From positions 1 through 64,000 of the IMG/VR virus record IMGVR_UViG_3300019132_000012: a DNA stretch of 64,000 nt; one strand, 5' to 3'. How positions within the stretch are numbered: position 1 is the first letter of the stretch; the number at the start of each line of letters is the position of its first letter. This DNA is from a virus. The notes beneath the pieces are model-generated. The model saw only the letters and a program-made list of their open reading frames with translations. It was not told the origin of the DNA and ran no database searches. The position numbers were made by a program, and so were the translations under genes. This document shows positions 1 through 64,000 of this stretch, in pieces.

Positions 1-1
1 T

Positions 2-45
2 CGGGGTGTAGCGCAGTCTGGTAGCGCATCTGCTTTGGGAGCCGA
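2..45 (+). tRNA. Partial tRNA-Pro(UGG): 5' acceptor arm, D-arm and anticodon stem-loop only. No T-arm or 3' end. Probable attachment-site remnant.
   Basis: cggggtg-ta-gcgc-agtctggta-gcgc-a-tctgc-tttggga folds as acceptor 5' strand, D stem-loop and anticodon loop with TGG. The following gccgatagtcaccctgcc gives a mismatched 3' anticodon stem and no GTTCGAATC-type T-loop. Confidence 0.6.
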
Positions 46-57
46 TAGTCACCCTGC

Positions 58-1248
58 CTATCCTGTTGATTTTCGTTGATTTTCCGCTTCGTCCTCAATT
101 GTGGTGTGGCTTGTGGTGTGACCTGGTGCATCGGCGTGAGCACCGCTGCCGCTTCCGGCGGCCACGCCCGCCTCGATCCCGGCCAGCACATCCTCATCCA
201 GGACATGCGCGTACCGCATGGTGGTGGCGATATCCTCGTGACGTAATACCGTCTGCACAACCTTCAGATTCTTGCTGCCCCGCAGGATGCGGGTGGCCGC
301 CGTATGACGCAGATCGTGGAAGCGGAAATCGAGGATTTTTGCAGTCTCGCGTTTGCGTCGAAACGTGGTCTTCAAACCCTCGTAGGTAATCGGATAGCGC
401 TGTCCGGCGATGCGGCGCTCGCCGATCTTCGGGATCGTGCGGGTGCGCTCGGCGATATAGGTGAACACGAATTCGGCGTGATGCCCGCGCAGCGGCCAGA
501 GAATGTCCCGCATGCTGGGCGCGAGCGGAATCGGCGCCCGCTTGTTGCCCTTGCCGGTGATCCAGACACGGCGATTGCCGAAATCGACGTCGCTCCAGCG
601 CAGCGAGCAGGCCTCGTCGAGGCGCAGACCGGCCACGATGCAGAAGCGGATGATCGGATGGTAGTCCGCCCGCAGGGCCGTAAAGAGGCGCTCTTCCTCG
701 TCGCCGTGCAGCTCGCGGGTTCGCTCCTTCGGCTCGTCGCGCAGCAGCTCCTTCCAGACGATCTTGCCGTGCGGCTGGTCGTGGACCTCGGCCGCATAGC
801 GCAGGATCCGCCTGAGCGGCTCGGTCACCGTCCGGTTGAGCGTCGCGTCCGAGACCCGCGTCCCTGCCTTCTTGCCGGGATCCTGGGCCCGCCTGGCGAT
901 CAGCTTGGCCACGAAGCCGGTGGTAATCTCGCGCAGCGGCGTGTCGTTGCCGACCTCCTTCTGCAGCCAGGTGAAGATCCCCTTGGTGTTGGCGTCGAAC
1001 TCGCCGTCGAGCCGCTCCTTGAAATACGCGGTCGCGGCCTGACCGAAGGTCCAGGGGGCACCGTTGGTCTCTCGCAGCCGCTTGATCTCCTCGCGGGCTT
1101 TCTCCTTCTCGCGGGCTTCTACCCGTTTGGCCGCCCGTTCCGACGTTTCACCTGTATTGCCTGAAAATCGACGACCCCCGAGTTCAAAGCTGTAGGAGTA
1201 CGTTTCCGCTTTTTTGCCGTTCCTTCCGGTTTTCCGGTAGACTGCCAT
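58..1248 (-). CDS. int: Tyrosine-type phage integrase
   Basis: 396 aa ORF. C-terminus has HDLRHTAATRILR ... LRHEDIATTMRYAHV (tyrosine-recombinase H-x-x-R and catalytic Tyr boxes). It abuts the tRNA fragment. Confidence 0.9.
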   Translation of the reverse strand: MAVYRKTGRNGKKAETYSYSFELGGRRFSGNTGETSERAAKRVEAREKEKAREEIKRLRETNGAPWTFGQAATAYFKERLDGEFDANTKGIFTWLQKEVGNDTPLREITTGFVAKLIARRAQDPGKKAGTRVSDATLNRTVTEPLRRILRYAAEVHDQPHGKIVWKELLRDEPKERTRELHGDEEERLFTALRADYHPIIRFCIVAGLRLDEACSLRWSDVDFGNRRVWITGKGNKRAPIPLAPSMRDILWPLRGHHAEFVFTYIAERTRTIPKIGERRIAGQRYPITYEGLKTTFRRKRETAKILDFRFHDLRHTAATRILRGSKNLKVVQTVLRHEDIATTMRYAHVLDEDVLAGIEAGVAAGSGSGAHADAPGHTTSHTTIEDEAENQRKSTG

Positions 1249-1436
1249 TGGCGCCTCTTGGTGATGAAAGCATTCAGATCGTCAGGGTGGATGCGCCGAG
1301 ACTTGCGCATGGTCCCGCTGCCGACAGGGACAGACGGGATGTCGCCGGACTGTATCAGGTTGAGAATCGTCTTGCGACTTGCGCCCAGGATCTCGGCGGC
1401 CTCGGCGAGGGTGAGGAGTTTGAGTACGGCGGTCAT
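1119..1436 (-). CDS. xis: Excisionase / MerR-like HTH DNA-binding protein
   Basis: N-terminus LTLAEAAEILGASRKTILNLIQSGDIPSVPVG is an excisionase-type HTH. ATGA coupling to the upstream gene. The 3' end overlaps int by about 130 nt, so the true end is uncertain. Confidence 0.65.
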   Translation of the reverse strand: MTAVLKLLTLAEAAEILGASRKTILNLIQSGDIPSVPVGSGTMRKSRRIHPDDLNAFITKRRQWQSTGKPEGTAKKRKRTPTALNSGVVDFQAIQVKRRNGRPNG

Positions 1437-1780
1437 TTCGTCTTCCCGAACACGGACTCGATGGTGTGCTCCTCACGCTCCAGCCGGTCGGTCTTGGTCG
1501 TGCCCCTGGGGGCGCGATAGACCCTCGGCTGCTGGACCTGCGCGCGTCTGGCGACGAATTCCTGCACGTCATGGGCCCTGTTGAGCTTCGACACCAGCAC
1601 CTTGAAGCCTGCCAGCTCGGCCTCAGTCTTGGCGTTCGGGCCGGTGAAGATCCGTACCTGTCCGCCCTGGGTGACCCACTGGGGCGGCTCGCCGGGGATG
1701 GCGTAGGAGCCGAGATAGGCACCGGGGATGTCCCGGTGCCCAATCGCGGTGGAGTAAAACGACTTGGCGGGTTTGCTCAT
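1433..1780 (-). CDS. Hypothetical protein (115 aa)
   Basis: Internal ATG (MSKPAKSFY...) of the 291 aa track ORF. The upstream part of that ORF is Arg/Pro-rich shadow sequence overlapping the transglycosylase gene. ATGA overlaps at both ends. Confidence 0.5.
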   Translation of the reverse strand: MSKPAKSFYSTAIGHRDIPGAYLGSYAIPGEPPQWVTQGGQVRIFTGPNAKTEAELAGFKVLVSKLNRAHDVQEFVARRAQVQQPRVYRAPRGTTKTDRLEREEHTIESVFGKTK

Positions 1781-2229
1781 GACTCTCCCTTGGCGTAGGT
1801 GAGAACCTTGCGGCAGTAAGCCGAGCGGACGGCGCGGGCGTAGATCCCCCGGTTGTAGAGGGTCGCCGCGCCGCACCAGTCGCCGTCTGCCCTGTCGAGG
1901 GCCAGCGCCAGGTAGCGCATCCCAGCCTCGACGCCGGTCCTGCAGTCCTTGAGATTGCCGTGGATGCCGACGCCTCGGGCCGTGCGGGGCAGCACCTGCA
2001 TGGCTCCGGTGGCGTTGGATGAGCGATTGACGGCCTTGCAGTCGTAGCCGCTCTCGACCTTGACGACCCCATGGGCGAGCGCCACGGGGACGCCGTGCTT
2101 CCTGGCCTTCTCGGTCACGATTGCGCGGACGTCGGGTTTCGGATTTGCATTCACAGCGTTCGTATGCGCTTGATTGCAAGCAACGAGCAAGAGCGAGATC
2201 GCTCCCACAGCGATGGATTGGAGTCTCAA
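1777..2229 (-). CDS. Lytic transglycosylase (SLT domain) lipoprotein
   Basis: Signal peptide with lipobox LLLVAC. VKVESGYD ... ATGAMQV matches the SLT catalytic Glu-Ser and GxMQ motifs. TTG start preceded by AGGAAG. Confidence 0.75.
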   Translation of the reverse strand: MRLQSIAVGAISLLLVACNQAHTNAVNANPKPDVRAIVTEKARKHGVPVALAHGVVKVESGYDCKAVNRSSNATGAMQVLPRTARGVGIHGNLKDCRTGVEAGMRYLALALDRADGDWCGAATLYNRGIYARAVRSAYCRKVLTYAKGES

Positions 2230-2332
2230 AATGTAACTTCCTGCGGTTCAGATCAGGCCCCGGTCGTGCGGTAACCCCACACGACCGAAGCGATGAAGAG
2301 GATCGCAAGGATCCAGGCGATCCACTCCGGCA

Positions 2333-3733
2333 TCACACGGCGACCGGCGCCGAGATGCGTTCGTGGGACTCGTAGCCGACGAGCACGACGTCGTCGGCGG
2401 TGATGGTGTCGATGGTGAAGGGGCGCTTGGCGAAGCCGATGCGCGGCAGACGGAGCGGCTCGCGGTTGAGCTGCTGTTTCACCTGCACCATGTGGTTGTT
2501 GTAGATGTGCCCGTCGCCGATGGTGTGGACGAACTCACCGGCCTGCAGACCTGTCAGCCGAGCGATGATCTCGGTGAGCAGGGCATACGAGGCGATGTTG
2601 AACGGCACGCCCAGGAAGGCATCGGCCGAGCGCTGATAGAGCTGGCACGACAGCTTGCCGTTGGCGACGTAGAACTGGAACATCATGTGGCAGGGCGGCA
2701 GCGCCATCTTGTCGACTTCGGCCGGGTTCCAGGCCGAGACGACAAGGCGGCGGCTGTCGGGATTGCGCTTGATCTCCTCGATCACCCACTTGAGCTGATC
2801 ATAGGTCGATCCATCAACACCGTGCCACGAGCGCCATTGAGCCCCATACACTCGACCCAGATCACCATCCTCAATCAACTCCAGACGAGGCAGATAATCT
2901 GGAACGTCCAGTTCAGTGAACTCCCATCCCGCAAAAGACTTGTTGTTGCCCTTGAGGGTGGACGGAACGCCTTCCTTCACGAAACGACTCAAGGTCGATG
3001 TCGGCATGCCGATGCGACGGGATGCTTCGGCTTGGCTCAGATAGAGGCGCTTGATGCCGTCACCATCCACAACGCTGACGGGCTTGGCCGACTTCGTGTA
3101 GAGATTGTTCTCGTCTGTGCGGAGCCAGACCGATGTCTCGGGACCATACTGACGGGAGCCGTAATAGTCCTTGTCCAGCTCGAACTCGTCCCAGTTCTTC
3201 TGCTTGTACCACCAGTGAGGGATCTTCTTCACGCCCTCGATAAAGGCGCGGGGATCATGCCATGACGGATGAACCGACACACCATTTGCTCCATAGAGAT
3301 CGAAACGGTGATAGTTTTCATCGTAGCAGCGCCGCATCATACGGACCCAGGTATCTGCGAGCTTACGATCTTCGCCTTCCGGTAGGTTCAGACCGGCATA
3401 GCTGAAATCACCCGTATAAGGGGCGTATTCGGCCTCCTTTGGCGTAACCCACACCATGTTGCGGTCGAAGTTGTACGGACGACGCCACTCGTCCCAGATC
3501 GTGACGCCGTTGTCGTTCAGGTACTTGATGTTGGTGTCGCCGCGCAGGAACCAGATCAGCTCGTGCAGGATCGATTTGAAATGCACCTTCTTCGTGGTGA
3601 CCAGCGGAAATCCCTTCGAGAGGTCAAAGCGCATCTGGTAGCCGAAGATCGATCTCGTGCCGGTGCCGGTGCGATCAGACTTGTCGACGCCGTTGACGAG
3701 GATGTGCTGTAGAAAATCGTGATACTGCTTCAT
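2333..3733 (-). CDS. thyA: Thymidylate synthase ThyA with an in-frame insertion of about 206 aa
   Basis: MKQYHDFLQHIL..DRTGTGT..IWDEW then, after the insert, GDLGRVYGAQWRSW..SAWNPAEVDKMALPPCH..YQRSADAFLGVPFNIASYALL..GDGHIYNNH. These are all canonical ThyA blocks. Start taken at MKQYHD; the 98 aa upstream extension in the track looks like shadow sequence. Confidence 0.9.
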   Translation of the reverse strand: MKQYHDFLQHILVNGVDKSDRTGTGTRSIFGYQMRFDLSKGFPLVTTKKVHFKSILHELIWFLRGDTNIKYLNDNGVTIWDEWRRPYNFDRNMVWVTPKEAEYAPYTGDFSYAGLNLPEGEDRKLADTWVRMMRRCYDENYHRFDLYGANGVSVHPSWHDPRAFIEGVKKIPHWWYKQKNWDEFELDKDYYGSRQYGPETSVWLRTDENNLYTKSAKPVSVVDGDGIKRLYLSQAEASRRIGMPTSTLSRFVKEGVPSTLKGNNKSFAGWEFTELDVPDYLPRLELIEDGDLGRVYGAQWRSWHGVDGSTYDQLKWVIEEIKRNPDSRRLVVSAWNPAEVDKMALPPCHMMFQFYVANGKLSCQLYQRSADAFLGVPFNIASYALLTEIIARLTGLQAGEFVHTIGDGHIYNNHMVQVKQQLNREPLRLPRIGFAKRPFTIDTITADDVVLVGYESHERISAPVAV

Positions 3734-4119
3734 GCGGTTGGATCCGTCAGGGTTCCGAGGTTGAGGAACACGTCGGCAGGGCCGTCGTATTCGATGTGCG
3801 TGATGAAGGAACGGCGCACGAAGGGCATGAAGGCCCGGTAGGTCTTGGCGCCGCCTGCGATCCAGATGTCCCGCTTGGGGTCCATCTCGGTGAGGGTCTT
3901 GATCAGCCCTTCGGGATCGATGTCCCGGCGCCAGCCGACGAGGAGTCGGCCTTCGAGGGAAGGGACATGGGATAGGGTGTTGCCACCCATGATCACGAAG
4001 CCGTTCATGGTCATTTTCTTGAACCACTTCAGGTCTTCGGCATCATGCCAGGGCAGCTTGCCCATCAGCCCGAGCTGGCCCGACTTCCCGACCGCTGCGA
4101 TCAGGTTGACGCTGCCCAT
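3730..4119 (-). CDS. folA: Dihydrofolate reductase (short form, 129 aa)
   Basis: VNLIAAVGKSGQLGLMGKLPWHDAEDLKWFKKMTMNGFVIMGGNT matches the DHFR IGxxGxLPW / MGrkT pattern. Overlaps the thyA start (ATGA-type coupling). Confidence 0.8.
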   Translation of the reverse strand: MGSVNLIAAVGKSGQLGLMGKLPWHDAEDLKWFKKMTMNGFVIMGGNTLSHVPSLEGRLLVGWRRDIDPEGLIKTLTEMDPKRDIWIAGGAKTYRAFMPFVRRSFITHIEYDGPADVFLNLGTLTDPTA

Positions 4120-4400
4120 CAGGCAGCTTCCTTGATGGATCGGAGCGAGAAGAATCCGTCGTATTGTGGATTGTTCTGCATCCAGAGCCGTGCGTAATAG
4201 GCGGTGTAGTGATCGTTGATCTTGAACTGCCGGTCGGTCGTGACGACAGAGGTTTCCCACCGGATCCGATGCAGGATCGCGTCGGAGGAAAATCGCTTGT
4301 AGCCCCGCCTGATCACCTCTCGGGTGAAACGGTCGAACAGCTCGTAGACCTGCGGATTGTCAGCATGGAACTGCTGAAATCTTTGCTCGATCTCGTTCAT
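4119..4400 (-). CDS. Hypothetical protein (93 aa)
   Basis: Internal start MNEIEQRFQQFH. TGATG coupling to the DHFR gene. Protein-like composition, unlike the upstream part of the track ORF. Confidence 0.6.
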   Translation of the reverse strand: MNEIEQRFQQFHADNPQVYELFDRFTREVIRRGYKRFSSDAILHRIRWETSVVTTDRQFKINDHYTAYYARLWMQNNPQYDGFFSLRSIKEAA

Positions 4401-4891
4401 TTGCGTTTGTCCTTTTGAATTCGCGCAAGTGCTTCGAGGAGTTTTTCCTTGGCTTTTTCCTTCCAGCGTCGAGCCGTCAGCTCGGCCAGTCGTTCGACCG
4501 TGTAGTCGGTCATGCCGTCTGGAAATTCGTCGCCGAAGAGCCTCGTGGCGATACTCTGACGGTCCAACTCGACGTAGGCGACGACCTCTCGGCTCATGGT
4601 CATGGGATTGTCGCTGAAGTAGGCTCTGGCCAGAATGTCGGGGATGCCGATGCGCTTGGCATCGTTCTGGAGGTAGTTGTCCAGCTCCCGCTCCATATGG
4701 AGAACGGCCTCCCGCATCTCCATGACGCGGATGCCTCGGGCTGCGACCTCGTCGAGGGCGGCGTGGTAGCGCCACCGCATGACAAAGGGCCAATGTCGGT
4801 TGAACCAATCCTCAACCGGCTTGATCAGCCTGACGCCCAGATCCGTGGTCCATTCGGTGTAGAACCGCATGGTTCTCCGGGTGAGGGTCAT
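4397..4891 (-). CDS. Hypothetical protein (164 aa)
   Basis: ORF with normal composition. ATG overlaps the stop of the upstream gene. Confidence 0.6.
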   Translation of the reverse strand: MTLTRRTMRFYTEWTTDLGVRLIKPVEDWFNRHWPFVMRWRYHAALDEVAARGIRVMEMREAVLHMERELDNYLQNDAKRIGIPDILARAYFSDNPMTMSREVVAYVELDRQSIATRLFGDEFPDGMTDYTVERLAELTARRWKEKAKEKLLEALARIQKDKRK

Positions 4892-5079
4892 CAACCCCTC
4901 CGCTTGGAGGCGCTGCCGCCCTTGCGACCAGCCGTCGAGGCGAGTTCGCGGCTCTGGGAAAAGCTGCGGTTTTCCGGCTTGACCGACAGGCCGCCCTTGC
5001 GGGCGATCTCGGCGCGGCGTTCCGGCGACATTGCGGCGAAGCCTCTCTTGCTCTTGGCTTGGTCAGGTGTGGTGTTCAT
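4891..5079 (-). CDS. KGG-repeat small stress-protein-like protein (62 aa)
   Basis: GFAAMSPERRAEIARKGG ... GRKGG resembles KGG-repeat general stress proteins. Start at MNTTPDQ is preceded by AAGGAG. Confidence 0.55.
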   Translation of the reverse strand: MNTTPDQAKSKRGFAAMSPERRAEIARKGGLSVKPENRSFSQSRELASTAGRKGGSASKRRG

Positions 5080-5090
5080 GCACTTTCTCC

Positions 5091-5148
5091 TTTGCATTTC
5101 GATTAGCGGTCTATTTGCATTCAAGCAATCGTTAAGTTGCAATCAAGG
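5091..5148 (-). promoter_or_regulatory. Intergenic motif cluster; candidate promoter TTGCTT-N17-TAATCG in gene sense
   Basis: Plus strand tttgcatttc..ctatttgcattcaagcaatc..ttgcaatcaagg. Gene sense reads CCTTGATTGCA..TTGCTTGAATGCAAAT..AAATGCAAAGGAG. Confidence 0.5.
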
Positions 5149-5607
5149 GTCCAGGAACGACAGGCGCGGCAGACTGACGCCCCGGTCGTTCACCACGATC
5201 TTCTCGTCGCGAGGATCGGGTGTAGTGCGGCTCCGGTGCTCCATCATGGCGATGTAGGCACGGCGCTCCACGGACTTGCGCTGCCGTTCGCGCAGATCGC
5301 GCTGTCTCGCCCGCTCGGATTTCTCTTCGGGAGACATGCGCTTCGGAACGCGAACCGGCATCGTCTTCTGCGGCAGCGGGGAGGGTGGCGTTGGTGGCCG
5401 GTCCTGTTTCCGTTTCGTGGTACGGCCCTCAGAGCGGAAGCGTTCCCAGTGGAGCTTCTGATTGCTGATGGGCAGCTTCAATCCTTTGCAGGCACGACTG
5501 ACCGAGGCTTTGCTCTTGCCGAGCCTCTCGCCGATCATCTCGTAGGTGCCGAAGCCCTCCAGGTAGAGGCGGCGGGCCTCGGCAAACCAATCAGGATCTT
5601 GCTTCAT
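5143..5607 (-). CDS. HTH-containing DNA-binding protein (154 aa)
   Basis: N-terminus RRLYLEGFGTYEMIGERLGKSKASVSRACKGL looks like a sigma-region-4/resolvase-type HTH. Basic C-terminus. Confidence 0.55.
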   Translation of the reverse strand: MKQDPDWFAEARRLYLEGFGTYEMIGERLGKSKASVSRACKGLKLPISNQKLHWERFRSEGRTTKRKQDRPPTPPSPLPQKTMPVRVPKRMSPEEKSERARQRDLRERQRKSVERRAYIAMMEHRSRTTPDPRDEKIVVNDRGVSLPRLSFLDP

Positions 5608-6091
5608 TGCCGTCGTCTACTTCGACTGATTGAATCAATCGCACAAACTCCACGACTTCTTCGTGAGACCGTGTGTGCTTCATGCGGTTGATTGCGTTGC
5701 ACACGAACTGAACGTTGCCGGGTATGTATCCGATGCTGCTGTCGATCCTATCGAGTGATGGTGCGGCCATCGACCTTACCGTGCTGCGTGACATGTCGAA
5801 CTTCACGCCTGTGTAGGCACAGCGCCCTTCTTGCTTGACCCATAGGTCTTGCAGGTACTCGTCAGTGAGATCAAAACCGACCTTCTTTCCGTTGGTATTC
5901 CTTCGACTATCGCCGAGCAGCTTCCGAACGTAGATCTTGGCCGGAATTTCAGCCTTCGAGCGACGCTTGTTCGCGCAAGTGATTGAGCAGCATTGCTCAT
6001 GTGGAGAGAGGCGCGTCTTTCGGCGCACCTCTGCTTCACGACGCTCAAAGTTTTCGCCGCAATGAGCGCAACGTAACTTGATCGTCTTCAA
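5591..6091 (-). CDS. HNH-family (DRID-type) endonuclease-like protein with N-terminal Cys cluster
   Basis: CAHCG...CCSITC then SLDRIDSSIGYIPGNVQFVCNAINRMK, typical of phage HNH_3-like nucleases. TTG start after GAGG. Visibly lower GC. Confidence 0.6.
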   Translation of the reverse strand: MKTIKLRCAHCGENFERREAEVRRKTRLSPHEQCCSITCANKRRSKAEIPAKIYVRKLLGDSRRNTNGKKVGFDLTDEYLQDLWVKQEGRCAYTGVKFDMSRSTVRSMAAPSLDRIDSSIGYIPGNVQFVCNAINRMKHTRSHEEVVEFVRLIQSVEVDDGNEARS

Positions 6092-6100
6092 AGTAAAACC

Positions 6101-6616
6101 TCACTGGTTTACGGTGATAACGAGCGGCTCAGTACGCAACCTCAGAGGTTTATCACTATAGAGATATTTCCCATTCCACTGCCGGTACTCACCGTTGCTG
6201 TTCCAGTAGAAGATGTATTCGCCTGACGAGCCGTGCGTGCCTTCGTCGGACGGTGCCGGAACCGCGACGTAGGTGTCGGCGAGACTCGGTCCCTGATTGA
6301 ATTTTTTGATCTGGATCGGATCGGTGAGGCGCTTCGAGCCCGAGGTGATCTTGCCTTTCACGCCCTCGTACATGATCGGCTGACCGGCCTCGTTCATGAG
6401 CAGGATAAAGCCGATCATCCCCGGCTTCGAGGTCAGCTCGATGCGGTTCTTGATGTTGTCGATCTCGGCGTTATCCGTGAAGGTGATCGAGTTGGCGGCA
6501 GCGCGGGCCTTCTCGGCCTGCACGTTCTTCGCAGGCTGAGCGGCGGGCTGGCTATTGCAAGCAGCGACCGCCAGCATCAAGGGGAGAGCGAGGAGAGTGA
6601 GAAACTTCTTCATCAT
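6101..6616 (-). CDS. Lipoprotein, unknown function (171 aa)
   Basis: MMKKFLTLLALPLMLAVAAC is a signal peptide plus lipobox. Lower GC. Confidence 0.7.
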   Translation of the reverse strand: MMKKFLTLLALPLMLAVAACNSQPAAQPAKNVQAEKARAAANSITFTDNAEIDNIKNRIELTSKPGMIGFILLMNEAGQPIMYEGVKGKITSGSKRLTDPIQIKKFNQGPSLADTYVAVPAPSDEGTHGSSGEYIFYWNSNGEYRQWNGKYLYSDKPLRLRTEPLVITVNQ

Positions 6617-6619
6617 GTG

Positions 6620-7039
6620 TTACTCGCAGATGGCCGGTTCGAGATAGGACGGAGACTCGCCTTGGAAGATCGACTTGTTCATCTTCTCGGCATTGGCGTT
6701 GTACTTGCCGACGAGATCGCGACAGCCTTGCTGGATCGCCGACAGCTCGATGCGGAGCCGCGATTTTTCGGCCGCGTCTGTGGTGTCGGCCAGGATCTTC
6801 TTGTGACCGGCGATCTGGGCGACGCGGGCCTTCACCTGGTTGTGGGCGTCCTTGAAGAACTCGTAAGACGCGATCACGCTGTCGGTCTCCATCGTCTTGG
6901 AGATGACACGGCCTGGCGCGGTCGCGACGGATGTGAGGGTCATGAGCGAGCTGCCGACGAACCCGAGGATCGCGACGCCGATCAGGATCGCGATGCCGAG
7001 GCCGACGATTTTCCAGAAATCTTTCACTTGGTCCTCCAT
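6620..7039 (-). CDS. N-terminally membrane-anchored protein, weakly LemA-like (139 aa)
   Basis: One TM helix (IVGLGIAILIGVAILGFVGSSL). C-terminal LVGKYNANAEKMNKSIF is reminiscent of the LemA YN..N..FP segment, a weak match. Confidence 0.6.
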   Translation of the reverse strand: MEDQVKDFWKIVGLGIAILIGVAILGFVGSSLMTLTSVATAPGRVISKTMETDSVIASYEFFKDAHNQVKARVAQIAGHKKILADTTDAAEKSRLRIELSAIQQGCRDLVGKYNANAEKMNKSIFQGESPSYLEPAICE

Positions 7040-7066
7040 TAGAACGGCCGCCCAGCAGGACGACCG

Positions 7067-7111
7067 ATTTGCATTTGCCTTATCATGTCATTTGAATTCA
7101 TGCAATCAAGG
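7067..7111 (-). promoter_or_regulatory. Intergenic motif cluster; candidate promoter TTGCAT-N17-TAAGGC in gene sense
   Basis: atttgcatttgcc..atttgaattcatgcaatcaagg. Shares CCTTGATTGCA and AAATGCAAA boxes with the 5091-5148 cluster. Confidence 0.5.
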
Positions 7112-7250
7112 ATTTAAGGTCGATAGCAACCGCCACGACCAGCGCCAGGGCGGCCGGGACGATCAGCCAGGCCCAGCCAGGTTCATCCGCCGAGATGCGG
7201 GCCGCCATGACACCCAGGAGGGCGCCGCTTGCCAGATACAGCGCACCCAT
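7098..7250 (-). CDS. Small hydrophobic protein (50 aa), translationally coupled
   Basis: MGALYLASGALLGVMAARISADEPGWAWLIVPAALALVVAVAIDLKSLIA. ATG overlaps the mazG stop (TGATG). Two predicted TM segments. Below the track cutoff. Confidence 0.4.
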   Translation of the reverse strand: MGALYLASGALLGVMAARISADEPGWAWLIVPAALALVVAVAIDLKSLIA

Positions 7251-7597
7251 CAGCGATTGTCCCCTGAGCCCTGCAGCACGCCACGCTCCTGTCGATTGGC
7301 GAGCTTATCGATATTTGCCAAGGCTACATCGCCGAGGTTGATTCCGAAGTCTCGGGCCAGAGCGGCGACATACCAAAGAACGTCACCTAGTTCTTTCTTG
7401 ATCGCCTCGACGAATGCGGGATCGGTAAAATCCCCATCGGCGTCACGAAGCTGCTTCCCCAGCTTCTCAGAGACCTCGCCAGCCTCACCGGCTAGCTTGA
7501 AGCCTGGATAGAAGATGGGATGTTTGTAGATTGCCGTCTTCATGGCGGCCTGCTGGTAAGTGTCGAAACCCGCCAGGATTGCAGTTCTGTCGCTCAC
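7250..7597 (-). CDS. mazG: MazG-like nucleoside triphosphate pyrophosphohydrolase
   Basis: KLAGEAGEVSEKLGK ... ELGDVLWYVAALARDFGINL is the MazG EExxE/ELGD core. Confidence 0.85.
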   Translation of the reverse strand: MSDRTAILAGFDTYQQAAMKTAIYKHPIFYPGFKLAGEAGEVSEKLGKQLRDADGDFTDPAFVEAIKKELGDVLWYVAALARDFGINLGDVALANIDKLANRQERGVLQGSGDNR

Positions 7598-7608
7598 TTG
7601 TTTCTCCT

Positions 7609-8157
7609 TTAGTCAGAGCAGGTTGCGGACTCGTCACTGCGTGCGAGCCAATCCTCTTTGTTGTCGCCGAGGCGGCGGTCCATCTGTTCCTCCGTTTCCG
7701 GCCACAGGTGTAAGGCATGCACCATGCGGATGTAGACGTCGTACCAGAACTTGCGATGCGTCGGATCGGAGTGCTTGTAGCCCGCGATCTCGAAGGCGTG
7801 CATCATGTGGGTGTAGTAGTGGAACGGCATGCCGTCGCGGCTGTCCATGAAGTCGCTGACTACAGGCTTCATGGCGCTGACCCAGTCGAAACCTTCCTCG
7901 GTCTGGAGGCGGCCGTTTTCGTCCGTCATGTTCGCCGTGATGCTCGGGCCGGTGAAGGATCCGCCACCTTCGCCATAGGGGTGAAGGATCGGGTATCCCT
8001 CGAACGACGAGATCAGGATCGAGCGCCGGAAGAACCGGATCAACGGCTTCAGCTTATGAAACTTCTCGATGCCGTCAGGGCCTCTGATACCCGAGATGAG
8101 GACGGATTGTTGCATGAGCGGCAGCTCCTGCACCCAATCCTGCAAAACCGATTTCAT
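7609..8157 (-). CDS. Hypothetical protein (182 aa)
   Basis: Long ORF with normal composition in the operon. Confidence 0.65.
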   Translation of the reverse strand: MKSVLQDWVQELPLMQQSVLISGIRGPDGIEKFHKLKPLIRFFRRSILISSFEGYPILHPYGEGGGSFTGPSITANMTDENGRLQTEEGFDWVSAMKPVVSDFMDSRDGMPFHYYTHMMHAFEIAGYKHSDPTHRKFWYDVYIRMVHALHLWPETEEQMDRRLGDNKEDWLARSDESATCSD

Positions 8158-8549
8158 GCAGCTTCTCCTTTTACGTATTTCAGGTCGTCGCGCAGATCCT
8201 CCAGCATGTTGACGACCTCCTTCTGAGTGCGGCCCTTCACATCGTTCCAGTCGAATGGATAGGCGAAGGGCTCGATGTGCCTGGCCAGTGGCCCCGGCCA
8301 GGTCTTGCGCTTGAGCTTCCCGTCCTCCTCATAGACGATTTCGGGTTTGACGAAGCGCTTGTAGGCGGCAGGATCCTCGCGTCCTGCCGCGCGGCGGATC
8401 ACTCCCTCAAGGTCGAGGGAGCGGGCCCGCTCATCGAAGATCGGGACGGGCTTGCCGTCCCGGTCTCGGGCATTCACGCCCTGCGTCCACCGCCCTGGCT
8501 TCGAGAGCCAGAGCAGGCAGCGCTCAACGATCTCCAGATCGCTTCTCAT
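8154..8549 (-). CDS. Hypothetical protein (131 aa)
   Basis: ORF overlaps both neighbours by 4 nt or less. Confidence 0.6.
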   Translation of the reverse strand: MRSDLEIVERCLLWLSKPGRWTQGVNARDRDGKPVPIFDERARSLDLEGVIRRAAGREDPAAYKRFVKPEIVYEEDGKLKRKTWPGPLARHIEPFAYPFDWNDVKGRTQKEVVNMLEDLRDDLKYVKGEAA

Positions 8550-8550
8550 G

Positions 8551-11500
8551 CTACGAGCAGCCGGTCGTCTCGCCGCACGTCATGCACTTGTTGCAGGTGC
8601 CGTTCCTCACGAGCGTGAAGTTCGAGCAATTCGTGCAGGCGTCCCCGGTGTAGCCCTTCAGCTTCGCCTCGGCTCGCGCATCAGGCTTGACAGCTTCCGC
8701 GACGAACTTCGACACCGCTGCAGGCTCCGGAGCGTTGACCACGAGATCAACCTTCACGGGGAAGGGGATCGTCTCGGCGGCCGGAGCCTTGCCTTCCGCC
8801 AGACCGCCGCCGACCGAAGTCGAGAGCGTCTCTGCCGGAACGTGGGCCAGGTCTTCGCGGTCGAGGTAGTTGATTGCGAGATCCCGGAAGACGAAGTCGA
8901 TGATCGACGTCGCGCTCTTCAAGCGGTCGTGGCCCTGGACGAAGCCGGAGGGCTCGAACTTGAAGAAGGTGAACGCATCGACGAACTCATCGAGCGGCAC
9001 GCCGTGCTGCAGGCCGAGGCTCACAGCGATGGCAAACGCATTCATCATCGACCGGAAGGCCGCGCCTTCCTTGTGCATGTCGATGAAGATCTCGCCGAGT
9101 CTGCCATCCGGGTAGTTGCCGGTGCGCAGGTAGACCTTGTGGCCGCCGACGACTGCCTTCTGGGTGTAGCCCATACGCTTGGCCGGGAGCTTCTCACGCT
9201 GCCGCACGAGTTTCTCGACGATCTGCACGACCTGGGCGGTCGGGGTCGCGGCCGGAGCCTCATCCTCGTCCTCCTCATCGTCCTCGACCAGGGCCGCATT
9301 GAGCGGCTGCGAGAGCTTGGAGCCGTCGCGGTAGAGAGCATTGGCCTTCAGCGCCAGCTTCCAGGACAGGAGGTAGGCCTCCTTGATGTCCTCGACGGTG
9401 GCGTTGTTGGGCATGTTGATCGTCTTGGAGATCGCACCCGACAGGAACGGCTGGCAGGCCGCCATCATGCGGATATGTGCCTCGGTCGAGATGAACTGCT
9501 TGCCCTTCTTGCCGCAGGGATTGGCGCAGTTGAACACCGGGTAGTGCTCCGGCTTGAGGTACGGAGCACCCTCGATGGTCATCGTGCCGACGCAGTAGTC
9601 GTTGGCCCGCTCGATCTCTTCCTTGCTGAAGCCCTTTGAGGCCCAGTCGGCCAGGAACGAGATGTCGAAGGCGGTCTCGACCTGTGGCATCACCGTCTTG
9701 AATTCCTCGTCCGACAGTGCGGCGACGAAGGAATCCGGCAGGCGGCGGTGACCCGTCGCATAGCGCACGATCTCGTCGATCTGACCATCAGAATAGCCGA
9801 GGGCTTTCAGTGCCGGAGGCACCGACTGGTTGATGATCTTGAAGTAGCCGCCACCGGCCAGCTTCTTGAGCTTCACCAGCGCGAAGTCCGGCTCGACACC
9901 CGTCGTGTCGCAGTCCATGACGAGGCCGATGGTGCCCGTGGGAGCCAGGACCGTCGTCTGGGCATTGCGGTAGCCGTACTCCTCCCCCAGGGCCAGAGCG
10001 CGATCCCATGCCTCTTCCGCGTGGTCGGAGAGGTCGGAATAGGCTTCCGGGATGCCGTCGTGATCGAGCGGAACCGGCTTGATCGAGAGACCGACATAGC
10101 CGTCTTTCCAGCCGTAGGCGGCCTCGCGGTGGTTGCTGATCACCCGGAGCATCGACTCTCGGTTCTCCGCGAATTTCGGGAACGGTCCCAGCTCCCGTGC
10201 CATCTCGGCCGACGTGGCATAAGCCGTGCCGGTCATGATCGCAGTGAGAGCCCCGGCGATGGCGCGGCCCTCGCGGCTGTCATAGGGGATGCCCATGGTC
10301 ATCAGCAGGCCGCCGATGTTGGCATAACCCAGACCCAGAGTCCGGTAGTCATAGGACAGCTGTGCGATCTTCTCGGACGGGAACTGCGCCATGTAAACCG
10401 AGATCTCCAGGACGATGGTCCAGAGGCGGTTGACATGGATATAGCCCTCGACGTCGAACTCCTTCGTGTCCTTGTCGTAGAACTTCAGCAGGTTCGAGGA
10501 CGCCAGGTTGCAGGCCGTATCGTCGAGGAACATGTACTCGGAGCAGGGGTTGGAGCCCCGGATCCGGCCACCGGCAGGGCAGGTGTGCCAGTCGTTCATC
10601 GTCGTATTGAAGTGCAGGCCAGGATCGGCCGACTGCCAGGCGGCATAGGCGATCTTGTCCCACAGGGCGCGGGCCTTGACGGTCTTCGTGAACGACTTGT
10701 CGACGCGGCCGGTCAGCGTCCAGTCCTCGTCGTTCTCGACGGCCTTGAGGAAGGCGTCGGTGAGAGACACGGAGTTGTTGCTGTTCTGGCCGGATACCGT
10801 CTCGTAAGCCTTCGACTGCCAGTCGGTGTCGTAGACCTCCGTGGTGAAGGGCTGGCCCTGCTCAGCCAGCATGATGACGCGCTGGATGTAGTTCTCCGGG
10901 ATCATGGCCTTCTTGGCAGCCTTGATCGCCTTCTTGAGTTCTTTCCCGGTCTCGTAGGCAGGCCATTCCGGGTTGTTGGCCGCGACTGCCGCGTCATAGA
11001 CATTCGCCAGATGCTTCGCCATGATCTTGGAGCCGGTCACGAGCGCCGCGACCTTCTGCTCCTCGATCACCTTCCAATCGATGAAGGCCTCGACGTCGGG
11101 GTGGTCGATGTCGACGATCACCATCTTCGCCGCACGGCGCGTCGTACCGCCCGACTTGATCGCGCCAGCGGCGCGGTCGCCGATCTTCAGGAACGAGAGC
11201 AAGCCCGATGACTTGCCGCCGCCCGAGAGACGCTCACCTTCGCCTCGGATGTCGGAGAAGTTGGAGCCGGTGCCGGAGCCGTACTTGAACAGGCGAGCCT
11301 CGTTCGTCCAGAGGTCCATGATGCCACCAGGATTGACCAGGTCATCGCCGACCGACTGGATGAAGCAGGCATGCGGCTGCGGACGCTCGTAGGCCGAGGT
11401 CGAGCGGACCACCATCTGCTTGGCTTCGTCGTAGTAGAAGTGACCCTGGGCGGGGCCGTCGATGCCGTAGGCCCAGTGCAGGCCGGTGTTGAACCATTGC

Positions 11501-11964
11501 GGGGAGTTCGGCGCCACCATCTGGTTGGCGAGCATAAACCGCAGCTCGTCGAAGAAGGCGCGGGCCTGATCTTCAGCGATGCGTGCATCCTTATCGGGAT
11601 TGGCGAAATACCCGCCCTTCCAGCCCCAGTATGTCCAGGCCCCGGCCAGGCGGTCGAACACCTGCTTGGCGGACATCTCGGGTCCGGTGAACACGCCCTC
11701 GACGGCGGCAACGGAGCGTTGCAGCCATTCCGGCACCCCTTCCTCGGCGACCTTGCGCAGCTCGGCTGGGACACCGGCCTTGCGGAAATACTTCTGAGCC
11801 AGAACGTCGGTGGCCACCTGCGACCAGTTCGCGGGCACCTCGATGTTCTCCATCTTGAAAACCGAGGATCCGTCCGTGTTACGGATCTCGGACGTGGCCA
11901 TCTTCCAATCCAGCAGCTCGTAGGGGTCGCGGCCCGCGATGGTATAGCGGCGTTCAATCTTCAC
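8551..11964 (-). CDS. nrdJ: Class II (adenosylcobalamin-dependent) ribonucleotide reductase
   Basis: 1137 aa. Blocks such as [25 protein letters not shown] and the C-terminal Cys-rich tail [28 protein letters not shown] are typical of monomeric NrdJ. Confidence 0.9.
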
Positions 11965-12008
11965 GATTGACTTCTCCTTGTCAGTGGGTGGGAAAGGAAA
12001 GGCCCCGG

Positions 12009-12329
12009 TTAGGGGGCCTCTGGATGGTCGTTCTCGTCGCCTGGATCTCCCGTTCGGAAGGAGGCTTTGTCGGCGGGGTCGTGCCCCGGCATCCAGGATT
12101 CGACGTGATAGGAATTGCCGCTGCGGGTGAGATAGAGGTTCTCGCCGAGCACTTCCTTGATGGGGCTGGTGGCGACGCGGGTTCCGTCCGGCCAGCGCCG
12201 CTGCTCGTCGCTGTGGATCGAGCCGACCAGGAACTGGTTGCCGCCTGGCGTTTCCATGACACCGGCCTGCTTGAGGATCCCGGTCACGGTGATGAAGACG
12301 CCGTCGTTGTTCTGTGCCGTTTCGGTCAT
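12009..12329 (-). CDS. Hypothetical protein (106 aa)
   Basis: ORF in the operon; ATGA-type overlap with the upstream gene. Confidence 0.55.
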
Positions 12330-12730
12330 GCGGCCTCCTGGAGCTGGGGCGTCAGGCGCTGGACGCGGCGGGCAGCGCGTTCGCGCTCCTTCTTTCCGGG
12401 GCCGTCATAGGTCTTGCCATAGACCTGGAGATGCGCCCGCTTGATCGGAACGAAGCGCACCGGATGCCGCTGGATCTCGGCGAGCAGCTCGTTGAAGCGC
12501 TCGTTGTCTCCGGCGTCATGCGCCTCGCGCATCTGTTTGGTGAGGCTGTTGATGGCCTCACGTTCGACGGCGGCGATGCAGTTCTTGGCGTGAATGGCGG
12601 AACCGGCCCGCTCGAAGCGGTACTTCGGATGCTTGGGTGGCTGCGTCGCCCGACGCTGGTTCTGGGCGGCCACCTGCATGGCGGCCTTGATGAGTCCTTC
12701 GGTCGTCTTGTTGAACGCTCTCGTATCCAC
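12326..12730 (-). CDS. Hypothetical protein (134 aa, GTG start)
   Basis: GTG preceded by AAGGGGA at about 9 nt. Protein-like composition throughout. Confidence 0.55.
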
Positions 12731-12944
12731 TGGTGATGATCCCCTTTATCTTGCGCCGGATCTGCTGCCGCACGAAGTTGTTGACGTAGAGTTTGTGAGT
12801 AAAAGGTATGTCGTGCCAGAGGCCCGCGTACCTGAACTTGATTATGCTGTGTTTACTTCTGTGTCCGAACTGGTAATCCTCGATTTCACCTCTTGCGACC
12901 AGTTCATCTGCTTCCTTTTTTATTTCGCGTTCGTGTCTTTGCAT
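12558..12944 (-). CDS. Hypothetical protein; only the low-GC 5' half looks genuine, 3' end uncertain
   Basis: MQRHEREIKKEADELVARGEIEDYQFGHRSKHSIIKFRYAGLWHDIPFTHKLYVNNFVRQQIRRKIKG is AT-rich and plausible. The frame then runs about 170 nt into the next gene as Arg-rich sequence without a stop. Confidence 0.35.
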   Translation of the reverse strand: MQRHEREIKKEADELVARGEIEDYQFGHRSKHSIIKFRYAGLWHDIPFTHKLYVNNFVRQQIRRKIKGIITSGYESVQQDDRRTHQGRHAGGRPEPASGDAATQASEVPLRAGRFRHSRQELHRRRRT

Positions 12945-13419
12945 CTTTGGGCTTCTTCGGAAACGGCCGTTTCGGCCATGATTTCTTGCGTTTAGCCCCT
13001 GTTGCTGGCGGTTCTTCTCCGGTGGCTTTCGCCAGGAGCTTCCGCCTGAAGTCCTCTTCTTTCTTGGCGAGACGCTTGGTTCGGGCGATCTGCGGAACGT
13101 CGCCGTCGCGCGTGTCGCTGAACTTGCTTTCCCCTTTGCGGCCGGTGGTTTTGACCAAGTGGCAGACCTTGTGCTTGGCCTCGATGAACTCGGGGTCGTT
13201 GGCCTGCGGCGCCGTGTCCTTGATCTCCTCACACCAGATGCGCAGCTGCAGCGCGGGCACATGGTCGAACTGGGTGTCCTTCAGTTGACCGAGGCGCTCG
13301 CCGCATGCTTTGCACTTGCCCTCCTGCCTGATCACCACATCGAGCTTCACTGTCGTGGGGATGCTCGGTCTGTAACCGGCAGGAGGGCCCGAAACCTGCT
13401 CTCTGAATTCCATTTGCAT
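12904..13419 (-). CDS. HNH endonuclease
   Basis: CKACGERL...FDHVPALQLR...HKVCH is an HNH/zinc-hook pattern. Lys-rich C-terminus. Confidence 0.7.
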   Translation of the reverse strand: MQMEFREQVSGPPAGYRPSIPTTVKLDVVIRQEGKCKACGERLGQLKDTQFDHVPALQLRIWCEEIKDTAPQANDPEFIEAKHKVCHLVKTTGRKGESKFSDTRDGDVPQIARTKRLAKKEEDFRRKLLAKATGEEPPATGAKRKKSWPKRPFPKKPKDAKTRTRNKKGSR

Positions 13420-13465
13420 TGACTAATTGAATTCGTGCAAATGGTCAAGCGAGATCATGCAAATT
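13412..13465 (-). promoter_or_regulatory. Intergenic motif cluster
   Basis: atttgcat..aattgaattcgtgcaaatgg..atgcaaatt. The HNH start codon lies inside ATGCAAATGG. Confidence 0.45.
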
Positions 13466-13466
13466 G

Positions 13467-13616
13467 TCAGAGGAAAGTTGCACTCCACACAAGAAGGGCG
13501 GCCCCGATGAACAGAGTCGCCACAAAAAGGTAGAAAGGGACAGGGGAACAGGCTGGATTGTGAGGATCATCCCAACAGGATCGGGACATAAGCTCCTCCA
13601 CATAGAGATGGATCAT
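13467..13616 (-). CDS. Small membrane protein (49 aa)
   Basis: MIHLYVEEL...PVPFYLFVATLFIGAALLVWSATFL. ATGA coupling to the upstream gene. Confidence 0.45.
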   Translation of the reverse strand: MIHLYVEELMSRSCWDDPHNPACSPVPFYLFVATLFIGAALLVWSATFL

Positions 13617-13840
13617 GCACTTCGCTTCCTTTCGATGGCTTGGCGCCAGGCCTTGCGACCGGCATCGGTAAGGGTGCCGCACGGCAGCATCGCTCCCTTG
13701 CGCTTGAGGGCGTCACTGACGATGCGATCCCGGCCGTTCTCAGGCACGAAGCCGATGTTCCAGCCAGCGCGACACATCCAGTAATCCTGCGTATGAATAC
13801 AGCCGTCGATGAGACGGATCTGAGCCTTCGTCAGTCTCAT
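13613..13840 (-). CDS. Hypothetical protein (75 aa)
   Basis: Internal start MRLTKAQIRL, coupled to the upstream gene. Confidence 0.5.
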   Translation of the reverse strand: MRLTKAQIRLIDGCIHTQDYWMCRAGWNIGFVPENGRDRIVSDALKRKGAMLPCGTLTDAGRKAWRQAIERKRSA

Positions 13841-14301
13841 GCTGCCTCCTTGTACCGGGCTTCGGCCTTGGCCTCGTTGATCCAATCCTCGACGGTGGAG
13901 CCGGGAACGATCCTTGTGGTGATGATCGTCATGGCCTGGTCGAAATATCGATTGAACTCGTCTTCTTCCATGTTGTCGAAGGCGATGGAGTCCGGGATCA
14001 GCCGGATGTCGCCGTCGAGCGTGATCATCGACCGCGTCACGCCGCAAGCCGTCAGCAGCAGCTCGTGCAGGCCGCGTTCCGTCGCCCACAGCTCGGTGTT
14101 CTTCATCACCTGCCGGACCACCGACCAGTATAGGCGGTGCTTGGGAAGGGAGCGGGCCTGCTTGAACATGACCAGGACTTGATCGCCCTTCTTGAATCTC
14201 TCCTGGATCCTCTCAAGATCGATGTTGGCGTAGGGCCACATGGCCTCGCCATCCCACTCCATCAGGGTCCACTTGTGCTTTGTGCTTCCTTGCTTGCTCA
14301 T
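13837..14301 (-). CDS. NinB/Orf-family (DUF1367-like) recombination mediator
   Basis: KQARSLPKHRLYWSVVRQV and SIAFDNMEEDEFNRYFDQ parallel lambda Orf RSLDQNRKLWACLGDV and STSRMRVGEFAELLE. Sits next to the annealing-protein/exonuclease pair. Confidence 0.5.
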   Translation of the reverse strand: MSKQGSTKHKWTLMEWDGEAMWPYANIDLERIQERFKKGDQVLVMFKQARSLPKHRLYWSVVRQVMKNTELWATERGLHELLLTACGVTRSMITLDGDIRLIPDSIAFDNMEEDEFNRYFDQAMTIITTRIVPGSTVEDWINEAKAEARYKEAA

Positions 14302-14309
14302 GTGTCACC

Positions 14310-14600
14310 TCAGATCGCGGCGCGGCGCTTGGGCTTTGCCTTTTTCTTGGGTTCGGGCTTCGGGAGAGGGGGAAGCTCGCCGAGGGCGGCGATCTTCGCC
14401 TTGCTGGCCGCGATGAGCGTCTGCTCGTGCTCGTCGGTCAGCTCGCTGGCAATCCGGTTCTTGGTCTCGGCGCTCCACCAGTCGCGCAGTTCCTGCGGAT
14501 GCGTGGCCGCCTCGATGGCAATGAGCGCAAGCCAGACATAGGCGTCGGCCGCGCTCTTGAATCTGTCGCCATTGGTGAATTGGAAGGAGGGCAGAATCAT
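14310..14600 (-). CDS. Hypothetical protein (96 aa)
   Basis: ORF with ATGA coupling. Confidence 0.5.
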   Translation of the reverse strand: MILPSFQFTNGDRFKSAADAYVWLALIAIEAATHPQELRDWWSAETKNRIASELTDEHEQTLIAASKAKIAALGELPPLPKPEPKKKAKPKRRAAI

Positions 14601-14896
14601 GCCGCCCTCTCCGTGGGTTCGACCTCGACCCAGCCGGTACCGTTCCAGCGCACCAGGGTGCGTTTGCTCCCCCGGTTGATCACCAGGACCGGCGATGCGG
14701 CGGTCAGCTGTCGCCAGTGATCGTCGACCGCGCCATACGGATTGGTGTCCCGACCCTGCGGGACGAGTTCATCCTCGCCGTCCAGGATCAGGACATTCTC
14801 GTGATGGACGCGCCAATCGAAGGGCTTCTCCAGGTAGATCGACATGAATCCGATGGCCTGGAGAGCCTGATACCTGCCGTCCCAGGTCAGCATCAT
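14597..14896 (-). CDS. Hypothetical protein (99 aa)
   Basis: ORF with 4-nt overlaps on both sides. Confidence 0.5.
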   Translation of the reverse strand: MMLTWDGRYQALQAIGFMSIYLEKPFDWRVHHENVLILDGEDELVPQGRDTNPYGAVDDHWRQLTAASPVLVINRGSKRTLVRWNGTGWVEVEPTERAA

Positions 14897-15618
14897 CCGG
14901 CTGCCTTCTTGGTCGGCCAGCCGAGTTCGGTCAGCCGCGCCTTGGCAAAGTCGCGGATCTCATCGCGGACGCCTTCCGGCAGATCGGCGAGCGTCCGCTG
15001 TGTGTCTGCATGCAACATCAGATCGGTGACGGCGTTGATGGTCTTCGCCTTCTTGATCTTGTCCTTCAGATCCTTCTCGATGGTCTGACGGTCGAGATTC
15101 GCGTTGTCGACCGGATCGTCCTTCAGCTTCGAGCGCTCCATCTCGACGACGTTGTCGCTGCGGGACTCGCCGCGCGATACGGTGCGCTGCACGCCCTCGT
15201 CGCTGCCGCGACCCTGCTTGAACTCGTCGGCCTCCTCGTCAGAGTAGACGTCGCCGTGCAGGTCCGCCAACTTGAGGATCACCCGGTCCTTGGCCCGCTT
15301 CTCGGCCATGGCCCAGACGTAGGCGGCCTGCTTGCCGGAGACACGGTAGTTGACGCCGATCACCGCTTCGCCGATGGACCATTCCATGCGGTCACCGACG
15401 CGGCCGATCACCTGGATCACCGCCTCGTCGCGCTCGGCGCGGATGATCTTGGGCTCGTCCCAGACGACCTTGAGGGCTGCGCCCAGCCGCTCGATGGCCT
15501 TGTGGTAGACGACCGGCGTGCCCTGGACCTCCCAGATGCTGTCGCGGTCGAGATCGACGCCGTGCTTGTCGAAGACGGCGTAGATCGCGTCCAGTTTCTC
15601 TCGCCTGCTCTTTGCCAT
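14893..15618 (-). CDS. Putative single-strand annealing protein (Rad52/ERF-like)
   Basis: SIGEAVIG...GKQAAYVWAMAEKRAKDRVILKL resembles the Rad52-like GEA...KRA helix. Lies directly downstream of the YqaJ exonuclease. AAGGAGG RBS. Confidence 0.5.
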   Translation of the reverse strand: MAKSRREKLDAIYAVFDKHGVDLDRDSIWEVQGTPVVYHKAIERLGAALKVVWDEPKIIRAERDEAVIQVIGRVGDRMEWSIGEAVIGVNYRVSGKQAAYVWAMAEKRAKDRVILKLADLHGDVYSDEEADEFKQGRGSDEGVQRTVSRGESRSDNVVEMERSKLKDDPVDNANLDRQTIEKDLKDKIKKAKTINAVTDLMLHADTQRTLADLPEGVRDEIRDFAKARLTELGWPTKKAAG

Positions 15619-15628
15619 TCAAACCTCC

Positions 15629-16519
15629 TTATGCCGCGAGTGCGGCCTGCTTTGCGGCTTCCTCGCGGACAGCCTGTTCCATTGCCTTCTTGTCCACCGT
15701 CAGCTTGAGCTTGTTGTCTTTGGTCCGGCTGATCTTGACGCCCCGGCCAGATGCCTCCTTGGCGTCGTCCGGCATGAGCTTCTTGATGTCCTTCTCGGCC
15801 TTCTTGAATTGGTCGGCCGCCGACTTCGAGATCAGGATCGTCTGAGCGAGATCGACCCACTCGTTGTTCGTCGCCATGTCGACGACCTTCATCTCCTCGA
15901 ACTTCGGGAGATCGGCCTTCACCTCTGGATTGCCGGGAAGGTCGCCGCTCTGCACCGCGTCCCAGAAGTCGCGCTCGGCCTGGAGCAGCTTGACCTGATA
16001 GAAGACGTCGGCGTTCAGCTTGACGTTCACGTACTGCGCGGCGCCGGTCAGGACCGACAGCCAGGCGTGATCCATCTGATTGACCAGCATGTTGTGCTGG
16101 ATCTGCGGCCAATACTTCTCGATGGCCTTCTCCAGCGACCAGTGGAACGGCATCATGAACTTGGCTTCGAGAAGCCCGAGCGCCGGTCCGGTTTCCGTCT
16201 CGCGGACGATGCCGTCGAGGGTGGAATGGATGAACGAGAACTCGGGGTGGAACACCTTGCGTTGCTCGTCCGTGACCACGAAGCCGGTCTGGTCCTCGAA
16301 CAGGTCGAGGTTGAGCGGCTCGGTCAGGTTGCCGAGATTGATGAGGATGATCTCGGACAGATCCTCCAGATCGGCCTCGCCGCGTTTTTCCATCCACAGC
16401 TGTTCGATGGCTTTCTGATCGCCGGACATGATGATCTTGGCATCCGACCCGCCAATCGAGAACATCCGCGTCTTGCGGTCCTCGTCGCTCATCTGGATGT
16501 GTCGGGTCCGTTTGCGCAT
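15629..16519 (-). CDS. YqaJ/lambda-Exo-like viral recombinase exonuclease
   Basis: IGGSDAKIIMSG..., STLDGIV, LLEAKF match the PD-(D/E)xK YqaJ signature. Confidence 0.75.
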   Translation of the reverse strand: MRKRTRHIQMSDEDRKTRMFSIGGSDAKIIMSGDQKAIEQLWMEKRGEADLEDLSEIILINLGNLTEPLNLDLFEDQTGFVVTDEQRKVFHPEFSFIHSTLDGIVRETETGPALGLLEAKFMMPFHWSLEKAIEKYWPQIQHNMLVNQMDHAWLSVLTGAAQYVNVKLNADVFYQVKLLQAERDFWDAVQSGDLPGNPEVKADLPKFEEMKVVDMATNNEWVDLAQTILISKSAADQFKKAEKDIKKLMPDDAKEASGRGVKISRTKDNKLKLTVDKKAMEQAVREEAAKQAALAA

Positions 16520-16542
16520 CACTGTCTCCGTTTGTTTGTTTA

Positions 16543-16557
16543 GCTTGAATTCGTGCC
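16543..16557 (-). promoter_or_regulatory. Motif copy
   Basis: gcttgaattcgtgcc, about 20 nt upstream of the exonuclease start. Confidence 0.4.
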
Positions 16558-16684
16558 AACATCAAGAGAAAAGGCGCCCCGAAGGACGCCTTTTTCCCGT
16601 TCACCCGCGAACACTCACATTCCGATGCTACGCTGCACACCCGTGGCCCATCCCGAGGGCCTCATCGGAAGAGAATTGTCCTTT

Positions 16685-16723
16685 AGCATTTGCATTTGCG
16701 CCTGTCAAGCGCAATGCAAACGG
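16685..16723 (-). promoter_or_regulatory. Motif cluster
   Basis: agcatttgcatttgcgcctgtcaagcgcaatgcaaacgg (ATTTGC x2 plus inverted ATGCAAA). Confidence 0.4.
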
Positions 16724-16873
16724 TCAGATCTTGTGTTCGCGGCGCAGTTTCTGGATCGTCTCCAAGATCAGGCGGGCGCTGTGCTCGGCCTGAAGGCGAT
16801 CCTCGTGCGCCCGCTCCAGCTTGATCCGAAGATGCTTCAGAAGCTCCTCAGCTTCTTCCTTGCTCAATGTCAT
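16724..16873 (-). CDS. Small coiled-coil protein (49 aa), translationally coupled
   Basis: MTLSKEEAEELLKHLRIKLERAHEDRLQAEHSARLILETIQKLRREHKI. ATGA overlap with the dnaQ-like stop. Below the track cutoff. Confidence 0.45.
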   Translation of the reverse strand: MTLSKEEAEELLKHLRIKLERAHEDRLQAEHSARLILETIQKLRREHKI

Positions 16874-17598
16874 GCTGCCTCCTCCTTGGGCTTGGTCGCC
16901 CAGACATCCATCTCCACAGGCTTGCGACCCAGGTACTCGGCCCAGATCGAGTCCTTGCCTAGGCTTGCGACGAAGAAGGTGTGATCGATCTGTTCTTCCG
17001 GTGTAATCCGGGAGATGAAGGTACGAGGGCCGTAATCGGGTTTCTCGTATTCCTTCTTCGTATCGACGGCGACCAACTCCATCATGTGCTGACGGCCGCC
17101 GAGCAGCTCGACATAGATGTCGGCCAGGATCTGCGAGTCGAGCAGAGCGCCGTGGAGTTCGCGCTCCGTCCTGATCCCGTACTCCTTGATGAGCGCATCG
17201 AGGCTGTTCTTTCGTCCCGGCCGTGCCTGCCTGGCGAGGACCAGCGTATCGATGATCTCGTTCGAGAGGGGCGGGAGGTCGAGGCGGGCCAGCTCGGCGT
17301 TGATCATGCGGACGTCGAACGAGGCGTTGTGCGCCACGAGCGGTGCCTCGCCGATGAAGGCGAGGAACTTGTTGACGATCCGCTTGAACACCGGCTTGGT
17401 CTTGAGGAAGTCGTAGGTGAGGCCGTGGATCTTCACGGCCTCCTTCGGCACCTCGATGGTCGGATTGATGTAGACGTGAAACGTCTTGCCGGTCGGCATC
17501 CGATCCTGCAGCTCGACGCAGCCGATTTCGACGATCCGGTCCTCGGTCGATGTGCCGGTCGTCTCCGTGTCGAGAACGATTTCCCGCATTTGGCTCAA
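16870..17598 (-). CDS. dnaQ: DnaQ/epsilon-like 3'-5' exonuclease (DEDDh)
   Basis: IVLDTETTG (Exo I), LVAHNASFD (Exo II), HGALLDSQILADIY (Exo III). Confidence 0.85.
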   Translation of the reverse strand: MSQMREIVLDTETTGTSTEDRIVEIGCVELQDRMPTGKTFHVYINPTIEVPKEAVKIHGLTYDFLKTKPVFKRIVNKFLAFIGEAPLVAHNASFDVRMINAELARLDLPPLSNEIIDTLVLARQARPGRKNSLDALIKEYGIRTERELHGALLDSQILADIYVELLGGRQHMMELVAVDTKKEYEKPDYGPRTFISRITPEEQIDHTFFVASLGKDSIWAEYLGRKPVEMDVWATKPKEEAA

Positions 17599-18137
17599 GC
17601 CTTCAGAATGTTCATGAACAACTCACCCTGCTCGATGGCGTCATCGAGAGCGATGTGCGTGTGCGGCTTCTCGGGGAACCATGACTTCGGCATGTTGCGC
17701 TTGGTCGTGTGCCGGAACTTCGTGCCGAGCTTCGCCATCGCATACGACTTGATGTCGAGAGCCGAGAACGAGAATGGCGAGCGACCGACAAACTTGATCA
17801 GGTACCAGTACATGAAGGTGAAATCGAAGCCTGCCGGATAAGCCACAAACACCGGAGTCCCAGGCAGGACCGCGACCCACCGCACGAAGTCGAGCATCGC
17901 TTTTTCAGGAGCAACGGTACCGACCCGCGTTGCGTCGTAGGCGGCCTGGTTCTTCTTCCAGAACTCTTCTGTCTCGGGGTGCATGCTTGCCTCTGGAAGG
18001 GTGTCCAGGTTCTGAGAATGAACGCCGATCAGATGTCCGTCCTCACGGAAGGCGGCAGCTCCGAACGAAAGCATCGAGTGGGGACCAGGAATCGGCCCGT
18101 CTGTCTCAATGTCCACGCTGATGTAAATCTCTTGCAT
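17595..18137 (-). CDS. Second DEDDh-family exonuclease
   Basis: ISVDIETDGP, VAYPAGFDF, HIALDDAIEQG. Confidence 0.7.
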   Translation of the reverse strand: MQEIYISVDIETDGPIPGPHSMLSFGAAAFREDGHLIGVHSQNLDTLPEASMHPETEEFWKKNQAAYDATRVGTVAPEKAMLDFVRWVAVLPGTPVFVAYPAGFDFTFMYWYLIKFVGRSPFSFSALDIKSYAMAKLGTKFRHTTKRNMPKSWFPEKPHTHIALDDAIEQGELFMNILKA

Positions 18138-18138
18138 G

Positions 18139-18372
18139 TCAGCCTCGCGTGTCAGGGTTGATGCCTTGGGCCTTGAGAAAGACCCGCGCGTTCTCCTCGC
18201 GCTTGTCGAGAAGAGCCTCCATGGCCGCGATCACTGCGAGCCTGGCCTTTTCCCGCTCGACGGGCGAGCCGACCATCAGGGCGGCCTCGAACTCCTTGAC
18301 GGTGCCGTCCAGAAATGACTGGGCGGCAGCGACGCGGAACTGGCTCCGTGTCAGTTCTTCCTGAATGTTCAT
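18139..18372 (-). CDS. Hypothetical protein (77 aa)
   Basis: Internal start MNIQEELTRSQ, coupled to the upstream gene. Confidence 0.5.
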   Translation of the reverse strand: MNIQEELTRSQFRVAAAQSFLDGTVKEFEAALMVGSPVEREKARLAVIAAMEALLDKREENARVFLKAQGINPDTRG

Positions 18373-18959
18373 GGGATGGGCACCTCCTGAAATGAGAGCC
18401 ATTCTCCCGGCACGATCCCGCAATCCTTGCGCAGGCCGGAGAGGATGTAGCCGGTGACCCGCGTCCTGATCTCGTAGATCGTGCGCCGGTCGCGCTTGTT
18501 CTTGTTCGGGTGATAGATGCGATGCACCGCTTCCGTATCGCCGCCCCTGGCGAGGGCAATGGCGGCCTTCACCAGCCGTTGGCTGTTGCGGGTGCCGTTG
18601 CACCAGCGCAGCCACTCCAACACGCCCAGAGCCCGCTCCAGGTCGTTGCGTTGCGGCGCGTATTTGGCCGTGCCGTCGTAGGGCTTCATCGCCGAGAGCG
18701 TGCGGAGCTTCTCGATCTCCTTCAGCTCCTGCGGCGTGAGGCCGACCATGTTCCAGCCGCCCGACCTCGTGCCGGAGGTCAGCCAGCGCTTTTCCTGATC
18801 CGGGGTGCGGTCGAGCAGATCGACCGCCTCGACGAGAAGCGACCAGATCACATCGCTGTGTCTGGCCTGCTCCTTCTTCAGCTCCCAGGCCAGCCCAGCG
18901 CCATGGCCGAGCCAGCCCAGAAACCTGTCCCGGTCCTCACGCGAGAACTGCGACGCCAT
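18369..18959 (-). CDS. Hypothetical protein (196 aa), possible regulator
   Basis: ORF with normal composition. The C-terminal RTIYEIRTRVTGYILSGL may be an HTH (weak). Confidence 0.55.
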   Translation of the reverse strand: MASQFSREDRDRFLGWLGHGAGLAWELKKEQARHSDVIWSLLVEAVDLLDRTPDQEKRWLTSGTRSGGWNMVGLTPQELKEIEKLRTLSAMKPYDGTAKYAPQRNDLERALGVLEWLRWCNGTRNSQRLVKAAIALARGGDTEAVHRIYHPNKNKRDRRTIYEIRTRVTGYILSGLRKDCGIVPGEWLSFQEVPIP

Positions 18960-19290
18960 GCCTTGTCCTTACTGTTCGGGGTTCGTGGTCGGACACCATC
19001 CGGGTCCGTGTCGCCCGGTACTCGTAGCGACCCTCACCCAGCCGCTTCTGGGTGAGAGCCACGTCCTTGCGTCGCGCATCGGACTTGATACGGTCGGCGA
19101 GGAAGCCGAGAGCACCGATCTGCTTGCGGCGCACCTCCTGGCTCGGATCGTGATCGTCGAACGTTTCCTGCCGGTCGTTCTGCAGATCACCGACCCAGTA
19201 GACCAGGACGTCGCCGTGCCTGGCCCTCTTGAGCCAATCCTCGTATTCCAGGAGGGCGCCTGGTCCCACGTCGAGATCGGTTCTCTTCAT
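18937..19290 (-). CDS. Hypothetical protein (117 aa)
   Basis: ORF; 23-nt overlap with the next gene. Confidence 0.5.
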   Translation of the reverse strand: MKRTDLDVGPGALLEYEDWLKRARHGDVLVYWVGDLQNDRQETFDDHDPSQEVRRKQIGALGFLADRIKSDARRKDVALTQKRLGEGRYEYRATRTRMVSDHEPRTVRTRHGVAVLA

Positions 19291-19293
19291 GGA

Positions 19294-19719
19294 TCAGGCG
19301 ATCCCCTCAAAGTCCTTGAGGTTGCGGACCAGCTCGATGGTCTGCTGTTGGTAGGTGAGGGTGGCTTCGGTCAGGCGTTCGAGGAGGGCGCCGACATTGG
19401 CGACGGTGATGTTCTGGACCTTCAGAACTTCCATGTGCTGCGCCCGCTGGATCTCTTCGTCGCTCGGGCCGAGGTTGGCGAAGATGCCACTGAAGAGCGT
19501 TTCGAGCGCATCGCCGTCCTTCACATCATCGCCGAAGAGCCGGAGGCCTTCGCCGCCATTCTCGATGCACTGATCGAGCGGGAGGCCACAGTCGCAGGTA
19601 GCCTCCTCGCCGCCGAGCATCGTGCCGATGGCGTTGCCCTCGACAGCCTGTCTCGCGCCCTCGTCGGACACCGGCTTCGTCTCGAACTCGATGCCCATGT
19701 AGCTACCCTTGTTGTCCAT
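19294..19719 (-). CDS. Hypothetical acidic protein (141 aa)
   Basis: ORF directly downstream of a motif copy. Confidence 0.55.
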   Translation of the reverse strand: MDNKGSYMGIEFETKPVSDEGARQAVEGNAIGTMLGGEEATCDCGLPLDQCIENGGEGLRLFGDDVKDGDALETLFSGIFANLGPSDEEIQRAQHMEVLKVQNITVANVGALLERLTEATLTYQQQTIELVRNLKDFEGIA

Positions 19720-19736
19720 GATGTTCTCTCTTTCGG

Positions 19737-19755
19737 TTTGAATTCATGCAAATGG
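19737..19755 (-). promoter_or_regulatory. Motif copy
   Basis: tttgaattcatgcaaatgg; gene sense CCATTTGCATGAATTCAAA. Confidence 0.45.
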
Positions 19756-19820
19756 GTGATGAAATGAAAGGGGAGGATGCCGTACCCACTCTCGGCACCC
19801 TCCCAGGACATTCCGTTACA

Positions 19821-20366
19821 CTAGAACGGAATATCGTCGTCGAAATCGTTGCTGCGCGACGGGGCGGGGCGGCGGTCCATCGGCGACGAGCGGCCGAACT
19901 CGCGGTCGCCGCGCCCCCGGTCGTCGTCGTCCCGGCCGCGTCCGCTGTCTCGGCTGGAGCCGGAGGAACGGCGGCGCTCGCCGCGATCCTCGTCCTCGTC
20001 GTCACGTCCCCCGCCACGGCTGTCGAGGATCGTCAGCTCGCCCCGGAAGTTCTGCAGGACCACCTCGGTGGTGTACTTCTCGACGCCCTGCTGGTCGGTC
20101 CACTTGCGGGTCTGCAGCTGGCCCTCGATGTAGACCTTCGAGCCCTTCTTGAGGTACTGCTCGGCGACATTCGCCAGGTTCTCGTTGAAGATCACCACCG
20201 AGTGCCACTCGGTCTTCTCCTGGCGCTCGCCGGAGCGCTTGTCCTTCCACGTCTCGCTGGTCGCGATGCGGAGGTTGACGACGGGCTTGCCGTCGTTGAG
20301 GCGGCGCACCTCGGGATCGCGCCCGAGATTGCCCACCAGAATTACCTTATTCACTGAGCCTGCCAC
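19821..20366 (-). CDS. ssb: Single-stranded DNA-binding protein
   Basis: [17 protein letters not shown]...TEWHSVVIF...[10 protein letters not shown] is an OB fold. Gly/Arg/Asp-rich linker and acidic tail [11 protein letters not shown] start 6 nt after AAGGAG. Confidence 0.9.
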
Positions 20367-20380
20367 GCGGGTCTCCTTTT

Positions 20381-20422
20381 CATTTGCAGTTCCATAGCAC
20401 ATCCGTTTGCATTCAAGCAAGC
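20381..20422 (-). promoter_or_regulatory. Motif cluster upstream of ssb
   Basis: catttgcag...gtttgcattcaagcaagc. Confidence 0.45.
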
Positions 20423-20428
20423 GGCATT

Positions 20429-21997
20429 TTAGAAAGCCAGCGGCTTGAAGAGCTGGGTGACGGGATCGAAATCCAGCTCGCATTCCCCGACCTGTCCGGC
20501 GATCCCCTTGAGCCGGATCTTGGGAATCCTGATCGTGCGTCTCGTCTGGGTCGGATCGTCGGTATGGACCACGAAGCCGAGGTCCGCCTTGTTCGCCCAG
20601 TGCGCCGAGTCCGAGATGTCGTACAGACCCGGCGTCGCCCCGCTCTGCATTTTGGTCGGGTGAGCGATCACCGCCGTCATGCAGTCGAACGACTTACCGA
20701 AGCGCTTGATCTTGCGGATCGCGTCGCCCGTGTACTGGGTCAGCGACGTGTTCGATCCGACCTTGTGCTCCAGCTCGTTCCAGGGATCGATCAGGAGCAT
20801 CTTCGTGCCGTACCGGAAGACCGAGGCGGCGGCAGTGTCGAGGAGGTAGTCGAGATCGATGTCCTCGCCGTCATCGAGCCGGGGATCGTGGTCGATGAAG
20901 GTGAAGTACCGCTCGACGAAGGCCTGCGCCCGCATGCGGTCCTCGTAGGACCAGTCCTTCCGGGCCTTGCCGAGGAACGCCGTCATCAGCTCGATCATCA
21001 GGAAGGGCTTGACCTGCTTCTCGCCGGAGAAGATCGCGATGGGCCACTTGTGGATCTTGGCCATGTTGACGGCGATCTGGTTGATGAGCGTCGACTTACC
21101 GGCATTGGGCACGCCGGTCCCGACCAGGAACGCCCCGGTATAGAACTTGATCAGCTCATCGAGCTGCGGCGCGATGCCGAGTTCGTGCATCACCGGCATC
21201 TCCTGATCGGGATAGTCGGAGAGCTTGAACAGGCCCTTCACCGGCCACGGCTTGGTGTTCTCCAGGATCTCGCGGACCTTGTCCGGCCCGAAATAGAGCA
21301 GGACTTCGTTGAGATCCTTCACCGGCCGCATGGGCTGCGACTTCATCGTCTTCTTGTCCTTGTTCGGGACAACCGGATCGTCGGGATAGACGACGAAGCG
21401 GCAACGGGCGGGACCGATGCGTCTGACCAGTTCTTTGGCCATGCGGCGACCGGAATCGTCGTTGTCGAGCGCCATCACATGGGTCTTCACCCGCATGATC
21501 TGCTGCATGAGCATGCCCATGAACAGGAACTTGTCGTCGTCCTCGGGATCGATGTCGTCAGTGCCGTAAGGCACCTCGATCAACCGCCCCTTGGCGTCGC
21601 GTCCCGGCATGGCGCCGTCCGGCACCGAGACCGTGTGCGGATAACCGGCCTCAATCGCCGTCCAGCAATCGAACTCGCCCTCGGTCCAGATCAGGAACGC
21701 CGCATCGGTCTCCAGCTCGGTGAGCATGTCCTCGTCGAGCAGGACATTGGCGTTGTAGACGGTCTTCTTGCCGTCCTTGACCTGGCTGAACTTCTTGACA
21801 CCGTCCTCCGACCAGCGGTGCTTGGTGTTGACCTCCTCGTCGTATTCGTAGAACGGGAAGCACAGGATGTTGCCGCTCGGATCAGGGGCGACGGATCCAT
21901 CGCGCAAGCGCTTGCCGCTGTAGGCTCCCATACGGGTTGCTGTCTCGACGCTCAGGCCTCTTGCCTCGATTCCCCGGATATGACGCTCGTTTATCAT
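20429..21997 (-). CDS. TOPRIM primase / DnaB-like (RecA-fold) helicase fusion, T7 gp4-like, lacking its own zinc finger
   Basis: TOPRIM-like [11 protein letters not shown] ... [14 protein letters not shown], then Walker [12 protein letters not shown] and Walker B-like LLIDPWNEL. Confidence 0.8.
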
Positions 21998-22211
21998 CGA
22001 TCAGATAGTCCTTCTCGCCACAGTGATGACACTGGTACACGCAACCGGCATCATCGATTTTCACGCTGAGACACTTGAGTTTTTGATGGGCTTTCTTGCG
22101 CCTGTGCGAGCAGAACGGGCAGATCGTGTACTGATTTCCCGCCCTGAGCGACCGGATCCTGATGCCCTTGCTGGCCAGCCATCCGGCGATGTCCAGCTTC
22201 TTCTCGCTCAA
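21882..22211 (-). CDS. Primase-type zinc-ribbon protein, out of frame with and overlapping the TOPRIM-helicase gene
   Basis: CPFCSHRRKKAHQKLKCLSV...YQCHHCGEKD. TTG start with TTGA coupling after GAGGAGGA. The last 35 aa or so are Arg-rich and overlap the next gene by 116 nt. Confidence 0.6.
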   Translation of the reverse strand: MSEKKLDIAGWLASKGIRIRSLRAGNQYTICPFCSHRRKKAHQKLKCLSVKIDDAGCVYQCHHCGEKDYLIDDKRASYPGNRGKRPERRDSNPYGSLQRQALARWIRRP

Positions 22212-22972
22212 ATCGCCATCCTCCTCACTTGCGCGGCGGGTTTCTTGGGTTCGTTTCCGGCGATGGGCTCGTCGAGCCAGCGTGCCTGGTTGAGCCAGGT
22301 GGCGGGATTGCACCACGGCCGGTCGTCGGTCTTGTTGCAGTAGCTCTTCAGTCCGGCCATGAGTGTCTCGAAATCGACCTTCTTCGACTTCATCACCCGC
22401 ACGAAGGAGGCCTGGGCCGCGCCCTTGCCGACTTTCTGCGGATAGGTCTTCCAGAACAGCTCGAACGCCTCCGACACCGAAGTGGGGGAAGGCGAAGCGG
22501 CGTGCGCCTCGCGCACCCGCGTTTCTCCCTCTGGAGATTCTACTGATGGTTCTACTGATAGGTTAGGCGGCACGTCGTGCCGCTGGTTTTGGAACGACGT
22601 GCCGCTGGCTCTGGAACCAGGTGCCGCTGGCTCGGAAACAGATTCCTCTGGTCCACCGGAACGTCGTGCCGCTGGTTCATCGTCAGCGGAACGGTATGCC
22701 GCTGGACGCATGATCAGCCGGATCAGATCGGTCTTGTAGGTCTGCTTGTCGCCGCGTCGACCTTGCCGGTCGATGATGCCCATGTCCTCCAGGGTGGCGA
22801 GGGCGTTGCGGACGGCGCGTTCGGACAGTTCGGTGTCGTCGGCCAGACGCTTCTGCGAGGGCCAGGCCAGGCCTTCTTCGTCGGCGTAGTTGGCGATGGC
22901 GTACAGGACGGCTTTGAGGGTGGACGAGCCGGTCTTGATGCCTCTCGCCCAATGCATGGCAGAGTAGCTCAT
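22208..22972 (-). CDS. Replication initiator / replisome organiser with N-terminal winged-HTH
   Basis: LKAVLYAIANYADEEGLAWPSQKRLADDTELSERAVRNALATLEDMGII is an HTH_36-like domain. C-terminal FELFWKTYPQKVGKGAAQASF is a module common in phage replication proteins. It contains iterons internally. Confidence 0.7.
   Translation of the reverse strand: MSYSAMHWARGIKTGSSTLKAVLYAIANYADEEGLAWPSQKRLADDTELSERAVRNALATLEDMGIIDRQGRRGDKQTYKTDLIRLIMRPAAYRSADDEPAARRSGGPEESVSEPAAPGSRASGTSFQNQRHDVPPNLSVEPSVESPEGETRVREAHAASPSPTSVSEAFELFWKTYPQKVGKGAAQASFVRVMKSKKVDFETLMAGLKSYCNKTDDRPWCNPATWLNQARWLDEPIAGNEPKKPAAQVRRMAI
22567..22704. repeat. Five iterons (consensus about GGAACGnCGTGCCGCTGG): putative origin of replication inside the initiator gene
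   Basis: cacgtcgtgccgctgg, ggaacgacgtgccgctgg, ggaaccaggtgccgctgg, ggaacgtcgtgccgctgg, ggaacggtatgccgctgg, at about 22-24 or 44 bp spacing. Confidence 0.7.
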
Positions 22973-23015
22973 TTCAGGTTCCTGCGGGTGGCGGGATTTC
23001 GAGGGGGGGTGGACA

Positions 23016-23035
23016 TTAGCTTGAATTCAAGCTAA
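23016..23035. promoter_or_regulatory. Perfect 20-bp palindrome in the divergent intergenic region (motif family)
   Basis: TTAGCTTGAATTCAAGCTAA, between the replication operon (-) and ruvC (+). Confidence 0.55.
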
Positions 23036-23086
23036 GAGTCAACCAACTAGATCTAGGGCCCCGGAGGGCCGGGAGACACAAGACGC

Positions 23087-23659
23087 ATGAGACGAATCCT
23101 CGTCGCTGGAATCGATCCGGCCTTTGCGAACTTCGGCATCGCCAGGATGTGGCTGGATCTCGACACCCTGGAGCTTGACCTTGAGGCGCTGCAGCTGATC
23201 CAGACCGAGAAGACCGAGCTGAAGCAGACCCGCGTGTCCTCGGACGACCTGCGGCGGGCCCAGGAGCTGCATGGCGGATTCATCTACGGGTTGCGCGAAT
23301 GCGTGGTCTGCTTCGCCGAGATCCCGTCCGGCGCCAAGGACGCCAAGGCGGCACGGCTGCTCGGGATGGCGACCGGCGTGCTCGCCGCGTGCCCGATCCC
23401 GATCATCGAGGTGCAGCCGGTCGAGACCAAGCTGGCGAGCGTCGGCACCAAGACCGCCACGAAGACCGAGATGATCGAGTGGGCGGTCGGGAAATATCCC
23501 GAGGGGGACTGGCTGCGGCTCAACAACAAGCCGGGAGGGCGCCTGCTCAAGGACAACGAGCACCTGGCCGACGCCATCGGCGTGGTCCATGCGGGGATTC
23601 GCACCCCCGACTTCAAGCGTTTGCTTGCACTGTGGCACTCGGCGCCGGTCCCGTCCTGA
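23087..23659 (+). CDS. ruvC: RuvC-like Holliday junction resolvase
   Basis: ILVAGIDPAFANFGIA (first catalytic Asp), FAEIPSG, EHLADAIGVVHAG (C-terminal catalytic Asp). Confidence 0.75.
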   Translation: MRRILVAGIDPAFANFGIARMWLDLDTLELDLEALQLIQTEKTELKQTRVSSDDLRRAQELHGGFIYGLRECVVCFAEIPSGAKDAKAARLLGMATGVLAACPIPIIEVQPVETKLASVGTKTATKTEMIEWAVGKYPEGDWLRLNNKPGGRLLKDNEHLADAIGVVHAGIRTPDFKRLLALWHSAPVPS

Positions 23660-23768
23660 AGGATTGCGGTGTTGAATCCTTGCCACGCGGACAAGGATTC
23701 GTTGACCATTTCGGATTATTTCGTCATCCGATTTGCGTAGTTTCAAGCGCAAGAGCGAACAGACCTGA

Positions 23769-24110
23769 CTAGGTCGGCTGGATCCGGTCGACCACAGGGC
23801 TCCAGTATTCCTTGTACATCGGGATGGCTAGATCTCGATTGATCCGGTGGCGCCGGAAGAGAATTTCAACAGCGGCCAAAGCAGAGTTACAATAAATCAC
23901 AGCAAGACTCTCATCATCGCCGATGATCTGGTCGAGGTTGTTCAGAATGTCCGACGTGACCGACTCGGCGTTTCTGTGAGCATGGCTCTGATGTTCTTGG
24001 TTCATGACGCTTTCTGCTTTCATCTGACTGATACTCTCCGAGTTTGGCGATAGACCCAAAGTCCTATCGACCATAACCCAATGAGAACAAAAAGAGAACG
24101 GTTTTTCCAT
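23769..24110 (-). CDS. Hypothetical protein, low GC (start uncertain)
   Basis: AT-rich ORF divergent from the repressor. Alternative starts at MKAESV and MNQEHQ. Confidence 0.4.
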   Translation of the reverse strand: MEKPFSFCSHWVMVDRTLGLSPNSESISQMKAESVMNQEHQSHAHRNAESVTSDILNNLDQIIGDDESLAVIYCNSALAAVEILFRRHRINRDLAIPMYKEYWSPVVDRIQPT

Positions 24111-24233
24111 TTGCAATCGCGCAAAAACTGAATTAGTTGTGGTCAAGTTATCGGAACGGAACAAAATCCGGTTCGCCCTGGGAACTCGTTTGTATTTGCA
24201 TGGTTATGATGACGGTTAGTGCAAACGCAAATT
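24111..24233. promoter_or_regulatory. Immunity-region operator/promoter cluster (three motif-like sites)
   Basis: ttgcaatcgcgcaa (TTGC-N6-GCAA), tatttgcatgg and gtgcaaacgcaaatt, between divergent genes. Confidence 0.5.
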
Positions 24234-24315
24234 CGGCAATCTCGTACCCCTGTGGCCGTCCAGCGAGACCGCAGGCAGGACGATTATGCCAAGTGCTCAA
24301 GGGAATGGAGGAGTT

Positions 24316-25050
24316 ATGCTTACAATGATCGAACAAAAGGGCCGGGAGGCATCAGTGACGGAAAGTCCTCGTGATGTAGTTGTTGAGTGGCTGCAGCACA
24401 TTATGAAGGTAAAGGACTGGACCGGAACAGATATTGCTCGAAAGTCAGATCTAGCGCCGTCGACTGTTCTACGAATACTGAACGATCCGCAACACAAGTT
24501 CGTTCCGGCTCTGAAGACACTTCAGAAAATTGCCACGGGTACCGGCTACCCGATCCCCCGCAAGGTCACCGACGCGCTTGGAGCACCGAGCATCTCGACC
24601 GGGGAGGGTAAGGAATTCGCAGGACGCACCTTGGCTCGGGAAATCTCACCCCCACCAGCCGCGCCACGCCGGAGCCCGATGGTCGAAGTCAAGCATGTGT
24701 CATCGCTGCCGTCGTCGCTGCAGCCCATCGACAAGCGGGAGATCCATGTCGCCGCGCTGCCGCATTGGGAAGGCGACGACACCGCGTTTGCCTTCTACAT
24801 GCCGGATAATGCGCTGGATCCGTGGGCACCGGCCGGTACCCTGATGTACGCCACCAAGCGCCGCGATCCGGTCGGCGGCGACTGGGTGCTGGTGATCGAC
24901 CAGGCCGGGAAGTCACGGGTGCGCTTGTTGCTGAGCATCGATGAGAAGGGCCTGTCTCTCTCGAAGAGCCATCCGGCAACCGAAGACGAGAAGATGACCT
25001 TCGATGAGATCAAGGAACTGGCCATCGTCGGCGCTGTCATGCGAATCTAA
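24316..25050 (+). CDS. CI-like repressor: N-terminal XRE HTH plus C-terminal S24/LexA-like domain without the Ser/Lys dyad
   Basis: WTGTDIARKSDLAPSTVLRILN is the HTH. The C-terminal FAFYMPDNALDPWAPAGTLMYATKRRDPVGGDWVLV aligns to V-GDSM-P..GD.v.v with Ser replaced by Ala, and the Lys position reads SRVRLL. ATG follows GGAGGAG. Confidence 0.75.
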   Translation: MLTMIEQKGREASVTESPRDVVVEWLQHIMKVKDWTGTDIARKSDLAPSTVLRILNDPQHKFVPALKTLQKIATGTGYPIPRKVTDALGAPSISTGEGKEFAGRTLAREISPPPAAPRRSPMVEVKHVSSLPSSLQPIDKREIHVAALPHWEGDDTAFAFYMPDNALDPWAPAGTLMYATKRRDPVGGDWVLVIDQAGKSRVRLLLSIDEKGLSLSKSHPATEDEKMTFDEIKELAIVGAVMRI

Positions 25051-25068
25051 GTGCACCAGAGCCGCCTG

Positions 25069-25103
25069 AGCCCGCAGTCCTCATCGGCTGCGGGCTTTTT
25101 GTC
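25069..25103 (+). terminator. Rho-independent terminator
   Basis: agcccgcag-tcctcatcgg-ctgcgggct followed by ttttt. Confidence 0.75.
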
Positions 25104-25132
25104 GTCCGCAATAACTAGAAAAGGTTTGAGTG

Positions 25133-25540
25133 ATGGCTCAGCGAGTTGAGCGCGGAGTGCCTGTTGTGCCGATCCGCAACCTGTCACGGTTGCCGAATAA
25201 CCTCTCAGCCCAGACCGAGGCCACGACACGGTGCCCCTTCCCACTGATCGACGACGAGACAGCCTTCGCCTTCTACATCCCCGAGGAATATGTCGGATTG
25301 CACAAGGACGCCCTGGCCTTCGCCAGCCAGCGACGGGATCCGATCCCCAACGACCTGGTGCTGTTCGAGCTGAAGGATGGCGAGCGCAGGTTCCGATGCG
25401 TCTATGAGGTAAAGAGTGATGGGTATGTCACGATAAGACCTTTGAAGTTTCCTTTGAAATCAGCGAAGATCGAGAAAGAAACCATCAAGTTTCATGAGAT
25501 TGACCAGATGAGTGTGGTCATGCTGGTCGTAAAGACCTGA
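25133..25540 (+). CDS. Stand-alone paralogue of the repressor C-terminal (S24-like) domain, no HTH
   Basis: DDETAFAFYIPEEYVGLHKDALAFASQRRDPIPNDLVLF aligns with DDTAFAFYMPDNALDPWAPAGTLMYATKRRDPVGGDWVLV of the repressor. Lower GC. Confidence 0.65.
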   Translation: MAQRVERGVPVVPIRNLSRLPNNLSAQTEATTRCPFPLIDDETAFAFYIPEEYVGLHKDALAFASQRRDPIPNDLVLFELKDGERRFRCVYEVKSDGYVTIRPLKFPLKSAKIEKETIKFHEIDQMSVVMLVVKT

Positions 25541-25628
25541 CGGTCTATCCTCGATCTTCTGTCTCGCTCCAGGGACACCTTCGTCAGAAGATGCCTTTGG
25601 CCCCTGTCTTCTGTTGTTATCATTCCAC

Positions 25629-26168
25629 TTACGCTGCTTTCTTGTTGAAGTAATCATCGACGAGAGCCTTAGCCTTTGCAAAGAGCGCGGTGTTGCCATC
25701 CGCCAGGAGGGGCAGCAGATCGCGTTTCTCCCGCATGTAGACCACCGCGAAGTCGGGGTCGTGCAGCGTGATCGAGCCGGTGTTGCTGATCAGGTCGGCC
25801 AGCTTGATCGTCTGACCGGCCGCTGAGGCTTTGGCCAGGTGCTCCCGGTCGATGGCCTTGCGGGTGGCGCGGTTGCCGTCCTCGGGCCTCGACGGGTCCG
25901 TTACCTCGTCGACGAGCTGGGCGACACGGTCGCCGAAGACCAGGCGGATATGGCTATTCTCGATGGCCGCGTTGTCTTCGACCGTATCGTGCAGCCAGGC
26001 CGCCGCGAGGATCGCCTCATCGGTGACGCCTGCATCCTTCAGGATCCCGACCACGGGGGCCGGATGGCAGATGTACGGCTCGGCCGTGTACTTTCTGGCC
26101 TGGCCTGCATGAGCCGCCGTGGCGAAGGCGAAGGCGGCCCGTTCGAGTTCAGAGTGAGTCAGGTGCAT
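25629..26168 (-). CDS. SpoT/RelA-type HD-domain hydrolase (small alarmone hydrolase-like)
   Basis: AHAGQARKYTAEPYICHPAPVVGIL...AAAWLHDTVEDN matches the (p)ppGpp hydrolase HD motif. Start taken at MHLTHSE after GGAGG. Confidence 0.75.
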   Translation of the reverse strand: MHLTHSELERAAFAFATAAHAGQARKYTAEPYICHPAPVVGILKDAGVTDEAILAAAWLHDTVEDNAAIENSHIRLVFGDRVAQLVDEVTDPSRPEDGNRATRKAIDREHLAKASAAGQTIKLADLISNTGSITLHDPDFAVVYMREKRDLLPLLADGNTALFAKAKALVDDYFNKKAA

Positions 26169-26177
26169 GGTACCTCC

Positions 26178-26208
26178 ATTTGCATTCATGCAAATTTTGC
26201 GCTACATG
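26178..26208. promoter_or_regulatory. Inverted octamer ATTTGCAT-TC-ATGCAAAT overlapping candidate promoter TTGCAT-N17-TACATG
   Basis: Sits between the divergent HD hydrolase and T5orf172 genes. The -10-like hexamer ends 6 nt before the ATG at 26215. Confidence 0.5.
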
Positions 26209-26214
26209 TAGGGC

Positions 26215-26691
26215 ATGTCAGATGCCAACACCCAACATGTCTGTGGTATGCCGTGGTTCGAGGCCCGTCAGGAGATCGACCTCTTCCGCGAACTTGAATA
26301 CGCCTGTGTCTATGCGCTTGGACCCGCAGAGGGGGCACCTCTGCGGATCGGGATGACCGCCGACCCCCGGCGCGAGCTGGGGATCCTGCAAGCCGAGAAC
26401 TGGCAGGATCTCATCGCCCACGAGATCGTCTGGACGGCGGGGAAGCCGCTGGCGCGACGGCTCAAGGCCGAAGTCCACCGGCTCCTGGACGGAGAGGGGC
26501 GGCGCATCCGCGCCGACTGGTTCCGTCTCGAACGGGATGAGGCGTGGCCGCTGATCAAGACGGCCGCCGCCACCCTCAAGATCCCGACCTTCTCTCACCA
26601 GGAGATGATGCGCCGGGTCCGCTCACTGCGGGAGGATCGGATCGCCCAGGCCCTGGCGTCCGCAGGGTTCTCGCATTTGCATTCGCATTGA
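26215..26691 (+). CDS. GIY-YIG-like T5orf172/MUG113-domain protein
   Basis: CVYALGPAEGAPLRIGMTADPRRE...AEVHRLL...ADWFRL follows the T5orf172 pattern. Confidence 0.55.
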   Translation: MSDANTQHVCGMPWFEARQEIDLFRELEYACVYALGPAEGAPLRIGMTADPRRELGILQAENWQDLIAHEIVWTAGKPLARRLKAEVHRLLDGEGRRIRADWFRLERDEAWPLIKTAAATLKIPTFSHQEMMRRVRSLREDRIAQALASAGFSHLHSH

Positions 26692-26700
26692 CACAAATGC
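26673..26700. promoter_or_regulatory. Motif copy in a convergent gap
   Basis: gcatttgcattcgcattgacacaaatgc. Plus strand also reads TTGACA-N17-TACTCC, pointing antisense into 26710..27126. Confidence 0.35.
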
Positions 26701-26709
26701 CGATTTATG

Positions 26710-27126
26710 CTACTCCCTCTGCAAGGATGACCAGACTGGAACCACATTGTTCCGCCTGATGAACGTGTTCTCCAGGGCCTTCTGGAGATCGTTCAGAAAG
26801 TCAATCGACACGGTCGTCGTGTCGGCTTGAAATTCATCCTTCAGCCGTTTCAGCTTCGACAGCCACTCCTTGGCCATCTCGGCTTGACCGGGAGGCAGTT
26901 TTGTCTCCCATTCACTCTTGTCGACTTCGAGCTGTGCTTTCTTGATCTCGAAGTCGAGGTAGTCGTGCAGTTCCTGGATCCTGACCTTGACGCTCTCCAG
27001 GATCGGCTCGGCTTGAGAAAGAGCCGCACAGATCTCTTCGATGATCTCGGGCAGCTGTTCCTGAAACCGGGGATTGATCTCGGGTAGCGACGGCTTAGGC
27101 GGAACCCTTGTCGTCGTTGGCACCAT
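26710..27126 (-). CDS. Hypothetical protein (138 aa), low GC
   Basis: ORF predicted helical/coiled-coil from composition. Confidence 0.55.
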   Translation of the reverse strand: MVPTTTRVPPKPSLPEINPRFQEQLPEIIEEICAALSQAEPILESVKVRIQELHDYLDFEIKKAQLEVDKSEWETKLPPGQAEMAKEWLSKLKRLKDEFQADTTTVSIDFLNDLQKALENTFIRRNNVVPVWSSLQRE

Positions 27127-27379
27127 CCTCCTCCTTCCTGTTCACGGCGGAATGGTCCTCCTCCTGCGGCTTCCAGGGGGCGAGGCCGCGTTCGAGCGCC
27201 GACAGGGCCAGCGCCACGATGCGGCTGCAGCCGCGCTTCTCGTACTTCAGGACGGCGGCATCGCTGATGCCGAGCCAGTCGCCGACCTCCTTCTGGGTCA
27301 GCTCCCGGCTGATCCGCCAGAGCCGGAACTCGTCACCGGACAGAAACGGTTCCTGCTCTCTCGAAGCACGTTCTTCCAT
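27095..27379 (-). CDS. Cro/CI-type (XRE) HTH regulator (94 aa)
   Basis: LTQKEVGDWLGISDAAVLKYEKRG. Internal start MEERASRE. Confidence 0.7.
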   Translation of the reverse strand: MEERASREQEPFLSGDEFRLWRISRELTQKEVGDWLGISDAAVLKYEKRGCSRIVALALSALERGLAPWKPQEEDHSAVNRKEEDGANDDKGSA

Positions 27380-27487
27380 GGTCGCCCCTCTTCTCCCTGA
27401 CCGGGGATGCTCAAAGCCTTCACTTGTCATGATCAATGCGTTCCGTTCGCGCCGTGGAGCTGAGTTAAGGTTAGTCATTGATCGGGT

Positions 27488-27530
27488 CAAGCAAAATTTG
27501 CATTTGCGATAACGATTCCATTTGCATTTT
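27488..27530 (-). promoter_or_regulatory. Two ATGCAAAT octamers upstream of candidate promoter TTGACC-N17-TAACTC (gene sense)
   Basis: caagcaaaatttgcatttgcg...ccatttgcatttt. Confidence 0.5.
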
Positions 27531-27533
27531 GGC

Positions 27534-27809
27534 TTACGCCACACACACCCCCTTCGCCTCGGTGAAGGACATCGCCTCCTTGGCCTCGATCCGCCCGGAG
27601 ACCAGCTCGGCCCAGGCTCGTGCGCCGCACGGCAATTGCTCATGTTCACGCGGGTCGATGAACCGCAGGTGACCATGGACGTCGATCTGATGGGCATAGG
27701 TCGTCTTGCGGCCCTCTTTGATGGTGTAGACTGGACGCTGGCCGCCGTCCTTTGCATTCATCGCAATGAAACTCCGGTTCACATGAATGATCGTCCGTGG
27801 CTTTGACAT
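27534..27809 (-). CDS. Hypothetical protein (91 aa)
   Basis: ORF with an AAAGGAG RBS. Confidence 0.55.
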   Translation of the reverse strand: MSKPRTIIHVNRSFIAMNAKDGGQRPVYTIKEGRKTTYAHQIDVHGHLRFIDPREHEQLPCGARAWAELVSGRIEAKEAMSFTEAKGVCVA

Positions 27810-27823
27810 GGATCAAACTCCTT

Positions 27824-28381
27824 TCATGCCGCCCTGGCGTAGGAATTCCAGATCGAGAGATCGAAGTCGGCCGGTGTCATCTTTGCGCCATCGGCGAGCG
27901 CTAGGACGATCTTTTCCAGGCGCCGGTAATTCGCCCCGGTCGGGGTGGATTTCGGCACCTTGTAGCCGAGCGAGGCCAGGTGCTTGAGCACATGGGTGTC
28001 GAGCACCGCATAGCGCTGACCGGGCCGGGAATGGACGATGAAGAACCGCGCCGTCTTCGGGCCGACGCCGTAGATGGATTCGAGATCCTCGACGCTGCAG
28101 GTGAAGAGGTTGGGCTTGCGCTCGAACGTCTGCTGGAAGGCTTCCGAGATGCGGCGATACTGCCCGATGCGCCACATCTGCAACAGGCCCCGCAGCTCCC
28201 AGTATTCGAGCTGACCGAACTTGTCGAACGGCATGTCGCCCCGCAGGGTCGTGAGCATGCCGTCGAGCAGCCGTGCCATGCGGAAGGCGGGTTTTCCGGC
28301 CGCCAGGATGCAGAACAGCCAGAACTCCTGCAACTCGGCCTCGGTTCTGTCGTACTTGGTGATGTCGCTGGGGTCGATCAT
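27824..28381 (-). CDS. HhH-GPD superfamily DNA glycosylase-like protein
   Basis: LESIYGVGPKTARFFIVH (helix-hairpin-helix) followed by AVLDTHVLKHL (catalytic Asp region). Confidence 0.65.
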   Translation of the reverse strand: MIDPSDITKYDRTEAELQEFWLFCILAAGKPAFRMARLLDGMLTTLRGDMPFDKFGQLEYWELRGLLQMWRIGQYRRISEAFQQTFERKPNLFTCSVEDLESIYGVGPKTARFFIVHSRPGQRYAVLDTHVLKHLASLGYKVPKSTPTGANYRRLEKIVLALADGAKMTPADFDLSIWNSYARAA

Positions 28382-28626
28382 GACGACGGCACATCCTTCG
28401 CTGATCGGGCCTGGTACTCGGCGAACTCATCCCTGGTGTGGATCTGCTCGCCCTGACCGTCCCAGTAGGTGGTGAGGTTGGGATTGGGGCCGTCCGGCAT
28501 CGAATGGATGACGTGACCCCGGTGGCCGTACTTCTTGAGCCAGCGATGCAGTTCGTGCTTGACGGTGAAAGCGGCGAGGGGACCGGACGCCCCGGCCACC
28601 ACATAGATCTTCGTGGGTCGAGTCAT
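28378..28626 (-). CDS. Hypothetical protein (82 aa)
   Basis: Internal start MTRPTKIYVV; coupled. Confidence 0.5.
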   Translation of the reverse strand: MTRPTKIYVVAGASGPLAAFTVKHELHRWLKKYGHRGHVIHSMPDGPNPNLTTYWDGQGEQIHTRDEFAEYQARSAKDVPSS

Positions 28627-28844
28627 CAGACTCTCCTTCCGTTTCGTTCGGCCGCCTGACGACACCACTCTTCCTTCGGTGGGATCTCGGCGACCCTGTG
28701 GGTCTTGGCGCAGTCGGGGCAGACCGCGACGTCTCGCTTGACGTTCCAGAACGGGGTGCGGCTCCAACAGAAGCAGCACTGCTCCATGACGCCCCGGAAG
28801 CCGCATGTGAGTTCATCCGGCTCTCGTTGAATCGGGATTGTCAT
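28626..28844 (-). CDS. Small Cys-rich (zinc-ribbon-like) protein (72 aa)
   Basis: CCFCW...CPDC; coupled at both ends. Confidence 0.5.
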   Translation of the reverse strand: MTIPIQREPDELTCGFRGVMEQCCFCWSRTPFWNVKRDVAVCPDCAKTHRVAEIPPKEEWCRQAAERNGRRV

Positions 28845-29143
28845 TACGCGGCCTCGCAGGTTGGAAGAGGACGGGTGTTGACACCGCAAAGAGGGCACCA
28901 CTTCGCCTTGCCGCCCCAGTTCTTGAGCTTGCGCTCGAAGGTCCGGTCGGCGCCGGGGATGAAGTGGGCCAGTTCCACCTTGCGACCGGCCGCGACCGCC
29001 GCCTTGACCAGGGGGTTGGCCCTGTGGCCGCCCGACAGGTGCTCCTGCACCCGTCTCGATGGATCGTCGTCTTCGGTGTAGCCGAGGTAGTGCCTGGCAT
29101 GGCCGAAGGGCTTGTCGAAATGCAAAAGGTAGACACCGCTCAT
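28844..29143 (-). CDS. GIY-YIG-superfamily small nuclease-like protein (99 aa)
   Basis: VYLLHFDKPFGHARHYLGYT..RVQEH...ERKLKNWGG...CPLC follows a pattern common in actinophage and proteobacterial GIY-YIG-like proteins. Confidence 0.55.
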   Translation of the reverse strand: MSGVYLLHFDKPFGHARHYLGYTEDDDPSRRVQEHLSGGHRANPLVKAAVAAGRKVELAHFIPGADRTFERKLKNWGGKAKWCPLCGVNTRPLPTCEAA

Positions 29144-29161
29144 TTGAATTCACGCAAAAGG
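29142..29161 (-). promoter_or_regulatory. Motif copy
   Basis: atttgaattcacgcaaaagg, immediately upstream of the GIY-YIG-like gene. Confidence 0.45.
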
Positions 29162-29183
29162 TTGGGCAACGGAGAACCGTGGC

Positions 29184-29363
29184 TCACGCCACGGCCCCCA
29201 TCGCTTGTGGAATTGGCCGAGCCAGGAGGCCTTTGCCCCACAATCGCTCGACCTCTCTAATGGCCTGGGACCAGGGGAGGGCTGGTGTCTGGGGCAACCA
29301 TTCGTCCCAGTCATCGTCCTCCAGATCCAAGGCGTAGACGACAAACAGTCCTTGCTTCTTCAC
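29184..29363 (-). CDS. Small acidic Trp-rich protein (59 aa, GTG start)
   Basis: (V)KKQGLFVVYALDLEDDDWDEWLPQTPALPWSQAIREVERLWGKGLLARPIPQAMGAVA. GTGA overlap with the upstream stop. Just below the track cutoff. Confidence 0.4.
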   Translation of the reverse strand: MKKQGLFVVYALDLEDDDWDEWLPQTPALPWSQAIREVERLWGKGLLARPIPQAMGAVA

Positions 29364-29974
29364 TTCTCCTCCAGTTTCAGGACGTCCTTCAGGGTGCCGA
29401 CGACGTCCGCATACAGGTCGTTCCAGTCGTCGCCGTCTGGCGGCCGGGAGCCGTTGCCATGTGCGTCGCCGTCCATGGCTTCGGCCGACCGCTCGATCCG
29501 CCCCAGCAGGTCACGCAACTTCTGCTCGGGGGATTTCGCTGCTTCCTCGCCTTTCTTGACGAATGGCTCAAGTGCGTCGCGTTGGGCCTTCATGTTGTAG
29601 CCGTGCGGCTCGATCAACTCGATCAGCGAGAGCAAATCCCGCGCTTCCTTGCTGTGATCGATAGGGTCCAGATCTTGGCCGAGACTCAACTCGACGGCTC
29701 CGACCAAGATCCAGTGCAGGGCCGTAGCCTGCTGTTCAGTGAGGGTCTTTGTCTGTCGCCGGTTTTCGAGAAATGCCAGGATTCGACGGGCTTCGTCGCG
29801 GTTCCTCTCCTGAACATCCTGCGGCGTGATGTGTACCCACCCACTGCCGCGATAGCCGTCATCTCCTTCATGCTCGGGCCAGGTCCAGGTGACGGGTCCA
29901 TCATGGATCTCATCATGAAGGAACTTCGCCAGCGCTTCCTGGTCCGTCCAGGTCATAGACGATACTTCAGCCAT
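29360..29974 (-). CDS. Hypothetical protein (204 aa)
   Basis: Internal start MAEVSSMTW; the upstream part of the track ORF is shadow sequence. Confidence 0.55.
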   Translation of the reverse strand: MAEVSSMTWTDQEALAKFLHDEIHDGPVTWTWPEHEGDDGYRGSGWVHITPQDVQERNRDEARRILAFLENRRQTKTLTEQQATALHWILVGAVELSLGQDLDPIDHSKEARDLLSLIELIEPHGYNMKAQRDALEPFVKKGEEAAKSPEQKLRDLLGRIERSAEAMDGDAHGNGSRPPDGDDWNDLYADVVGTLKDVLKLEEK

Positions 29975-30380
29975 AAACGATTTCTCCCAGAACGCAGGCT
30001 TGCAGGAAGACGTCGGCCGTCTCGGCATCGCCTTCCTCGCTGACGATCTCGGTGATGCGGCCAGGCTGGTTCTTGGAGAGCCATTCGAGACCGCGATTGA
30101 TCCGCTCGGGGTTGAGCACCTTGTGTGCGTTCTCGCCGATCTCGGTGACGTGGATCTCGAATGGCCCTTCATAGACCCGCTTGTCCGAGTACCAGGGGTT
30201 CTCAAGGGGAGGGCGAGACTTGTTCATCCTCCATTCGACGGTTTGCCCGTCGAGGGTGCAGTTCTGCAGGAAGAATCCGTCGCACCAGTAGTTGGATCCG
30301 CCCTCGATGGCGGTAATGATCTGATCGGCGATCATCTGTGAGGTGATCTCGATCTCGGCTTTGTATGAGACTTGCGTCAT
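29967..30380 (-). CDS. Hypothetical protein (137 aa)
   Basis: ORF with normal composition. Confidence 0.6.
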   Translation of the reverse strand: MTQVSYKAEIEITSQMIADQIITAIEGGSNYWCDGFFLQNCTLDGQTVEWRMNKSRPPLENPWYSDKRVYEGPFEIHVTEIGENAHKVLNPERINRGLEWLSKNQPGRITEIVSEEGDAETADVFLQACVLGEIVYG

Positions 30381-30610
30381 ACGGGCTCTCCGTCGATTTC
30401 GTAGACGATGCCTTCCTTCTCTTCGTTGAGGGCCAGAGACACCTCTACGAGGATCGGATCACCGTTGGGCCATGCGCCCAGGTTGGCGTTGTTGGCATCG
30501 ATGTGAGCCCGCAACATCTCGCGGGCTTCAGTTTCGCTCGTGGCCCTGACGCGGATCGCTGCTTTCAGCTCCACGTCAAAGGCGTATTCGTGAATCTCCT
30601 TCGGCTCCAT
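30377..30610 (-). CDS. Hypothetical protein (77 aa)
   Basis: Internal start MEPKEIHEY. Confidence 0.5.
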   Translation of the reverse strand: MEPKEIHEYAFDVELKAAIRVRATSETEAREMLRAHIDANNANLGAWPNGDPILVEVSLALNEEKEGIVYEIDGEPV

Positions 30611-30617
30611 GGGCGCC

Positions 30618-30833
30618 TCACTGGAAAACCAGCTCGCCGAAGCGCGAGGGAGGAGGGCAGGGGTTGTAGTCCTCGTTGTCGATCTGATGGCGGCGAGCGC
30701 GGTAGCCGCCGACACCGACGAATTCGTAGCCTTCGATAATGTCGTCGATGGTGCGGCCATCGCTCTCGATTACGGCATATTCGGAAACGCCCTTGCTCAT
30801 GACGGCGTTGGTACGATCCTTGTTCGTGCTCAT
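30618..30833 (-). CDS. Hypothetical protein (71 aa)
   Basis: ORF in the operon. Confidence 0.5.
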   Translation of the reverse strand: MSTNKDRTNAVMSKGVSEYAVIESDGRTIDDIIEGYEFVGVGGYRARRHQIDNEDYNPCPPPSRFGELVFQ

Positions 30834-30842
30834 GGGTGAACC

Positions 30843-31199
30843 TCAGTGATGTATGAAAAGGTGGCGGTAGCCGCGAGAGACGCGGCGGTACTCGGGTTCA
30901 GGCTTGGTGTAGGGGTCCATGCCGTACTTGCGGAGGAACTCGCTGGCCGAAGCCGCCACCTCGCGCTGATGGGCGTAGGACCATTGCTCGATCTCACCGG
31001 CAACCAGCACGCTCACATCGAGCGCCTGGTTCTGGGCGAGATCGACTTTGATCACGCGGTCGATCTTGCCGACGTCGTAGTCGCCGGTCGCGATGCCCTC
31101 GACGATCTTCTCGCGCGAGGCCTCGGCCAGGGTGGCTTCATGGGTGAAGGTCACGCCATCGGCGGTCGTGGCCTGCACCAGGTAGAACTCGTTCTGCAC
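30843..31199 (-). CDS. Hypothetical protein (118 aa, GTG start)
   Basis: ORF; GGAGG lies upstream. Confidence 0.55.
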   Translation of the reverse strand: MQNEFYLVQATTADGVTFTHEATLAEASREKIVEGIATGDYDVGKIDRVIKVDLAQNQALDVSVLVAGEIEQWSYAHQREVAASASEFLRKYGMDPYTKPEPEYRRVSRGYRHLFIHH

Positions 31200-31208
31200 G
31201 ATTCGCCT

Positions 31209-31251
31209 CCATTTGCTTCCTTGTTAAGTTAGCATTTGAATTCAAGCAAAC
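31209..31251 (-). promoter_or_regulatory. Motif cluster
   Basis: ccatttgcttcc...agcatttgaattcaagcaaac; overlaps the stop codon of the upstream gene. Confidence 0.45.
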
Positions 31252-31994
31252 ACTTTTTCAAAGTGCTTGGCGCCGTTGCCGTGGACCTCGATAGTGATGT
31301 TGGCCTTGAAGCCACGCTTGAGGCCGTTGCAGAGCATGCACTGGGTGCATTGAACGGCCTTGCCCAGCTCCTTGGACGCGGGGCACTTGCCCTCGCCCTT
31401 GAGCACCGGCTCGCCCTTGCGCCTGACGCGGTAGGTGCGCCAGCCGAGCGCCACGGCCTCGGCGTATTCCTCGTCGGAGCTGACCGAGGCCATGCACCAT
31501 TGCTTCAAGGCCGGGATGGTCCGCCAGAAGGTGGTGTAGCCGACCGGATCGGCTTTCGCGAGGATCGTCTCCCAGACGAGGATCGGGACCGCGCCGGGAT
31601 CGCCGTAGGCGCCGATCCGCACCTTGCGGCCAGCGAGCAGCCGTCTGGCGACCGACAGCGGCACATCCTGGTAAGCATCCCCGCGCCTGAAGGCCTGGTA
31701 GACCGTGTGCGGGCCGTTCATGAGGACGACGTAGCAGGTGCGCTCCTCGTTCTTGAGGTTGCCGGTCTTCTCGTCCCTGACCACCTTGCCACGATGCTTG
31801 CAGTTGCCGCAGATGGCGTAGTCAGACCCGTTCTGGTTCGCCTCGAACGGGTGCATGTCGGAGCGCATGATGTAGATCTGGGGCATTGGCCCGGTCTTCG
31901 AGTTCTTGCCGCCGCTCATCAGGCCTGAGACGATCACGACAATCGGGGAGCCGTCGACCTCGGACGGCCCTCTGTAGATGATCATTCCTTGCAT
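31242..31994 (-). CDS. Hypothetical Cys-rich protein (250 aa)
   Basis: Long ORF. CGNCKHRG and CTQCMLC clusters suggest metal binding. Confidence 0.65.
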   Translation of the reverse strand: MQGMIIYRGPSEVDGSPIVVIVSGLMSGGKNSKTGPMPQIYIMRSDMHPFEANQNGSDYAICGNCKHRGKVVRDEKTGNLKNEERTCYVVLMNGPHTVYQAFRRGDAYQDVPLSVARRLLAGRKVRIGAYGDPGAVPILVWETILAKADPVGYTTFWRTIPALKQWCMASVSSDEEYAEAVALGWRTYRVRRKGEPVLKGEGKCPASKELGKAVQCTQCMLCNGLKRGFKANITIEVHGNGAKHFEKVFA

Positions 31995-32006
31995 TCATCC
32001 TTCCTT

Positions 32007-32026
32007 TCTCGAATTCGTGCAAAGGG
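32007..32026 (-). promoter_or_regulatory. Motif copy
   Basis: tctcgaattcgtgcaaaggg. Confidence 0.45.
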
Positions 32027-32626
32027 TTAGGCAGGCTCCTTCAGTTGATCCTCCTGATCATCGCCTTTATGTGCTCCTTGATCCTTTCGGGCTGGTCTTG
32101 CTAAGCCCCGAAGCTCGTTGAGCTGACGCTGCTGATCATCGATCACCTGCTGCGCCAAGTAGAGTTGGGTTGCCAGGTTCTCGATCTCGCCACCCTTCGA
32201 CCGAGCCTCCTCGATGATGGCAGTGATGCCGGTCGTGCGCCGCTGTTCCCGCTGCTCGAACCAGGCATGGTCCTTGTTGCGGGCATTGGGGTCGAAGTCG
32301 TCGGCTACGACTGGTGCTTCCGGCTGCTCGACGATGGCATCGGGGCCGTCATAGGCTAGGGTGGCTTCCTGCTGCTCCGGCGTCAGGTTGTTGAAGAAGC
32401 CTGTCATCTCGCGAGGACCGCCAGCATCGCGCCACCACTTCTGCTCCTGGAAGCGGGCGAGAGCCTGATCGCGGGCCGCATCGATCCTGACGAAGTACGC
32501 CATGACCTCGTCGGGCGACCGCTCATAGGACGGGCCGGACAGGTTCGAGAAGATCCTGAAGGCCTCCTCGATGTTCTCGATCCGCTTCTCAGCAAGCCGG
32601 TGAAAGTTCAGGTTTTTTTCGCTCAT
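32027..32626 (-). CDS. Hypothetical protein (199 aa)
   Basis: ORF with normal composition. Confidence 0.6.
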   Translation of the reverse strand: MSEKNLNFHRLAEKRIENIEEAFRIFSNLSGPSYERSPDEVMAYFVRIDAARDQALARFQEQKWWRDAGGPREMTGFFNNLTPEQQEATLAYDGPDAIVEQPEAPVVADDFDPNARNKDHAWFEQREQRRTTGITAIIEEARSKGGEIENLATQLYLAQQVIDDQQRQLNELRGLARPARKDQGAHKGDDQEDQLKEPA

Positions 32627-32925
32627 ACCATGATCCTCTTGGCGGCTTCCCTGAGAACCTCGCGCTTGAACTCAAGTTTCCTTGCGTCACTGAGTTTCTG
32701 CCAGTGATACTGATCAGGTGTCAGAACGACGGTCCACCACTCGTTGTTGTGTGCATCTTTGAAGAACTTGCACGGCCTATTGTCTTTCTCGACCGTGTGA
32801 TAGAACTTCAGTGACATAGCTTCTGACGGCCAGCCTCCGGCCGCATCGACCTGACGGACAAGATCCTCCGTCGTTGTCTCAAGCCAACTGTGGGTGATTG
32901 CGGGCCTTTCAGATGCGTCGGCCAT
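32623..32925 (-). CDS. Hypothetical protein (100 aa)
   Basis: ORF; 4-nt overlap. Confidence 0.55.
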   Translation of the reverse strand: MADASERPAITHSWLETTTEDLVRQVDAAGGWPSEAMSLKFYHTVEKDNRPCKFFKDAHNNEWWTVVLTPDQYHWQKLSDARKLEFKREVLREAAKRIMV

Positions 32926-33115
32926 ACCATGCCTCCGTGAACATGTGCATCATCTGGCAGAATGCGATGATGGGTCCGGCGACGATCCACATGGCCATGT
33001 AGAACACGGCCACGACGGCGCCGAAGGTGAGAATAATGGACCGCCGCAGCCACACCGGCTGGATGTCTGCCCACTGCATACGCATGTAGTCGATGCTTCC
33101 TTCGCCCATGGTCAA
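32909..33115 (-). CDS. Small membrane protein (68 aa)
   Basis: Two hydrophobic segments (SIILTFGAVVAVFYMAMWIVAGPIIAF). Confidence 0.5.
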   Translation of the reverse strand: MTMGEGSIDYMRMQWADIQPVWLRRSIILTFGAVVAVFYMAMWIVAGPIIAFCQMMHMFTEAWYGRRI

Positions 33116-33408
33116 TCCTCGTAGTTGTGCAGCTCATCGATAGGCTCGACATCCCGGTCGAACATGATCCAGGAGCAGCCTTGGCTTCGGGCGAAGACGA
33201 TGCAGAGGCGAAGGTCTTCGGGGTACATCGCCTCCCAGTCTTCCTTCGGGTCGTCCGTGATAGCAACGAACCAACCGTAATCGCCCTTGCTGTAGTAGAC
33301 CGGCAGAGCCTCGAAGGCGCTGCCTTCCAGCCGGTCCATGTCTTGGCGAGTGCCCAGGCTCAGGTGAGCCGTGGATAGCGCCAGCATCTTATGGGTCTCA
33401 AGACTCAT
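33112..33408 (-). CDS. Hypothetical protein (98 aa)
   Basis: Internal start MSLETHKMLALSTAHL. Confidence 0.5.
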   Translation of the reverse strand: MSLETHKMLALSTAHLSLGTRQDMDRLEGSAFEALPVYYSKGDYGWFVAITDDPKEDWEAMYPEDLRLCIVFARSQGCSWIMFDRDVEPIDELHNYED

Positions 33409-33970
33409 CGTCGTCCTCCTGGCAGCTGTCGCACAGTCCGATCTGATCTGTGCCGAGCGGGTTGTTGCAACGGTCGCAGGCCTCGTCGCCGATGTCCTCG
33501 TCCTCGGGTTCATTGAAAACGTCACCCTTATCGAGGATGTCCTGCACGGTGTCGTTGAAGAAGAAATCGAACTTCTGTTCTTCGCTCAGCATGCCGAAGG
33601 CGACCTCGAACAACTCACGGAGATCATCGATCTCAGGTTCATTGCCTTCCTTCTCGCCATGCTCGAACGCAGCATTGCTGTAGAAGCCGGATGTTTTGAT
33701 CCGTGCAAGCGTCAGGCCGGTGGGCTCGAAGAACTTCTTCTCGGGCATGCCGTCACCCTCGTCGAAGACGTTGGTGATCTTATTGCCGATCACGACCGTG
33801 AAGGCCCAACCCTGCTTCTCGCCGAGATGCTCGATGTGATCGATGATGGCGAGTGTCCCAGCGGGCAGGGTGACTTCTTCGTCGTTCTCATCTGAGCCGG
33901 TCGTCTCGACCAGCGTGCGGACGATGTCGTACTTCTTGAAGCCGAACATCTCGATGACTTTCTGACCCAT
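33398..33970 (-). CDS. Hypothetical acidic protein (190 aa) with C-terminal CxxC..CxxC
   Basis: ORF; ACDRCNNPLGTDQIGLCDSC at the C-terminus. Confidence 0.6.
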   Translation of the reverse strand: MGQKVIEMFGFKKYDIVRTLVETTGSDENDEEVTLPAGTLAIIDHIEHLGEKQGWAFTVVIGNKITNVFDEGDGMPEKKFFEPTGLTLARIKTSGFYSNAAFEHGEKEGNEPEIDDLRELFEVAFGMLSEEQKFDFFFNDTVQDILDKGDVFNEPEDEDIGDEACDRCNNPLGTDQIGLCDSCQEDDDES

Positions 33971-33971
33971 T

Positions 33972-34193
33972 TCAGACCTCCACTACTTCTTCCTGACGGC
34001 CGTTGCCGTAGGACTCCGCTTTCCTGCATTTCAGGTAGCCGAGATAGTTGGTTATCGAAACTTGTCGCTCGATCTGCTCCGGGAACCAGCCCATGAGCTT
34101 GCGAGCGTCCTCGATGTTGTCCGCTGAAACCTCGACCTCGACACGAAGGTCGGCTTCAAATCGAAACTTTTTGGTTTTGCGCTTGACCGGCAT
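33972..34193 (-). CDS. Hypothetical protein (73 aa)
   Basis: ORF in the operon. Confidence 0.5.
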   Translation of the reverse strand: MPVKRKTKKFRFEADLRVEVEVSADNIEDARKLMGWFPEQIERQVSITNYLGYLKCRKAESYGNGRQEEVVEV

Positions 34194-34412
34194 TTAGACC
34201 TCCTCGCGGATCTTGTATTCGGGCCGCGTCTCCATCTCGTCCTGCACCGCGATCATGCGGCGGTTCTGTGAGGGCGAAATGCTCTCGGCATAAGCCAGCA
34301 CCTGGTACTCGTTGAGCAGCTCCTCGTAGCTCATCTCCTTGACCGGACGGGTCGAGTTGATCTCGGCGTGAACCCGGTGAACCGGGATGTGGCAGGCATG
34401 ACAGTCACACAT
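34194..34412 (-). CDS. Hypothetical protein (72 aa)
   Basis: Start MCDCHACH lies 6 nt after AAGGAG, directly downstream of a motif copy. Confidence 0.5.
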   Translation of the reverse strand: MCDCHACHIPVHRVHAEINSTRPVKEMSYEELLNEYQVLAYAESISPSQNRRMIAVQDEMETRPEYKIREEV

Positions 34413-34422
34413 GCAATTCTCC

Positions 34423-34440
34423 TTTGCATTCAAGCAAGCG
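34423..34440 (-). promoter_or_regulatory. Motif copy fused to the RBS
   Basis: tttgcattcaagcaagcg; gene sense CGCTTGCTTGAATGCAAAGGAG. Preceded in gene sense by hairpin gagggcg-ataa-cgccctc at 34453-34470. Confidence 0.45.
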
Positions 34441-34473
34441 TCGTTACGCACTGAGGGCGATAACGCCCTCTGA

Positions 34474-34755
34474 TTATTGGGCTGGTTGCTGTTCGGCGGT
34501 CAGGAGAACTGCGAACAGGCGGTAGGTGCCAGTGAGATCGAGATACTTCAGGCCGACTTCCATGGCCTTGTAGGGTTCGTCTCGCTCAAGTTGCTCTGCC
34601 ACGCCGCTCACGACAGCCATGCCGTCTGCGGTCTCTAATCCCATGTCGCGGCAATGCTGCAGGGCAGCGTCTCGCCGGAAGACGGGGATGGGCTTCCCCA
34701 TTGCGGCAAATCCGTCATGGTTCTCAGGCTTCACCTGGTTCATAAACTGAGCCAT
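34474..34755 (-). CDS. Hypothetical protein (93 aa)
   Basis: Internal start MAQFMNQVKP after GGAGAGAGG. Confidence 0.5.
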   Translation of the reverse strand: MAQFMNQVKPENHDGFAAMGKPIPVFRRDAALQHCRDMGLETADGMAVVSGVAEQLERDEPYKAMEVGLKYLDLTGTYRLFAVLLTAEQQPAQ

Positions 34756-34834
34756 TCCTCTCTCCTGTTCAGCTTGACGATGGCATTTTCGATTTCGATA
34801 CGCAAATGCAAACGTCTGTACAGACATCGCCACG

Positions 34835-35080
34835 TCAAGCAACGTTCGTTTGCTGACGAGTCTTGGCCCGCTTCCGGCGCTCGGCGCGGGCCCTGGTTCG
34901 CTCGTTCGGGGTCATGGCCGCGTTCTTCTCGGCCAGGGAAACCCGCTCTTTGCGGTGCTCGATGGCGCAGGTGGCATGCTGGACACGCCACCCGCCGTAG
35001 GGCCTCTTCTCGAAGTACCCATCGCCCGCTGCGCAGTGCTTGCCGCAGCGGTAGCAGGTGCCGGGGAAACGGTTCCTCAT
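34835..35080 (-). CDS. Small zinc-binding-like basic protein (81 aa)
   Basis: CYRCGKHC...HATC; Arg/Lys-rich tail. Confidence 0.5.
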   Translation of the reverse strand: MRNRFPGTCYRCGKHCAAGDGYFEKRPYGGWRVQHATCAIEHRKERVSLAEKNAAMTPNERTRARAERRKRAKTRQQTNVA

Positions 35081-35364
35081 GCGAACGTAGCAACCTCGCG
35101 GTTAGCTTCGACCAATTCGGAAAGGCTGGTTTCCTGCAATGCCTTAGCCTTCATGGTCTGGAGCGTCTCGATGACCTCGTCGATTTTCTCGATGGGGATC
35201 GACATGCGGCTGGCGAACGATGTCCGGTGGCTGTTGACCGGATTGATACAGACCTCCTTGTCCCGCTGCATCAGCATCAGGCTCAGGCCAGTCTGGTGCA
35301 TCGCCCCGTTGCGGCCAAAGGCGCCGTATTCGATCTTCCGGCCGTAGCTAATCTCCTTGATCAT
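35077..35364 (-). CDS. Hypothetical protein (95 aa)
   Basis: ORF; 4-nt overlap. Confidence 0.5.
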   Translation of the reverse strand: MIKEISYGRKIEYGAFGRNGAMHQTGLSLMLMQRDKEVCINPVNSHRTSFASRMSIPIEKIDEVIETLQTMKAKALQETSLSELVEANREVATFA

Positions 35365-35827
35365 TCAGGATCTCCTTGATTGAGGTGTTATCGACGTAGC
35401 CAAAGAAGTCCTCCCCGGCCTCGTCCTCGACGTAGATGCGCTTCTCGGCATCGTCGTTGTCGACCTCGCCGACGATGTAGATGCCGTCCGGCGCATCGCG
35501 GTCGCCATGGACGCGGACCCGGTCGCCTTTTCTGACGACCAGAACCTTCATCGCATCGGGCTTCTCGACGGCGAGCTTCATCCAGTCCTGGGACAGCTGC
35601 TGACCATCGAGGGTCACGCCATCCTCGGTGAGGGTGACGCGGCCCTCCGTGACGTCGGCCACCGCCATCGTCACGTCGGTCAGGTGGATGAGGCGATCCT
35701 CATCGTCGATGCCTTCGAGCAGCAGGGCTTTGACCGTCTCGAAGTTGCCGTGGTCCGCCGCGAGGGTCCAGGGCTGGCCCCTCGCAATGAACATGATCGA
35801 TGTGTCGGTGATCACTCGTGGGATCAT
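35348..35827 (-). CDS. Hypothetical protein (159 aa)
   Basis: ORF immediately downstream of the GHKL ATPase gene. Confidence 0.6.
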   Translation of the reverse strand: MIPRVITDTSIMFIARGQPWTLAADHGNFETVKALLLEGIDDEDRLIHLTDVTMAVADVTEGRVTLTEDGVTLDGQQLSQDWMKLAVEKPDAMKVLVVRKGDRVRVHGDRDAPDGIYIVGEVDNDDAEKRIYVEDEAGEDFFGYVDNTSIKEILNDQGD

Positions 35828-35828
35828 G

Positions 35829-37982
35829 TTAGGCTCCGATGATGATGGGCTCCTGGGCGTCCTCCACGGCCTGGGCCGCCTGCTCCCGTTCTTCGCAGGC
35901 GAGAAGCCGGAAGTATTCGTTCAGAGCCGTCTGACGCTTGTTCTTGGTGTCGTAGCCATAGCCGTAGTGATGATCGGCGATCACCCGGAACAGCGGGTAC
36001 TTCTTGATCATCGCTTGGTACTTGTCATTGATCGCCTGCGTCGGGCTCGGGAAGGTCGGCTCCTGGACGGTGTGACCGATCATCTTCAACGCCTCGATGG
36101 CGCGGTCGGTGTCGGTCCGCGTGTAGGTGCCGCGCTGCAGCCGCTCGATGATCGGCATGACCTCCTCCTTGAAGGCCTTCATCGGGGCAGGAGCCTGCGT
36201 CAGGTCGTATTCCCTGACGAACTGCCGGACGTGGGCATCGAGACTCGACTCGGTGCGGCCGTAGAACTCGTCGCGGGTGGAGAAGTCTACCTTCGCCTCG
36301 ATCAGCGGCTTGAGCTTGTCGGCAATGAACGTCCAGCCTCCGGTGAGAACATCCTTCTCCTGTTTGATCAGGATCTCGGTATCCTCCGGGAGCACCTTCA
36401 GTTCCGCCGCCAGCTTGAGGAAGCGCTCCATCGTGCCTTGCGACACGCGGATGCCCCGACCGATGAACCAGTTGGCATCGTACTTGCCATGGCCATATTC
36501 GGTGTCGCGGTAGACATAGAAGCCACCGCCAGCCAGATCGACATCCTCGGCCTCGATGTGCATGCCGTACTGAGTGGCCGTGATGGTCCGGCGCTTGCGC
36601 ACGGTCTTCGCCCGCTTCTCGGTCGGAGACTTCTTCTCCAGCTTGAAGTCGTCGAGTGTGATGTATCCGGCCGGATTGCCGATCTGGGTCAGGACGCTCG
36701 CCAGATCGTCGCGCTTGACGCGGATCCAGAGGAATCTCTCGTCGTCGAGTCCGGCCGCCGCGAGGCGTTCCTTCGAGCGGTACGGGTTATGCTCGATGGC
36801 GATCTTGAAGCCCTCCAGGGTACGGAAATCGACCTTGCCGCCCTCAAACTTCTCGACGCTCCTGCCGCCATGGCTGACCTTCATCATCTTGGCGTGCAGC
36901 AGCTCCGCGCCCGCCGCTCGCAGATGCAGGCCACGCCACTTGATCTGCGAATGCAGCCAGTCCTGGCGCCACTGACCGAGATTGCCGGTCTCGTCATAAA
37001 AGATCCTGCAGGCCGCGAAGTAACTGTCGGCCGCTTGGACCTTGGCGCGGATCTGTTCCAGGTTTGACGTCTCGTACTGCCGCACCAGACGCTCCAGCGT
37101 TGCCTTCGTGCGCTCGTCATAGGCCAGGGCCTCGCGGGAGAGCGTCACGGAGAGCGATCCGATGGGGGCCTCGAACAGCACCGCATCATCCTCGTTGAGC
37201 ATCTGCGAGCCCTGGATCTGACGCAGATCGAAGGGATACATCACCGGACCCAGTTGCACATGCGGCCCGTCGAACGGCACCGTGTGAGCGTGATAGCGCG
37301 TCCAGCCCTCGCCTTTCATGTACACTTTGGGCTCGCCCCATTCGATCTCCGGGAAGACCTTCGGGCGCGGATGGAACGACCAGTAGATCTCCTTTGCCCG
37401 ATGGTGGAAGGCGTAGATGTCGTTGCGCGACACTGAGAACGACACCTCGACGCCGGTCTCCTCGTCCGTATCCTCCTCGTGGATCATGCGGAGCTTCGGC
37501 TTACCGGCCTGATCGAGCGACATCGTCCAGATCCGTTTCTTGCCCTCGGACCAGGTCGTGATCGTGAACATGCCGGTGCCGCTCTCGCCGATCAGGTAGG
37601 CGAAGGGCGACATCTTGCCCAGGCCCCAGCCACCGGCCTCTTTGTCGGACAAGCGCTTGGTCGAGGCATAGAGACGAGAATAGACGTCCTCCATGACCTG
37701 CTTGGTCATGCTGTGGCCGTAGTCACGGATGCGGAAAGTCGGGTTGAGGTTGGTCGGCAGGAAGATACGGGGCACCTTGTCCTCGGGCACCTCGTCGCCG
37801 AAGCGGGCCACCGAGGCGTCCCAGGCATTGGTGGCGAGTTCCCGGATCGGGTAGCCGATCTTGTCCTTCGCCAGGCCTGACATCTGGGCAAAGAAGGCAA
37901 CGCCGTTGGCCTCGATGGTGACGTCGATTTCGTCCATCACGCCAGCGGTGATGTCGGTGTGTTCGCGCAGGGCGAGTTTCAT
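35829..37982 (-). CDS. GHKL (Bergerat-fold) ATPase, RIIA-like (717 aa)
   Basis: IRELATNAWDAS (N box), IRDYGHSMT (G1-like) and GGWGLGKMSPF (G2-like). The size and N-terminal ATPase resemble phage RIIA-type proteins. Confidence 0.6.
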   Translation of the reverse strand: MKLALREHTDITAGVMDEIDVTIEANGVAFFAQMSGLAKDKIGYPIRELATNAWDASVARFGDEVPEDKVPRIFLPTNLNPTFRIRDYGHSMTKQVMEDVYSRLYASTKRLSDKEAGGWGLGKMSPFAYLIGESGTGMFTITTWSEGKKRIWTMSLDQAGKPKLRMIHEEDTDEETGVEVSFSVSRNDIYAFHHRAKEIYWSFHPRPKVFPEIEWGEPKVYMKGEGWTRYHAHTVPFDGPHVQLGPVMYPFDLRQIQGSQMLNEDDAVLFEAPIGSLSVTLSREALAYDERTKATLERLVRQYETSNLEQIRAKVQAADSYFAACRIFYDETGNLGQWRQDWLHSQIKWRGLHLRAAGAELLHAKMMKVSHGGRSVEKFEGGKVDFRTLEGFKIAIEHNPYRSKERLAAAGLDDERFLWIRVKRDDLASVLTQIGNPAGYITLDDFKLEKKSPTEKRAKTVRKRRTITATQYGMHIEAEDVDLAGGGFYVYRDTEYGHGKYDANWFIGRGIRVSQGTMERFLKLAAELKVLPEDTEILIKQEKDVLTGGWTFIADKLKPLIEAKVDFSTRDEFYGRTESSLDAHVRQFVREYDLTQAPAPMKAFKEEVMPIIERLQRGTYTRTDTDRAIEALKMIGHTVQEPTFPSPTQAINDKYQAMIKKYPLFRVIADHHYGYGYDTKNKRQTALNEYFRLLACEEREQAAQAVEDAQEPIIIGA

Positions 37983-37996
37983 GGGTCAGATCCTTT

Positions 37997-38015
37997 CTTT
38001 GAATTCGTGCAAACG
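37997..38015 (-). promoter_or_regulatory. Motif copy
   Basis: ctttgaattcgtgcaaacg, upstream of the GHKL ATPase gene. Confidence 0.45.
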
Positions 38016-38023
38016 ATCAGGCG

Positions 38024-38980
38024 CTAAGAGGCCTTCCTGAGTGTGGGGAAGCGTTCGGCGCGGCGCTGGTCTCGCTCGAACAGGACCAGGTTCTTAAACT
38101 GCTCAAAATCGAGCGGCATGGATTCGAGCACGGTCGCGACGTCCTCGGGATAGCTGAAGCAGAGGTCGAAGAAGTCGCGCGGGCCCCGGCCAAGGCGGCT
38201 GAGCCCGCCGAAGCCGCCGAAGCTGAACTGCTTCTCCTCGACCTTGCTCGGGTCACGCTCGATGACGAGCTGCGCGGCGTCGATCTTGATCATCGCATCG
38301 CGTAAGCGGAACAGATGATCGACATCGAGCCGCTCGGCGCTCGTGTGGGCATCGTAGTAGCCGACCGCGACGTTCGTGCATTCCGGCACCAGGCGGTGAT
38401 AGCTCTTGGTGTCGGTGAACGAGCCGTTGGCGTCGGGCTTAAAGCCGTCCGGCAACTGGGCGGCGAGCGACCGGGCGAACTCGTCCGAGGCTCCGCGCTC
38501 GCCCATTTGGTGGGTGATGACGGAGTCGGTGCCCTTGCGGTCGAAGGCGACCGCCGCCTGGATGCCCTTCAGCAGCTCCGGGGTGTTCTTGGCGATGTTC
38601 TCCGATCCGATGCGGCCGATCTCCTCCTGGGCGTGGAAGATGTAACGGCCGGGAACTTTCGCCTCGATCATCTTCATCATGATGAAGTTGCCTGCCGCGT
38701 CGTCGGCGCCGAGGCACGACGCCTTCGACTTCTTGTGCAGGGCGATGTATTTGCCGTCGAAGACGATCCTCTGCTTGCCCTCGCCGCGATGCACGGAATC
38801 GGTGTGACTCGACCACAGGACGGTCGGGTTCTCGCCGATGTCGAGGATCAGGTTGCCGAACTTATCCTCCTGCACACCCAGCGGCACCAGGAACCGCTGG
38901 CGGTATTCCTGTTCGGTCGGGCCACCGGCAGGCCGCTTGTAGCGGTGCATTTCCATCAATAGCTCAAGATCAGCGGACAT
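38024..38980 (-). CDS. M20/M28/M42-like metallopeptidase-fold protein (318 aa)
   Basis: WSSHTDSV, CLGADDAAGNFIMMKM and HAQEEIG match the metal-ligand motifs of the aminopeptidase clan. Confidence 0.55.
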   Translation of the reverse strand: MSADLELLMEMHRYKRPAGGPTEQEYRQRFLVPLGVQEDKFGNLILDIGENPTVLWSSHTDSVHRGEGKQRIVFDGKYIALHKKSKASCLGADDAAGNFIMMKMIEAKVPGRYIFHAQEEIGRIGSENIAKNTPELLKGIQAAVAFDRKGTDSVITHQMGERGASDEFARSLAAQLPDGFKPDANGSFTDTKSYHRLVPECTNVAVGYYDAHTSAERLDVDHLFRLRDAMIKIDAAQLVIERDPSKVEEKQFSFGGFGGLSRLGRGPRDFFDLCFSYPEDVATVLESMPLDFEQFKNLVLFERDQRRAERFPTLRKAS

Positions 38981-38988
38981 GGTGCCTC

Positions 38989-40041
38989 CTACGCGGCTTC
39001 GTTGAGTGTCGGCAGCGTGACTTCGGTCAGGGTGTGGGTGACCGTCTCGCCGCTGGGCGTGGTGATGGTGAGGGTGAACCGAGTGGGTTCGAGCCTCGGT
39101 TTTTCAGCAAAGACAGCCTTGATCAGGCCGGTCGTGTTGCTGGCGGGCATCGGGCCGGTTGGATCGATGACGAGGAAATCGCCATTGTCGCGCACCCTGG
39201 TTGCGCCCGATCCATGCTCGGTATCATTGTCGACGTAGGGCACGACGAAATGATCGACGCCGCCGTGCTTGACGACATGGCGCAGCAGGCGGGCTCCGGC
39301 AAAGGCGTGAGCATCGCCCTCGCGCCAGCCCATCATCTCCATCCGCCGCTTGAGGCGGCCGGAATTGTCCGAGTAGATGCGGCCATGGAGTTTCTTGTCG
39401 GGCCAGCAGATGCAGCGCTCGGCAGGCTTGCCCGACTTCGACAGGGTATAGGCGATGGCGAGATCGCCTGCCGCATAGACCCGCGTCGGATGAAACGGCG
39501 ACCAGAAGTAGTCGCGCTTCGCCTTGTTGCGCTGGTACCAGGTCGTCATGCACGAGGTGGCATCGCAGGACTCGTAGACCTTCTCGATCTCATCCTCGGT
39601 CTTGGCGAAGAACACTTCGTTGCCATGATCCACCATGCGGGCATAGCGCATCATCTCTTCTTGCCCGATCTGCCGGTAGAAGCGGGCCAGGTACTGCGTC
39701 GGCGTCATGACGGTGGCTTTGTCGAGCACCGCATGTTCCGCCTTGGCAAAGAACGAGACCATCTCCTCGTCGTCGGCGGCCAGGTGCAGGAAGTGGCCGT
39801 CGATGGGCGGCAGATCCCAGGTCGCGGGGAGGGGCTTCAGCTCGCCGCTGTCGAGGCGCTGCTGCTGACGCGCCCGCCAGTCCGGGGCGTGCTTCATGCG
39901 CCGCCCCAGAACCTTCTTGCCGGTTTCCCGCTCCAGTTTCTTGGCCCAGCGGGCGGCCATGGGCCCGGTCTTGAACGGGCCGTATTTGCTGACCGGCGTC
40001 TCGGTGCCGTCATCGTTGATCTGCACAAGATAGAACGACAT
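38989..40041 (-). CDS. Hypothetical protein (350 aa)
   Basis: Start MSFYLVQIND after AAGGAG; long ORF with normal composition. Confidence 0.65.
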   Translation of the reverse strand: MSFYLVQINDDGTETPVSKYGPFKTGPMAARWAKKLERETGKKVLGRRMKHAPDWRARQQQRLDSGELKPLPATWDLPPIDGHFLHLAADDEEMVSFFAKAEHAVLDKATVMTPTQYLARFYRQIGQEEMMRYARMVDHGNEVFFAKTEDEIEKVYESCDATSCMTTWYQRNKAKRDYFWSPFHPTRVYAAGDLAIAYTLSKSGKPAERCICWPDKKLHGRIYSDNSGRLKRRMEMMGWREGDAHAFAGARLLRHVVKHGGVDHFVVPYVDNDTEHGSGATRVRDNGDFLVIDPTGPMPASNTTGLIKAVFAEKPRLEPTRFTLTITTPSGETVTHTLTEVTLPTLNEAA

Positions 40042-40050
40042 GTTCACTCC

Positions 40051-40077
40051 TTTGCATTTGCTTTTGCATTCAAGCGC
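40051..40077 (-). promoter_or_regulatory. Motif cluster
   Basis: tttgcatttgcttttgcattcaagcgc. Confidence 0.45.
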
Positions 40078-40078
40078 A

Positions 40079-40363
40079 TCAATGCGCAAGCGAAAACTCC
40101 GGGAACTCCTTCACGAGGAAGTGCATGGTGGGCTCCCAGAGGGGATTGTCTTTGGCCCATTCGACACGCCAGGAGCGGTAATCCTCGCCGCGTGAGCCGC
40201 CGCGCTGGATTACGGTGCCGCAGTCTTCCCCTTCTTTGTGGAAGTAGTGGTCGACCGCGTTCCGTTGCGGGTAGCCTTTGGTCGGCCCGGTCGTGCCGAG
40301 ATAGACGCAGGTTTGGCAATCGTGCTCGTAGACGGGGCCGGTGTCTTCTTCGCAGTGGACCAT
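40079..40363 (-). CDS. Hypothetical protein (94 aa)
   Basis: ORF with normal composition. Confidence 0.55.
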   Translation of the reverse strand: MVHCEEDTGPVYEHDCQTCVYLGTTGPTKGYPQRNAVDHYFHKEGEDCGTVIQRGGSRGEDYRSWRVEWAKDNPLWEPTMHFLVKEFPEFSLAH

Positions 40364-40530
40364 GGCTGGAATTTCCTGAACAGAAAGGTTTGCATGAACA
40401 TCTGCGCCGTGGTGTCGTCCTTGTAGGCGACGGTGACGACGCCATCGAGCTTCTCCGTGCGCTCTCGCTCGACCGTCACGGAGACCTTGTTGCCTGATCG
40501 ATCCCGATACAGGCCTGGCTTTACTCCCAT
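40210..40530 (-). CDS. Hypothetical protein; 3' end uncertain (long overlap)
   Basis: MGVKPGLYRDRSGNKVSVTVERERTEKLDGVVTVAYKDDTTAQMFMQTFLFRKFQPW looks genuine. The frame then continues about 150 nt into the next gene as low-complexity sequence. Confidence 0.35.
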   Translation of the reverse strand: MGVKPGLYRDRSGNKVSVTVERERTEKLDGVVTVAYKDDTTAQMFMQTFLFRKFQPWSTAKKTPAPSTSTIAKPASISARPGRPKATRNGTRSTTTSTKKGKTAAP

Positions 40531-40618
40531 GACAAACTCCAAAGGAAAAGGCTGATGAGGCCTAGGACGAGAAGGATGCGATACCAGGCCGGTGTCACAT
40601 CCCAGATAGTGGATCTTC

Positions 40619-40936
40619 TCATGGCTCTGTCCCGAAATTCGACAAGGTCTCAACGAAGACGCGCTTGTCGTATCCGTTCTTGGCCTTGAGATTGCTGGTG
40701 ATGCCGACATCGCCGAAGCGGGATGCCATCGTGACACGCACGCGCTGGCCCTCGAAGTCAGCGAAGAGCACCGGCTCGGGATTCTTCCAGATATGCTGGT
40801 GCAGATGCTCGGGGATGTGCTTCTCGCAGCCCTCGTAGTAGAACTGAAGCGAGGCCGGAAGGCGCTTGAAATGCAGGAACCGCCGCAACGCCTCGGGCTG
40901 TGTCTCGTCCTCAATATAATCGTCGCAGTGCTTCAT
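40619..40936 (-). CDS. Hypothetical protein (105 aa)
   Basis: ORF; 4-nt overlap upstream. Confidence 0.55.
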   Translation of the reverse strand: MKHCDDYIEDETQPEALRRFLHFKRLPASLQFYYEGCEKHIPEHLHQHIWKNPEPVLFADFEGQRVRVTMASRFGDVGITSNLKAKNGYDKRVFVETLSNFGTEP

Positions 40937-41298
40937 GCTGCCCTCTTTTCGTGGCGGTAGAATTGGGGTTTCGGGGTCTCGTACCAGAAGGCGACACGAG
41001 GCGGTTCCTCGAACGCCACGACCACAACCGGATTGGCGTCCTGGTATTTGCGCTCAGCCTTGCGCAAGGTGGCTCCGCTCTCGCGGGCGGTGTCTACCAG
41101 CAGCAGGCGGCCGAGATGAGTGGGCACCTTCGATCCGTAAGGGATGAAGGGAATGCCGAGCAGATGCGATGCGTAGACCGCAGCGACCGCGCCGGAACGG
41201 CCAGGGCCTGTGACCGAGCCGACCTTCGACAAATCGGTTGTCCCAAGTACCTGGCGCAGACGTGCGGCGAACTCAGCCTCCGTCACGATCCTCATCAC
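40933..41298 (-). CDS. Short phosphoribosyltransferase-like protein (121 aa)
   Basis: RLLLVDTARESGATL resembles the PRPP-binding loop (hydrophobic-x-DD/T..SG.T). GPGRSGAVAA lies upstream. Confidence 0.45.
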   Translation of the reverse strand: MMRIVTEAEFAARLRQVLGTTDLSKVGSVTGPGRSGAVAAVYASHLLGIPFIPYGSKVPTHLGRLLLVDTARESGATLRKAERKYQDANPVVVVAFEEPPRVAFWYETPKPQFYRHEKRAA

Positions 41299-41507
41299 CG
41301 GTCTCTCCGTGCAACGTGGATCGTCTTGAGGACATGGATGGCGTTACCCGGAAAGGCGGCAGCGAGACGCTCAGCCTCTTCGATAGCCCGTTTCTCGCTG
41401 CTGTGGATCCCGCCGTAGATGCGGTCGAGGTCGGTGACGTAGTACACCGTGTACGGGTTTTCGCGCTGACGGCGGCTGAACAGCCAGGAAAAAAGACGTC
41501 CGATCAT
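41295..41507 (-). CDS. Hypothetical protein (70 aa)
   Basis: Internal start MIGRLFSWLF. Confidence 0.45.
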   Translation of the reverse strand: MIGRLFSWLFSRRQRENPYTVYYVTDLDRIYGGIHSSEKRAIEEAERLAAAFPGNAIHVLKTIHVARRDR

Positions 41508-41677
41508 TGCAGCTTCCTTTTCCTTTCTACGGTTGCGCCGACGTACCAGCGCCAGCGTTCGCTCTCGAATTTCTCCAGGGTTCCCCGCTTGTCGCGCTGC
41601 CAACCGACGATGATCTCGTCGGGATCGGCACCGATGCTCTTGCAATAGGCTCTGGCGTTGGCTTCACCGGGGCTCAT
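41504..41677 (-). CDS. Small protein (57 aa), coupled at both ends
   Basis: MSPGEANARAYCKSIGADPDEIIVGWQRDKRGTLEKFESERWRWYVGATVERKRKLQ. ATGA overlaps on both sides. Below the track cutoff. Confidence 0.45.
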   Translation of the reverse strand: MSPGEANARAYCKSIGADPDEIIVGWQRDKRGTLEKFESERWRWYVGATVERKRKLQ

Positions 41678-42309
41678 GCTGTCGCTCCATTGACGAGCTG
41701 CAGGCCGTCGATAGCGTGGCGTGTGAGCTGGACGCGCATGCCGTCAGGACGACGCCAGACGAGCTTGCGGCCCTGGCGTGCAGAAAGGGTTATGGTCTCG
41801 GCCGTGACGCCGTCCGTGAACCGCAGCGGCGAGCTGAAACGGAACACCGCACCGGGCCGCATGGCCTGCTCGACTTGGATCCTGGCGCGGCAGCGCTCAC
41901 GCCATTCGTAGGCACTGAGCAGAGGATCGTAGGCCGTCTTGCCTTCGGCTTCCGCCACTGCCTTCTTGGCGAGCGCGGCGTCGAGCGCTAACGGCTTGAA
42001 TGGCGACAGGAGATCGAGGATCTTAGCCGGACAGCTCGATTCGACCGGCCCCATGAACTCGTCCATGTCCTTGTAGCCGAAGTTGTAGTAATCCCTCGGC
42101 ACCCACTTGATCAGACAGACGATGGCGACGACGACCTTGCCGTTTTCGTCCGGCACGAGGCGCTCGTCGGTGGTCTCCAGGGCGACATAGAACGCGCCGT
42201 TCTTCGTGGCCGCTGCCTTGATGCGCGAGGCGAAATCGTTGCCCCATTGATGAGCGAACCAGTCTCGGTCGCTGATGCCCTTGGAACGGTGGGAGAATGT
42301 CCATCCCAT
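41674..42309 (-). CDS. Hypothetical protein (211 aa)
   Basis: Long ORF with normal composition. Confidence 0.65.
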   Translation of the reverse strand: MGWTFSHRSKGISDRDWFAHQWGNDFASRIKAAATKNGAFYVALETTDERLVPDENGKVVVAIVCLIKWVPRDYYNFGYKDMDEFMGPVESSCPAKILDLLSPFKPLALDAALAKKAVAEAEGKTAYDPLLSAYEWRERCRARIQVEQAMRPGAVFRFSSPLRFTDGVTAETITLSARQGRKLVWRRPDGMRVQLTRHAIDGLQLVNGATA

Positions 42310-42318
42310 GTTGCCCTC

Positions 42319-42675
42319 CTATGCGTAGACGAGATCGGCGGGGTGATCTTCGTCGCCGCTGCGCCCGTCGATTCCGAAGGAAGCGTCGACCTGCCAGGCA
42401 GGGACGCGGGCGATGATGTTGAGACCGTCATCCGAAAGTCGGACGTTCTCGACAGAAAGCCCCGCTCGCAACTGAAGAGGCTTCGTGATGTCGAGCGGTG
42501 TCTTCTTCGACAGATGCTCGCTTGCCCTCTGAATCCACTTCACTCGGGAGGCATCGCTTAGGCGCTCCCATTGCGGGTAATCCAAGTCCACTGCATCGGC
42601 CATGGAACGGTTTTCCTCGTAGAGATCCTGAGCGGCAATGAGGACTTGAGCAGGCGTGTACCAGGGTGTGGACAT
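42319..42675 (-). CDS. Hypothetical protein (118 aa)
   Basis: ORF in the operon. Confidence 0.55.
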   Translation of the reverse strand: MSTPWYTPAQVLIAAQDLYEENRSMADAVDLDYPQWERLSDASRVKWIQRASEHLSKKTPLDITKPLQLRAGLSVENVRLSDDGLNIIARVPAWQVDASFGIDGRSGDEDHPADLVYA

Positions 42676-42677
42676 GG

Positions 42678-42902
42678 TCAGATCCCGTATTTGAATTGAT
42701 GGACGAAGCGGCGCTCAGCGCGACGGTCCTTGCCGCGCTGAGTCTTGGCGAAGGGAGCCGGGTGCTTCTTCCAGGTTGAGAGCTTCAGCAACTCCAACAG
42801 CAAATCCCGAGGGATGCCGGATGAGCCGCCGCGATCAGCAGGGTGGCGCCAGCGCTTACGCAACCGGACCCGCTCTTCCCTTCGGACGTGCATGTAGCGC
42901 AT
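42678..42902 (-). CDS. Small basic protein (74 aa)
   Basis: Internal start MRYMHVRREE; weak RBS. Confidence 0.4.
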   Translation of the reverse strand: MRYMHVRREERVRLRKRWRHPADRGGSSGIPRDLLLELLKLSTWKKHPAPFAKTQRGKDRRAERRFVHQFKYGI

Positions 42903-42911
42903 TTGCTTACC

Positions 42912-42931
42912 CCATTTGCATTCATGCAACC
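42912..42931 (-). promoter_or_regulatory. Motif copy overlapping the 3' end of the flavin reductase gene
   Basis: ccatttgcattcatgcaacc. Confidence 0.4.
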
Positions 42932-43431
42932 ATACGGGCAGCAGACGGCATTTCCGCTGCACGACGGTATGTGCGGTTGTGGTAGACCAAGGCCTCACGC
43001 GGCGGACCGGTGAACACCTGCTGGATGGTGCCGAGGATGGCGTAGTGCGTGGCGATGTACCGGAATTCGGACGCATGACACTCGAACGACACCAGGCTCG
43101 ACTTCAGACGCGGACAATCGCCTTCCATGTCCCAGTCGCCATAGAGGAAGCGCTCGGCCCCGGAGATGCCGCGCTGACCGGCGAAGATGTCGGCGAGCGC
43201 CTGGTCGTCGCAGGAGAGGGTGTTGACGGTGAAACAGCCGTTCTCCTCGATGAGTTTCGCGACCGAGGCCTTGGTGTTGAGGCAGATCATCAGGGTCGGG
43301 GGCGAGTCGGTGATCGACGTGAAGGCCGAGATGGTGCAGCCGCCGAGACCGGCAGGGCCGTCCGTGGACACGATGTGAACCGCGCTGCTGACACAACTCA
43401 TGCCGTTTCTGAAATCGGTAACATTGCACAT
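42922..43431 (-). CDS. Flavin reductase-like (FMN-binding split-barrel) protein
   Basis: FRNGMSCVSSAVHIVSTDG...GCTISAFTSITDSPPTLMICLN...FTVNTL fits HpaC/RutF-type NAD(P)H-flavin reductases. Confidence 0.7.
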   Translation of the reverse strand: MCNVTDFRNGMSCVSSAVHIVSTDGPAGLGGCTISAFTSITDSPPTLMICLNTKASVAKLIEENGCFTVNTLSCDDQALADIFAGQRGISGAERFLYGDWDMEGDCPRLKSSLVSFECHASEFRYIATHYAILGTIQQVFTGPPREALVYHNRTYRRAAEMPSAARMVA

Positions 43432-43433
43432 GG

Positions 43434-43730
43434 CTATCCCTTCCTTTCCTCATGTTCGCTGATGGGCTCTGCCTCGAAGTCGAGCCAGGATTCCATTTCC
43501 TCGTTGTAGATCGACTGCGCCTCGTCCTCGTCGACGCCGTCCTGCTCCATGATCTCGCCGATCTCGCGGAGGCCGTGCATCCCGGCGTAGCTCTCGTATT
43601 CCTCGATGGCGAGCTGACGAGCCTCTTCCATCGCCTCGTCGAGATCTTTGGCATGGGTGATCTGCCATTCGGCGTTTTTGACCCCGCCGAAGCCACCGCC
43701 GAGGGCGCCGCGAATTCTGAACCGTGGCAT
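43434..43730 (-). CDS. Hypothetical acidic protein (98 aa)
   Basis: Internal start MPRFRIRGALGGG. Confidence 0.5.
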   Translation of the reverse strand: MPRFRIRGALGGGFGGVKNAEWQITHAKDLDEAMEEARQLAIEEYESYAGMHGLREIGEIMEQDGVDEDEAQSIYNEEMESWLDFEAEPISEHEERKG

Positions 43731-44431
43731 CACGCGGCCTCCTTCCTCGGGTAGTCCCAGTTGTAGAGAATGATGGGCGGCTGATCGTCCATGTAGATCG
43801 TCAGCACGGCATCGGTTTCGATGTACGAGACGCCGCGTCCGGCCGTGCCGGGAACCGGTGTCGTCGGACGGTGAATCATGCGGGTCGGGCCGTTCCATTC
43901 CACCTTGCGGCAGAAGATGACGTCGTTGGCCCAGTCGGTGCCGACCGAACGCACCGCGATGACCGGATCTTTGCGGCCGGTCTTGCGGTTGTTGATGAGG
44001 ATCGGCGCCTGGATGTGGATGACCCATTTGCCCATGATGTGCTTGTTCATCATCGACTTGCGCACCTGGCCCTCGCGGCACAGGACCGAGGTCGGCTCGC
44101 CGTCGCGCCAGCATGTGATGGGGCCATCGGTCTCGACCCAGTTCTGGATCTCGGTGCCGGGGATCTTCTGGAAATCGTAGTGGACGAAGCGCGAGGGGCC
44201 GTCCCAGGCCAGCTCGCGGGCCACGACAGGATTGTCCATGTCGTTGAGGTCGCGGACCATCACCACCTGGTTGTGGTGGTTGTTCTCGCGGTTGGAGAGG
44301 ATGGTCTTCACATCGACGTGGATCAGGAAATCGCCACGGATGGGCGCGGTCATCAGGCCGGACAGAGGCTCGATGCCGCTGGAGAGGTCGAGGCCTCGCA
44401 CGTCGTATCTGGCGCGGTGTTCAGCGGGCAT
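43730..44431 (-). CDS. Hypothetical protein (233 aa)
   Basis: Long ORF with normal composition. Confidence 0.65.
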   Translation of the reverse strand: MPAEHRARYDVRGLDLSSGIEPLSGLMTAPIRGDFLIHVDVKTILSNRENNHHNQVVMVRDLNDMDNPVVARELAWDGPSRFVHYDFQKIPGTEIQNWVETDGPITCWRDGEPTSVLCREGQVRKSMMNKHIMGKWVIHIQAPILINNRKTGRKDPVIAVRSVGTDWANDVIFCRKVEWNGPTRMIHRPTTPVPGTAGRGVSYIETDAVLTIYMDDQPPIILYNWDYPRKEAA

Positions 44432-44464
44432 GGGTGCTCCCTTTCTTGAGCTGGCGTGAGGGGG

Positions 44465-44494
44465 AGACCCGCCCCCTGAGTTGAGGGCGGGTCT
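44465..44494 (-). terminator. Intergenic 10-bp hairpin (possible terminator or processing site; no clear U-tract on the gene strand)
   Basis: agacccgccc-cctgagttga-gggcgggtct. Confidence 0.4.
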
Positions 44495-44500
44495 TGTTCG

Positions 44501-46483
44501 TTAGCGCCGGATGTTCTTGTCCAGGGCGTAGTAGCGGGTGGATCCGTCGTCGGGCTGGAAGAGGATCTTCGAGCGGGCGTGGTCGCGGATCTTCACCACC
44601 TTGCCGTAGCGGGTGCCGACGTGTTTCTTGTAGAAGCCGACACGATCACCGACCTTGTAGGTGTAGCCGTTGATCCAGGCCTCCTTCTGCGGCGGATACT
44701 TATCGTTGTCGTCCGCATCCGGCTCGGCATCGTCCTGGTCGTGCTTCTTCTTCGGGATGGTGACCGGGAAGGCGGTCACGAACACGAAGCTGTCATCGTC
44801 GAAGTAGGCATCCCGCGCCGCCTCCTCGCTCGTGAAGGCATCCTCTTCGGAGAAGAACAGCGTGTCGTTGCTCTTGTCCATCAGCAGGCGGCCATAGACC
44901 ACGTCCGGCAGGTCGGCGAAGGGGTCGGGCTCCAGGCCAGCGGGGAACACGTTTTTCAGCGTGTAGTCGCCGGAATACGAGTCGCCGTCCTCGTCGAACT
45001 GCTCGGGACGCTCCTCGCCATACACGGTGACGATCACCAGGTACGGGTAGGAGTTGCCGGTGAGCTTGGTCACGAAGCGGGCAGGCTCGTCGTCCTCCGT
45101 CACGACGACGTAGTTGTAGTCGATCTTGCCCGTTTTCAGCTCGGGGTCGTAGGGCTTGCCGGTCGCCGTCTCGGGTGCGGCATCGCCCTCGGTCGTGGCC
45201 TCTTCGACCACGACCGCCACCGGCTCGGGCCGGACGCTGGCCGGATAGACGGACCAGCGACGTCCGTTGTCCTCACGCTCCAGAACCCACCAGCGCGAGC
45301 CGCCGCCCATGTCGACGAGCTTGCCGATGACGCGGTCCACCTCGTGGTCCGAGTGGTCGGTGCCGGAGACCCGGTCGCCGAGCTTGAACGAGACCGTCGC
45401 CTCGGCCTTCTTTTCATGGCGGACGGTCTTTTTCCAGACCCACCACTCGTCGCCTTCCCAGCCCTCGCTGTCACGGACCAGGATGAACTTCTCCTTGTCG
45501 CCGTGACGTTCGAGGGCCTTGATCGTGCCGGTGACGCGACCGAATTCAGGGTCGTGGCTGTCGTCGGTGCCGCTGACGTAGTCGCCAACCTTGAACACGA
45601 CCTCTTCCTTCCTGAGCGAGGCGACATAGACCTCGTAGCCGCGCTCGCCGCCCTCGACATCGATCTGGGCGATGCCGGGAGTGCGCTTGCCGATGCTGAC
45701 GATCACGCCGACCTTGCGGTCCCTCTCAGGATCGCTGTAGGCAGAACCGCTCACCCGGTCGCCGATCTTGAACGCAGGAGCTTCTTCCGGCAGCAGCGTC
45801 TCGGAATAGACGTTTCGCCGGGTGCCGTTGTCCTCGACGATGTAGGCCGAGTAGCCGTCGTCGGAGTCGAGCGTGCCCGTCACGCGGGAGCTAGCGTCGT
45901 ATACATCGGTCTGGGCGCTCGCCCGCTCGCCGACCTTCGGCTTGGCCGGGGCGGCTTCGAGAGTCTTGGTGAGGACTTCGACGGTGCCGCCTGTTCGATG
46001 GTTGATGATCGTGGTGTTGGTGAGGCCGATGGCCTGGATGACGCCCCAGCGTTTGCGACCGTACCGATCCTCGCCCGACACGCGGTCGCCGACCTTGACG
46101 CTCAGACCGGCCGGAGCCTCTTCCTTGCGCAGCGACTTGACGTAGACGAACCAGGAACGGCCATCGGGCAGGGTGAGGTAGGCGCGGGCACCGTCGATGC
46201 TCTTGATCGTGCCGGTGACGCGGCCCTTCTCGTTGTCCCACTCGTTGTCGGTGCCGGACACCACATCGCCGATCTTGAACGTGGTCTCGGAGCGCAGGGT
46301 GTCGAACCACACCCCGGTGCGCAGGCCGTTGTCCTCGATCACATAGGCGATGTCGCCGATGCCGTTGGTGCCGTCGTACTTGCCGGTCTTGCGGCTGTCC
46401 TCGCGGCCTCTCATGGTGAGACCCGAGACGCGGTCACCCTTGTTGAACGAGGTGACGCCAGCAACCTTGTTGAGATCGTCCAT
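44501..46483 (-). CDS. Repeat protein: seven N-terminal plus one C-terminal SH3/Tudor/KOW-like modules (660 aa)
   Basis: Recurring FK[IVL]GD[RY]VSG-(8-12 aa)-GRVTGTI...Y.V....L..EE about every 60-70 aa. A different acidic middle domain. The last module is YKVGDRVGFYKKHVGTRYGKVVKI. Confidence 0.7.
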   Translation of the reverse strand: MDDLNKVAGVTSFNKGDRVSGLTMRGREDSRKTGKYDGTNGIGDIAYVIEDNGLRTGVWFDTLRSETTFKIGDVVSGTDNEWDNEKGRVTGTIKSIDGARAYLTLPDGRSWFVYVKSLRKEEAPAGLSVKVGDRVSGEDRYGRKRWGVIQAIGLTNTTIINHRTGGTVEVLTKTLEAAPAKPKVGERASAQTDVYDASSRVTGTLDSDDGYSAYIVEDNGTRRNVYSETLLPEEAPAFKIGDRVSGSAYSDPERDRKVGVIVSIGKRTPGIAQIDVEGGERGYEVYVASLRKEEVVFKVGDYVSGTDDSHDPEFGRVTGTIKALERHGDKEKFILVRDSEGWEGDEWWVWKKTVRHEKKAEATVSFKLGDRVSGTDHSDHEVDRVIGKLVDMGGGSRWWVLEREDNGRRWSVYPASVRPEPVAVVVEEATTEGDAAPETATGKPYDPELKTGKIDYNYVVVTEDDEPARFVTKLTGNSYPYLVIVTVYGEERPEQFDEDGDSYSGDYTLKNVFPAGLEPDPFADLPDVVYGRLLMDKSNDTLFFSEEDAFTSEEAARDAYFDDDSFVFVTAFPVTIPKKKHDQDDAEPDADDNDKYPPQKEAWINGYTYKVGDRVGFYKKHVGTRYGKVVKIRDHARSKILFQPDDGSTRYYALDKNIRR

Positions 46484-46511
46484 TTGCTTTCTCCTTTGCG
46501 TTGGACGTTAT

Positions 46512-46530
46512 CGCTTGCATTCAAGCGAAT
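46512..46530 (-). promoter_or_regulatory. Motif copy
   Basis: cgcttgcattcaagcgaat. Confidence 0.45.
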
Positions 46531-46544
46531 GAGGTGAGACGAAT

Positions 46545-47351
46545 TCACCAGCCGAAGCTGGTGCCGAAGCGCAGCGGGATGCGGACGCCCCAGTAGAACA
46601 GCAGGAAGGCACCGCCGCCGATGAAGCCGCAGGACGCGATGGTCGCCGCGTTGCGGTGCATCCAGCCGAGCAGGCGACCGCCCCAGGTGACGAGGCCGAG
46701 GATGATGAGGGTCACGATCAGCATGTTGCCGATGGACTGGAGGGCGAAGGTCATCGCGCCATAGGCCGGATCGCCGGTCGAGACCGCATACTCGAACATC
46801 TTGCGGAACAGCGGGAACGGGCGGCCGATCAGGAAGGCGCCGAGCACCAGGCCCATGGTGAACGGGGCCGGGACGATGCGGCGGATGCCCCAGTAGACCA
46901 TGAGGCTACCGATCAGAACGTAGACCACCGTGGCCTGAGCGAGACGGCCCTGGTAGAACCCGAGCACCGGCTCGTTGTTGATGACCGGGAGCATCGGCCC
47001 AGCCAGCACGCCGAGCGAGCCGTACAGAATTGAGACGAGGAGGGCTCCGGCCAACATCGAGCCGAGGGGCTGGAGGACGGCGAGAGGGGAAGGCGCACGC
47101 CCAGCTACCGGGGCGACGCAGCTGACCACACATACATTGCATGCGGTAAACGTTCCTGCGATGCCCGTCACGAAGGCGAACAGGGCACCGGCCAACAGGC
47201 TGGTGATGGGGGCGGCCTTGGCGTCGTAGCCGAGCAGGCCGTTGGCGACGTTGTCGCCGATGACGGAATCGACGAAATGGAACGACCAGATCGCCGCGAC
47301 GAAGACGCCCACGAGAGCGGGCAGGCCAATGGTTCGTAGGCTCAGGGACAT
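46545..47351 (-). CDS. Polytopic inner-membrane protein (about 7 TM) with intramembrane CNVCVVSC
   Basis: Start MSLSLRTIG lies 7 nt after GGAGAG. Hydrophobic throughout. Confidence 0.65.
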   Translation of the reverse strand: MSLSLRTIGLPALVGVFVAAIWSFHFVDSVIGDNVANGLLGYDAKAAPITSLLAGALFAFVTGIAGTFTACNVCVVSCVAPVAGRAPSPLAVLQPLGSMLAGALLVSILYGSLGVLAGPMLPVINNEPVLGFYQGRLAQATVVYVLIGSLMVYWGIRRIVPAPFTMGLVLGAFLIGRPFPLFRKMFEYAVSTGDPAYGAMTFALQSIGNMLIVTLIILGLVTWGGRLLGWMHRNAATIASCGFIGGGAFLLFYWGVRIPLRFGTSFGW

Positions 47352-47369
47352 CGCAAATCTCTCCTTTTC

Positions 47370-47400
47370 GATTTGCATTGGTTAAGTTGAATTCAAGCGC
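47370..47400 (-). promoter_or_regulatory. Motif cluster
   Basis: gatttgcattggttaagttgaattcaagcgc. Confidence 0.45.
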
Positions 47401-47526
47401 ATGGCAAGACAAATCTCCACCATACGGGGGAGCGGCAGACCCATGCTTGTGGATGGGAAAGGGTGACCAGCCCTTCGTTTCCGCCGCTCTCCGGTATGGG
47501 ATCGGCGAGACCTTGACGACCTCGCC

Positions 47527-47550
47527 GATTTGCATTAGCACTAATGGCAG
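47527..47550 (-). promoter_or_regulatory. Variant motif shared with 60251-60290
   Basis: gatttgcattagcactaatggcag versus gatttgcattaaaacaaatggcag. Confidence 0.35.
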
Positions 47551-47551
47551 A

Positions 47552-47701
47552 CTAGCCTTTTTCTGCTTCAATCAGCTTGAGCAGAACCTTGGCGCAGAGC
47601 CGATAGACCTGGCCCAGGTCGGGGTTGTCGGCGACGGATTGGAGCCAGGAGCGGACAATCGCCCGCTCCCGCTCCTTTTTCAGATCGACCACCTCGGGCA
47701 T
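47552..47701 (-). CDS. Small protein (49 aa)
   Basis: MPEVVDLKKERERAIVRSWLQSVADNPDLGQVYRLCAKVLLKLIEAEKG. The ATG lies 1 nt after the upstream stop. Below the track cutoff. Confidence 0.4.
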   Translation of the reverse strand: MPEVVDLKKERERAIVRSWLQSVADNPDLGQVYRLCAKVLLKLIEAEKG

Positions 47702-47702
47702 G

Positions 47703-49313
47703 TTAGTCCCAACGGTCGATGTGGTACCAGGCGACGCCGGTATCCGTGGTGACGCGGATCTTGTTCGCCGTGGCCCGGTTGCCGTTGCCGACCATCACGC
47801 CGTTGGCCGTGCCCTCGTCCTTGCCCTCGATGGACTTGGATCGGTTGTAGGCCTCGACGACCGAGCGAACCGGGTGCAGCTCGCTCTTGAGGATCTCCGG
47901 GAACAGGCACAGCTGCGGATCGCGCCGGTCCTTGGCCCCTTCGAGGATCAGGATCGCGCCCGTCCCCTGGTGTTCGAGCGGCTTCTCGCCCCACAGGTTG
48001 GGCTTGAGCATGATGCCGGTCACGTTGACCCAGGTGCCGGACCGCAGGTTCCAGTCGGACGGGGCCGATCCGTTGCTGTAGAAGTACCAGGAGAACGGAT
48101 TGCGGTTCTCGTGGCTGTCCCACTGGATGATCGGCGGGGCGTCCGCATGAACCGCCGTCACGACGCCGCAGAAGGCCATCGACGAGGCCATGTACAGCTC
48201 GATCTTGCGGGCATTCGGCAGCACCGTCTTGGCAAACTTGGCCCAGGTGATGTTGACCTCACTGCCATCGGACAGGGCCGGAGACGGACTCTTGCCCTTC
48301 GGGGCCAGGTGACCGAACATGCCGCCCTCGGGCTGCTTCCGGCCGGTGACCTTGACCGCCGTGGGCGTCCAGATCGTCTGGACCTCCTCCAGGCGAGCGA
48401 ACCGGCGCTCGAAGGCCGGGGCGATGCCCATCTCCTCGACGAGCTTCTCAGCCTGCCGGATCGCACCCGACGTGGGGGCGGCCTGCGGGCGCTGATACTG
48501 CAGCGGGTTCATCTTGGACTTGAACCGGGCGGCGACCGCCGTGGTGTCCATGCCCGCAGCCAGATCTTCGAGCAGGGTGCCGACCATCGAGGAGCGCGGC
48601 GTCGCGAACCCGACCGGCGCCTTGGCCACGGCCAGCCACACCAGGTTGTTCGCCTGGGCGCCCCGCGCCTTGGCCCGCGCCAGGTGCAGATCGTGCAGGA
48701 ACTTGGCCGGACCGATCACCTTCTCGGAGCGGTAGAGGCTCTCGGACTGGAGCAGGGTGAGCGCCTGGCCCACGACCTCGACCGAGAAGTCGGACAGGCC
48801 GTGCGACAGGGTGCCGTAATCCTGTTTCTTCTGCGCCATCATCTGGCCTGCGGTCATCACGCCCTTGCGGTGCAGGATGGTCTGCGGCGGCCGGATCGCG
48901 AAGTGGGTGAAGCCACCGGCTTCGGGCGTGCCCCAGGTCAGGTCGGACGACAGGAACACGCCGGTCACGCGGCCTCGGGCCACGGCCTTGGCCATCGACG
49001 CGGCCCCGGCCTGATAGAGATCCGGGATGCTGTCGCCGCCCCACACCGCCGAGGACTGGTGGCCGTGCTCGTCGATGGAGACGAGGTTGCCGAAGCGGCG
49101 GATAAAGCTGCGGCAGGCATGGCAGTTGTGATACTGGATCTGATCGGCCGGGAAGCTGCCGAGGTAGTGGTCGTAGAGATCATCGCTCGTCTCGACCGTG
49201 AACAGGTACGGCGACTGGGCGATGGCGGCATCGAAATGTCGCTGAACCGAGGCGGCGAAGGCATCGAACACGGCATCGACGGGATGGGTGTGCGCGGCGG
49301 TGCTGGTCAGCAT
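47703..49313 (-). CDS. Hypothetical protein (536 aa)
   Basis: Long ORF with normal composition. The longer plus-strand ORF is shadow sequence. Confidence 0.7.
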   Translation of the reverse strand: MLTSTAAHTHPVDAVFDAFAASVQRHFDAAIAQSPYLFTVETSDDLYDHYLGSFPADQIQYHNCHACRSFIRRFGNLVSIDEHGHQSSAVWGGDSIPDLYQAGAASMAKAVARGRVTGVFLSSDLTWGTPEAGGFTHFAIRPPQTILHRKGVMTAGQMMAQKKQDYGTLSHGLSDFSVEVVGQALTLLQSESLYRSEKVIGPAKFLHDLHLARAKARGAQANNLVWLAVAKAPVGFATPRSSMVGTLLEDLAAGMDTTAVAARFKSKMNPLQYQRPQAAPTSGAIRQAEKLVEEMGIAPAFERRFARLEEVQTIWTPTAVKVTGRKQPEGGMFGHLAPKGKSPSPALSDGSEVNITWAKFAKTVLPNARKIELYMASSMAFCGVVTAVHADAPPIIQWDSHENRNPFSWYFYSNGSAPSDWNLRSGTWVNVTGIMLKPNLWGEKPLEHQGTGAILILEGAKDRRDPQLCLFPEILKSELHPVRSVVEAYNRSKSIEGKDEGTANGVMVGNGNRATANKIRVTTDTGVAWYHIDRWD

Positions 49314-49339
49314 AAAGGACTCCTTTGGTTATGCTGGCT

Positions 49340-49648
49340 TCAGGCAAAGACCGGCCGATGGGCGGCGCGGTCCTTCTTGTTCCTCCTGCGGGGGTGCAGG
49401 GTGTTGTCGGGAGGAGGCAGGGGCAGATCATCGAGATCCTCGATGGGCCCCAGGTTGATGAGCCAGTCCGCAGCCGACCGATATGCCTGACCGTGGCCGA
49501 TCTGGATTTTTGCGGTGAGTTGATCGCCGATTGCGACAGACTTCGCGGTAGCTTGTCCGGCCGCCTGGGCTTCCAACATAAGGTTTCGAATGAAACGTCT
49601 GCGTAGACGTTCGGCGAATTCAATCATTGGCAGATGACTGTTCATCAT
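49340..49648 (-). CDS. Hypothetical protein (102 aa)
   Basis: ORF; start may be the second ATG. Confidence 0.5.
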   Translation of the reverse strand: MMNSHLPMIEFAERLRRRFIRNLMLEAQAAGQATAKSVAIGDQLTAKIQIGHGQAYRSAADWLINLGPIEDLDDLPLPPPDNTLHPRRRNKKDRAAHRPVFA

Positions 49649-49735
49649 TTTACTCTCTCGATTTCTATCTGTTCTTATGGAGGTTCCGAAATCATGGTGA
49701 CATCCTTGTCAGACCTGCGAGGAACATTGGGAGGA

Positions 49736-49781
49736 TGAAAACCCTCCATGCCGCCCAACATGACTGCTGGGCGGTGAGGAA
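49736..49781 (-). terminator. Rho-independent terminator, copy 1 of a duplicated element
   Basis: Gene sense CCTCACCGCCCA-N10-TGGGCGGCATGGAGG then GUUUU; starts at the stop codon of 49785..50579. Confidence 0.6.
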
Positions 49782-49784
49782 AGC

Positions 49785-50579
49785 TCACAATGCTTGGAGA
49801 ACCGGCTTGGTCTCGGCGATGACCTGGACGATCTTGGCCTGATCCCAGGATTCGAGGAGGGCCTTGCCGTAGCTGAAGGCTTCCGACTTCGGATCCACGA
49901 CGTCCCAGCCCTTCTGGAACTGGTGCGAGATATTCCAGTTGCTGTCGCCATCATCGCGGTAGATGACGAGGTAGACCGGCGACTTCTCCGACTGCGGATG
50001 GACGGGGCGGTTCTGATACTGTTCGTGACCGGCCGCGATCAGGCCCTCGACATAGTCCTTGGCCTCTTTCAGACCCATGCCATAGGCTTCGCGGGCAGTC
50101 TTGATCGCCTCGATGAGCTGGCCGGTGTGGATCTGCACCCGGATCTTGTTGGCGTATTCCAGATGCTTCCGACTCGCCTCCGTGCGGGCCTCGGCGACGA
50201 GCGCGTCCCGGACCTCTTGCGGGATGAGCGGACGTTTGGCGAGATGATCCTCGACCGCATTCTTGGCGTCGATCAGGCTGGCGCCGGTCAGGGTGCGGTA
50301 GTGCTTGATCGTCTCGATCTTACGGTCGCCCGCAATCGCAGTCGCGATCAGGGCATCGACGGTCTCACGATTGCTCTGCCTGAACTCCTCGACGCCGATG
50401 TTCTTGCCGTGCCGGACATTGTGGTCATCGCGGTCGCGGATTGCGTCGACGGCGCGACCACGAACACCATCATCGATCATGTTTTCGATGGTGCTAATGA
50501 AGGAGCTGGCCTCGACAAGACTGGGATTGGCCAGCTTGGCATCAGATTCGACGGCGGCGGAAGAAGTCATCATACCCAT
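49785..50579 (-). CDS. Protein with two ribosomal L7/L12 C-terminal-domain-like modules (264 aa)
   Basis: KIETIKHYRTLTGASLIDAKNAVE and IEAIKTAREAYGMGLKEAKDYVE, compared with the bL12 CTD [24 protein letters not shown]. Start MGMMTSS after AAGGAG. Confidence 0.65.
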   Translation of the reverse strand: MGMMTSSAAVESDAKLANPSLVEASSFISTIENMIDDGVRGRAVDAIRDRDDHNVRHGKNIGVEEFRQSNRETVDALIATAIAGDRKIETIKHYRTLTGASLIDAKNAVEDHLAKRPLIPQEVRDALVAEARTEASRKHLEYANKIRVQIHTGQLIEAIKTAREAYGMGLKEAKDYVEGLIAAGHEQYQNRPVHPQSEKSPVYLVIYRDDGDSNWNISHQFQKGWDVVDPKSEAFSYGKALLESWDQAKIVQVIAETKPVLQAL

Positions 50580-50606
50580 AGCGCTCTCCTTTGCTGGGTG
50601 TTGACG

Positions 50607-50654
50607 AGGAAAAGCCCTCAATGCCGCCCACCAGTGACGATGGGCGGTGAGGAA
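50607..50654 (-). terminator. Rho-independent terminator, copy 2 of the duplicated element
   Basis: Gene sense CCTCACCGCCCA-N10-TGGGCGGCATTGAGG then GCUUUUCC; starts at the stop codon of the ProQ-like gene. Confidence 0.6.
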
Positions 50655-50657
50655 GGC

Positions 50658-51002
50658 TCAGGCGGCTTGCTTGAGAGGCTCGCGGCGCTTGCGCTTCTGC
50701 TCGCTCATGGCCCGTAACCGCTCTTTGGCGTGGTCGGCCTGTTCCGGCGTCACGATCCCGGCCGGATGGCCGTCGATGCCGTAGCGGTACTGACCGGCGA
50801 CGAGCGTCTTCAGGTAGAGCGGACCGCTGGTGTAGTTGTGCAGCGCGGACCGGATGCGCTTGCGGGAGATATCCGGCATCAGCCGGAACAGCTCCTTGTC
50901 GATGCCGATGGCGAGCGGGATCTTGAGCCTGCCCTTGCCCATGAAGAGATTCGGGAAGCGCTCGACCAGGAGGCGTCTGACGACTTCGCTGTCGTGTTCC
51001 AT
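50658..51002 (-). CDS. ProQ/FinO-domain RNA-binding protein (114 aa)
   Basis: LVERFPNLF...PLAIGIDKELF...SRKRIRSALHNYTSGPLYLKTLVAGQYRYGIDGHPAGIVTPEQADHAKERL follows the ProQ/FinO N-terminal domain pattern. Confidence 0.65.
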   Translation of the reverse strand: MEHDSEVVRRLLVERFPNLFMGKGRLKIPLAIGIDKELFRLMPDISRKRIRSALHNYTSGPLYLKTLVAGQYRYGIDGHPAGIVTPEQADHAKERLRAMSEQKRKRREPLKQAA

Positions 51003-51045
51003 TTGCATTTGCTCCTTTCAGCAGCAGCGGCGTTTGAATTCGTGC
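50999..51045 (-). promoter_or_regulatory. Motif cluster
   Basis: ccatttgcatttgc...gtttgaattcgtgc. Confidence 0.45.
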
Positions 51046-51413
51046 TCACGGCGACGCATGGCGAAGCCGATCATGACGATGGTATAGAGGCTCGCGGCCC
51101 CGGCCCCAACGCCGGACAGGATGGCGCCGAGGAAGACGTAGCACACAAGGTTGATGGCGGTGAGCAGGCCGCCGAGAACGATCCATTCCTCCAGGCCGGT
51201 GAGCTGCTGGATCCATCCCTTGCGCTCGGGCCAGTAGAGGAACAGCTCGATGGCCGCGATCCAGGGCCACAACAGGACGGCTGTGAGGATCGTCAGGACG
51301 TTGACGAGCCGGTCGTATCGCGGATTCCAGACGTATCCGTCCTGCTGAATGAACCAATACAGGCACAGGCCGCCGCAGCCGAGATAAAGCAGGAAGTAAC
51401 TCAGGATTTCCAT
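51018..51413 (-). CDS. Membrane protein (131 aa, about 4 TM)
   Basis: Internal start MEILSYFLLYLGCGGL. Confidence 0.55.
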   Translation of the reverse strand: MEILSYFLLYLGCGGLCLYWFIQQDGYVWNPRYDRLVNVLTILTAVLLWPWIAAIELFLYWPERKGWIQQLTGLEEWIVLGGLLTAINLVCYVFLGAILSGVGAGAASLYTIVMIGFAMRRREHEFKRRCC

Positions 51414-51415
51414 GG

Positions 51416-51589
51416 TCAGTCCTTCAGTTTCAGGGGGCCGCCGTACAGTCTGTACCCTTGGCCGCCGTAGTGTTGCTGGATGTAGGCCCGCATCTTGCAG
51501 AGGGCCCCGTTTACGGTCTCGTCCTGGGCCTGCACCCATTTGAGGCGACCGCTTTTGCGCTTCTTGAACGCAGCCTCAAACACGGCCAT
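51416..51589 (-). CDS. Small basic protein (57 aa)
   Basis: MAVFEAAFKKRKSGRLKWVQAQDETVNGALCKMRAYIQQHYGGQGYRLYGGPLKLKD; tightly packed between neighbours. Below the track cutoff. Confidence 0.4.
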   Translation of the reverse strand: MAVFEAAFKKRKSGRLKWVQAQDETVNGALCKMRAYIQQHYGGQGYRLYGGPLKLKD

Positions 51590-51590
51590 G

Positions 51591-51821
51591 TCAGGTCTCC
51601 TGACTGGCCAGGCGCAGCAGGGCGCGGATCGCGCCGCCGCGAGAACGGTAATTCACCGGATGGCCACCCCTTGCGATGTCGTGGATGTTGAAGCTGCCGT
51701 CCTTCTGCTTGAAGGCGAGGCCGACAACCTTTCCGTTCCAGGGATCAGGGACCACGGCACGGAACCCGCCGAACTGGTCTTCCTCGATCTTGGCGCCGTT
51801 TCGCTCGATGATCACGTTCAT
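51591..51821 (-). CDS. Hypothetical protein (76 aa)
   Basis: ORF in the operon. Confidence 0.5.
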   Translation of the reverse strand: MNVIIERNGAKIEEDQFGGFRAVVPDPWNGKVVGLAFKQKDGSFNIHDIARGGHPVNYRSRGGAIRALLRLASQET

Positions 51822-51825
51822 GACT

Positions 51826-52074
51826 CTAGCCCTCGTAATCTTTGACCGTCACATCGCCGGTACGACCGGCGAGCAGTCGGGCATTGCCGACAGCTGCGGC
51901 CTTGCTGCTGAAGGTGCCGAGTGGGGTGATCGTGCCGTCCGCATGGAAACGCTCGGTCTTCCAGTTCCGGCCGGTCTTGATCACGTTGTATTGCGGGCGC
52001 TTGCGAGCCGCCTGCATCTGCGCCCATGAGCGGGCATAGTGAGTGATCGGCTTGCCGTCTGATCTCGATCCCAT
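51826..52074 (-). CDS. Hypothetical protein (82 aa)
   Basis: Internal start MGSRSDGKPI. Confidence 0.5.
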   Translation of the reverse strand: MGSRSDGKPITHYARSWAQMQAARKRPQYNVIKTGRNWKTERFHADGTITPLGTFSSKAAAVGNARLLAGRTGDVTVKDYEG

Positions 52075-52075
52075 G

Positions 52076-52318
52076 TCACATTCCTTCCACGAGTGAGGCT
52101 TCCCACTCTTCAAGCGGGGTGCCCATGGATTGCTTGAGCTGGATTGCGATGACGGTTTCAGCCATGCTCGGCTCGTCATCTGCGGTTTGCACCGGATCGC
52201 CGATCCGTTGGTAGATCGAAACCTTAGCCCGCTTGTGGTGACGGGCGTGGTCGCGGGCTCCTATCTCCGTTGCGAAGCGCTTGTGGCAGGCGCCGCACAT
52301 GAAGGGTTTGTCTTTCAT
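52076..52318 (-). CDS. C2H2-like zinc-finger small protein (80 aa)
   Basis: CGACHKRFATEIGARDHARHH. Confidence 0.5.
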   Translation of the reverse strand: MKDKPFMCGACHKRFATEIGARDHARHHKRAKVSIYQRIGDPVQTADDEPSMAETVIAIQLKQSMGTPLEEWEASLVEGM

Positions 52319-52470
52319 CAGACGTCCCCGTTCGTGATCGAGATGATGTCGCTGTCCGAGTAGCCCTTGCGGGTCAGTTCCGAGATGGCCAGGACATAGC
52401 TGCGAGCCAGGATCTCGATGACGCGAGAGCCACCGGCTGTCATGCGGACAAGGGCGATGTAGGTGTTCAC
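52318..52470 (-). CDS. Small protein (50 aa, GTG start)
   Basis: (V)NTYIALVRMTAGGSRVIEILARSYVLAISELTRKGYSDSDIISITNGDV. TAGGAG lies 7 nt upstream. TGATG coupling downstream. Confidence 0.4.
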   Translation of the reverse strand: MNTYIALVRMTAGGSRVIEILARSYVLAISELTRKGYSDSDIISITNGDV

Positions 52471-52480
52471 GCGGGTGCTC

Positions 52481-52615
52481 CTATCTCACGCCCGCAAGGG
52501 CGATCTGGATGCGGTCGAGTCCGTCGAGGAACTCCCCGATGGGCAGGGCGGTCAGGACGGCGGCCAGGCAGGCGAGGCCGAGGCCCAGGCACACGAGGGT
52601 TTCAGCGAGCCGCAT
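52481..52615 (-). CDS. Small membrane peptide (44 aa)
   Basis: MRLAETLVCLGLGLACLAAVLTALPIGEFLDGLDRIQIALAGVR; GGAGG lies 7 nt upstream. Confidence 0.45.
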   Translation of the reverse strand: MRLAETLVCLGLGLACLAAVLTALPIGEFLDGLDRIQIALAGVR

Positions 52616-52656
52616 GGCGCGGCCTCCGAATCTCGATCAAACGGATCTCACGCTTT

Positions 52657-52674
52657 TCGCTTGAATTCAAGCGA
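52657..52674. promoter_or_regulatory. Perfect 18-bp palindrome (motif family)
   Basis: TCGCTTGAATTCAAGCGA. Confidence 0.5.
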
Positions 52675-52856
52675 AGATTTGCGCGAAAGTTGTGGAACGA
52701 GGTCATACCGAAGCCGACGACCATGGCGATGAAGACAGCCGTGACGACGGCCAGGCACACAGGACCGAGCATGAAAACACTCCAACGATGCAGGGAAAAG
52801 GGAAGCGGTAAGCGCTTCGGGCTGCCCACCGGAGCCGATGGGCAGAGGCGAAGGGC

Positions 52857-53000
52857 TCAGTCCTCCTCGGCCGCGACCGCCACGAGCTGGGCGCGGGGGA
52901 GGTTGTGATAGAAGGCGACCTGGACCCTGGCCTTGTATGCCGACGAGGCAATCACCTCGTCGATCAGGGTTCCGAAGCGGGTGATCTTCCAGAGGCGCAC
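52857..53000 (-). CDS. Small protein (47 aa, GTG start)
   Basis: (V)RLWKITRFGTLIDEVIASSAYKARVQVAFYHNLPRAQLVAVAAEED; GGAGGA upstream. Confidence 0.35.
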   Translation of the reverse strand: MRLWKITRFGTLIDEVIASSAYKARVQVAFYHNLPRAQLVAVAAEED

Positions 53001-53011
53001 GGTTTCCTCCG

Positions 53012-53443
53012 TCAGTAGGCCGTGCCGGGAAAGTCGCCGTCCCCGTCGAGGCCGGACATGTCGAAGCCGCAGGCGCCCTTGCCGATGATGTTCGATCCCT
53101 GCACGAGCAGGGCGCTGGACAGGCGCATCCCCTGGACCGACTTGGTGCGGTTCTCCATCACGATCTTGAACTGGGGATTGGGCCGGTAGGTCAGGATGAA
53201 GAGTTGATTGTCGGCCGCCTCCGTGGCGCTCCAGGTCGGGCGCTTCTCGGACGAATGAATCACGGTCGCGCCGTCCTTGCGCATCGCCGCTTCTTCGAGC
53301 AGCGTCCCGGAGACCGGGATGAAGGCATAGGACAGCTCGCGACCCTTGGTGTCGGTCAGGACGCAGGCCAGTCTGACCTTCTCGGCCAGGGCGGGACTCG
53401 CCGCCATCAGGGCGAGCGAAAGGGTGGCAAGAAACTTGCGCAT
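53012..53443 (-). CDS. Secreted/periplasmic protein (143 aa)
   Basis: Signal peptide MRKFLATLSLALMAASPALA. Confidence 0.65.
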   Translation of the reverse strand: MRKFLATLSLALMAASPALAEKVRLACVLTDTKGRELSYAFIPVSGTLLEEAAMRKDGATVIHSSEKRPTWSATEAADNQLFILTYRPNPQFKIVMENRTKSVQGMRLSSALLVQGSNIIGKGACGFDMSGLDGDGDFPGTAY

Positions 53444-53469
53444 GGGCGATCTCCGGGGGCGTGTTTGGA

Positions 53470-53498
53470 ATGGAATAAGGAAGGGGGCGAAGCCCCCA
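53470..53498 (-). terminator. Rho-independent terminator
   Basis: Gene sense GGGGGC-UUC-GCCCCC followed by UUCCUUAUUCC. Confidence 0.55.
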
Positions 53499-53520
53499 GG
53501 CTACAAATGCCCTGTCGGGC

Positions 53521-53697
53521 TCAGCCGAGACGGTAGCCGTCGCGGAAGACGGTCTCGCGGCCGTTGGGCCAGCGGATCACGGCCTCGGACCGCTCGCGGA
53601 ACGAGAAGGCACGAGCCGCAGCCGTGATGGGATTGCCGTTGGTGCGAATGTCGTTCTTGATGGCGTAGACACGCCAGAAGGCAGCGTCGGCGATCAT
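53521..53697 (-). CDS. Small protein (58 aa)
   Basis: MIADAAFWRVYAIKNDIRTNGNPITAAARAFSFRERSEAVIRWPNGRETVFRDGYRLG. More protein-like than the overlapping 118 aa track ORF. Confidence 0.45.
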   Translation of the reverse strand: MIADAAFWRVYAIKNDIRTNGNPITAAARAFSFRERSEAVIRWPNGRETVFRDGYRLG

Positions 53698-53754
53698 GAC
53701 GAAAGCTCCAGTGCGGTTGTGAGATGGAAGAAGGATGGGGCCGCAGGCCCCGCG

Positions 53755-53955
53755 CTACGCGGGGATCGAGCGGTCCCGGAAGGGATGGTTGTGGACTCTG
53801 AGGTACACGACGGCTTGAGCGTGTCCTTCGAATGCGGCCAGAGGGGCGCCGTTGCACTCGATCACGAACGGGCGCTCGCCCAGCTCGGGCCGGTGGTGCA
53901 GCTCATACACATCGATGTACTCGTCATCCTCGCGGATGAACTGCGGGTGGATCAT
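53755..53955 (-). CDS. Hypothetical protein (66 aa)
   Basis: ORF; GAGGG upstream. A GGGGCC-GCA-GGCCCC hairpin lies just downstream. Confidence 0.5.
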   Translation of the reverse strand: MIHPQFIREDDEYIDVYELHHRPELGERPFVIECNGAPLAAFEGHAQAVVYLRVHNHPFRDRSIPA

Positions 53956-54089
53956 GGGGAAGCCCTCGCGCTACAGGCGGTCGAACAGGGCGTCGAGGTA
54001 ATCGCGCAGCCGCATGACCTCGGCGGGGCAGGTGAGTTCGTCGATCAGGTCCATGACCTTGATGATCTCATCGAGGATGTGCATGGCCG

Positions 54090-54371
54090 TCACTCACAGG
54101 AGTCGCCGCGATTGCCATAGGCCTGCCAGACGCCAGGCTCGACTTCGCGCGGCGCCTTGTAGGCGAGCGGCTTGCCGTCATGGGTCTTGCGGCTGCCAGG
54201 CGGCCAGTGAAACCAGGTGCCGTAGCCTGCGGGATGGTAGGCCTGCTGGATCCGCGCGATGGCCGCTGTCACAGCCTCGTGTGAGCCGGTGATCGTGTAG
54301 TTGACGGTACGGCCCTCGTAGCGCACGTCGACAGTCGCCTGATGCGACAGGGGAGGGGGATCCAGGGGCAT
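54090..54371 (-). CDS. Hypothetical protein (93 aa); first gene of the leftward block
   Basis: Internal start MPLDPPPLSHQ. Confidence 0.5.
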   Translation of the reverse strand: MPLDPPPLSHQATVDVRYEGRTVNYTITGSHEAVTAAIARIQQAYHPAGYGTWFHWPPGSRKTHDGKPLAYKAPREVEPGVWQAYGNRGDSCE

Positions 54372-54490
54372 GGTCAGGGCTCCAGAAAATGGTTCGGAAA
54401 ATCCCCGGAAAATCGAAAATAAATCTCCGAGGGGCGGAATTTCAGGTTTGCATCGGGCGCAAGAATCCCTCCGCGAACGGGGCGGATCGC

Positions 54491-54519
54491 TTGCATTCAA
54501 GCAAATTCTGTGCTATAAG
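54491..54519 (+). promoter_or_regulatory. Sigma70-like promoter TTGCAT-N17-TATAAG facing a gene-free stretch; overlaps a motif copy oriented for the minus strand
   Basis: cgcTTGCATtcaagcaaattctgtgcTATAAGtgg. Confidence 0.55.
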
Positions 54520-54525
54520 TGGTGC

Positions 54526-54890
54526 TTCAAACGAAGGCCCCGTTCAGTCCGTATGAGGGACGCGGGGCCGCTCTCCCAGCTCCCCGACAGAGGGTAGAAG
54601 CACAAGGGAGAAACCCAAGCAGAACAACAGGTTCAGCCGGAACAGGAGAGACAGCGGATCCGGGGCCGCTGGACACTCTCCCCATCACCCATAAGGGAAA
54701 GATCCCATAAGGGATGACAGGGAAGAGACAGACAGCCGGATAGCGGAATAGGCCGGATCCCCGATAGGCGGGAATAGAGGGAAAAGGCTGTCCAACGCCT
54801 ACTTTCGCCGCCTAAAAAGGCAAATTCCCGAATATCAGGGGCCGGGAAACACCTATTATAGGTTGCAAGGATCGATCCGAGTGGCCTCAG
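54526..54890 (+). ncRNA. Candidate non-coding transcript / protein-binding region, purine-rich, no credible ORF
   Basis: Strong A+G bias on the plus strand (acaagggagaaacccaagcagaacaacagg, cataagggaaagatcccataagggatgacagggaagagacagacag). Only junk-like short ORFs. A promoter lies directly upstream. Confidence 0.3.
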
Positions 54891-54921
54891 AACCGGGGTT
54901 TATACCACCCAACGGTTGAAA

Positions 54922-55365
54922 TCACTCGAAAATCGACTTCTTCGGGGCCTGATACCGGCGCTTCGGGCGCTCGAAGAGGGTCATGGCCGGAGGAGCGGGC
55001 GAGTGGATCGACTTCGGCTCCAGCTGCGGCGCGGGCACCCCGAGCGGACGGCGGGCGCGGATCCTGGCGACCTCGCGGTTCTGCTTGTGGACCAGCTCCA
55101 TCGCTTTCTCGATCCGGCGACGGGCGGGAGTCATCCGCACCTTGGGTGGGCGTAGGTCCGGCAGGGTCTCGGCCGCGTCCACGATGGCATCGTAGACGGC
55201 CAGACCGGACGGCAGACGGTAGCGTTCCTCGTCGGATGGCCGGTCCGACGCCTTTGCCGGGACAGGCTTCGCCTTGCGGGCGGGCTTGCGGCGGGCTTGG
55301 GGCGGCAGGGCGGCCACGACCGGCAGCAGGCAAGCGAGATCGGCCAGGGACTTCAGTGAAGCCAT
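54922..55365 (-). CDS. Hypothetical basic Pro/Arg/Lys-rich protein (147 aa)
   Basis: ORF with a GGAG RBS, flanked by long non-coding regions. Confidence 0.5.
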   Translation of the reverse strand: MASLKSLADLACLLPVVAALPPQARRKPARKAKPVPAKASDRPSDEERYRLPSGLAVYDAIVDAAETLPDLRPPKVRMTPARRRIEKAMELVHKQNREVARIRARRPLGVPAPQLEPKSIHSPAPPAMTLFERPKRRYQAPKKSIFE

Positions 55366-55512
55366 GGGAAACTCCTGAAAATGAGGGGCGGGGTTCGCCC
55401 TATAGGCGGGCGGATCGGGGAATGGGCCGGACCATCTGCGGATGGCTGGCGGCCGGATACGGGAAAACCCTCGATCCGACGAAAAATCGGAGAGGGTTTG
55501 CCGGAATCCGGG

Positions 55513-55543
55513 TCAAAGAAAAGCCCGCTCGGAAGCGGGCTTG
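55513..55543 (-). terminator. Rho-independent terminator
   Basis: Gene sense AAGCCCGCU-UCCG-AGCGGGCUU followed by UUCUUUG. Confidence 0.7.
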
Positions 55544-55566
55544 GATGTTATCGGCTGGGCTTAGGC

Positions 55567-56475
55567 TTAGGCAGCTTCCGCCATGGTTTCCGGCTGGGCT
55601 GCCTTGGGCGCATTGGCGTTCGCCTTGGCCAGCTTGTCCGCCTTGGGCTTGGCCGCCTTGGGCTTGGACTCGCCGTTGACGATGGATTCCGCCTTGGCGA
55701 TTGCACCGCCAAGTTCACGAATGCGGAATTCGATTGCGTCGCGCATTTCCTGAAGCAACTTGACGTCGCCGAACTTGGGCAGAGTCTTGGCCTTAAAATT
55801 GGCCACATACTCTTCAGGAGTCACCTTGCCGCCCTTACCCTTGCCGCCCTTGGTCAGGGCGGATTCCAGTTGGGCATAGGACAAGCCCAGCTTGCCGCCC
55901 TTACCCTTGGCACCCCAACGGTTGAGGAAAAGCCGGACAATGGCCTCCCGTTGCTTGGCTTCCGTGCCCAGCTTCCCGGCATTGGTCAAGCCTTCTGCCT
56001 CATTCGTGGCGAGTGCAATGAAGGCAGGGCGCGCAACCTTGCGCACCTTGGCCAAGCCTTCGGTCACGTCCTTGAATGAGGCATTGAAATAATCTTCCAA
56101 TGCCTGTTTCCGGTTCTTGTCCGTACCCTTGGCGGCCAGGGCGGCAAGCCTGGAAGCCTCCTCGCCACGGTGCGCGGGGAGGCCCATGGAAACCATGGTT
56201 TTAAGGGTAATGGTCCAAATTTCCGACCAAACCGACTCGGGAGTCGTCTTGTGGCCATAGAGCCAACGGCGAACGATCATTTCCGCACAAGAATGAACGA
56301 TTGCGTAGGTGGCAGTCAGGGCGGCCGATTCAAGCTCCTTTGCCGCCTCTTCCGCCTTGCCAAGCATGGCAATGGCATGGGAAAGGGTAACAATCTTGGT
56401 TTCCGTGGTGTCTTCCGTAGCGGTGGCAACGGTCTTAGCGGAAACGGTAGCCTTGGCATTGGTCTTAACGGTCAT
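55567..56475 (-). CDS. Hypothetical protein with Lys/Ala/Gly-rich C-terminal region (302 aa)
   Basis: ORF with GAGG upstream. KGKGGK repeats and a KPKAAKPKADKLAKANANAPKAAQ tail suggest nucleic-acid binding. Confidence 0.6.
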   Translation of the reverse strand: MTVKTNAKATVSAKTVATATEDTTETKIVTLSHAIAMLGKAEEAAKELESAALTATYAIVHSCAEMIVRRWLYGHKTTPESVWSEIWTITLKTMVSMGLPAHRGEEASRLAALAAKGTDKNRKQALEDYFNASFKDVTEGLAKVRKVARPAFIALATNEAEGLTNAGKLGTEAKQREAIVRLFLNRWGAKGKGGKLGLSYAQLESALTKGGKGKGGKVTPEEYVANFKAKTLPKFGDVKLLQEMRDAIEFRIRELGGAIAKAESIVNGESKPKAAKPKADKLAKANANAPKAAQPETMAEAA

Positions 56476-56680
56476 GGTCTCAATCCTCTATCTGTGCCCT
56501 GTCAGGGCGTTGCTGGGTTGGGGAGGCTTCCCGGCAAGGCCGGGAAAAACCGACCCATTGGGCAGCCTTCCCCGTTCTCCGAGGAGGTTCCTCCCGGAGT
56601 CCGCCTCCCCGCGCGGGGAGGCTTGAAGGCTTGCTACGAAACAAGGTAGCTATGGCGTAATGCAATCGCTGCATGACGTT
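56476..56680 (-). promoter_or_regulatory. Highly structured 5' leader (four consecutive hairpins)
   Basis: Gene sense GCCUCCCCGC/GCGGGGAGGC, CCGGGAGGAACCUCCUCGG, UCCCGGCCUUGCCGGGA, GCCCUGACAGGGC. Confidence 0.45.
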
Positions 56681-56720
56681 CCATCACGTTACGCGCGTGC
56701 TGGCATTTGCACAAACGTTC

Positions 56721-56734
56721 CTGACAATTGTCAG
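56721..56734. promoter_or_regulatory. Perfect 14-bp palindrome
   Basis: CTGACAATTGTCAG. Confidence 0.4.
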
Positions 56735-56758
56735 TTAGTCTTTAGTCGTAGAAGTTAA

Positions 56759-56787
56759 GCGTTTGAATTCAAACAAGAATTTGCTTG
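56759..56787. promoter_or_regulatory. Motif copy (palindromic form) plus half-site
   Basis: gcgtttgaattcaaac..aatttgcttg. Confidence 0.45.
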
Positions 56788-56915
56788 TTGAGTCCGTTGC
56801 CCAACGATATCAGAAAGCAACAATGCTACGAGAATTCCTTGGATGTTGTTGCTTTGCGCGCGCTTGCGTACTAAACCATTGACATCATTGCGGAATTTAT
56901 GAGCATTTTCGCCCT

Positions 56916-56997
56916 AGTAAAGCACAAGTAAAACTCTTCCAATGCTTTGCAACCTTGCTTGTCGCGCCCAAGTAAAACCAATTCTCACCAAGTAAAC
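56916..56997 (+). repeat. Four direct copies of (C)AAGTAAA(A)C in an AT-rich spacer
   Basis: tagtaaagc, caagtaaaac, ccaagtaaaacc, ccaagtaaac. Confidence 0.5.
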
Positions 56998-57221
56998 AAA
57001 AGACTTGACAGGGGAATTACACGGAAGAATCAGAGCGAACATTACACGAATATTTTTTATTGCGACATGCCCCGCCATGTTGGGGGCCCCATACCCATAC
57101 CATAAACCCGCAAAAGGCCCTTTTACACATGGGCAACGGGGTCTGTGCCTCGATGAAGACTGTCAGGCGCAGGATCAGCGGCCCGCGATGCACGCCTCCG
57201 GGCACCTGTCAAGCCCGTGAC

Positions 57222-57256
57222 TTGACATTTTGTCGCGTGTTTGCTTGAATGCAAAC
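57222..57256 (+). promoter_or_regulatory. Candidate rightward promoter TTGACA-N17-TTGAAT overlapping inverted repeat GTTTGC-TTGAAT-GCAAAC
   Basis: cTTGACAttttgtcgcgtgtttgcTTGAATgcaaac, 20 nt upstream of the AAGGAG-ATG at 57276. Confidence 0.5.
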
Positions 57257-57275
57257 GGCAACAAGGAGCCTCTGC

Positions 57276-57425
57276 ATGAACGAGATCTTCCAACTGGCGA
57301 AGCAGAGCGCCCCTGTCGTGGTCGTCTTTGCCTCGACAGGCGTGTTCTGTGCCCTGCTCCTCGAACAGGCCGCCAAGTCCCTGGCCGCGTACACCGGCCG
57401 CCGTCCCGACGAGACAGGTGTGTGA
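57276..57425 (+). CDS. Small membrane protein (49 aa); first gene of the rightward operon
   Basis: MNEIFQLAKQSAPVVVVFASTGVFCALLLEQAAKSLAAYTGRRPDETGV. AAGGAG lies 7 nt upstream. TGATG coupling. Confidence 0.5.
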   Translation: MNEIFQLAKQSAPVVVVFASTGVFCALLLEQAAKSLAAYTGRRPDETGV

Positions 57426-57613
57426 TGGAGGCAGACCGCTACAAGCTCGTCTCCGACGATTCCGGCCACGACTACGCCATCCCGGTCCTCCTCGAAGACC
57501 AATGGGACGCCTGGAGGGCGCTGCCGTCCGACGATCCAGCGGCCTGGGAGGCGCCGTCCTTCGCGATCCCGGTCGAGGGTGACTTCACCTTCACCGATCC
57601 GCAGCCGCGATGA
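57425..57613 (+). CDS. Hypothetical acidic protein (62 aa)
   Basis: MEADRYKLVSDDSGHDYAIPVLLEDQWDAW...; coupled at both ends. Confidence 0.5.
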   Translation: MEADRYKLVSDDSGHDYAIPVLLEDQWDAWRALPSDDPAAWEAPSFAIPVEGDFTFTDPQPR

Positions 57614-57774
57614 GCCCCAGCCACCGCGTCTGCCGCCGCTGGAACCGGATCGGACTGCGAGGCCGCATGAGGGTCATCGTCCAGAACGAAACCGGCCTCC
57701 GCAAGCGCCCTGCGCGGCGCTCGGAGAGGAAGGGCAGGGCAGAGATCAGGCGAGAGTTTCTCATGATCGACTGA
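57610..57774 (+). CDS. Small Arg-rich protein (54 aa)
   Basis: MSPSHRVCRRWNRIGLRGRMRVIVQNETGLRKRPARRSERKGRAEIRREFLMID. ATGA coupling; followed by a terminator. Confidence 0.35.
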   Translation: MSPSHRVCRRWNRIGLRGRMRVIVQNETGLRKRPARRSERKGRAEIRREFLMID

Positions 57775-57777
57775 CCA

Positions 57778-57806
57778 CCCCCTCCTCGAACGAGGGGGCC
57801 TGTTTT
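57778..57806 (+). terminator. Rho-independent terminator
   Basis: ccccctc-ctcgaac-gaggggg followed by cctgtttt. Confidence 0.65.
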
Positions 57807-57956
57807 GGGGCCCCACCCGAGTCGTAGCGACCCCTAAAAGGGCCTTTTCCAGCCTGCGGGTCGCCTTCGGCGACAAGAGATTAACCATCGGCCGCCTGCG
57901 GGGCGCGGCCGGTGGCACCAACCGAGTAGGGCCGCGTGCGGCGGCCAGGAGTAACC

Positions 57957-58283
57957 ATGGAAGTTAATCACTCAGCCTATTTCATCGAGAACGCGGATAG
58001 CCCGGTCCACGCGCCCTACTACATCGCGTCCGGCCGGTGTGGCACCTACTGGACCACGAACATCTTTGAGGCCAAGCGCTTCGCCACCGACACGATGGCC
58101 GCTGGCTACGCGAGGCTGCAGGGCCTGGACTCGGACCAATACCGCATCGCCGACCACATCCTGACCGAGGTCGTCGACTACGAGGTCGTCGATACCGGCG
58201 AGGAGGAGACCGGTCCACCCGAGCATGTTCGCTCGACCGCGAGCGCCGAGGACATCATCCGTGCGGCCGGAGAAGTCGCATGA
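57957..58283 (+). CDS. Hypothetical protein (108 aa)
   Basis: Start MEVNHSAYF lies 5 nt after GGAG. Confidence 0.55.
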   Translation: MEVNHSAYFIENADSPVHAPYYIASGRCGTYWTTNIFEAKRFATDTMAAGYARLQGLDSDQYRIADHILTEVVDYEVVDTGEEETGPPEHVRSTASAEDIIRAAGEVA

Positions 58284-58735
58284 AGTTCCGTTTCATCGTC
58301 GAGAACCAGATCGAGCGCGGCCAACCAGCTCTGCACATCGTGTCCGAGGGCTGGGCCTTGAGCGGCAAGCGTTCCGTCGCCCTGCCGATGGTCTTCAAGG
58401 TGTTCGAGGAAGGTGAGGATCCTCAGACCGGGCCCGCACTGGCCGAAGGCTGGGACGGCGACGAGGGCCTGATCGACGCCTTCCTGCAGGGAGCATTGGA
58501 AGCGGCATGGGCGAGGGGGCTTCGCCCCAGTCAAGCTACCGCACCAGAGACGCCCGTCGAGCCCGCGCCTGTGGTCAACAACGTGGTCCAGGCGAGCGAC
58601 GAGCTGGTCGAGGCCAAGGACGCCCACATCGCCGATCTCAGGATCCTCGCCTTCCATCTGGCCGGGATCGACGTCGAGGCGGACGGCCACAGCAACATCA
58701 CCGAATTCGAGAGCCGTCATGACAGCGCCGAGTAA
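58280..58735 (+). CDS. Hypothetical protein (151 aa)
   Basis: ORF; ATGA coupling. Confidence 0.55.
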   Translation: MKFRFIVENQIERGQPALHIVSEGWALSGKRSVALPMVFKVFEEGEDPQTGPALAEGWDGDEGLIDAFLQGALEAAWARGLRPSQATAPETPVEPAPVVNNVVQASDELVEAKDAHIADLRILAFHLAGIDVEADGHSNITEFESRHDSAE

Positions 58736-58958
58736 AGCTATCTTCGCCGCCACGCAGCACATGGCCGAACTGATCCGTGACCGTAATGGGCTCGACCGGA
58801 CCCAATGGGACGCCATCGGTTTCAGCCAGGCACTTGCCGGTCGCCGCTTCGATTTCATCCTGGTTGCCGACGTCCATCCTCACGACCGGCTCACGGACGA
58901 CAAACTCAGCCACCTTCGTACCCGCCTCGGTTATGGCGGCGAACTCATCATCATCTGA
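58719..58958 (+). CDS. Hypothetical protein (79 aa)
   Basis: ORF in the operon. Confidence 0.5.
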   Translation: MTAPSKAIFAATQHMAELIRDRNGLDRTQWDAIGFSQALAGRRFDFILVADVHPHDRLTDDKLSHLRTRLGYGGELIII

Positions 58959-58965
58959 GGCCCAC

Positions 58966-59109
58966 ATGCCCAGCAGCCAGACACTCGCCCTGATGGGCCT
59001 GCTCCAGGCCATCATGAATGTCTCTCATGGACCCGATCACATCAAGATCCGTGCGGGCTTCCTGTATTCCCGGCTCATAGGCCGGAAACACCCCTTCGCG
59101 ACGGTGTAA
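58966..59109 (+). CDS. Small protein (47 aa)
   Basis: MPSSQTLALMGLLQAIMNVSHGPDHIKIRAGFLYSRLIGRKHPFATV; GAGG upstream. Confidence 0.35.
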   Translation: MPSSQTLALMGLLQAIMNVSHGPDHIKIRAGFLYSRLIGRKHPFATV

Positions 59110-59111
59110 CC

Positions 59112-59334
59112 ATGGTCGAGAACCGCCACGGCGTACCTCTGTCACAGTGGAAGAAGTGGACCGAGACCGCTCGGGCCACTTTCAATCACCTCTTTTGAAG
59201 CCATGGAAGACCAGATCCTGTTCAAGAACCCACAGGCGGACGACCTTCCGTACCCTCATTGGGGCACGATCCGCTGGAACGCAGCCTTCGAGGCCGCTCA
59301 CTTCATCACGCAACGAGAATTAGGACGAACGTAA
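59112..59334 (+). pseudogene. Small gene split by a frameshift at a T-run (28 aa ORF 59112..59198 plus 43 aa ORF 59203..59334)
   Basis: ...TFNHLF* at ctcTTTTGAagccATGgaa. Removing one T gives a continuous ...NHLFEAMEDQILFKNPQADDLPYPHWGTIRWNAAFEAAHF.... Confidence 0.4.
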
Positions 59335-59534
59335 TGGCACGCGCCCCGAAAATCTCCGCTGACGAGCGTCGTTGGCGGGCTGAAGACGATCTTCGCACCC
59401 TCACCAGAGCGCAGGAGATCCAGAAAGACCGCTCCCGCATGAGTCAGGTCCAGAAGATCGCCCAGCAGCAGGTCAAAACCCTATCCGCCGTGGTGCAACC
59501 GGCCGCCAGGAAGTCCCCGGCCCGCAAGAAGTAA
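59334..59534 (+). CDS. Small basic coiled-coil protein (66 aa)
   Basis: MARAPKISADERRWRAEDDLRTLTRAQEIQKDRSRM...; TAATG coupling. Confidence 0.5.
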   Translation: MARAPKISADERRWRAEDDLRTLTRAQEIQKDRSRMSQVQKIAQQQVKTLSAVVQPAARKSPARKK

Positions 59535-59559
59535 CCCCCATCCTCATCCGAAGCACCCG

Positions 59560-59590
59560 GCCCCGAGCGATCCTCGGGGCTTTTTTGTTG
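59560..59590 (+). terminator. Rho-independent terminator
   Basis: gccccgag-cgatc-ctcggggc followed by ttttttgtt. Confidence 0.8.
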
Positions 59591-59610
59591 CCCAAGACAG
59601 GAGCCCTGCC

Positions 59611-59937
59611 ATGGCGGGACTGCCCGACAAGGTCCACATCGGACCCTTCACCTACAACATCAACTACGAATGGCCCGAGGAAGAAGCAGAGCGCAAGCGT
59701 GCCTGGGGTCTGATCCACAAGCTCACCTTCGACATCGACATCATGGAAGGCATGGCGCCTAAGCGCCAGGTCGAAGTCACCATGCACGAGATCTTCCACG
59801 GCATGTGGGATGCGGCCGGTCTCGGTGAGCCCGTCGATGAGGAGACCGCCGTCTCGGCCCTCGCCATCCAGATGATCCAGGTCATGAAGAACAACCCGGA
59901 GCTGATCAGGGCCATGCTGCGGGAGCTGCAGAAATGA
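59611..59937 (+). CDS. Small HExxH protein (putative metallopeptidase-like, 108 aa)
   Basis: VTMHEIFHGMWD contains HEIFH. Confidence 0.5.
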   Translation: MAGLPDKVHIGPFTYNINYEWPEEEAERKRAWGLIHKLTFDIDIMEGMAPKRQVEVTMHEIFHGMWDAAGLGEPVDEETAVSALAIQMIQVMKNNPELIRAMLRELQK

Positions 59938-60242
59938 ACATCGTGGTCGCGGATTCGCGCAAGCACGCGGAGGCGGTGATCCGGTGGATGAAGCTCGATC
60001 CCGAAGACTGGGTGCCCTATGCCTACGGCGACACGCTCCAGGGCGTGTACGGCTTCGCCAAGATCGTGCGGCCCCTGGAGGGCGTCACGGAGGCGCATTT
60101 CGACTGGATCCTGGAGCAGCTCGTACCCCGCGTGGTCCACGACACCCATCCGGTCCCCATGAGCTGGAAGCTCGACAGTCCAGAACCGGTCCACGACGAG
60201 ATCAGGACGGGCCTGACCGACAACCCGATCTGGGGGTATTGA
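59934..60242 (+). CDS. Hypothetical protein (102 aa)
   Basis: ORF; ATGA coupling. Confidence 0.55.
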   Translation: MNIVVADSRKHAEAVIRWMKLDPEDWVPYAYGDTLQGVYGFAKIVRPLEGVTEAHFDWILEQLVPRVVHDTHPVPMSWKLDSPEPVHDEIRTGLTDNPIWGY

Positions 60243-60250
60243 CACGTTTG

Positions 60251-60290
60251 CCGATTTGCATTAAAACAAATGGCAGAATGCAAATAGTCT
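60251..60290 (+). promoter_or_regulatory. Motif pair TTGCAT-N16-ATGCAA
   Basis: ccgatttgcattaaaacaaatggcagaatgcaaatagtct. Confidence 0.4.
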
Positions 60291-60294
60291 GATT

Positions 60295-60790
60295 CAAAAG
60301 ATCATCGGATGATGTAACAGGGAGTGGTCCGCTGGAGAGCGTCGATCAACCGTCTGCCATCTCCGACCAGCGCCTGCAGGGGCTTTCCTCCTTTCACCCT
60401 GCAGGCGCCCCATTACTTGCGGCCCATGGTTCTGGGCGAAGCGCATAACCGCGCCTAGCCTCCCCAGGTGTCCGTCTTCGCGGTGCCCGCCGACTGTCAC
60501 CTAACGACATAGGGGTGGCGGGTTAAATGAGGCCATGCGTCAAGCCGCGAGCCACAATGAGACCGATGGCGACGTGAGAACCATCTACGATCTCCGTAGA
60601 CGCGGAGGGTCTCCTCATCTGTGCCCCGACCTCGTCCTCTGTCCTTACATGCACGCTGCCGTGCCTTGGACATGCCGCTCGGGCCTCCGTTCCTCCGGTC
60701 GGCAGTTGCCGGAAGGGATCGCGGGAGGGCGCTGGAGCCGACCAGCAGGGGAGGGGCTTGCAATCCCATCGGCACCAATTCATCAAGGAG
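60295..60790 (+). ncRNA. Roughly 500-nt GC-rich gene-free stretch with extended hairpins; candidate structured RNA or decayed gene
   Basis: No ORF with a normal start or composition in any frame. Perfect 12-bp hairpin gcgcctgcaggg-N15-ccctgcaggcgc (60371-60409). Others include atcatc-gg-gatgat, ctacg-atctc-cgtag and gatgg-N12-ccatc. Confidence 0.3.
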
Positions 60791-60795
60791 ACGTC

Positions 60796-61098
60796 ATGCA
60801 GCCGGTCGCCATCGCCCAGGATCGCTCGATCTCCGTGCCGCCTGGGCACATCGTCAAGACCGGCTACGTCCACGTCGACCAGGTCAAGATGGCCTGCCGC
60901 GAGCGCATGGCCATCGGCGACGTCAACACCGCCTACCAGAAGCGCCTGCAACTCGGCGAGAACCAGTCCTGGCCGCCGCCGCGTGGCCACTGGGAGGGCG
61001 AACGCTTCGTCGTCGAGGACGGCCGTCACGAGTATCTGGCGACCCTCATGTTGGGCCATCAGTACCTCTTCGTCGCCTGGCTTGAACTGGCCGCCTGA
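60796..61098 (+). CDS. ParB/sulfiredoxin-like nuclease-domain protein (100 aa)
   Basis: GERFVVEDGRHEYLATLMLG resembles the ParB-N DGxHR motif. AAGGAG lies 6 nt upstream. Confidence 0.45.
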   Translation: MQPVAIAQDRSISVPPGHIVKTGYVHVDQVKMACRERMAIGDVNTAYQKRLQLGENQSWPPPRGHWEGERFVVEDGRHEYLATLMLGHQYLFVAWLELAA

Positions 61099-61101
61099 CG
61101 T

Positions 61102-61130
61102 TTGCATTTGAGCGAACATTCTGCTATGCC
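61102..61130 (+). promoter_or_regulatory. Candidate promoter TTGCAT-N17-TATGCC
   Basis: gtTTGCATttgagcgaacattctgcTATGCCgtttgcag. Confidence 0.45.
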
Positions 61131-61157
61131 GTTTGCAGAAAATCAAACGGAGCAATC

Positions 61158-61472
61158 ATGCAGACGATCACCGACAAGTCGGATCCGAACCAGTTCAATT
61201 CCGGCATCACGGTCCTCAAGTTCGGGGCCGAATGGTGCCAGCCCTGCAAACAGATGCAGCCCATAATGGAGCAGCTCGAAGCCGAGCATCCCGACATCGC
61301 CTTCGCCAAGGCCGACATCGAAGAGGCGCCGCTCGCGGCTGGCTTCTACAACGTTCGCTCAGTCCCGACCGTGCTCGTCCTCAAGGACGGCAGCATCCAC
61401 GGCCTCGCGGTCGGCTTCAAGTCGAAGTCGGCCTTGTCCGCGATGATCCAGGCTGTCAGGGGAGCCCGATGA
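61158..61472 (+). CDS. trxA: Thioredoxin (active site WCQPC)
   Basis: VLKFGAEWCQPCKQMQPIMEQL...VRSVPTVLVLKDG. Confidence 0.85.
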   Translation: MQTITDKSDPNQFNSGITVLKFGAEWCQPCKQMQPIMEQLEAEHPDIAFAKADIEEAPLAAGFYNVRSVPTVLVLKDGSIHGLAVGFKSKSALSAMIQAVRGAR

Positions 61473-61600
61473 TGTCACAGGAATCCGCCTGGTTTGTTTT
61501 GATCGGGTGTCTCGCCATCGCCGCCGTCATGTCGCTCGTCGCCTTCGACGAATGGAAGGAAGACGGCTTTGCCCTCTCCGAGAGGAGAGGGCGGCATTGA
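61469..61600 (+). CDS. Small membrane protein (43 aa)
   Basis: MMSQESAWFVLIGCLAIAAVMSLVAFDEWKEDGFALSERRGRH; ATGA coupling. Confidence 0.45.
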   Translation: MMSQESAWFVLIGCLAIAAVMSLVAFDEWKEDGFALSERRGRH

Positions 61601-61794
61601 CGAAGAGCTTTTACTACACCGGCCAGTCTCCCGAGGAGTGGCCGCTGTGGCTTCGTTTCACGAATTACGGGTGGGGTCGCGAGGACAAGCGCCTCGTGAT
61701 CCCGCAGCTCGAAACAACCCACATCGTTTTCCCAGGCGATTGGATCGACCGGCGTCCCGATGGACTCCTCACGATCCGCAAGGAGGAGCAATGA
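61597..61794 (+). CDS. Hypothetical protein (65 aa, TTG start)
   Basis: TTGA coupling after AGGAGAGG; (L)TKSFYYTGQSPEEWPLWLRFTNYGWGRED.... Confidence 0.45.
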   Translation: MTKSFYYTGQSPEEWPLWLRFTNYGWGREDKRLVIPQLETTHIVFPGDWIDRRPDGLLTIRKEEQ

Positions 61795-61988
61795 GCGTCG
61801 AAACGATCCTCAAGGACAAGATATCCTACAAAGTTTTCGTGATTCCGAGCGAGGCGTTCGAGCGTCTGTTCCGAGAGGCTCATCTCTACGGATATGCCGA
61901 GGGTGTCGTCGACACGATCTCCATCGAGCGGCCCAAGAGCTGCCGCATCACCGATAATCCCCGGTCCTCTGAAGACATCCACGACTGA
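61791..61988 (+). CDS. Hypothetical protein (65 aa)
   Basis: MSVETILKDKISYKVFVIPSEAFERL...; ATGA coupling after AGGAGGAG. Confidence 0.5.
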   Translation: MSVETILKDKISYKVFVIPSEAFERLFREAHLYGYAEGVVDTISIERPKSCRITDNPRSSEDIHD

Positions 61989-62242
61989 TGGAGCTGGAAG
62001 AAGAACACGAGGGCTTCGACTACACCATCGATCTCGACACGCAAACCGTCCTTTTCCGGGACGGTTTTTCTGTACCGATCATCGAGATGTTCGACGAGTT
62101 CGGTGAGACAACCTTGGATCCGGCAGAATGCGCCACCGTGTTCTTCCGCCTGCCTGGCGGGGACGCGAAGGGCATCACGTTCTACCTCAAGGAATTCCTC
62201 GACGACCTCGAAGCCGGTGTCTTCGACGAGCCCGAACACTAG
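61988..62242 (+). CDS. Hypothetical acidic protein (84 aa)
   Basis: ORF; coupled. Confidence 0.55.
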   Translation: MELEEEHEGFDYTIDLDTQTVLFRDGFSVPIIEMFDEFGETTLDPAECATVFFRLPGGDAKGITFYLKEFLDDLEAGVFDEPEH

Positions 62243-62250
62243 GTCCGCCC

Positions 62251-62592
62251 ATGCTGATGAGCGTCGACGAGTGCTTCAAATGCTGGATGCCAGCCATCAT
62301 TCAGTCCCTGGGGAGTGCGATCAAGGCCCGCGAGGCCTGTGACCGCATGAGGCCGATCATCGAGCGGGCGAAAACCGCCGAGAGGGAAGGCCGTATCTCC
62401 GACATGCAGCCGCTGATGGCGATGTGCAATCCCACCGAGGATTGTAGGCGCGGCATCTGGCGGCTCGAAATCCGCTACACCCCCGTCGTCGACGGGAGGA
62501 AGGGCGAGCCCACGTCCTTCATCAAAACCATCTTAGGAAATCCCGATGACAGACCTGCCCCCGCGCAAGCGCGGGCGGCCGTCGAAGGCTGA
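62251..62592 (+). CDS. Hypothetical protein (113 aa)
   Basis: Internal start MLMSVDECFKCW; overlaps terS by 47 nt. Confidence 0.5.
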   Translation: MLMSVDECFKCWMPAIIQSLGSAIKAREACDRMRPIIERAKTAEREGRISDMQPLMAMCNPTEDCRRGIWRLEIRYTPVVDGRKGEPTSFIKTILGNPDDRPAPAQARAAVEG

Positions 62593-63094
62593 CATCGCTG
62601 CGCGGGAAGCTGCCGCAGCGAACCCGCCCGAGCCGTCCGCCGAAGACCAGATTCTCGACGAGATGCTGGCCCGCCCACATCAGGGCCGCAAAGCCATCCT
62701 GACCGACGACGAGGAGACCCGCCGCGTCATTCACGAACTCGCCAAGATCGGTGCGACCCAGAAGGAGATCGCCGCCGTCCTGGGCGTCTCGGACCGTACT
62801 CTGCAGAACTTCCTCTACGACAATCCGACCGCTTACGAGGCCTGGGAGGATGGTCAGCAGAAGATGAAGATCTCCCTTCGCCGCAAGCAGCTCTCGCTCG
62901 CCGACAAGAACGCCCCGATGGCGATCTTCCTCGGCAAGAACCTGCTCGGCCAGAAGGACGAACACCACACCAACATGACCGTCAACAAACCCGCCGAGGA
63001 AATGTCCGAGCAGGAGCTGCTCGACATCGCCGCTCGCGGGGCCAAGGCCAAGAAGGCCGAGGCAAGGGACGAACCGAAAAAGCAGGTTCACTGA
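62546..63094 (+). CDS. terS: Terminase small subunit
   Basis: N-terminal RKRGRPSKADI and HTH ELAKIGATQKEIAAVLGVSDRTLQNFL; lies immediately upstream of the large subunit. Confidence 0.7.
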   Translation: MTDLPPRKRGRPSKADIAAREAAAANPPEPSAEDQILDEMLARPHQGRKAILTDDEETRRVIHELAKIGATQKEIAAVLGVSDRTLQNFLYDNPTAYEAWEDGQQKMKISLRRKQLSLADKNAPMAIFLGKNLLGQKDEHHTNMTVNKPAEEMSEQELLDIAARGAKAKKAEARDEPKKQVH

Positions 63095-63117
63095 CGGTCC
63101 AACCTCAGTGAGCCCTT

Positions 63118-64000
63118 ATGGATTACCAGACGATTGTCTCCCCCGAGGAGGCAGCGAACGAGATTCTGCGCCGTCGCGCAGCTCGTGAGGGACTCATTCC
63201 CTTCACCGAGTACACGAAGCCCGGTTACAACGCCGACCCGTTTCATCACCTGGTCGCGAGCAAGCTCGAAGCCGTTGAAAGAGGCGAGATCCGTCGCCTC
63301 ATGATCTTCGCGCCGCCGCGACACGGCAAGTCGGAGCTGTCGACCCGTCGCTTCCCGGCCTGGTTCCTGGGCCGGAATCCGCACAAGAACATCATCTCGG
63401 CCTCGTATAACGCCGATTTCGCCAAGACCTTCGGCCGCGAGGTCCGCAACATCGTCAACGGGCCGGAATTCGGCCGCATCTTCCCGGATGTCGGCATCCG
63501 CTCCGACAACCGCGCTGCGGATGAGTGGGAGCTGACGGCGGGCGGTAAATACTTCGCGGTGGGTGTCGGCACCGGCACCACGGGTAAGGGTGCTCACGGC
63601 TTCCTGATCGACGATCCGATCAAGGACCGCAAGGAAGCCGACTCGCAGACCGTGCGCGAGGACCAGTGGAACTGGTACCGCGACGTCGTCTACACCCGTC
63701 TCGAAGAGGATGGCTTCATCATCCTCACGCTGACGCGGTGGCACTACGACGACATCGCCGGTCGCCTGATCGAACTCATGAACGACGGCAAGGGCGAACC
63801 GTGGGAAATCCTCACGCTGCCCGCTCTGCCCATCGTCAAGAAGACGGCGTCGGGCGAACTCATTCTCAACGAGGACGGCACGGTTCCCGGAGATCCGCTC
63901 GGTCGCAAGCCGAACGAGCCGCTGGCGCCCCGGCGCTTTTCGTACAACGCGCTGGTCGACCGCCAGGAAGTTCTGGGCGACCGTTCCTGGGCGGCGCTGT
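63118..64000 (+). CDS. terL: Terminase large subunit (N-terminal ATPase domain; truncated by the window end)
   Basis: My translation gives MDYQTIVSPEE...LMIFAPPRHGKSELSTRRFPAWFLG (Walker A)...GAHGFLIDDPIKDRKEADS (Walker B)...LTLTRWHYDD. Open to the end of the window, so absent from the ORF track. Confidence 0.85.
   Translation, partial: MDYQTIVSPEEAANEILRRRAAREGLIPFTEYTKPGYNADPFHHLVASKLEAVERGEIRRLMIFAPPRHGKSELSTRRFPAWFLGRNPHKNIISASYNADFAKTFGREVRNIVNGPEFGRIFPDVGIRSDNRAADEWELTAGGKYFAVGVGTGTTGKGAHGFLIDDPIKDRKEADSQTVREDQWNWYRDVVYTRLEEDGFIILTLTRWHYDDIAGRLIELMNDGKGEPWEILTLPALPIVKKTASGELILNEDGTVPGDPLGRKPNEPLAPRRFSYNALVDRQEVLGDRSWAAL

Follow-up and report, generated by a model that had tools for sequence, protein, structure and literature searches.

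A homing-endonuclease-like module inserted in frame in a viral thymidylate synthase gene

The thyA gene and its insert

A single thyA gene was found in the window (the whole 64,000-nt stretch of the virus record IMGVR_UViG_3300019132_000012 that was analysed), where an ORF of 466 codons lies on the minus strand (ATG at 3733, stop at 2333-2335; Table 1) and its start overlaps the stop of the dihydrofolate reductase gene (ATGA). The Pfam family Thymidylat_synt spanned residues 2-466 end to end (profile positions 1-266 of 266, E 5.6e-115), and a ThyA HMM built here matched both flanks of an insert (model positions 1-84 and 86-264). As the motif IWDEW ends at residue 83 (3485) and GDLGRVYGAQW starts at residue 290 (2866), the insert comprises aa 84-289, that is, 618 nt in frame and without a stop codon. 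A preliminary description made from the sequence alone had placed a 206-aa in-frame insertion between these two motifs, and its coordinates were exactly borne out; so was its claim that the rest is colinear with a canonical 264-aa ThyA of which about four residues are replaced, since residues 288-466 align to positions 86-264 of the E. coli-type chain (264 aa) and the closest insert-less relative has just 'ADEN' where the insert sits. No second thyA, and no thyX, that could make the interrupted gene dispensable was found in the window. The long RNR of the window (1137 aa), which had been suspected of a similar insert, proved to be a normal B12 enzyme of class II that carries a TSCPD domain.

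Table 1. Features of the thyA locus (positions in the window; residues numbered along the 466-aa protein)
Feature	Position	Strand	Remarks
Dihydrofolate reductase gene	3730..4119	-	upstream of thyA; PHROG 316, E 1.4e-29
thyA CDS with in-frame insert	2333..3733	-	466 aa + stop; single thyA of the window
ThyA N-terminal segment	3485..3733	-	aa 1-83, last residues IWDEW
Insert, ThyA 'site 1'	2867..3484	-	206 aa (aa 84-289); homing-endonuclease-like module
Lead-in, first beta strand and linker	3374..3484	-	insert, aa 84-120; conserved R-x-P-Y...R, strand MVWV
WxxMMxRCY...YG.xGV.V...W...F subdomain and LPHWxYK	3185..3373	-	insert, aa 121-183
Beta-beta-alpha element FELDKDYYG..YGPETSVWLRTDENN	3098..3184	-	insert, aa 184-212; HNH-like spacing
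I-HmuI/NUMOD-type beta-hairpin and helix-turn-helix DNA-binding domain	2909..3088	-	insert, aa 216-275
Closing beta strand PRLELIED	2867..2899	-	insert, aa 279-289; returns the chain to ThyA
ThyA C-terminal segment	2336..2866	-	aa 290-466, first residues GDLGRVYGAQW
Probable co-converted exon tract	2735..2866	-	aa 290-333, directly 3' of the insert

In an alignment of insert-bearing and insert-less ThyA, the residues R21, E58, W80, W83, R328/R329, C348, H349, R368, S369, D371, N379, H409 and Y411 were invariant, a set comprising the catalytic Cys and the dUMP/folate-binding residues of the enzyme. An AF2 model of the whole protein (pLDDT 90) consisted of two confident domains with the ThyA core intact, the core superposing on E. 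coli ThyA with a TM score of 0.95 and an rmsd of 1.7 A. With every catalytic residue kept, the ThyA core is inferred to retain its activity with the insert in place, for which there are no complementation or enzyme data.

The insert had also been described as less GC-rich than its flanks. This holds in comparison with the C-terminal exon (total GC 0.550 versus 0.629) and, at third codon positions, with both exons (GC3 0.665 versus 0.855 and 0.848), but not for the total GC of the N-terminal exon, which is the same (0.550). The low GC3 extends some 20 codons beyond the 3' junction, to about aa 310, and GC3 was lower in the insert than in the ThyA core at 19 of 20 viral loci. An assembly artefact could be ruled out, because the identical protein is recorded from a 109-kb contig and a homologous insert is present in more than 150 independent ThyA sequences.

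Structure and relatives of the module

Modelled alone, the insert was well folded (AF2, pLDDT 92.9). Its lead-in, which contains an invariant Arg (R8 in insert numbering) and a model strand at residues 93-96, is also present in free-standing homologues (for example, P0144), and the closing segment (model strand 281-284), in which R283 is almost invariant, has an equivalent in the strand that ends free-standing proteins. The subdomain that follows the lead-in (L42, W46, R52, C53, Y54, G65, V71, W75 and K94 invariant, insert numbering) matched PHROG families 2081, 953, 374 and 3377, and was not matched by any Pfam model. The motifs quoted in the preliminary description are present (WVRMMRRCY at aa 129, LSQAEASRRIG at aa 232), but the AP2-type label given to the first of these regions could not be upheld, there being no match to PF00847 at E<=1 and the region being predicted to be mostly helical rather than a three-stranded sheet with a helix.

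The C-terminal part agreed better with what had been proposed for it, a NUMOD/IENR-like helix-turn-helix (HTH). It aligned to residues 109-170 of I-HmuI (1u3e) in a profile search and, by hhalign, to the I-HmuI C-terminal domain (probability 93%), the HTH region gave weak Pfam HTH matches, and the Pfam family I-HmuI_NUMOD-like was matched in the homologues P0171 and P0176. When the insert was compared with the PDB by Foldseek, I-HmuI ranked first (E 6e-4, probability 1.0, 109 aligned columns), and the DNA-binding domain of I-TevI was matched as well; a structural search of BFVD returned 122 matches (E<=1e-3), among which many bear homing or HNH endonuclease names. Searched on its own, the insert matched PHROG families annotated 'HNH endonuclease', the best being PHROG 2081 (E 5.1e-29), where residues 38-194 of the insert aligned with positions 101-253 of the 433-position profile, a partial match to the central part of the family. 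Together with the I-HmuI matches, this match upholds the suggested origin as a homing-endonuclease DNA-binding module. The module is more than the DNA-binding part: its counterparts are entire proteins of about 200 aa, either free-standing or encoded in introns.

Between the two conserved regions, a beta-beta-alpha element was predicted (strands 184-187 and 202-205, helix 206-212). Its Asp-Lys-Asp...Asn/Gln motif was nearly invariant among 160 ThyA-embedded modules (D in 160/160, K in 158/160, D in 159/160, N/Q in 157/160). A catalytic His defines the HNH/His-Me nucleases; at the corresponding position, the end of strand 1, no such His was found in the ThyA-embedded modules or their free-standing relatives, the place being taken by Lys in 158 of the 160 embedded modules and by Lys or Arg in the relatives. 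Profile searches with this region found no HNH protein, the one against the PDB being empty, and hhalign paired the HTH part only. In view of the Lys in place of His and the lack of a sequence link to HNH motifs, the module could be DNA-binding only, in which case its movement could be due to general recombination or to a second nuclease that acts in trans.

The module belongs to a family with about 80,000 detectable relatives, in which a fusion with a DHFR fragment (L092) and one with RNase T (L094) are leads to further host proteins. Proteins of PHROG 2081 are encoded in introns of Bastillevirinae DNA polymerase genes, and only DNA-binding domains were found in them by InterPro (PMC11878797). 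Moonbeam gp117 and Stau2 ORF84, which lie between DNA-polymerase fragments, share the LDKD motif of the insert and the same layout (WxxxxxRCY...LDKD...EN...HTH), and these intron-resident relatives have no other nuclease domain; a genuinely free-standing homologue is 202 aa long. Within ThyA, a homologous module was present in frame, with its length and motifs conserved, in more than 150 clusters, at two loops, the second being some 20 residues downstream of site 1 and held by a related sub-lineage of the element. The carriers include many phage groups (cultured phages among them), six bacterial genomes or MAGs, and one archaeal MAG, and six bacterial phyla are represented; in Calidithermus chliarophilus the module resides in the chromosomal thyA-folA operon. 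The inserts grouped by site, while the ThyA cores (aligned after excision of the inserts) interleaved; the neighbour-joining tree of the cores is supporting evidence only, having no support values and the insert-less sample being biased to relatives of the query. Module relatives and other endonuclease-like ORFs were observed to cluster near nucleotide-metabolism genes. Neither a paralogue of the module nor a homing-endonuclease-like gene adjoining thyA was found in the window, and NCBIfam gave nothing useful for the module. No earlier description of a ThyA with an endonuclease-like insert was found in the literature, the coverage of which was incomplete, and a prior description is not excluded; the ShiLan insertion (see below) was the one analogue encountered.

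Being in frame, sporadic in distribution and located at a conserved position of a conserved enzyme, the insert resembles an intein or intron, and introns are classically at home in phage td/thyA genes. That a canonical mature ThyA arises by removal of an unconventional intein, or of an intron translated in frame, is nevertheless hardly credible here. An Rfam scan of positions 2000-4500 at E<=1 gave a chance miRNA match only and no group I or group II intron, and a profile of the module spans all 206 aa of the insert (profile positions 1-207); with all 618 nt taken up by the coding sequence of a conserved domain that is folded with confidence, no space remains for a ribozyme core. For an intein, no Pfam Hint or intein domain was matched at E<=1, and the junctions (W before R, D before G) lack, as had been noted earlier, a Cys or Ser at position 1 and a His-Asn followed by Cys, Ser or Thr. 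The first insert residue varies among insert-bearing ThyA (R/Q/A/T/S/M), and position +1 is always occupied by Gly, without a nucleophile. The structural matches are DNA-binding proteins of endonucleases and not Hint folds, and the free-standing homologues begin and end as the insert does. Apparently, then, the insert is not removed at the RNA or protein level and stays in ThyA, a conclusion drawn without transcript or protein-size data. A hidden out-of-frame endonuclease, of the kind known from the ShiLan insertion (see below), was likewise rejected, the overlapping ORFs (2363-3265 on the plus strand and 3060-3212 on the minus strand) being without a Pfam match; all detected homology of the insert lies in the thyA frame.

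Exchange of the insert between thyA alleles

Insert-less alleles, the existence of which the preliminary description had left undecided, are present in relatives and include the ThyA core closest to that of the window (84% identical; L001), which lies on a syntenic contig. The next-closest cores (about 70%) were insert-less too, and insert-bearing cores were at most 68% identical to the window's. Compared with L001 at the nucleotide level, the N-terminal segment was 87% identical overall and 98% identical over the last 20 codons before the junction, the tract directly 3' of the insert 62-73%, and the sequence further downstream 83-92%; a profile of protein identity by region dipped at the same 3' tract. 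The divergence of this tract is inflated, because it overlaps a loop in which the empty allele L001 has a 15-aa expansion of its own.

Two further pairs gave the same picture. The insert was present in 2 of 32 Schiekvirus phages, and the Enterococcus phages A2 (vB_EfaM_A2, with the insert in gp68, QNL31136.1) and Ben were 95-100% identical up to the junction, where 698 nt in the former take the place of 185 nt in the latter; beyond the insert, identity rose in a gradient from 70 to 100% over about 240 nt. Between Calidithermus and Meiothermus (L085 and L086), dS was 0.0-0.19 in the insert and proximal exons as against 0.48-0.56 in the distal exons, and in comparison with insert-less Meiothermus ThyA the occupied Meiothermus allele was foreign only around the insert. 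A foreign flanking tract in all three pairs is the signature of homing-type gene conversion, and the criteria for a homing element (presence or absence at a fixed site among close relatives, and co-conversion of flanks) were met. By comparison of alleles, the insert has been shown to move between thyA alleles by homologous gene conversion, dragging flanking exon with it, mostly on the 3' side.

The module is also constrained, with a dN/dS of about 0.22. In a long-diverged syntenic pair (P0013/P0014), dN was 0.152 in the insert and 0.162-0.171 in the ThyA exons; dS was saturated in this pair, which left dN as the sole basis for comparison. Strong constraint during a long vertical co-descent, and residence in a housekeeping operon, fit a host-beneficial domain as well as a selfish one.

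It remains possible, if unlikely, that the module descends from a homing endonuclease but has been domesticated as a DNA-binding domain, kept for the benefit of host or phage and spread only by ordinary recombination or whole-gene transfer. Possible roles are DNA or RNA binding that regulates thyA-folA, or the tethering of dTMP synthesis to replicating DNA; I-TevI, which represses its own promoter, provides a parallel for the first of these roles. The missing catalytic His and the absence of a sequence link to HNH motifs speak for such a domain, yet the near-invariant acidic/Lys/Asn cluster is placed like a metal-dependent active site. Similarly, the restriction of PHROG 2081 proteins to DNA-binding domains in InterPro (PMC11878797) has to be weighed against the occurrence of the same protein type in group I introns and in free-standing niches of homing endonuclease genes. 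The equal dN of insert and ThyA over long vertical descent, the location in the thyA-folA operon of Calidithermus and the conservation of length and motifs over more than 150 clusters would be expected of a useful domain, but most ThyA, the nearest relatives included, do well without it, and its spread over six phyla and many phage groups is patchy. Domestication also sits poorly with the finding that cultured phages which are nearly identical may have or lack the insert, and that its junctions are sharp and accompanied by gradients of co-conversion.

A relic that has lost catalysis but kept target binding, and that takes advantage of breaks which other nucleases make in the vicinity of thyA, is considerably less plausible still. 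Trans-homing has a precedent, T4 mobE being reported to promote the homing of the defunct I-TevIII (PMC2790892), and both the absent His and the module relatives and endonuclease-like ORFs near nucleotide-metabolism genes would agree with it. A dead relic should decay, however, and the module is constrained like ThyA, with a near-invariant motif; the window holds no candidate helper beside thyA and no module paralogue, and the intron-resident relatives carry the same motif without any other nuclease domain.

Interpretation and comparison with known systems

The reading that we prefer, with a probability of roughly 0.7, is that the insert is a mobile homing-endonuclease-like element kept in the protein and tolerated in a permissive ThyA loop, its nuclease activity not having been shown. 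Among the options raised in the preliminary description, a still-mobile in-frame insertion is thus favoured and the evidence argues against a splicing element; a new DNA-binding function for ThyA is not the favoured option, with a host-beneficial role remaining unexcluded. The element would be a 618-nt homing-endonuclease-type gene living in frame inside thyA and encoding a complete module of about 200 aa. It is inferred that the beta strands which open and close the module bring its two ends together, and that it would thereby form a domain of its own, suspended from a permissive loop at the ThyA surface. What sets off conversion is probably the module itself, by nicking or cutting empty thyA alleles at specific sites, an inference without cleavage data, the putative cutting centre being the His-less Asp-Lys-Asp...Asn/Gln beta-beta-alpha element. 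No experiment shows a full-length protein, an active ThyA or DNA cutting by the module.

More tentatively, and with the odds rather against it, the module may be an active nuclease from an unrecognised His-less Asp-Lys-Asp...Asn/Gln branch of the beta-beta-alpha-metal superfamily, which would have found a third way into essential genes, with neither intron nor intein, as a folded loop domain that resides there permanently. ThyA being obligately homodimeric, two nicking modules would, if this is true, be kept together by the host enzyme, and a nickase could become a double-strand cutter; the family of some 80,000 relatives would in that case represent a large stock of site-specific nucleases that await characterisation.

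To our knowledge, homing endonuclease genes are thought to survive in essential genes only by means of self-splicing introns or inteins, or by gene splitting. Here, a homing-endonuclease-type protein appears to be translated within a conserved metabolic enzyme and to stay there, and yet bears the genetic marks of homing. In combination with the ShiLan insertion, known from a single report, this suggests that a tolerant loop without splicing is a general and overlooked strategy, widespread in the case of ThyA and reaching bacterial chromosomal thyA. Cultured pairs exist (the Enterococcus phages vB_EfaM_A2 or 163 versus Ben or EFDG1). The possible new nuclease family is very large and is annotated 'HNH endonuclease' without having the catalytic His. 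Annotation is a problem, public records naming such genes merely 'thymidylate synthase' or 'HNH endonuclease'. For protein engineering, ThyA loops that take a 200-aa DNA-binding domain are a lead.

Among published systems, the ShiLan-domain insertion of mycobacteriophage DNA methylase genes (Arsenault, Gosselin and Gogarten 2025, PMC11855218) comes closest; it was inferred to be actively homing and predicted to remain in the host protein as a loop excursion. Both insertions keep the host frame without stops, lack intein and intron features, and are sporadic among close relatives. In ShiLan, however, what is read in the host frame is a featureless hairpin, the endonuclease, a canonical HNH, being encoded in another frame, and the host gene can be dispensed with (PMC11855218), whereas the thyA insert has its endonuclease-like protein in the host frame, as a folded domain without the catalytic His, at two ThyA loops, and occurs in an archaeal MAG and six bacterial phyla as well as in many phage groups.

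I-HmuI and the PHROG 2081 proteins of Bacillus and Staphylococcus phages are the best structural and family matches and share the C-terminal NUMOD-like HTH, but they are translated independently, from ORFs that have an intergenic position or lie within self-splicing group I introns. I-HmuI has a canonical Asp-His...Asn centre, where the thyA insert has Asp-Lys. I-TevI (T4 td) and I-BmoI (Bacillus mojavensis thyA) have the same target gene, use conserved ThyA-coding DNA as landing site and, like the insert, spread by gene conversion with co-conversion of exons; unlike the insert, they are GIY-YIG enzymes in group I introns elsewhere in the gene, the host protein being restored by RNA splicing. 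Inteins, too, are in frame in conserved enzymes, translated with the host, sporadic and often equipped with a homing endonuclease; the insert differs in having no Hint domain, junction nucleophiles or His-Asn, and is expected to stay in the mature protein.

The 'small domain' of Lactobacillus casei-type ThyA (about 50 aa) occupies the same loop, from IWDEW to GDLG, residue 139 of 1lca aligning where E. coli residue 86 does, which indicates that the loop tolerates insertions. That domain is about four times shorter, unrelated in sequence, without DNA-binding or endonuclease features and fixed in its lineage, in all of which it is unlike the thyA insert. Finally, Aeh1 nrdA split by mobE ('genes in pieces') and T4 gene 60 with its bypass and mobA are nucleotide-metabolism genes that were invaded without a self-splicing carrier and with function preserved. 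There, function rests on separately translated pieces or on ribosomal bypass, whereas the thyA insert would be part of a single polypeptide in which the intruder is a domain.

The thyA gene and its insert

The window is phage DNA with genes for an integrase, a class II ribonucleotide reductase, a primase/helicase, an rIIA-like protein and a lytic transglycosylase; the integrase, the reductase and the rIIA-like protein together suggest that the phage is temperate and has a large nucleotide-metabolism module. The Pfam thymidylate synthase model covered the whole thyA product (E 5.6e-115, profile 1-266), interrupted at one place by a large segment. The stop codon of the dihydrofolate reductase (DHFR) gene directly upstream overlaps the thyA start as ATGA (window 3731-3733), which suggests that the two genes may be translationally coupled. 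The DHFR ATG at 4119 is preceded by an AAGGAAG ribosome-binding site, and the GTG of a longer ORF reaching to 4260 is unlikely to be the true start. No second thyA, no credible thyX and no paralogue of the insert were found in the window. An ORF antisense to thyA and the insert is most likely a high-GC artefact.

Coordinates of the features discussed
Feature	Sequence	Position	Strand	Remark
Tyrosine integrase	window	58-1248		
thyA	window	3733 (ATG) to 2333-2335 (stop)	minus	466 aa
Insert in thyA	window	2867-3484	minus	aa 84-289, 618 nt, in frame, no stops
Strand-strand-helix element	window ThyA	aa 184-212		between WxxMMxRCY subdomain and HTH
Antisense ORF	window	2363-3265	plus	300 aa, no family match
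DHFR gene	window	3730-4119	minus	
Class II (B12) ribonucleotide reductase	window	8551-11964		1137 aa, with TSCPD domain
rIIA-like protein	window	35829-37982		
Site 1	ThyA profile	84-86		as in window
Site 2	ThyA profile	~103-108		between QWRxW and IDQI
Site-2 ThyA, contig binned as Thaumarchaeota MAG	L091	2314-3945		
P0173	L092	3001-3924		
Intact DHFR gene after P0173	L092	3941-4441		
P0129	L093	3001-4314		437 aa
P0160	L094	3001-4089		
TnsA-like endonuclease ORF	L095	2110-2571	opposite to thyA	~500 bp downstream of thyA
Kioshi gp41	L099	1844-3490		

The limits of the insert follow from IWDEW ending at residue 83 and GDLGRVYGAQW beginning at residue 290, so that its extent, frame and lack of stop codons are as the preliminary description had them. 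E. coli-type ThyA has four residues at this position (PDB chains of 264 aa, query 288-466 corresponding to chain 86-264), and the nearest insert-less relative has 'ADEN'. The lower GC content also claimed there held for third codon positions (0.665 in the insert versus 0.855 and 0.848 in the exons) but not for overall GC, which equals that of the upstream exon; low third-position GC extended about 20 codons past the 3' junction. That the insert is a real feature is well supported.

Splicing had been offered as one explanation. However, intron models did not match the thyA region, no Hint domain was found in the window ThyA, and no endonuclease was found in alternative frames of the insert. The protein profile of the module spans the insert from first to last residue, leaving no room for a ribozyme, and free-standing homologues start and finish at the same strands. 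At the junctions, the first residue of the insert varies and the insert is followed by an invariant glycine, which cannot serve as a splicing nucleophile and argues against protein splicing, in line with the junctions having been noted to lack intein signatures. An intron or intein was therefore rejected, and a cryptic splicing element is very improbable. Since the catalytic residues were invariant across the insert-bearing family, and L. casei-type ThyA has an extra domain at site 1 (1lca residue 139 takes the alignment position of E. coli residue 86), the insert is inferred to be retained in a functional ThyA, the activity of which needs experiment.

Predicted fold and the histidine-less centre

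Pfam gave only weak helix-turn-helix (HTH) signals on the insert, while PHROGs gave strong matches to 'HNH endonuclease' families (best phrog_2081, E 5e-29, insert residues 38-194 on profile positions 101-253). AlphaFold2, supplied with homologue alignments, modelled the insert alone confidently (pLDDT 92.9) and the whole ThyA at pLDDT 90 and pTM 0.81. In the latter model the core superposed on E. coli ThyA (TM 0.95, rmsd 1.7 A), and the insert is therefore a separate domain, a point that had been left to structure prediction. The first Foldseek match of the insert in the PDB was the HNH homing endonuclease I-HmuI (1u3e; E 6e-4, probability 1.0, 109 columns), the I-TevI DNA-binding domain was also among the matches, and viral structure models gave 122 matches at E<=1e-3, many of them phage proteins named 'homing endonuclease' and two of them viral ThyA with the same insert. 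The C-terminal third aligned to the HTH domain of I-HmuI both in an HMM search and by hhalign (93% probability); the C-terminal part of the I-HmuI sequence used for hhalign was consistent with the program output. The ThyA loop encodes, in frame, a complete protein module of homing-endonuclease type, and the original reading of a homing-endonuclease DNA-binding module with an HTH is supported.

PHROG 2081 proteins are ORFs in group I introns of Bastillevirinae DNA polymerase genes, in which InterPro detects DNA-binding domains only (PMC11878797). This arrangement was confirmed for gp117 of Bacillus phage Moonbeam and ORF84 of Staphylococcus phage Stau2, each located between DNA polymerase fragments and each with the same order WxxxxxRCY...LDKD...EN...HTH.

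In the HNH motif, an Asp-His pair closes strand 1 and an Asn lies in the helix. The strand-strand-helix element of the AlphaFold2 model (FELDKDYYG..YGPETSVWLRTDENN) has HNH-like spacing but Lys in place of His. Across 160 ThyA-embedded modules, Asp was found in 160, Lys in 158, the second Asp in 159 and Asn or Gln in 157, and free-standing relatives have Lys or Arg at the His position; such near-invariance shows strong selection on the element. Sequence methods found no connection between the element and HNH proteins, and its putative homology to HNH is therefore an inference from topology and the Foldseek match, with nuclease activity unproven.

Distribution of the module

Searched alone against a 5.8-billion-protein collection, the insert returned ThyA proteins only, and the whole window ThyA returned about 25 full-length ThyA (460-507 aa, 50-64% identity) with the same insert. 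When 1.84 billion cluster representatives were searched exhaustively with a profile, 80,288 matched at E<=1e-3, 173 of them at E<=1e-30. The best 150 of the 80,288 were mostly ThyA with the module at site 1 or site 2, and the remaining best matches included free-standing genes of ~200 aa consisting of the module alone (for example, P0144, in a non-thyA context). In many site-2 inserts the module is preceded by a further beta-rich domain of ~100 aa (for example, P0171 residues 106-211), which Pfam did not identify; it was seen, among others, in the site-2 proteins P0171, P0092 and Kioshi gp41, and in the free-standing relatives P0169 and P0229.

About 20 viral ThyA loci in IMG/VR carry the module. 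Seven cellular ThyA in GTDB genomes also do, all at site 2 (Calidithermus chliarophilus, Demequina iriomotensis, Fictibacillus nanhaiensis, Meiothermus, Promineifilaceae and Blastocatellia MAGs, and a contig that is binned as a Thaumarchaeota MAG but could be archaeal chromosome, virus or mis-binned). The Calidithermus gene belongs to a chromosomal thyA-folA operon amid housekeeping genes. GenBank phage isolates with the module were Enterococcus phages vB_EfaM_A2 and 163, Bacillus phages Kioshi and 015DV002, and Tenacibaculum phages PTm1 and PTm5, the genes being annotated merely as 'thymidylate synthase' or 'HNH endonuclease'.

Other arrangements were also observed. The phage ORF P0173 consists of a 29-aa N-terminal DHFR fragment, a beta-rich domain and the same endonuclease-like module and ends just before an intact DHFR gene, which looks like the element inserted at the frd 5' end with target duplication; 800 bp upstream there is a thyA without insert. 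In P0160 the module is N-terminal to a fused RNase T-type exonuclease, encoded within a cluster of phage nucleotide-metabolism genes that also has an insert-less thyA. P0129, encoded on a contig of 328 kb beside a type I restriction-modification system, carries the module together with the 'PYTLTR' lead-in that is usual for site-1 inserts in ThyA, between unrelated terminal parts without Pfam match. The TnsA-like ORF lies on the contig of P0007, the closest insert-bearing ThyA, from a T4-like phage MAG. Among other lineage-specific ThyA loop extras, insert-less Schiekvirus ThyA (L101, L103) have a 45-aa site-2 expansion that is missing from insert-bearing alleles, and an insertion of 35-45 aa separates FQFY from LSCQ in P0004 and P0022.

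Exchange, selection and proposed mechanism

Over 264 core columns, the window ThyA was 84% identical to the insert-less P0031, about 70% to many other insert-less ThyA and at most 68% to any insert-bearing one; the insert-less alleles proposed as a check thus exist. The P0031 contig is syntenic with the window. Nucleotide identity to this empty allele was 98% over the 20 codons before the junction, 62-73% over about 40 codons after the insert and 83-92% beyond, the drop matching the window's low-GC tail at third positions, with the caveat that the empty allele's own lineage-specific 15-aa expansion (at site 2) falls in the divergent 3' tract. Two of 32 cultured Enterococcus Schiekvirus phages carry the insert. 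Phage A2 (insert-bearing) and phage Ben (insert-less) were 95-100% identical up to the insertion point, where 698 nt in A2 stand in for 185 nt in Ben, after which identity rose through 70, 80, 88, 95 and 100% over ~240 nt and stayed near 100% for more than 1 kb. Between Calidithermus and the Meiothermus MAG, the distal exon ends had dS of 0.56 and 0.48 (73% nt identity), the 41 codons before the insert 0.00 (99%), the insert 0.19 (93%) and the next 110 codons 0.17 (93%). The Meiothermus insert-bearing allele was 83-93% identical to insert-less Meiothermus ThyA but 64-72% in the insert-flanking region, where insert-less pairs were 90-100% identical. Each of these three independent comparisons shows gene conversion in which the flanks were co-converted; the module has moved between thyA alleles by recombination that co-converts flanks, chiefly on the 3' side. 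Two further observations fit this picture. Nearest neighbours of inserts shared the insertion site in 51/55 and 56/67 cases while the ThyA cores of the two site classes interleave. Third-position GC was lower in the insert than in the core at 19 of 20 viral loci, yet followed genome GC.

The module is under purifying selection, with a dN/dS of ~0.22, equal to that of the adjacent exon, and, in a long-diverged syntenic phage pair, a dN of 0.152 versus 0.162-0.171 in the ThyA exons (dS saturated). It is therefore not a decaying passenger, and a dead relic moved in trans, with which the missing His might agree, is improbable. Its function is under selection, serving either the module's own spread or the host; a domesticated DNA-binding domain is an unlikely alternative.

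We favour a homing module that would stay in an active ThyA, its two terminal strands closing the domain at the loop. It would bind and then nick or cut empty thyA sites, leading to transfer; cleavage would use the Asp-Lys-Asp...Asn/Gln centre and fall probably 3' of the insertion point. Residence, binding and cleavage are all inferred, and pairing of two modules by ThyA dimerisation is speculative. No published description of ThyA with such an insert was found, within incomplete literature coverage. The interest of the module is high because it generalises the splicing-free residence of homing-endonuclease genes in conserved enzyme genes, and because cultured phage pairs allow direct tests.

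Among published elements, the ShiLan domain of mycobacteriophage methylases comes closest: it too is inserted in frame and does not splice, and it is actively homing, but it conceals a canonical HNH in a different reading frame (PMC11855218). In contrast, the ThyA module is translated in the frame of its host gene and forms a folded domain, lacks the catalytic His, resides in a conserved metabolic enzyme (the sole thyA of the window), uses two sites and has a much wider reach. Without the catalytic His it does not satisfy one of the criteria that define the HNH family, although it works as a homing element does.

Follow-up and report, generated by a model that had tools for sequence, protein, structure and literature searches.

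A near-palindromic, co-oriented motif in the early and middle regions of a Bradyrhizobium phage, a candidate operator set

In its logic, the motif set reported here is similar to the operators of phage P1 (C1) and the stoperators of mycobacteriophage L5 (gp71), but it differs from the gp71 class in that its site is near-palindromic and its candidate repressor is of the CI type. On the host side, the RpoD promoter consensus of Bradyrhizobium japonicum was described as TTG-N16-18-TATA, with a GCTATA variant, and 192 leaderless transcription start sites were reported (PMC4842269). As had been stated in a preceding sequence-only reading of this DNA, no equivalent motif set was found for an alphaproteobacterial-type phage in the literature searched.

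The window analysed, a stretch of 64,000 nucleotides, belongs to a phage genome contig: a 109-kb metagenome contig contains the identical sequence, and no host flank is in view. About 30 copies of the motif were found where early and middle gene blocks begin in this ~110-kb Bradyrhizobium phage.

Form, distribution and conservation of the motif

Read in the sense of the genes, the consensus was g-y-TTGC-w-TGAAT-(G/T)-CAAA-y-r, a near-palindrome of about 19 bp whose TTTGC and GCAAA arms are spaced one helical turn. Motif words were over-represented 15- to 40-fold overall, almost all of them being intergenic; within the window, ATGCAAAT gave 19 matches against 1.0 expected, TTGAATTCAA gave 16 against 0.8 when up to one mismatch was allowed, and AATGCAAA, the top over-represented 8-mer, gave 26 against 0.6. 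The core GAAT(G/T)CAA occurred at 29 loci of the window, 18 of which fell in the ~8% of non-coding DNA (P = 3e-13), a count based on a crude, over-inclusive gene model. In the independently annotated relative BDU-MI-1 (121 kb), intergenic DNA makes up 13.3% of the genome but contains 28 of the 29 copies (P = 7e-24), and the preference for non-coding DNA on which the sequence-only reading depended was borne out in both genomes. Similarly, all 14 asymmetric (G-type) copies in the window shared the direction of the local genes, the polarity previously ascribed to them, while 25 of the 29 copies of BDU-MI-1 were co-oriented with genes and 19 were followed within 60 nt by the start of a CDS on the same strand.

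The earlier description of the motif as genome-wide held for the early and middle regions and failed for the late structural genes: the 45-kb late block of BDU-MI-1 holds just two of its 29 copies, the rest being early or middle, and the motif is therefore a feature of these regions rather than uniformly genome-wide. The statement that nearly every gap carries a copy was likewise too broad, since about two-thirds of the true intergenic gaps of the window do so, and eight gaps (44432, 49314, 49649, 50580, 52773, 53444, 53698 and 55366) carry hairpins in place of the motif.

The motif was present in every member of the family typified by Bradyrhizobium phage BDU-MI-1 and was absent from more distant relatives. 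It was kept at orthologous positions in at least 10 genomes with proteins only 45-60% identical, a B. japonicum chromosomal prophage among them, and orthologous copies were intact while the flanking intergenic DNA had diverged. Enriched, intergenic, co-oriented and conserved in the family, the motif proposed from the letters of the window is a real one.

Promoter registers and individual sites

The promoter pattern TTGNNN-N16-18-TAnnnn was scanned around 98 sites, and the host-type RpoD geometry was restricted to three discrete registers around the motif, the remaining offsets giving ~0.07 matches each. Many of the sites being orthologues, the independent loci are fewer than the sites: in register a, TTGCNT of the motif itself serves as the –35 hexamer, with the hexamer start at –6 (23 of 98 sites, about 10 loci); in register b, the motif fills the spacer, with the –35 hexamer at –14/–13 (13 of 98 sites, seven loci, several leading to predicted leaderless mRNAs); in register c, the motif lies over –10 to +8, with the –35 hexamer at –32 (six sites, orthologues of one locus). 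The other 56 sites had no such promoter, and many of them adjoin a Shine-Dalgarno sequence. Downstream of TTGCNT, TA peaked at a distance of exactly 17 bp (14 of 69 sites, against ~2 at other offsets), and many motif-linked promoters had a GC-extended –10 box (GCTA), in agreement with the RpoD consensus described for B. japonicum and with the GCTATA variant (PMC4842269). Moreover, the ATG of register b lay exactly 6 nt past the –10 hexamer in seven of seven orthologues, as well as at 13413 and 26215 of the window, a spacing that is, to judge from the sequence, leaderless geometry. Matches to the E. coli promoter consensus were rarer than in shuffles, and the motif-linked promoters are therefore the sole recurrent promoter candidates; their RpoD-type sequences are taken to be real promoters. 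The suggestion that the motif is a phage promoter core was accordingly upheld in part: roughly one site in four uses TTGCNT as the –35 hexamer of a host-type promoter, with the TA peak downstream, but the register is unfixed, the motif being found also in the spacer, over –10/+1 or with no promoter.

On the minus strand, register a was represented by GATTGCTTGAATGCAAATA at 5112-5130, whose TTGCTT is followed 17 bp downstream by TAATCG and at whose predicted transcription start a second half-element, ATGCAAAGGAG (5091-5101), is joined to the Shine-Dalgarno sequence. The same register was observed at 7089-7107 (TTGCAT-N17-TAAGGC, then tandem GCAAATGCAAAT), at 31233-31251 (TTGCTT-N17-TAACAA) and at 20404-20422, upstream of the SSB gene, a site whose orthologue is kept in 10 genomes, with TTGCnT-N17-TAATGC in relatives. 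In register b, ATTTGCACGAATTCAATTA (13424-13442) is the spacer of the promoter TTGACC-N17-TAGTCA (13420-13448), from which ATG 13413 has the predicted leaderless spacing; GTTGGCACGAATTCAAGCT (16542-16560) is the spacer of TTGATG-N17-TAAACA, directly after an intrinsic terminator and upstream of a RecE-like gene; and the copy at 47384-47402 is the spacer of TTGCCA-N17-TAACCA. The half-sites TTTGCAT and AATGCAAATGC (16680-16720) flank and fill the promoter TTGACA-N17-TAAAGG.

Other minus-strand copies were classed as operator-only: ACTTGCGCGAATTCAAAAG (4412-4430), 11 nt upstream of ATG 4400 and within the 3′ end of the upstream ORF; ATTTGCATGAATTCAAACC (19735-19753), after a terminator-like hairpin and 18 nt upstream of an ATG; TTTTGCGTGAATTCAAATG (29141-29159), whose terminal bases form the start codon at 29143; GCTTGCTTGAATGCAAAGG (34421-34439), joined to a Shine-Dalgarno sequence; the copy at 37996-38014, upstream of a rIIA-like gene; the motif followed by tandem GCAAATGCAAAGGAG at 40047-40079, the tandem being joined to a Shine-Dalgarno sequence; GGTTGCATGAATGCAAATG (42913-42931); and ATTCGCTTGAATGCAAGCG (46512-46530). 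On the same strand, two degenerate copies, TTTGCACGAATTCGAG and ATGAATGCAAGGA (31986-32023), lie directly upstream of ATG 31985, and GTGAGCACGAATTCAAACG with AATGCAAATG (51001-51049) marks the start of the ProQ/FinO-like gene.

Palindromic copies were found where genes diverge and elsewhere. The perfect palindrome TTAGCTTGAATTCAAGCTAA (23015-23036) separates two divergent genes, that of the replication initiator on the minus strand (22972) and a RuvC-like gene on the plus strand (23087), and has the register b placement in TTGACT-N18-TAATGT, the putative promoter of the initiator gene. The near-perfect 18-bp palindrome ATTTGCAT-GA-ATGCAAAT (26177-26195) supplies, on the plus strand, TTGCAT-N17-TACATG for a predicted leaderless ATG at 26215 and, on the minus strand, adjoins the Shine-Dalgarno sequence of an HD-domain gene. 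A second perfect palindrome, TTCGCTTGAATTCAAGCGAA, occupies 52655-52676; the palindromic copy GTTTGAATTCAAAC (56757-56778) lies within a 787-bp divergent control region, and the inverted half-sites ATTTGCAT ... ATGCAAAT span 60251-60286. The motif at 54488-54519 contributes its plus-strand TTGCAT as the –35 hexamer to TTGCAT-N17-TATAAG, a predicted promoter directed into 420 nt of non-coding DNA. Also on the plus strand, GTTTGCTTGAATGCAAACG (57239-57257) precedes the first gene of the block leading to the terminase genes, and a TTTGCAT half-site (61097-61130) provides the –35 hexamer of TTGCAT-N17-TATGCC, upstream of a thioredoxin gene. The sites listed by the sequence-only reading were all recovered, namely the palindromes at 23016 and 52656, the inverted repeats at 26178 and 57239, 17 asymmetric copies, the tandem ATTTGCATTTGC sites, ATGCAAAGGAG joined to the Shine-Dalgarno sequence at 5091, 34423 and 40051, and three TTGCAT-N17-TAnnnn frames.

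The immunity region and a candidate operator set

Upstream of a CI-like repressor gene (24286-25050, plus strand), a LexA-type box GAAC-N7-GAAC (24085-24099), a variant motif CATTTGCAATCGCGCAAA (24106-24125) and a promoter TTGCAA-N17-TAGTTG (within 24085-24139) are placed on the plus strand and read toward this gene, and an inverted pair of half-site tandems, TTTGCGTTTGCA ... ATGCAAATACAAA, lies at 24189-24233. The TTGCAA-N17-TA promoter was conserved in seven of seven genomes. The CI-like protein, found in all family members, combines an HTH at the N-terminus with a C-terminal domain of the LexA/λ-CI type; its model (pLDDT 82.7) best matched phage 186 CI, λ CI and LexA, and its APST-LR--N recognition helix was invariant over 26 homologues. 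A second candidate binder is encoded by a Cro-like small HTH gene (27095-27379, minus strand), and half-sites ATGCAAAT and GCAAATGCAAAT (27462-27528, minus strand) lie upstream of and overlap the –35 hexamer of its predicted promoter, TTGACC-N17-TAACTC. Co-occurrence and the conserved recognition helix make the CI-like protein the best candidate binder of the motif, and the Cro-like protein possibly shares its sites. As both the recognition helix and the motif are constant in the family, there is no helix-motif covariation to exploit.

An operator set for the phage CI-type repressor, possibly shared with the Cro-like protein and including promoter-less roadblock copies, is the explanation favoured here with moderate confidence; the varied positions of the site over core promoters argue for an operator and not a promoter element. 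Among the explanations offered by the sequence-only reading, the dispersed, stoperator-like set was the best fit to the several registers, the Shine-Dalgarno-adjoining copies in one orientation, the variant sites in the repressor region and a CI/186-type repressor whose recognition helix is invariant. One phage-encoded regulator, most likely a λ/186-CI-type repressor, would bind copies overlying the host-RpoD-type promoters of many early and middle transcription units, where it would cover the –35 hexamer and upstream part of the spacer, the whole spacer, or –10 to +8, and at any of the three placements the bound protein would exclude RNA polymerase. The promoter-less, sense-oriented copies located after a stop codon and before the Shine-Dalgarno sequence that follows may be roadblocks to read-through transcription. 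All the sites together would allow one repressor to silence a genome of >100 kb with dozens of early promoters, in the manner of P1 (C1) and L5 (gp71). Against the operator set, the six central bases (wTGAAT) are asymmetric and as conserved as the arms, which is not usual in the site of a symmetric HTH dimer; GAATGCAAA is almost invariant, while many copies have a degenerate left arm; and the sense bias and tight Shine-Dalgarno fusion also suit an RNA-level or translational function.

Alternative readings

A positive promoter element is an unlikely alternative; it would be the site of a phage activator or sigma-like factor steering host RNA polymerase to early or middle genes. As analogues, the T4 MotA box, the λ CII TTGC repeats and self-contained promoters recognised by phage-specific polymerases were proposed. 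It would account for a motif that marks gene-block 5′ ends in sense and is confined to early and middle regions, for the rarity of canonical promoters otherwise, and for copies directly after terminator-like hairpins (16552 and 19745 in the window, 5324 in L085), an arrangement that also precedes the capsid gene of BDU, L096 and L162. The T4 MotA box is TTTGCTTTA, which TTTGCTTGA resembles. However, such an element would have to keep one constant register, and the motif is found at –35, within the spacer and over –10/+1; a scan of ~50 proteins revealed neither an RNA polymerase nor a sigma-like protein, and at Shine-Dalgarno-fused sites a start ~29 nt downstream would be inside the gene. Hairpins directly before genes without the motif are common in the late region, and a terminator beside the motif is consequently no proof of re-initiation.

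It is highly unlikely that the motif works at the RNA level, as a short hairpin or single-stranded tag by the ribosome-binding site of early mRNAs, where it would be bound by a translational regulator like T4 RegA or by the ProQ/FinO-like protein, or would be a signal for processing or stability, similar to the start-associated sequences of Cluster K mycobacteriophages. The sense-only orientation, the motif-Shine-Dalgarno gap of 0-3 nt at many sites, the GCAAA within ~12 nt of the Shine-Dalgarno sequence in every motif-bearing gene, the foldable consensus RNA (–2 to –9 kcal/mol) and the ProQ/FinO-domain protein encoded at 50658-51008 are in keeping with it, but no covariation was observed: paired cells amounted to 82.1% against 82.8% in shuffles and did not exceed the shuffle mean in any of three stem models, arm changes were uncompensated, and the G-to-T variant disrupts the loop-closing pair. 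Moreover, in registers a and b the motif is upstream of the predicted start and thus outside the promoter's own transcript, palindromic copies serve divergent genes, and late genes have a Shine-Dalgarno sequence without the motif. The RNA stem-loop and ProQ ligand suggested by the earlier reading did not withstand these results.

Host CRP/FNR-type boxes of the FixK2/NnrR class, which would couple phage early transcription to the micro-oxic or symbiotic state, are very improbable. The B. diazoefficiens FixK2 box is TTGA/C-N6-T/GCAA (PMC6710368); the window had 20 box matches against 3.3 expected, 16 of the 20 being the motif, whose G/T alternative sits exactly at the variable FixK2 position, and the hosts of the family are Bradyrhizobium. 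The pattern matched is a short and degenerate palindrome. The centre of FixK2 boxes varies, whereas that of the motif is as conserved as its arms; the activating geometry (box centre at –41.5) fits neither Shine-Dalgarno-led genes nor the three registers, and family-specific conservation favours a phage factor.

Least probable of all, a by-product of cassette spread, with boundary repeats aiding recombination or shuffling of early modules and having little regulatory role, as proposed by analogy with the promoter-stem-loop cassettes of T4-type phages, would suit the copies at block boundaries and the HD/T5orf172 block (25629-26691), which is inserted relative to BDU-MI-1 and has its own copy at 26177, but it is opposed by the intactness of orthologous copies amid diverged flanks and by copies in exact promoter registers with conserved leaderless spacing.

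A conserved intergenic motif

The motif considered here is a ~19-base near-palindromic word present in about 30 copies in the window, with the consensus g-y-T-T-G-C-w-T-G-A-A-T-G-C-A-A-A-y-r in gene sense (77 copies of the G type, with G after GAAT, pooled from the window and its relatives). It is a real and strongly non-random feature, conserved in a family of Bradyrhizobium phages and prophages, of which no published analysis was found. The most over-represented 8-mer of the window is AATGCAAA (26 occurrences vs 0.6 expected), and ATGCAAAT and, with up to one mismatch, TTGAATTCAA occur 19 and 16 times vs 1.0 and 0.8 expected, respectively. All coordinates quoted in an earlier, sequence-only reading of this DNA were recovered, and the intergenic enrichment and shared polarity that it had proposed were both borne out: 18 of the 29 GAAT(G/T)CAA loci fall in the ~8% of the window left as non-coding by a deliberately over-inclusive gene model (P = 3e-13), and all 14 asymmetric (G-type) copies point with the local genes. 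Its statement that nearly every gap carries the motif was too broad; most gaps do, but about one-third of the true gaps, mostly at 44-56 kb, carry hairpins instead.

The arms of the motif, TTTGC and GCAAA, form an inverted repeat spaced one helical turn, and the centre, wTGAAT, is asymmetric and as conserved as the arms. Lone half-sites (ATGCAAA or TTTGCAT) are arranged as tandems and inverted pairs. The window phage accepts T at the G position, producing GAATTC and perfect palindromes (23016 and 52656), a variant confined to this phage and two of the sequences compared, L004 and L005. GAATTC occurs nowhere in BDU-MI-1, the Bradyrhizobium phage that typifies the family (0 in 121 kb vs ~16 expected from base composition), nor in most relatives (the L006-L008, L039, L168 and L169 group), and for this reason only the G form of the motif is found there. 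Such absence suggests restriction avoidance.

The window (61% G+C) carries minus-strand genes from 58 to ~56475 and plus-strand genes from 57263 on. Protein scans assigned an integrase, a thymidylate synthase with an HNH insert, a class II ribonucleotide reductase, a RecE-like exonuclease, a primase/helicase, an O-like replication initiator, a RuvC-like resolvase, CI-like and Cro-like HTH proteins, a rIIA-like protein and a ProQ/FinO-domain protein, together with a thioredoxin and the small and large terminase subunits on the plus strand; a tRNA search of the window found none. A 108,979-bp metagenome contig is identical to the left part of the window and continues with phage genes past the integrase, so that the window belongs to a phage genome and shows no flanking host DNA. 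A search of annotated phages at near-identity with 20 kb of the window found no relative, and BDU-MI-1 (121,342 bp, host B. diazoefficiens USDA110), the nearest annotated one, was found only through protein-level search; it is syntenic with the window, its primase is 58.6% identical and its tail genes are of myovirus type. Relatives are common as prophages in the chromosomes of B. japonicum, B. diazoefficiens, B. ottawaense, B. hipponense and others, hosts that include agricultural inoculant strains, and the named sources of homologues of the CI-like protein are Bradyrhizobium genomes only.

The same word, AATGCAAA, is the top 8-mer of BDU-MI-1 (30 vs 0.85 expected). Scored on the GenBank annotation, which is independent of the gene calls made for the window, 28 of its 29 GAATGCAA copies are intergenic, vs 13.3% of the genome (P = 7e-24), 25 share the orientation of the genes and 19 are followed within 60 nt by a start on the same strand; just two of the 29 belong to the 45-kb late structural block, one of them before the capsid gene. 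In six IMG/VR relatives with primases 57-62% identical the motif occurs in gene sense, and it was absent from the relatives examined with primase identity of 42% or less. Copies were also found in a prophage of a 9.1-Mb B. japonicum chromosome, in a 108-kb metagenome contig, in a Methylobacteriaceae MAG and in contigs from B. hipponense and a second Bradyrhizobium. All these motif-bearing genomes retain the copy that separates the primase and SSB genes, despite divergence of the surrounding spacer. Distant relatives carry other repeats and are too far diverged for a comparison of motif-protein covariation. A scan of 185,579 genomes for the exact 17-mer returned mostly chance matches, with clustered copies in Bradyrhizobium and Methylobacteriaceae contigs among the matches listed. 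Two Methylobacterium contigs carry one exact 17-mer each in a context common to both (L049, 1867-1883; L051, 3278-3294), the L049 copy adjoining a 1282-residue relaxase-like ORF and a small HTH ORF, and these may represent chance or an unrelated use of the word. Literature searches on BDU-MI-1 and on the motif string returned nothing relevant, and within that literature the earlier remark that such a phage has no described equivalent held.

Promoter registers and alternative readings

The RpoD consensus of B. japonicum is TTG-N16-18-TATA, with a GC-extended -10 variant, GCTATA (PMC4842269). An E. coli-type sigma-70 scan gave fewer matches than shuffles and none at the motif, the E. coli consensus being uninformative for this host. 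When 98 motif copies were scanned for TTGNNN-N16-18-TAnnnn, counting offsets from the G of GAAT as 0, this host-type pattern was found around 42 of them at three discrete offsets, while matches at all other offsets together numbered 9. In register a (23 sites), the -35 hexamer starts at -6 and is the motif's own TTGCNT, the -10 being often preceded by GC; TA stands exactly 17 bp after TTGCNT at 14 of 69 sites, vs ~2 at any other offset. In register b (13 sites), a TTGAC-type -35 hexamer just upstream of the motif starts at -14/-13, the motif itself is the spacer and the -10 hexamer starts directly after GCAAA. Register c comprises 6 orthologues and L169, with the -35 hexamer from -32 in the promoter TTGACC-N17-TATTTG of the RuvC-like gene, where the motif spans -10 to ~+8. 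Allowing for orthology, the independent loci number ~10, 7 and 1 for registers a, b and c, respectively.

In one orthologous group of register b, the ATG lies exactly 6 nt past the -10 hexamer in 7 of 7 genomes, a spacing repeated at ATG 13413 of the window and, on the other strand of the palindrome at 26177, by TTGCAT-N17-TACATG for ATG 26215. The mRNAs from these sites are predicted to be leaderless, and leaderless transcripts are numerous in the host (PMC4842269). Some 15 clearly defined promoters of host type, leaderless in several cases, could be of use in Bradyrhizobium genetics. The remaining 56 of the 98 copies lack such a promoter; many fill the entire gap from a stop codon to the next Shine-Dalgarno sequence, whose 5′ portion (GCAAAGGAG or GCAAGGAG) is often formed by the end of the motif.

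A single register would be expected of a site for RNA polymerase or an activator, and the occurrence of the motif at the -35, in the spacer, over the start site and without a promoter is behavior like that of an operator. A fixed promoter element was rejected given that the motif may coincide with the -35 hexamer, fill the spacer or cover -10/+1, and a plain -35 element given the many copies 0-25 nt from a start codon. Extended -10, sigma-54, RpoH and ECF-type readings were rejected on inspection of the positional profile, which lacks an A at -11, a GG at -24 and any fixed box downstream.

The rival that the motif is a positive promoter element agrees with its position at block starts and with terminator-then-motif arrangements, but it does not agree with the multiple registers. 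No phage RNA polymerase or sigma factor was found among the ~50 window proteins scanned (Pfam and PHROGs; a set short of the full complement of small ORFs), and none of the unassigned ORFs of BDU-MI-1 is of polymerase size. The promoter core that had been proposed for the motif survives in part, TTGCNT serving as the -35 at 23 of 98 sites with the TA peak at N17; three registers and 56 promoter-less copies speak against it as a general account.

Action at the RNA level agrees with the fusion to Shine-Dalgarno sequences and with the sense orientation. The consensus RNA is foldable (-2 to -9 kcal/mol), which follows from the palindromic consensus alone. Covariation was absent in the alignments: a 5-bp stem had 82.1% paired cells vs 82.8% in shuffles, a 7-bp stem and an alternative register were no better, changes in the arms were uncompensated, and both paired cells and covariation score were at or below the shuffle means in all three stem models. 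In registers a and b, moreover, the motif lies upstream of the predicted start, so that action through the RNA of that promoter is impossible. The RNA stem-loop suggested for the motif was discarded on these two grounds, and an Rfam search of the window matched no family.

A host regulator of the CRP/FNR type (FixK2/NnrR class) might read the ~30 sites instead of, or alongside, a phage protein. The FixK2 box of Bradyrhizobium diazoefficiens is the 14-bp TTGA/C-N6-T/GCAA (PMC6710368), to which the TTGC-N6-(G/T)CAA frame of the motif conforms, and the window contains 20 matches vs 3.3 expected, 16 of which are motif copies when the G/T alternative is included. FixK2 boxes, however, have a variable centre whereas that of the motif is conserved, and FixK2 acts from -41.5, while no TA enrichment was seen near +30 and the registers put the box inside the core promoter, a position unfit for class II activation. 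We regard this reading as very improbable; if true, a widespread Bradyrhizobium prophage family would tie its entire early programme to the micro-oxic/symbiotic state of the host. A pure cassette-boundary role is unlikely in view of the exact promoter registers.

A candidate repressor and comparable systems

The operator reading calls for a protein that reads the motif, which is likely to be a CI-type repressor. The candidate is the CI-like protein encoded at 24286-25050 (+), whose orthologues occur in every family member (49-58% identical). Its HTH segment is nearly invariant (W-GTDLAR ... LAPSTILRLLN), and A57, P58, S59, T60, L62, R63 and N66 are invariant across 26 homologues down to 45% identity. 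Among the homologues, PF01381 or PF13443 was recognised, and PF00717 in one case, the Pfam HTH match of the window protein itself being below threshold; a PDB sequence search with this and the Cro-like protein (27095-27379, -) gave nothing significant. Its AlphaFold model (pLDDT 82.7) has a five-helix N-terminal domain followed by a β-rich C-terminal domain, and the best PDB matches in a fold search were 186 CI (2fjr, E = 2e-4), a λ-186 hybrid repressor, λ CI and LexA. TM-scores against 186 and λ CI were low (0.3-0.4) because the domains are oriented differently. As modelled, the protein has the λ/186 CI-type architecture of an N-terminal HTH and a LexA/CI-type C-terminal β domain. It presumably binds the motif, judging from its conservation and fold and from the sites in the immunity region; neither the recognition helix nor the motif varies in the family, and covariation between them therefore offers no test.

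The immunity region bears variants of the motif as well. Upstream of the CI-like gene, a variant copy supplies the -35 of TTGCAA-N17-TA toward the gene in 7 of 7 genomes, additional half-site pairs lie at 24189-24233 in the window, and half-sites lie over the Cro-like gene promoter TTGACC-N17-TAACTC (27490-27462, -). Directly upstream of the conserved CI-like promoter stands a GAAC-N7-GAAC box of the alphaproteobacterial LexA type (24085-24099, +), intact in 4 of 7 family genomes and with one mismatch in two others. This box, the resemblance to 186 CI and a catalytic-serine position that is not conserved together hint at a 186-style SOS control through LexA and not through repressor self-cleavage. 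Between the CI-like gene and the Cro-like module, an HD-domain gene and a divergent T5orf172-like gene with leaderless geometry (25629-26691) form an insertion relative to BDU-MI-1, and the gene at 25130-25540 looks like a shortened version of the CI C-terminal domain.

In the proposed mechanism, a protein on the motif would shut polymerase out in every promoter register, so that a single repressor could, via ~30 operators, silence a temperate phage of >100 kb at its many early and middle promoters, and the sense-oriented operator-only copies would be roadblocks to read-through. The repressor model leaves unaccounted for the asymmetric conserved centre, the strong orientation bias and a left arm that is degenerate beside an almost invariant GAATGCAAA.

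A comparable logic is found in P1, a temperate myovirus of large size in which C1 directly controls every one of numerous separate early operons via scattered promoter-overlapping operators; in the model proposed here, too, one repressor would act through operators dispersed over the genome and over promoters. The P1 operators are asymmetric 17-mers (ATTGCTCTAATAAATTT) in ~15-20 copies, bound by a monomeric C1 protein, and their sequence is unrelated to the motif. The 186 CI protein shares with the candidate an HTH domain and an oligomerising C-terminal domain; it uses extra flanking sites, and induction proceeds via a LexA-controlled gene and not by self-cleavage. Both 186 and λ have a handful of operators at one switch region, whereas here ~30 are spread across the genome.

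The stoperators of L5 and Cluster A phages, read by gp71, likewise number in the tens, occupy short gaps between genes and face one way relative to transcription, with one or few over early promoters and others promoter-less (here 23 + 13 + 6 vs 56). According to PMC9283540, L5-type repressors terminate elongation at numerous dispersed binding sites, and the stoperator logic outlined in that paper and PMC6550527 resembles the proposed mechanism. The L5 site, however, is asymmetric and 13 bp long, and the repressor that binds it is a monomer of two domains, whereas here it is a ~19-bp near-palindrome with a candidate λ/186 CI-type reader, at least 42 of 98 copies are integral to promoters in three registers and the host is an alphaproteobacterium. 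The near-palindromic site (TTTGC-N6-GCAAA) and the CI-type candidate place the system outside the gp71 class. The SAS/ESAS of Cluster K mycobacteriophages is a conserved word that directly precedes many start codons and runs into the ribosome-binding site, sometimes with an upstream inverted repeat (PMC3203893); its sequence is unrelated to the motif, and here a large share of copies is in promoter registers, outside the transcript.

The motif is a dispersed phage regulatory site of a kind already known. New in detail are this particular case, the near-palindromic shape of the site, its use in three ways over host-type promoters and the CI-type protein that probably reads it. A defined operator word with a candidate repressor would provide an experimental handle on how a temperate phage of >100 kb, with its dozens of early promoters, is silenced and induced. 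If the promoter-less copies adjoining Shine-Dalgarno sequences are roadblocks to elongation, stoperators, which have so far been described in actinobacteriophages and there involve a monomeric repressor, would have a counterpart in a proteobacterial phage whose CI is of the λ/186 type.

Other elements of the window

A second repeat family, in minus sense at ~49745-49787, ~50618-50660 and ~52820-52859, consists of a stop codon followed by a conserved hairpin (TGAGCCTTCCTCACCGCCCA...TGGGCGGCAT) and is located in gaps without the main motif. A candidate small RNA of ~110 nt (~16566-16675, -) has the promoter TTGACA-N17-TAAAGG (16708-16680) with AATGCAAATGC in the spacer, a predicted end at an intrinsic terminator and a fold of -48.5 kcal/mol (z = -2.1); the ProQ/FinO-like protein (gene at 50658-51008) might find in this RNA a more natural ligand than in the motif. 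At 54491-54921 (+), a strong host-type promoter, TTGCAT-N17-TATAAG, leads into 420 nt without a convincing ORF. Possibly an origin or a control region, the 787-bp non-coding stretch between divergent blocks (56476-57262) contains hairpins as well as repeats of the AAGTAAAAC type (56926 and 56970). A ribosomal L7/L12 C-terminal domain (PF00542, E = 9e-14) was recognised in the product of the gene at 49785-50579 (-). The thymidylate synthase frame at 2333-4027 (-) contains an HNH-endonuclease-like segment at residues ~219-380, and the gene calls of another assembly split this region into a DHFR and a 466-residue ThyA.
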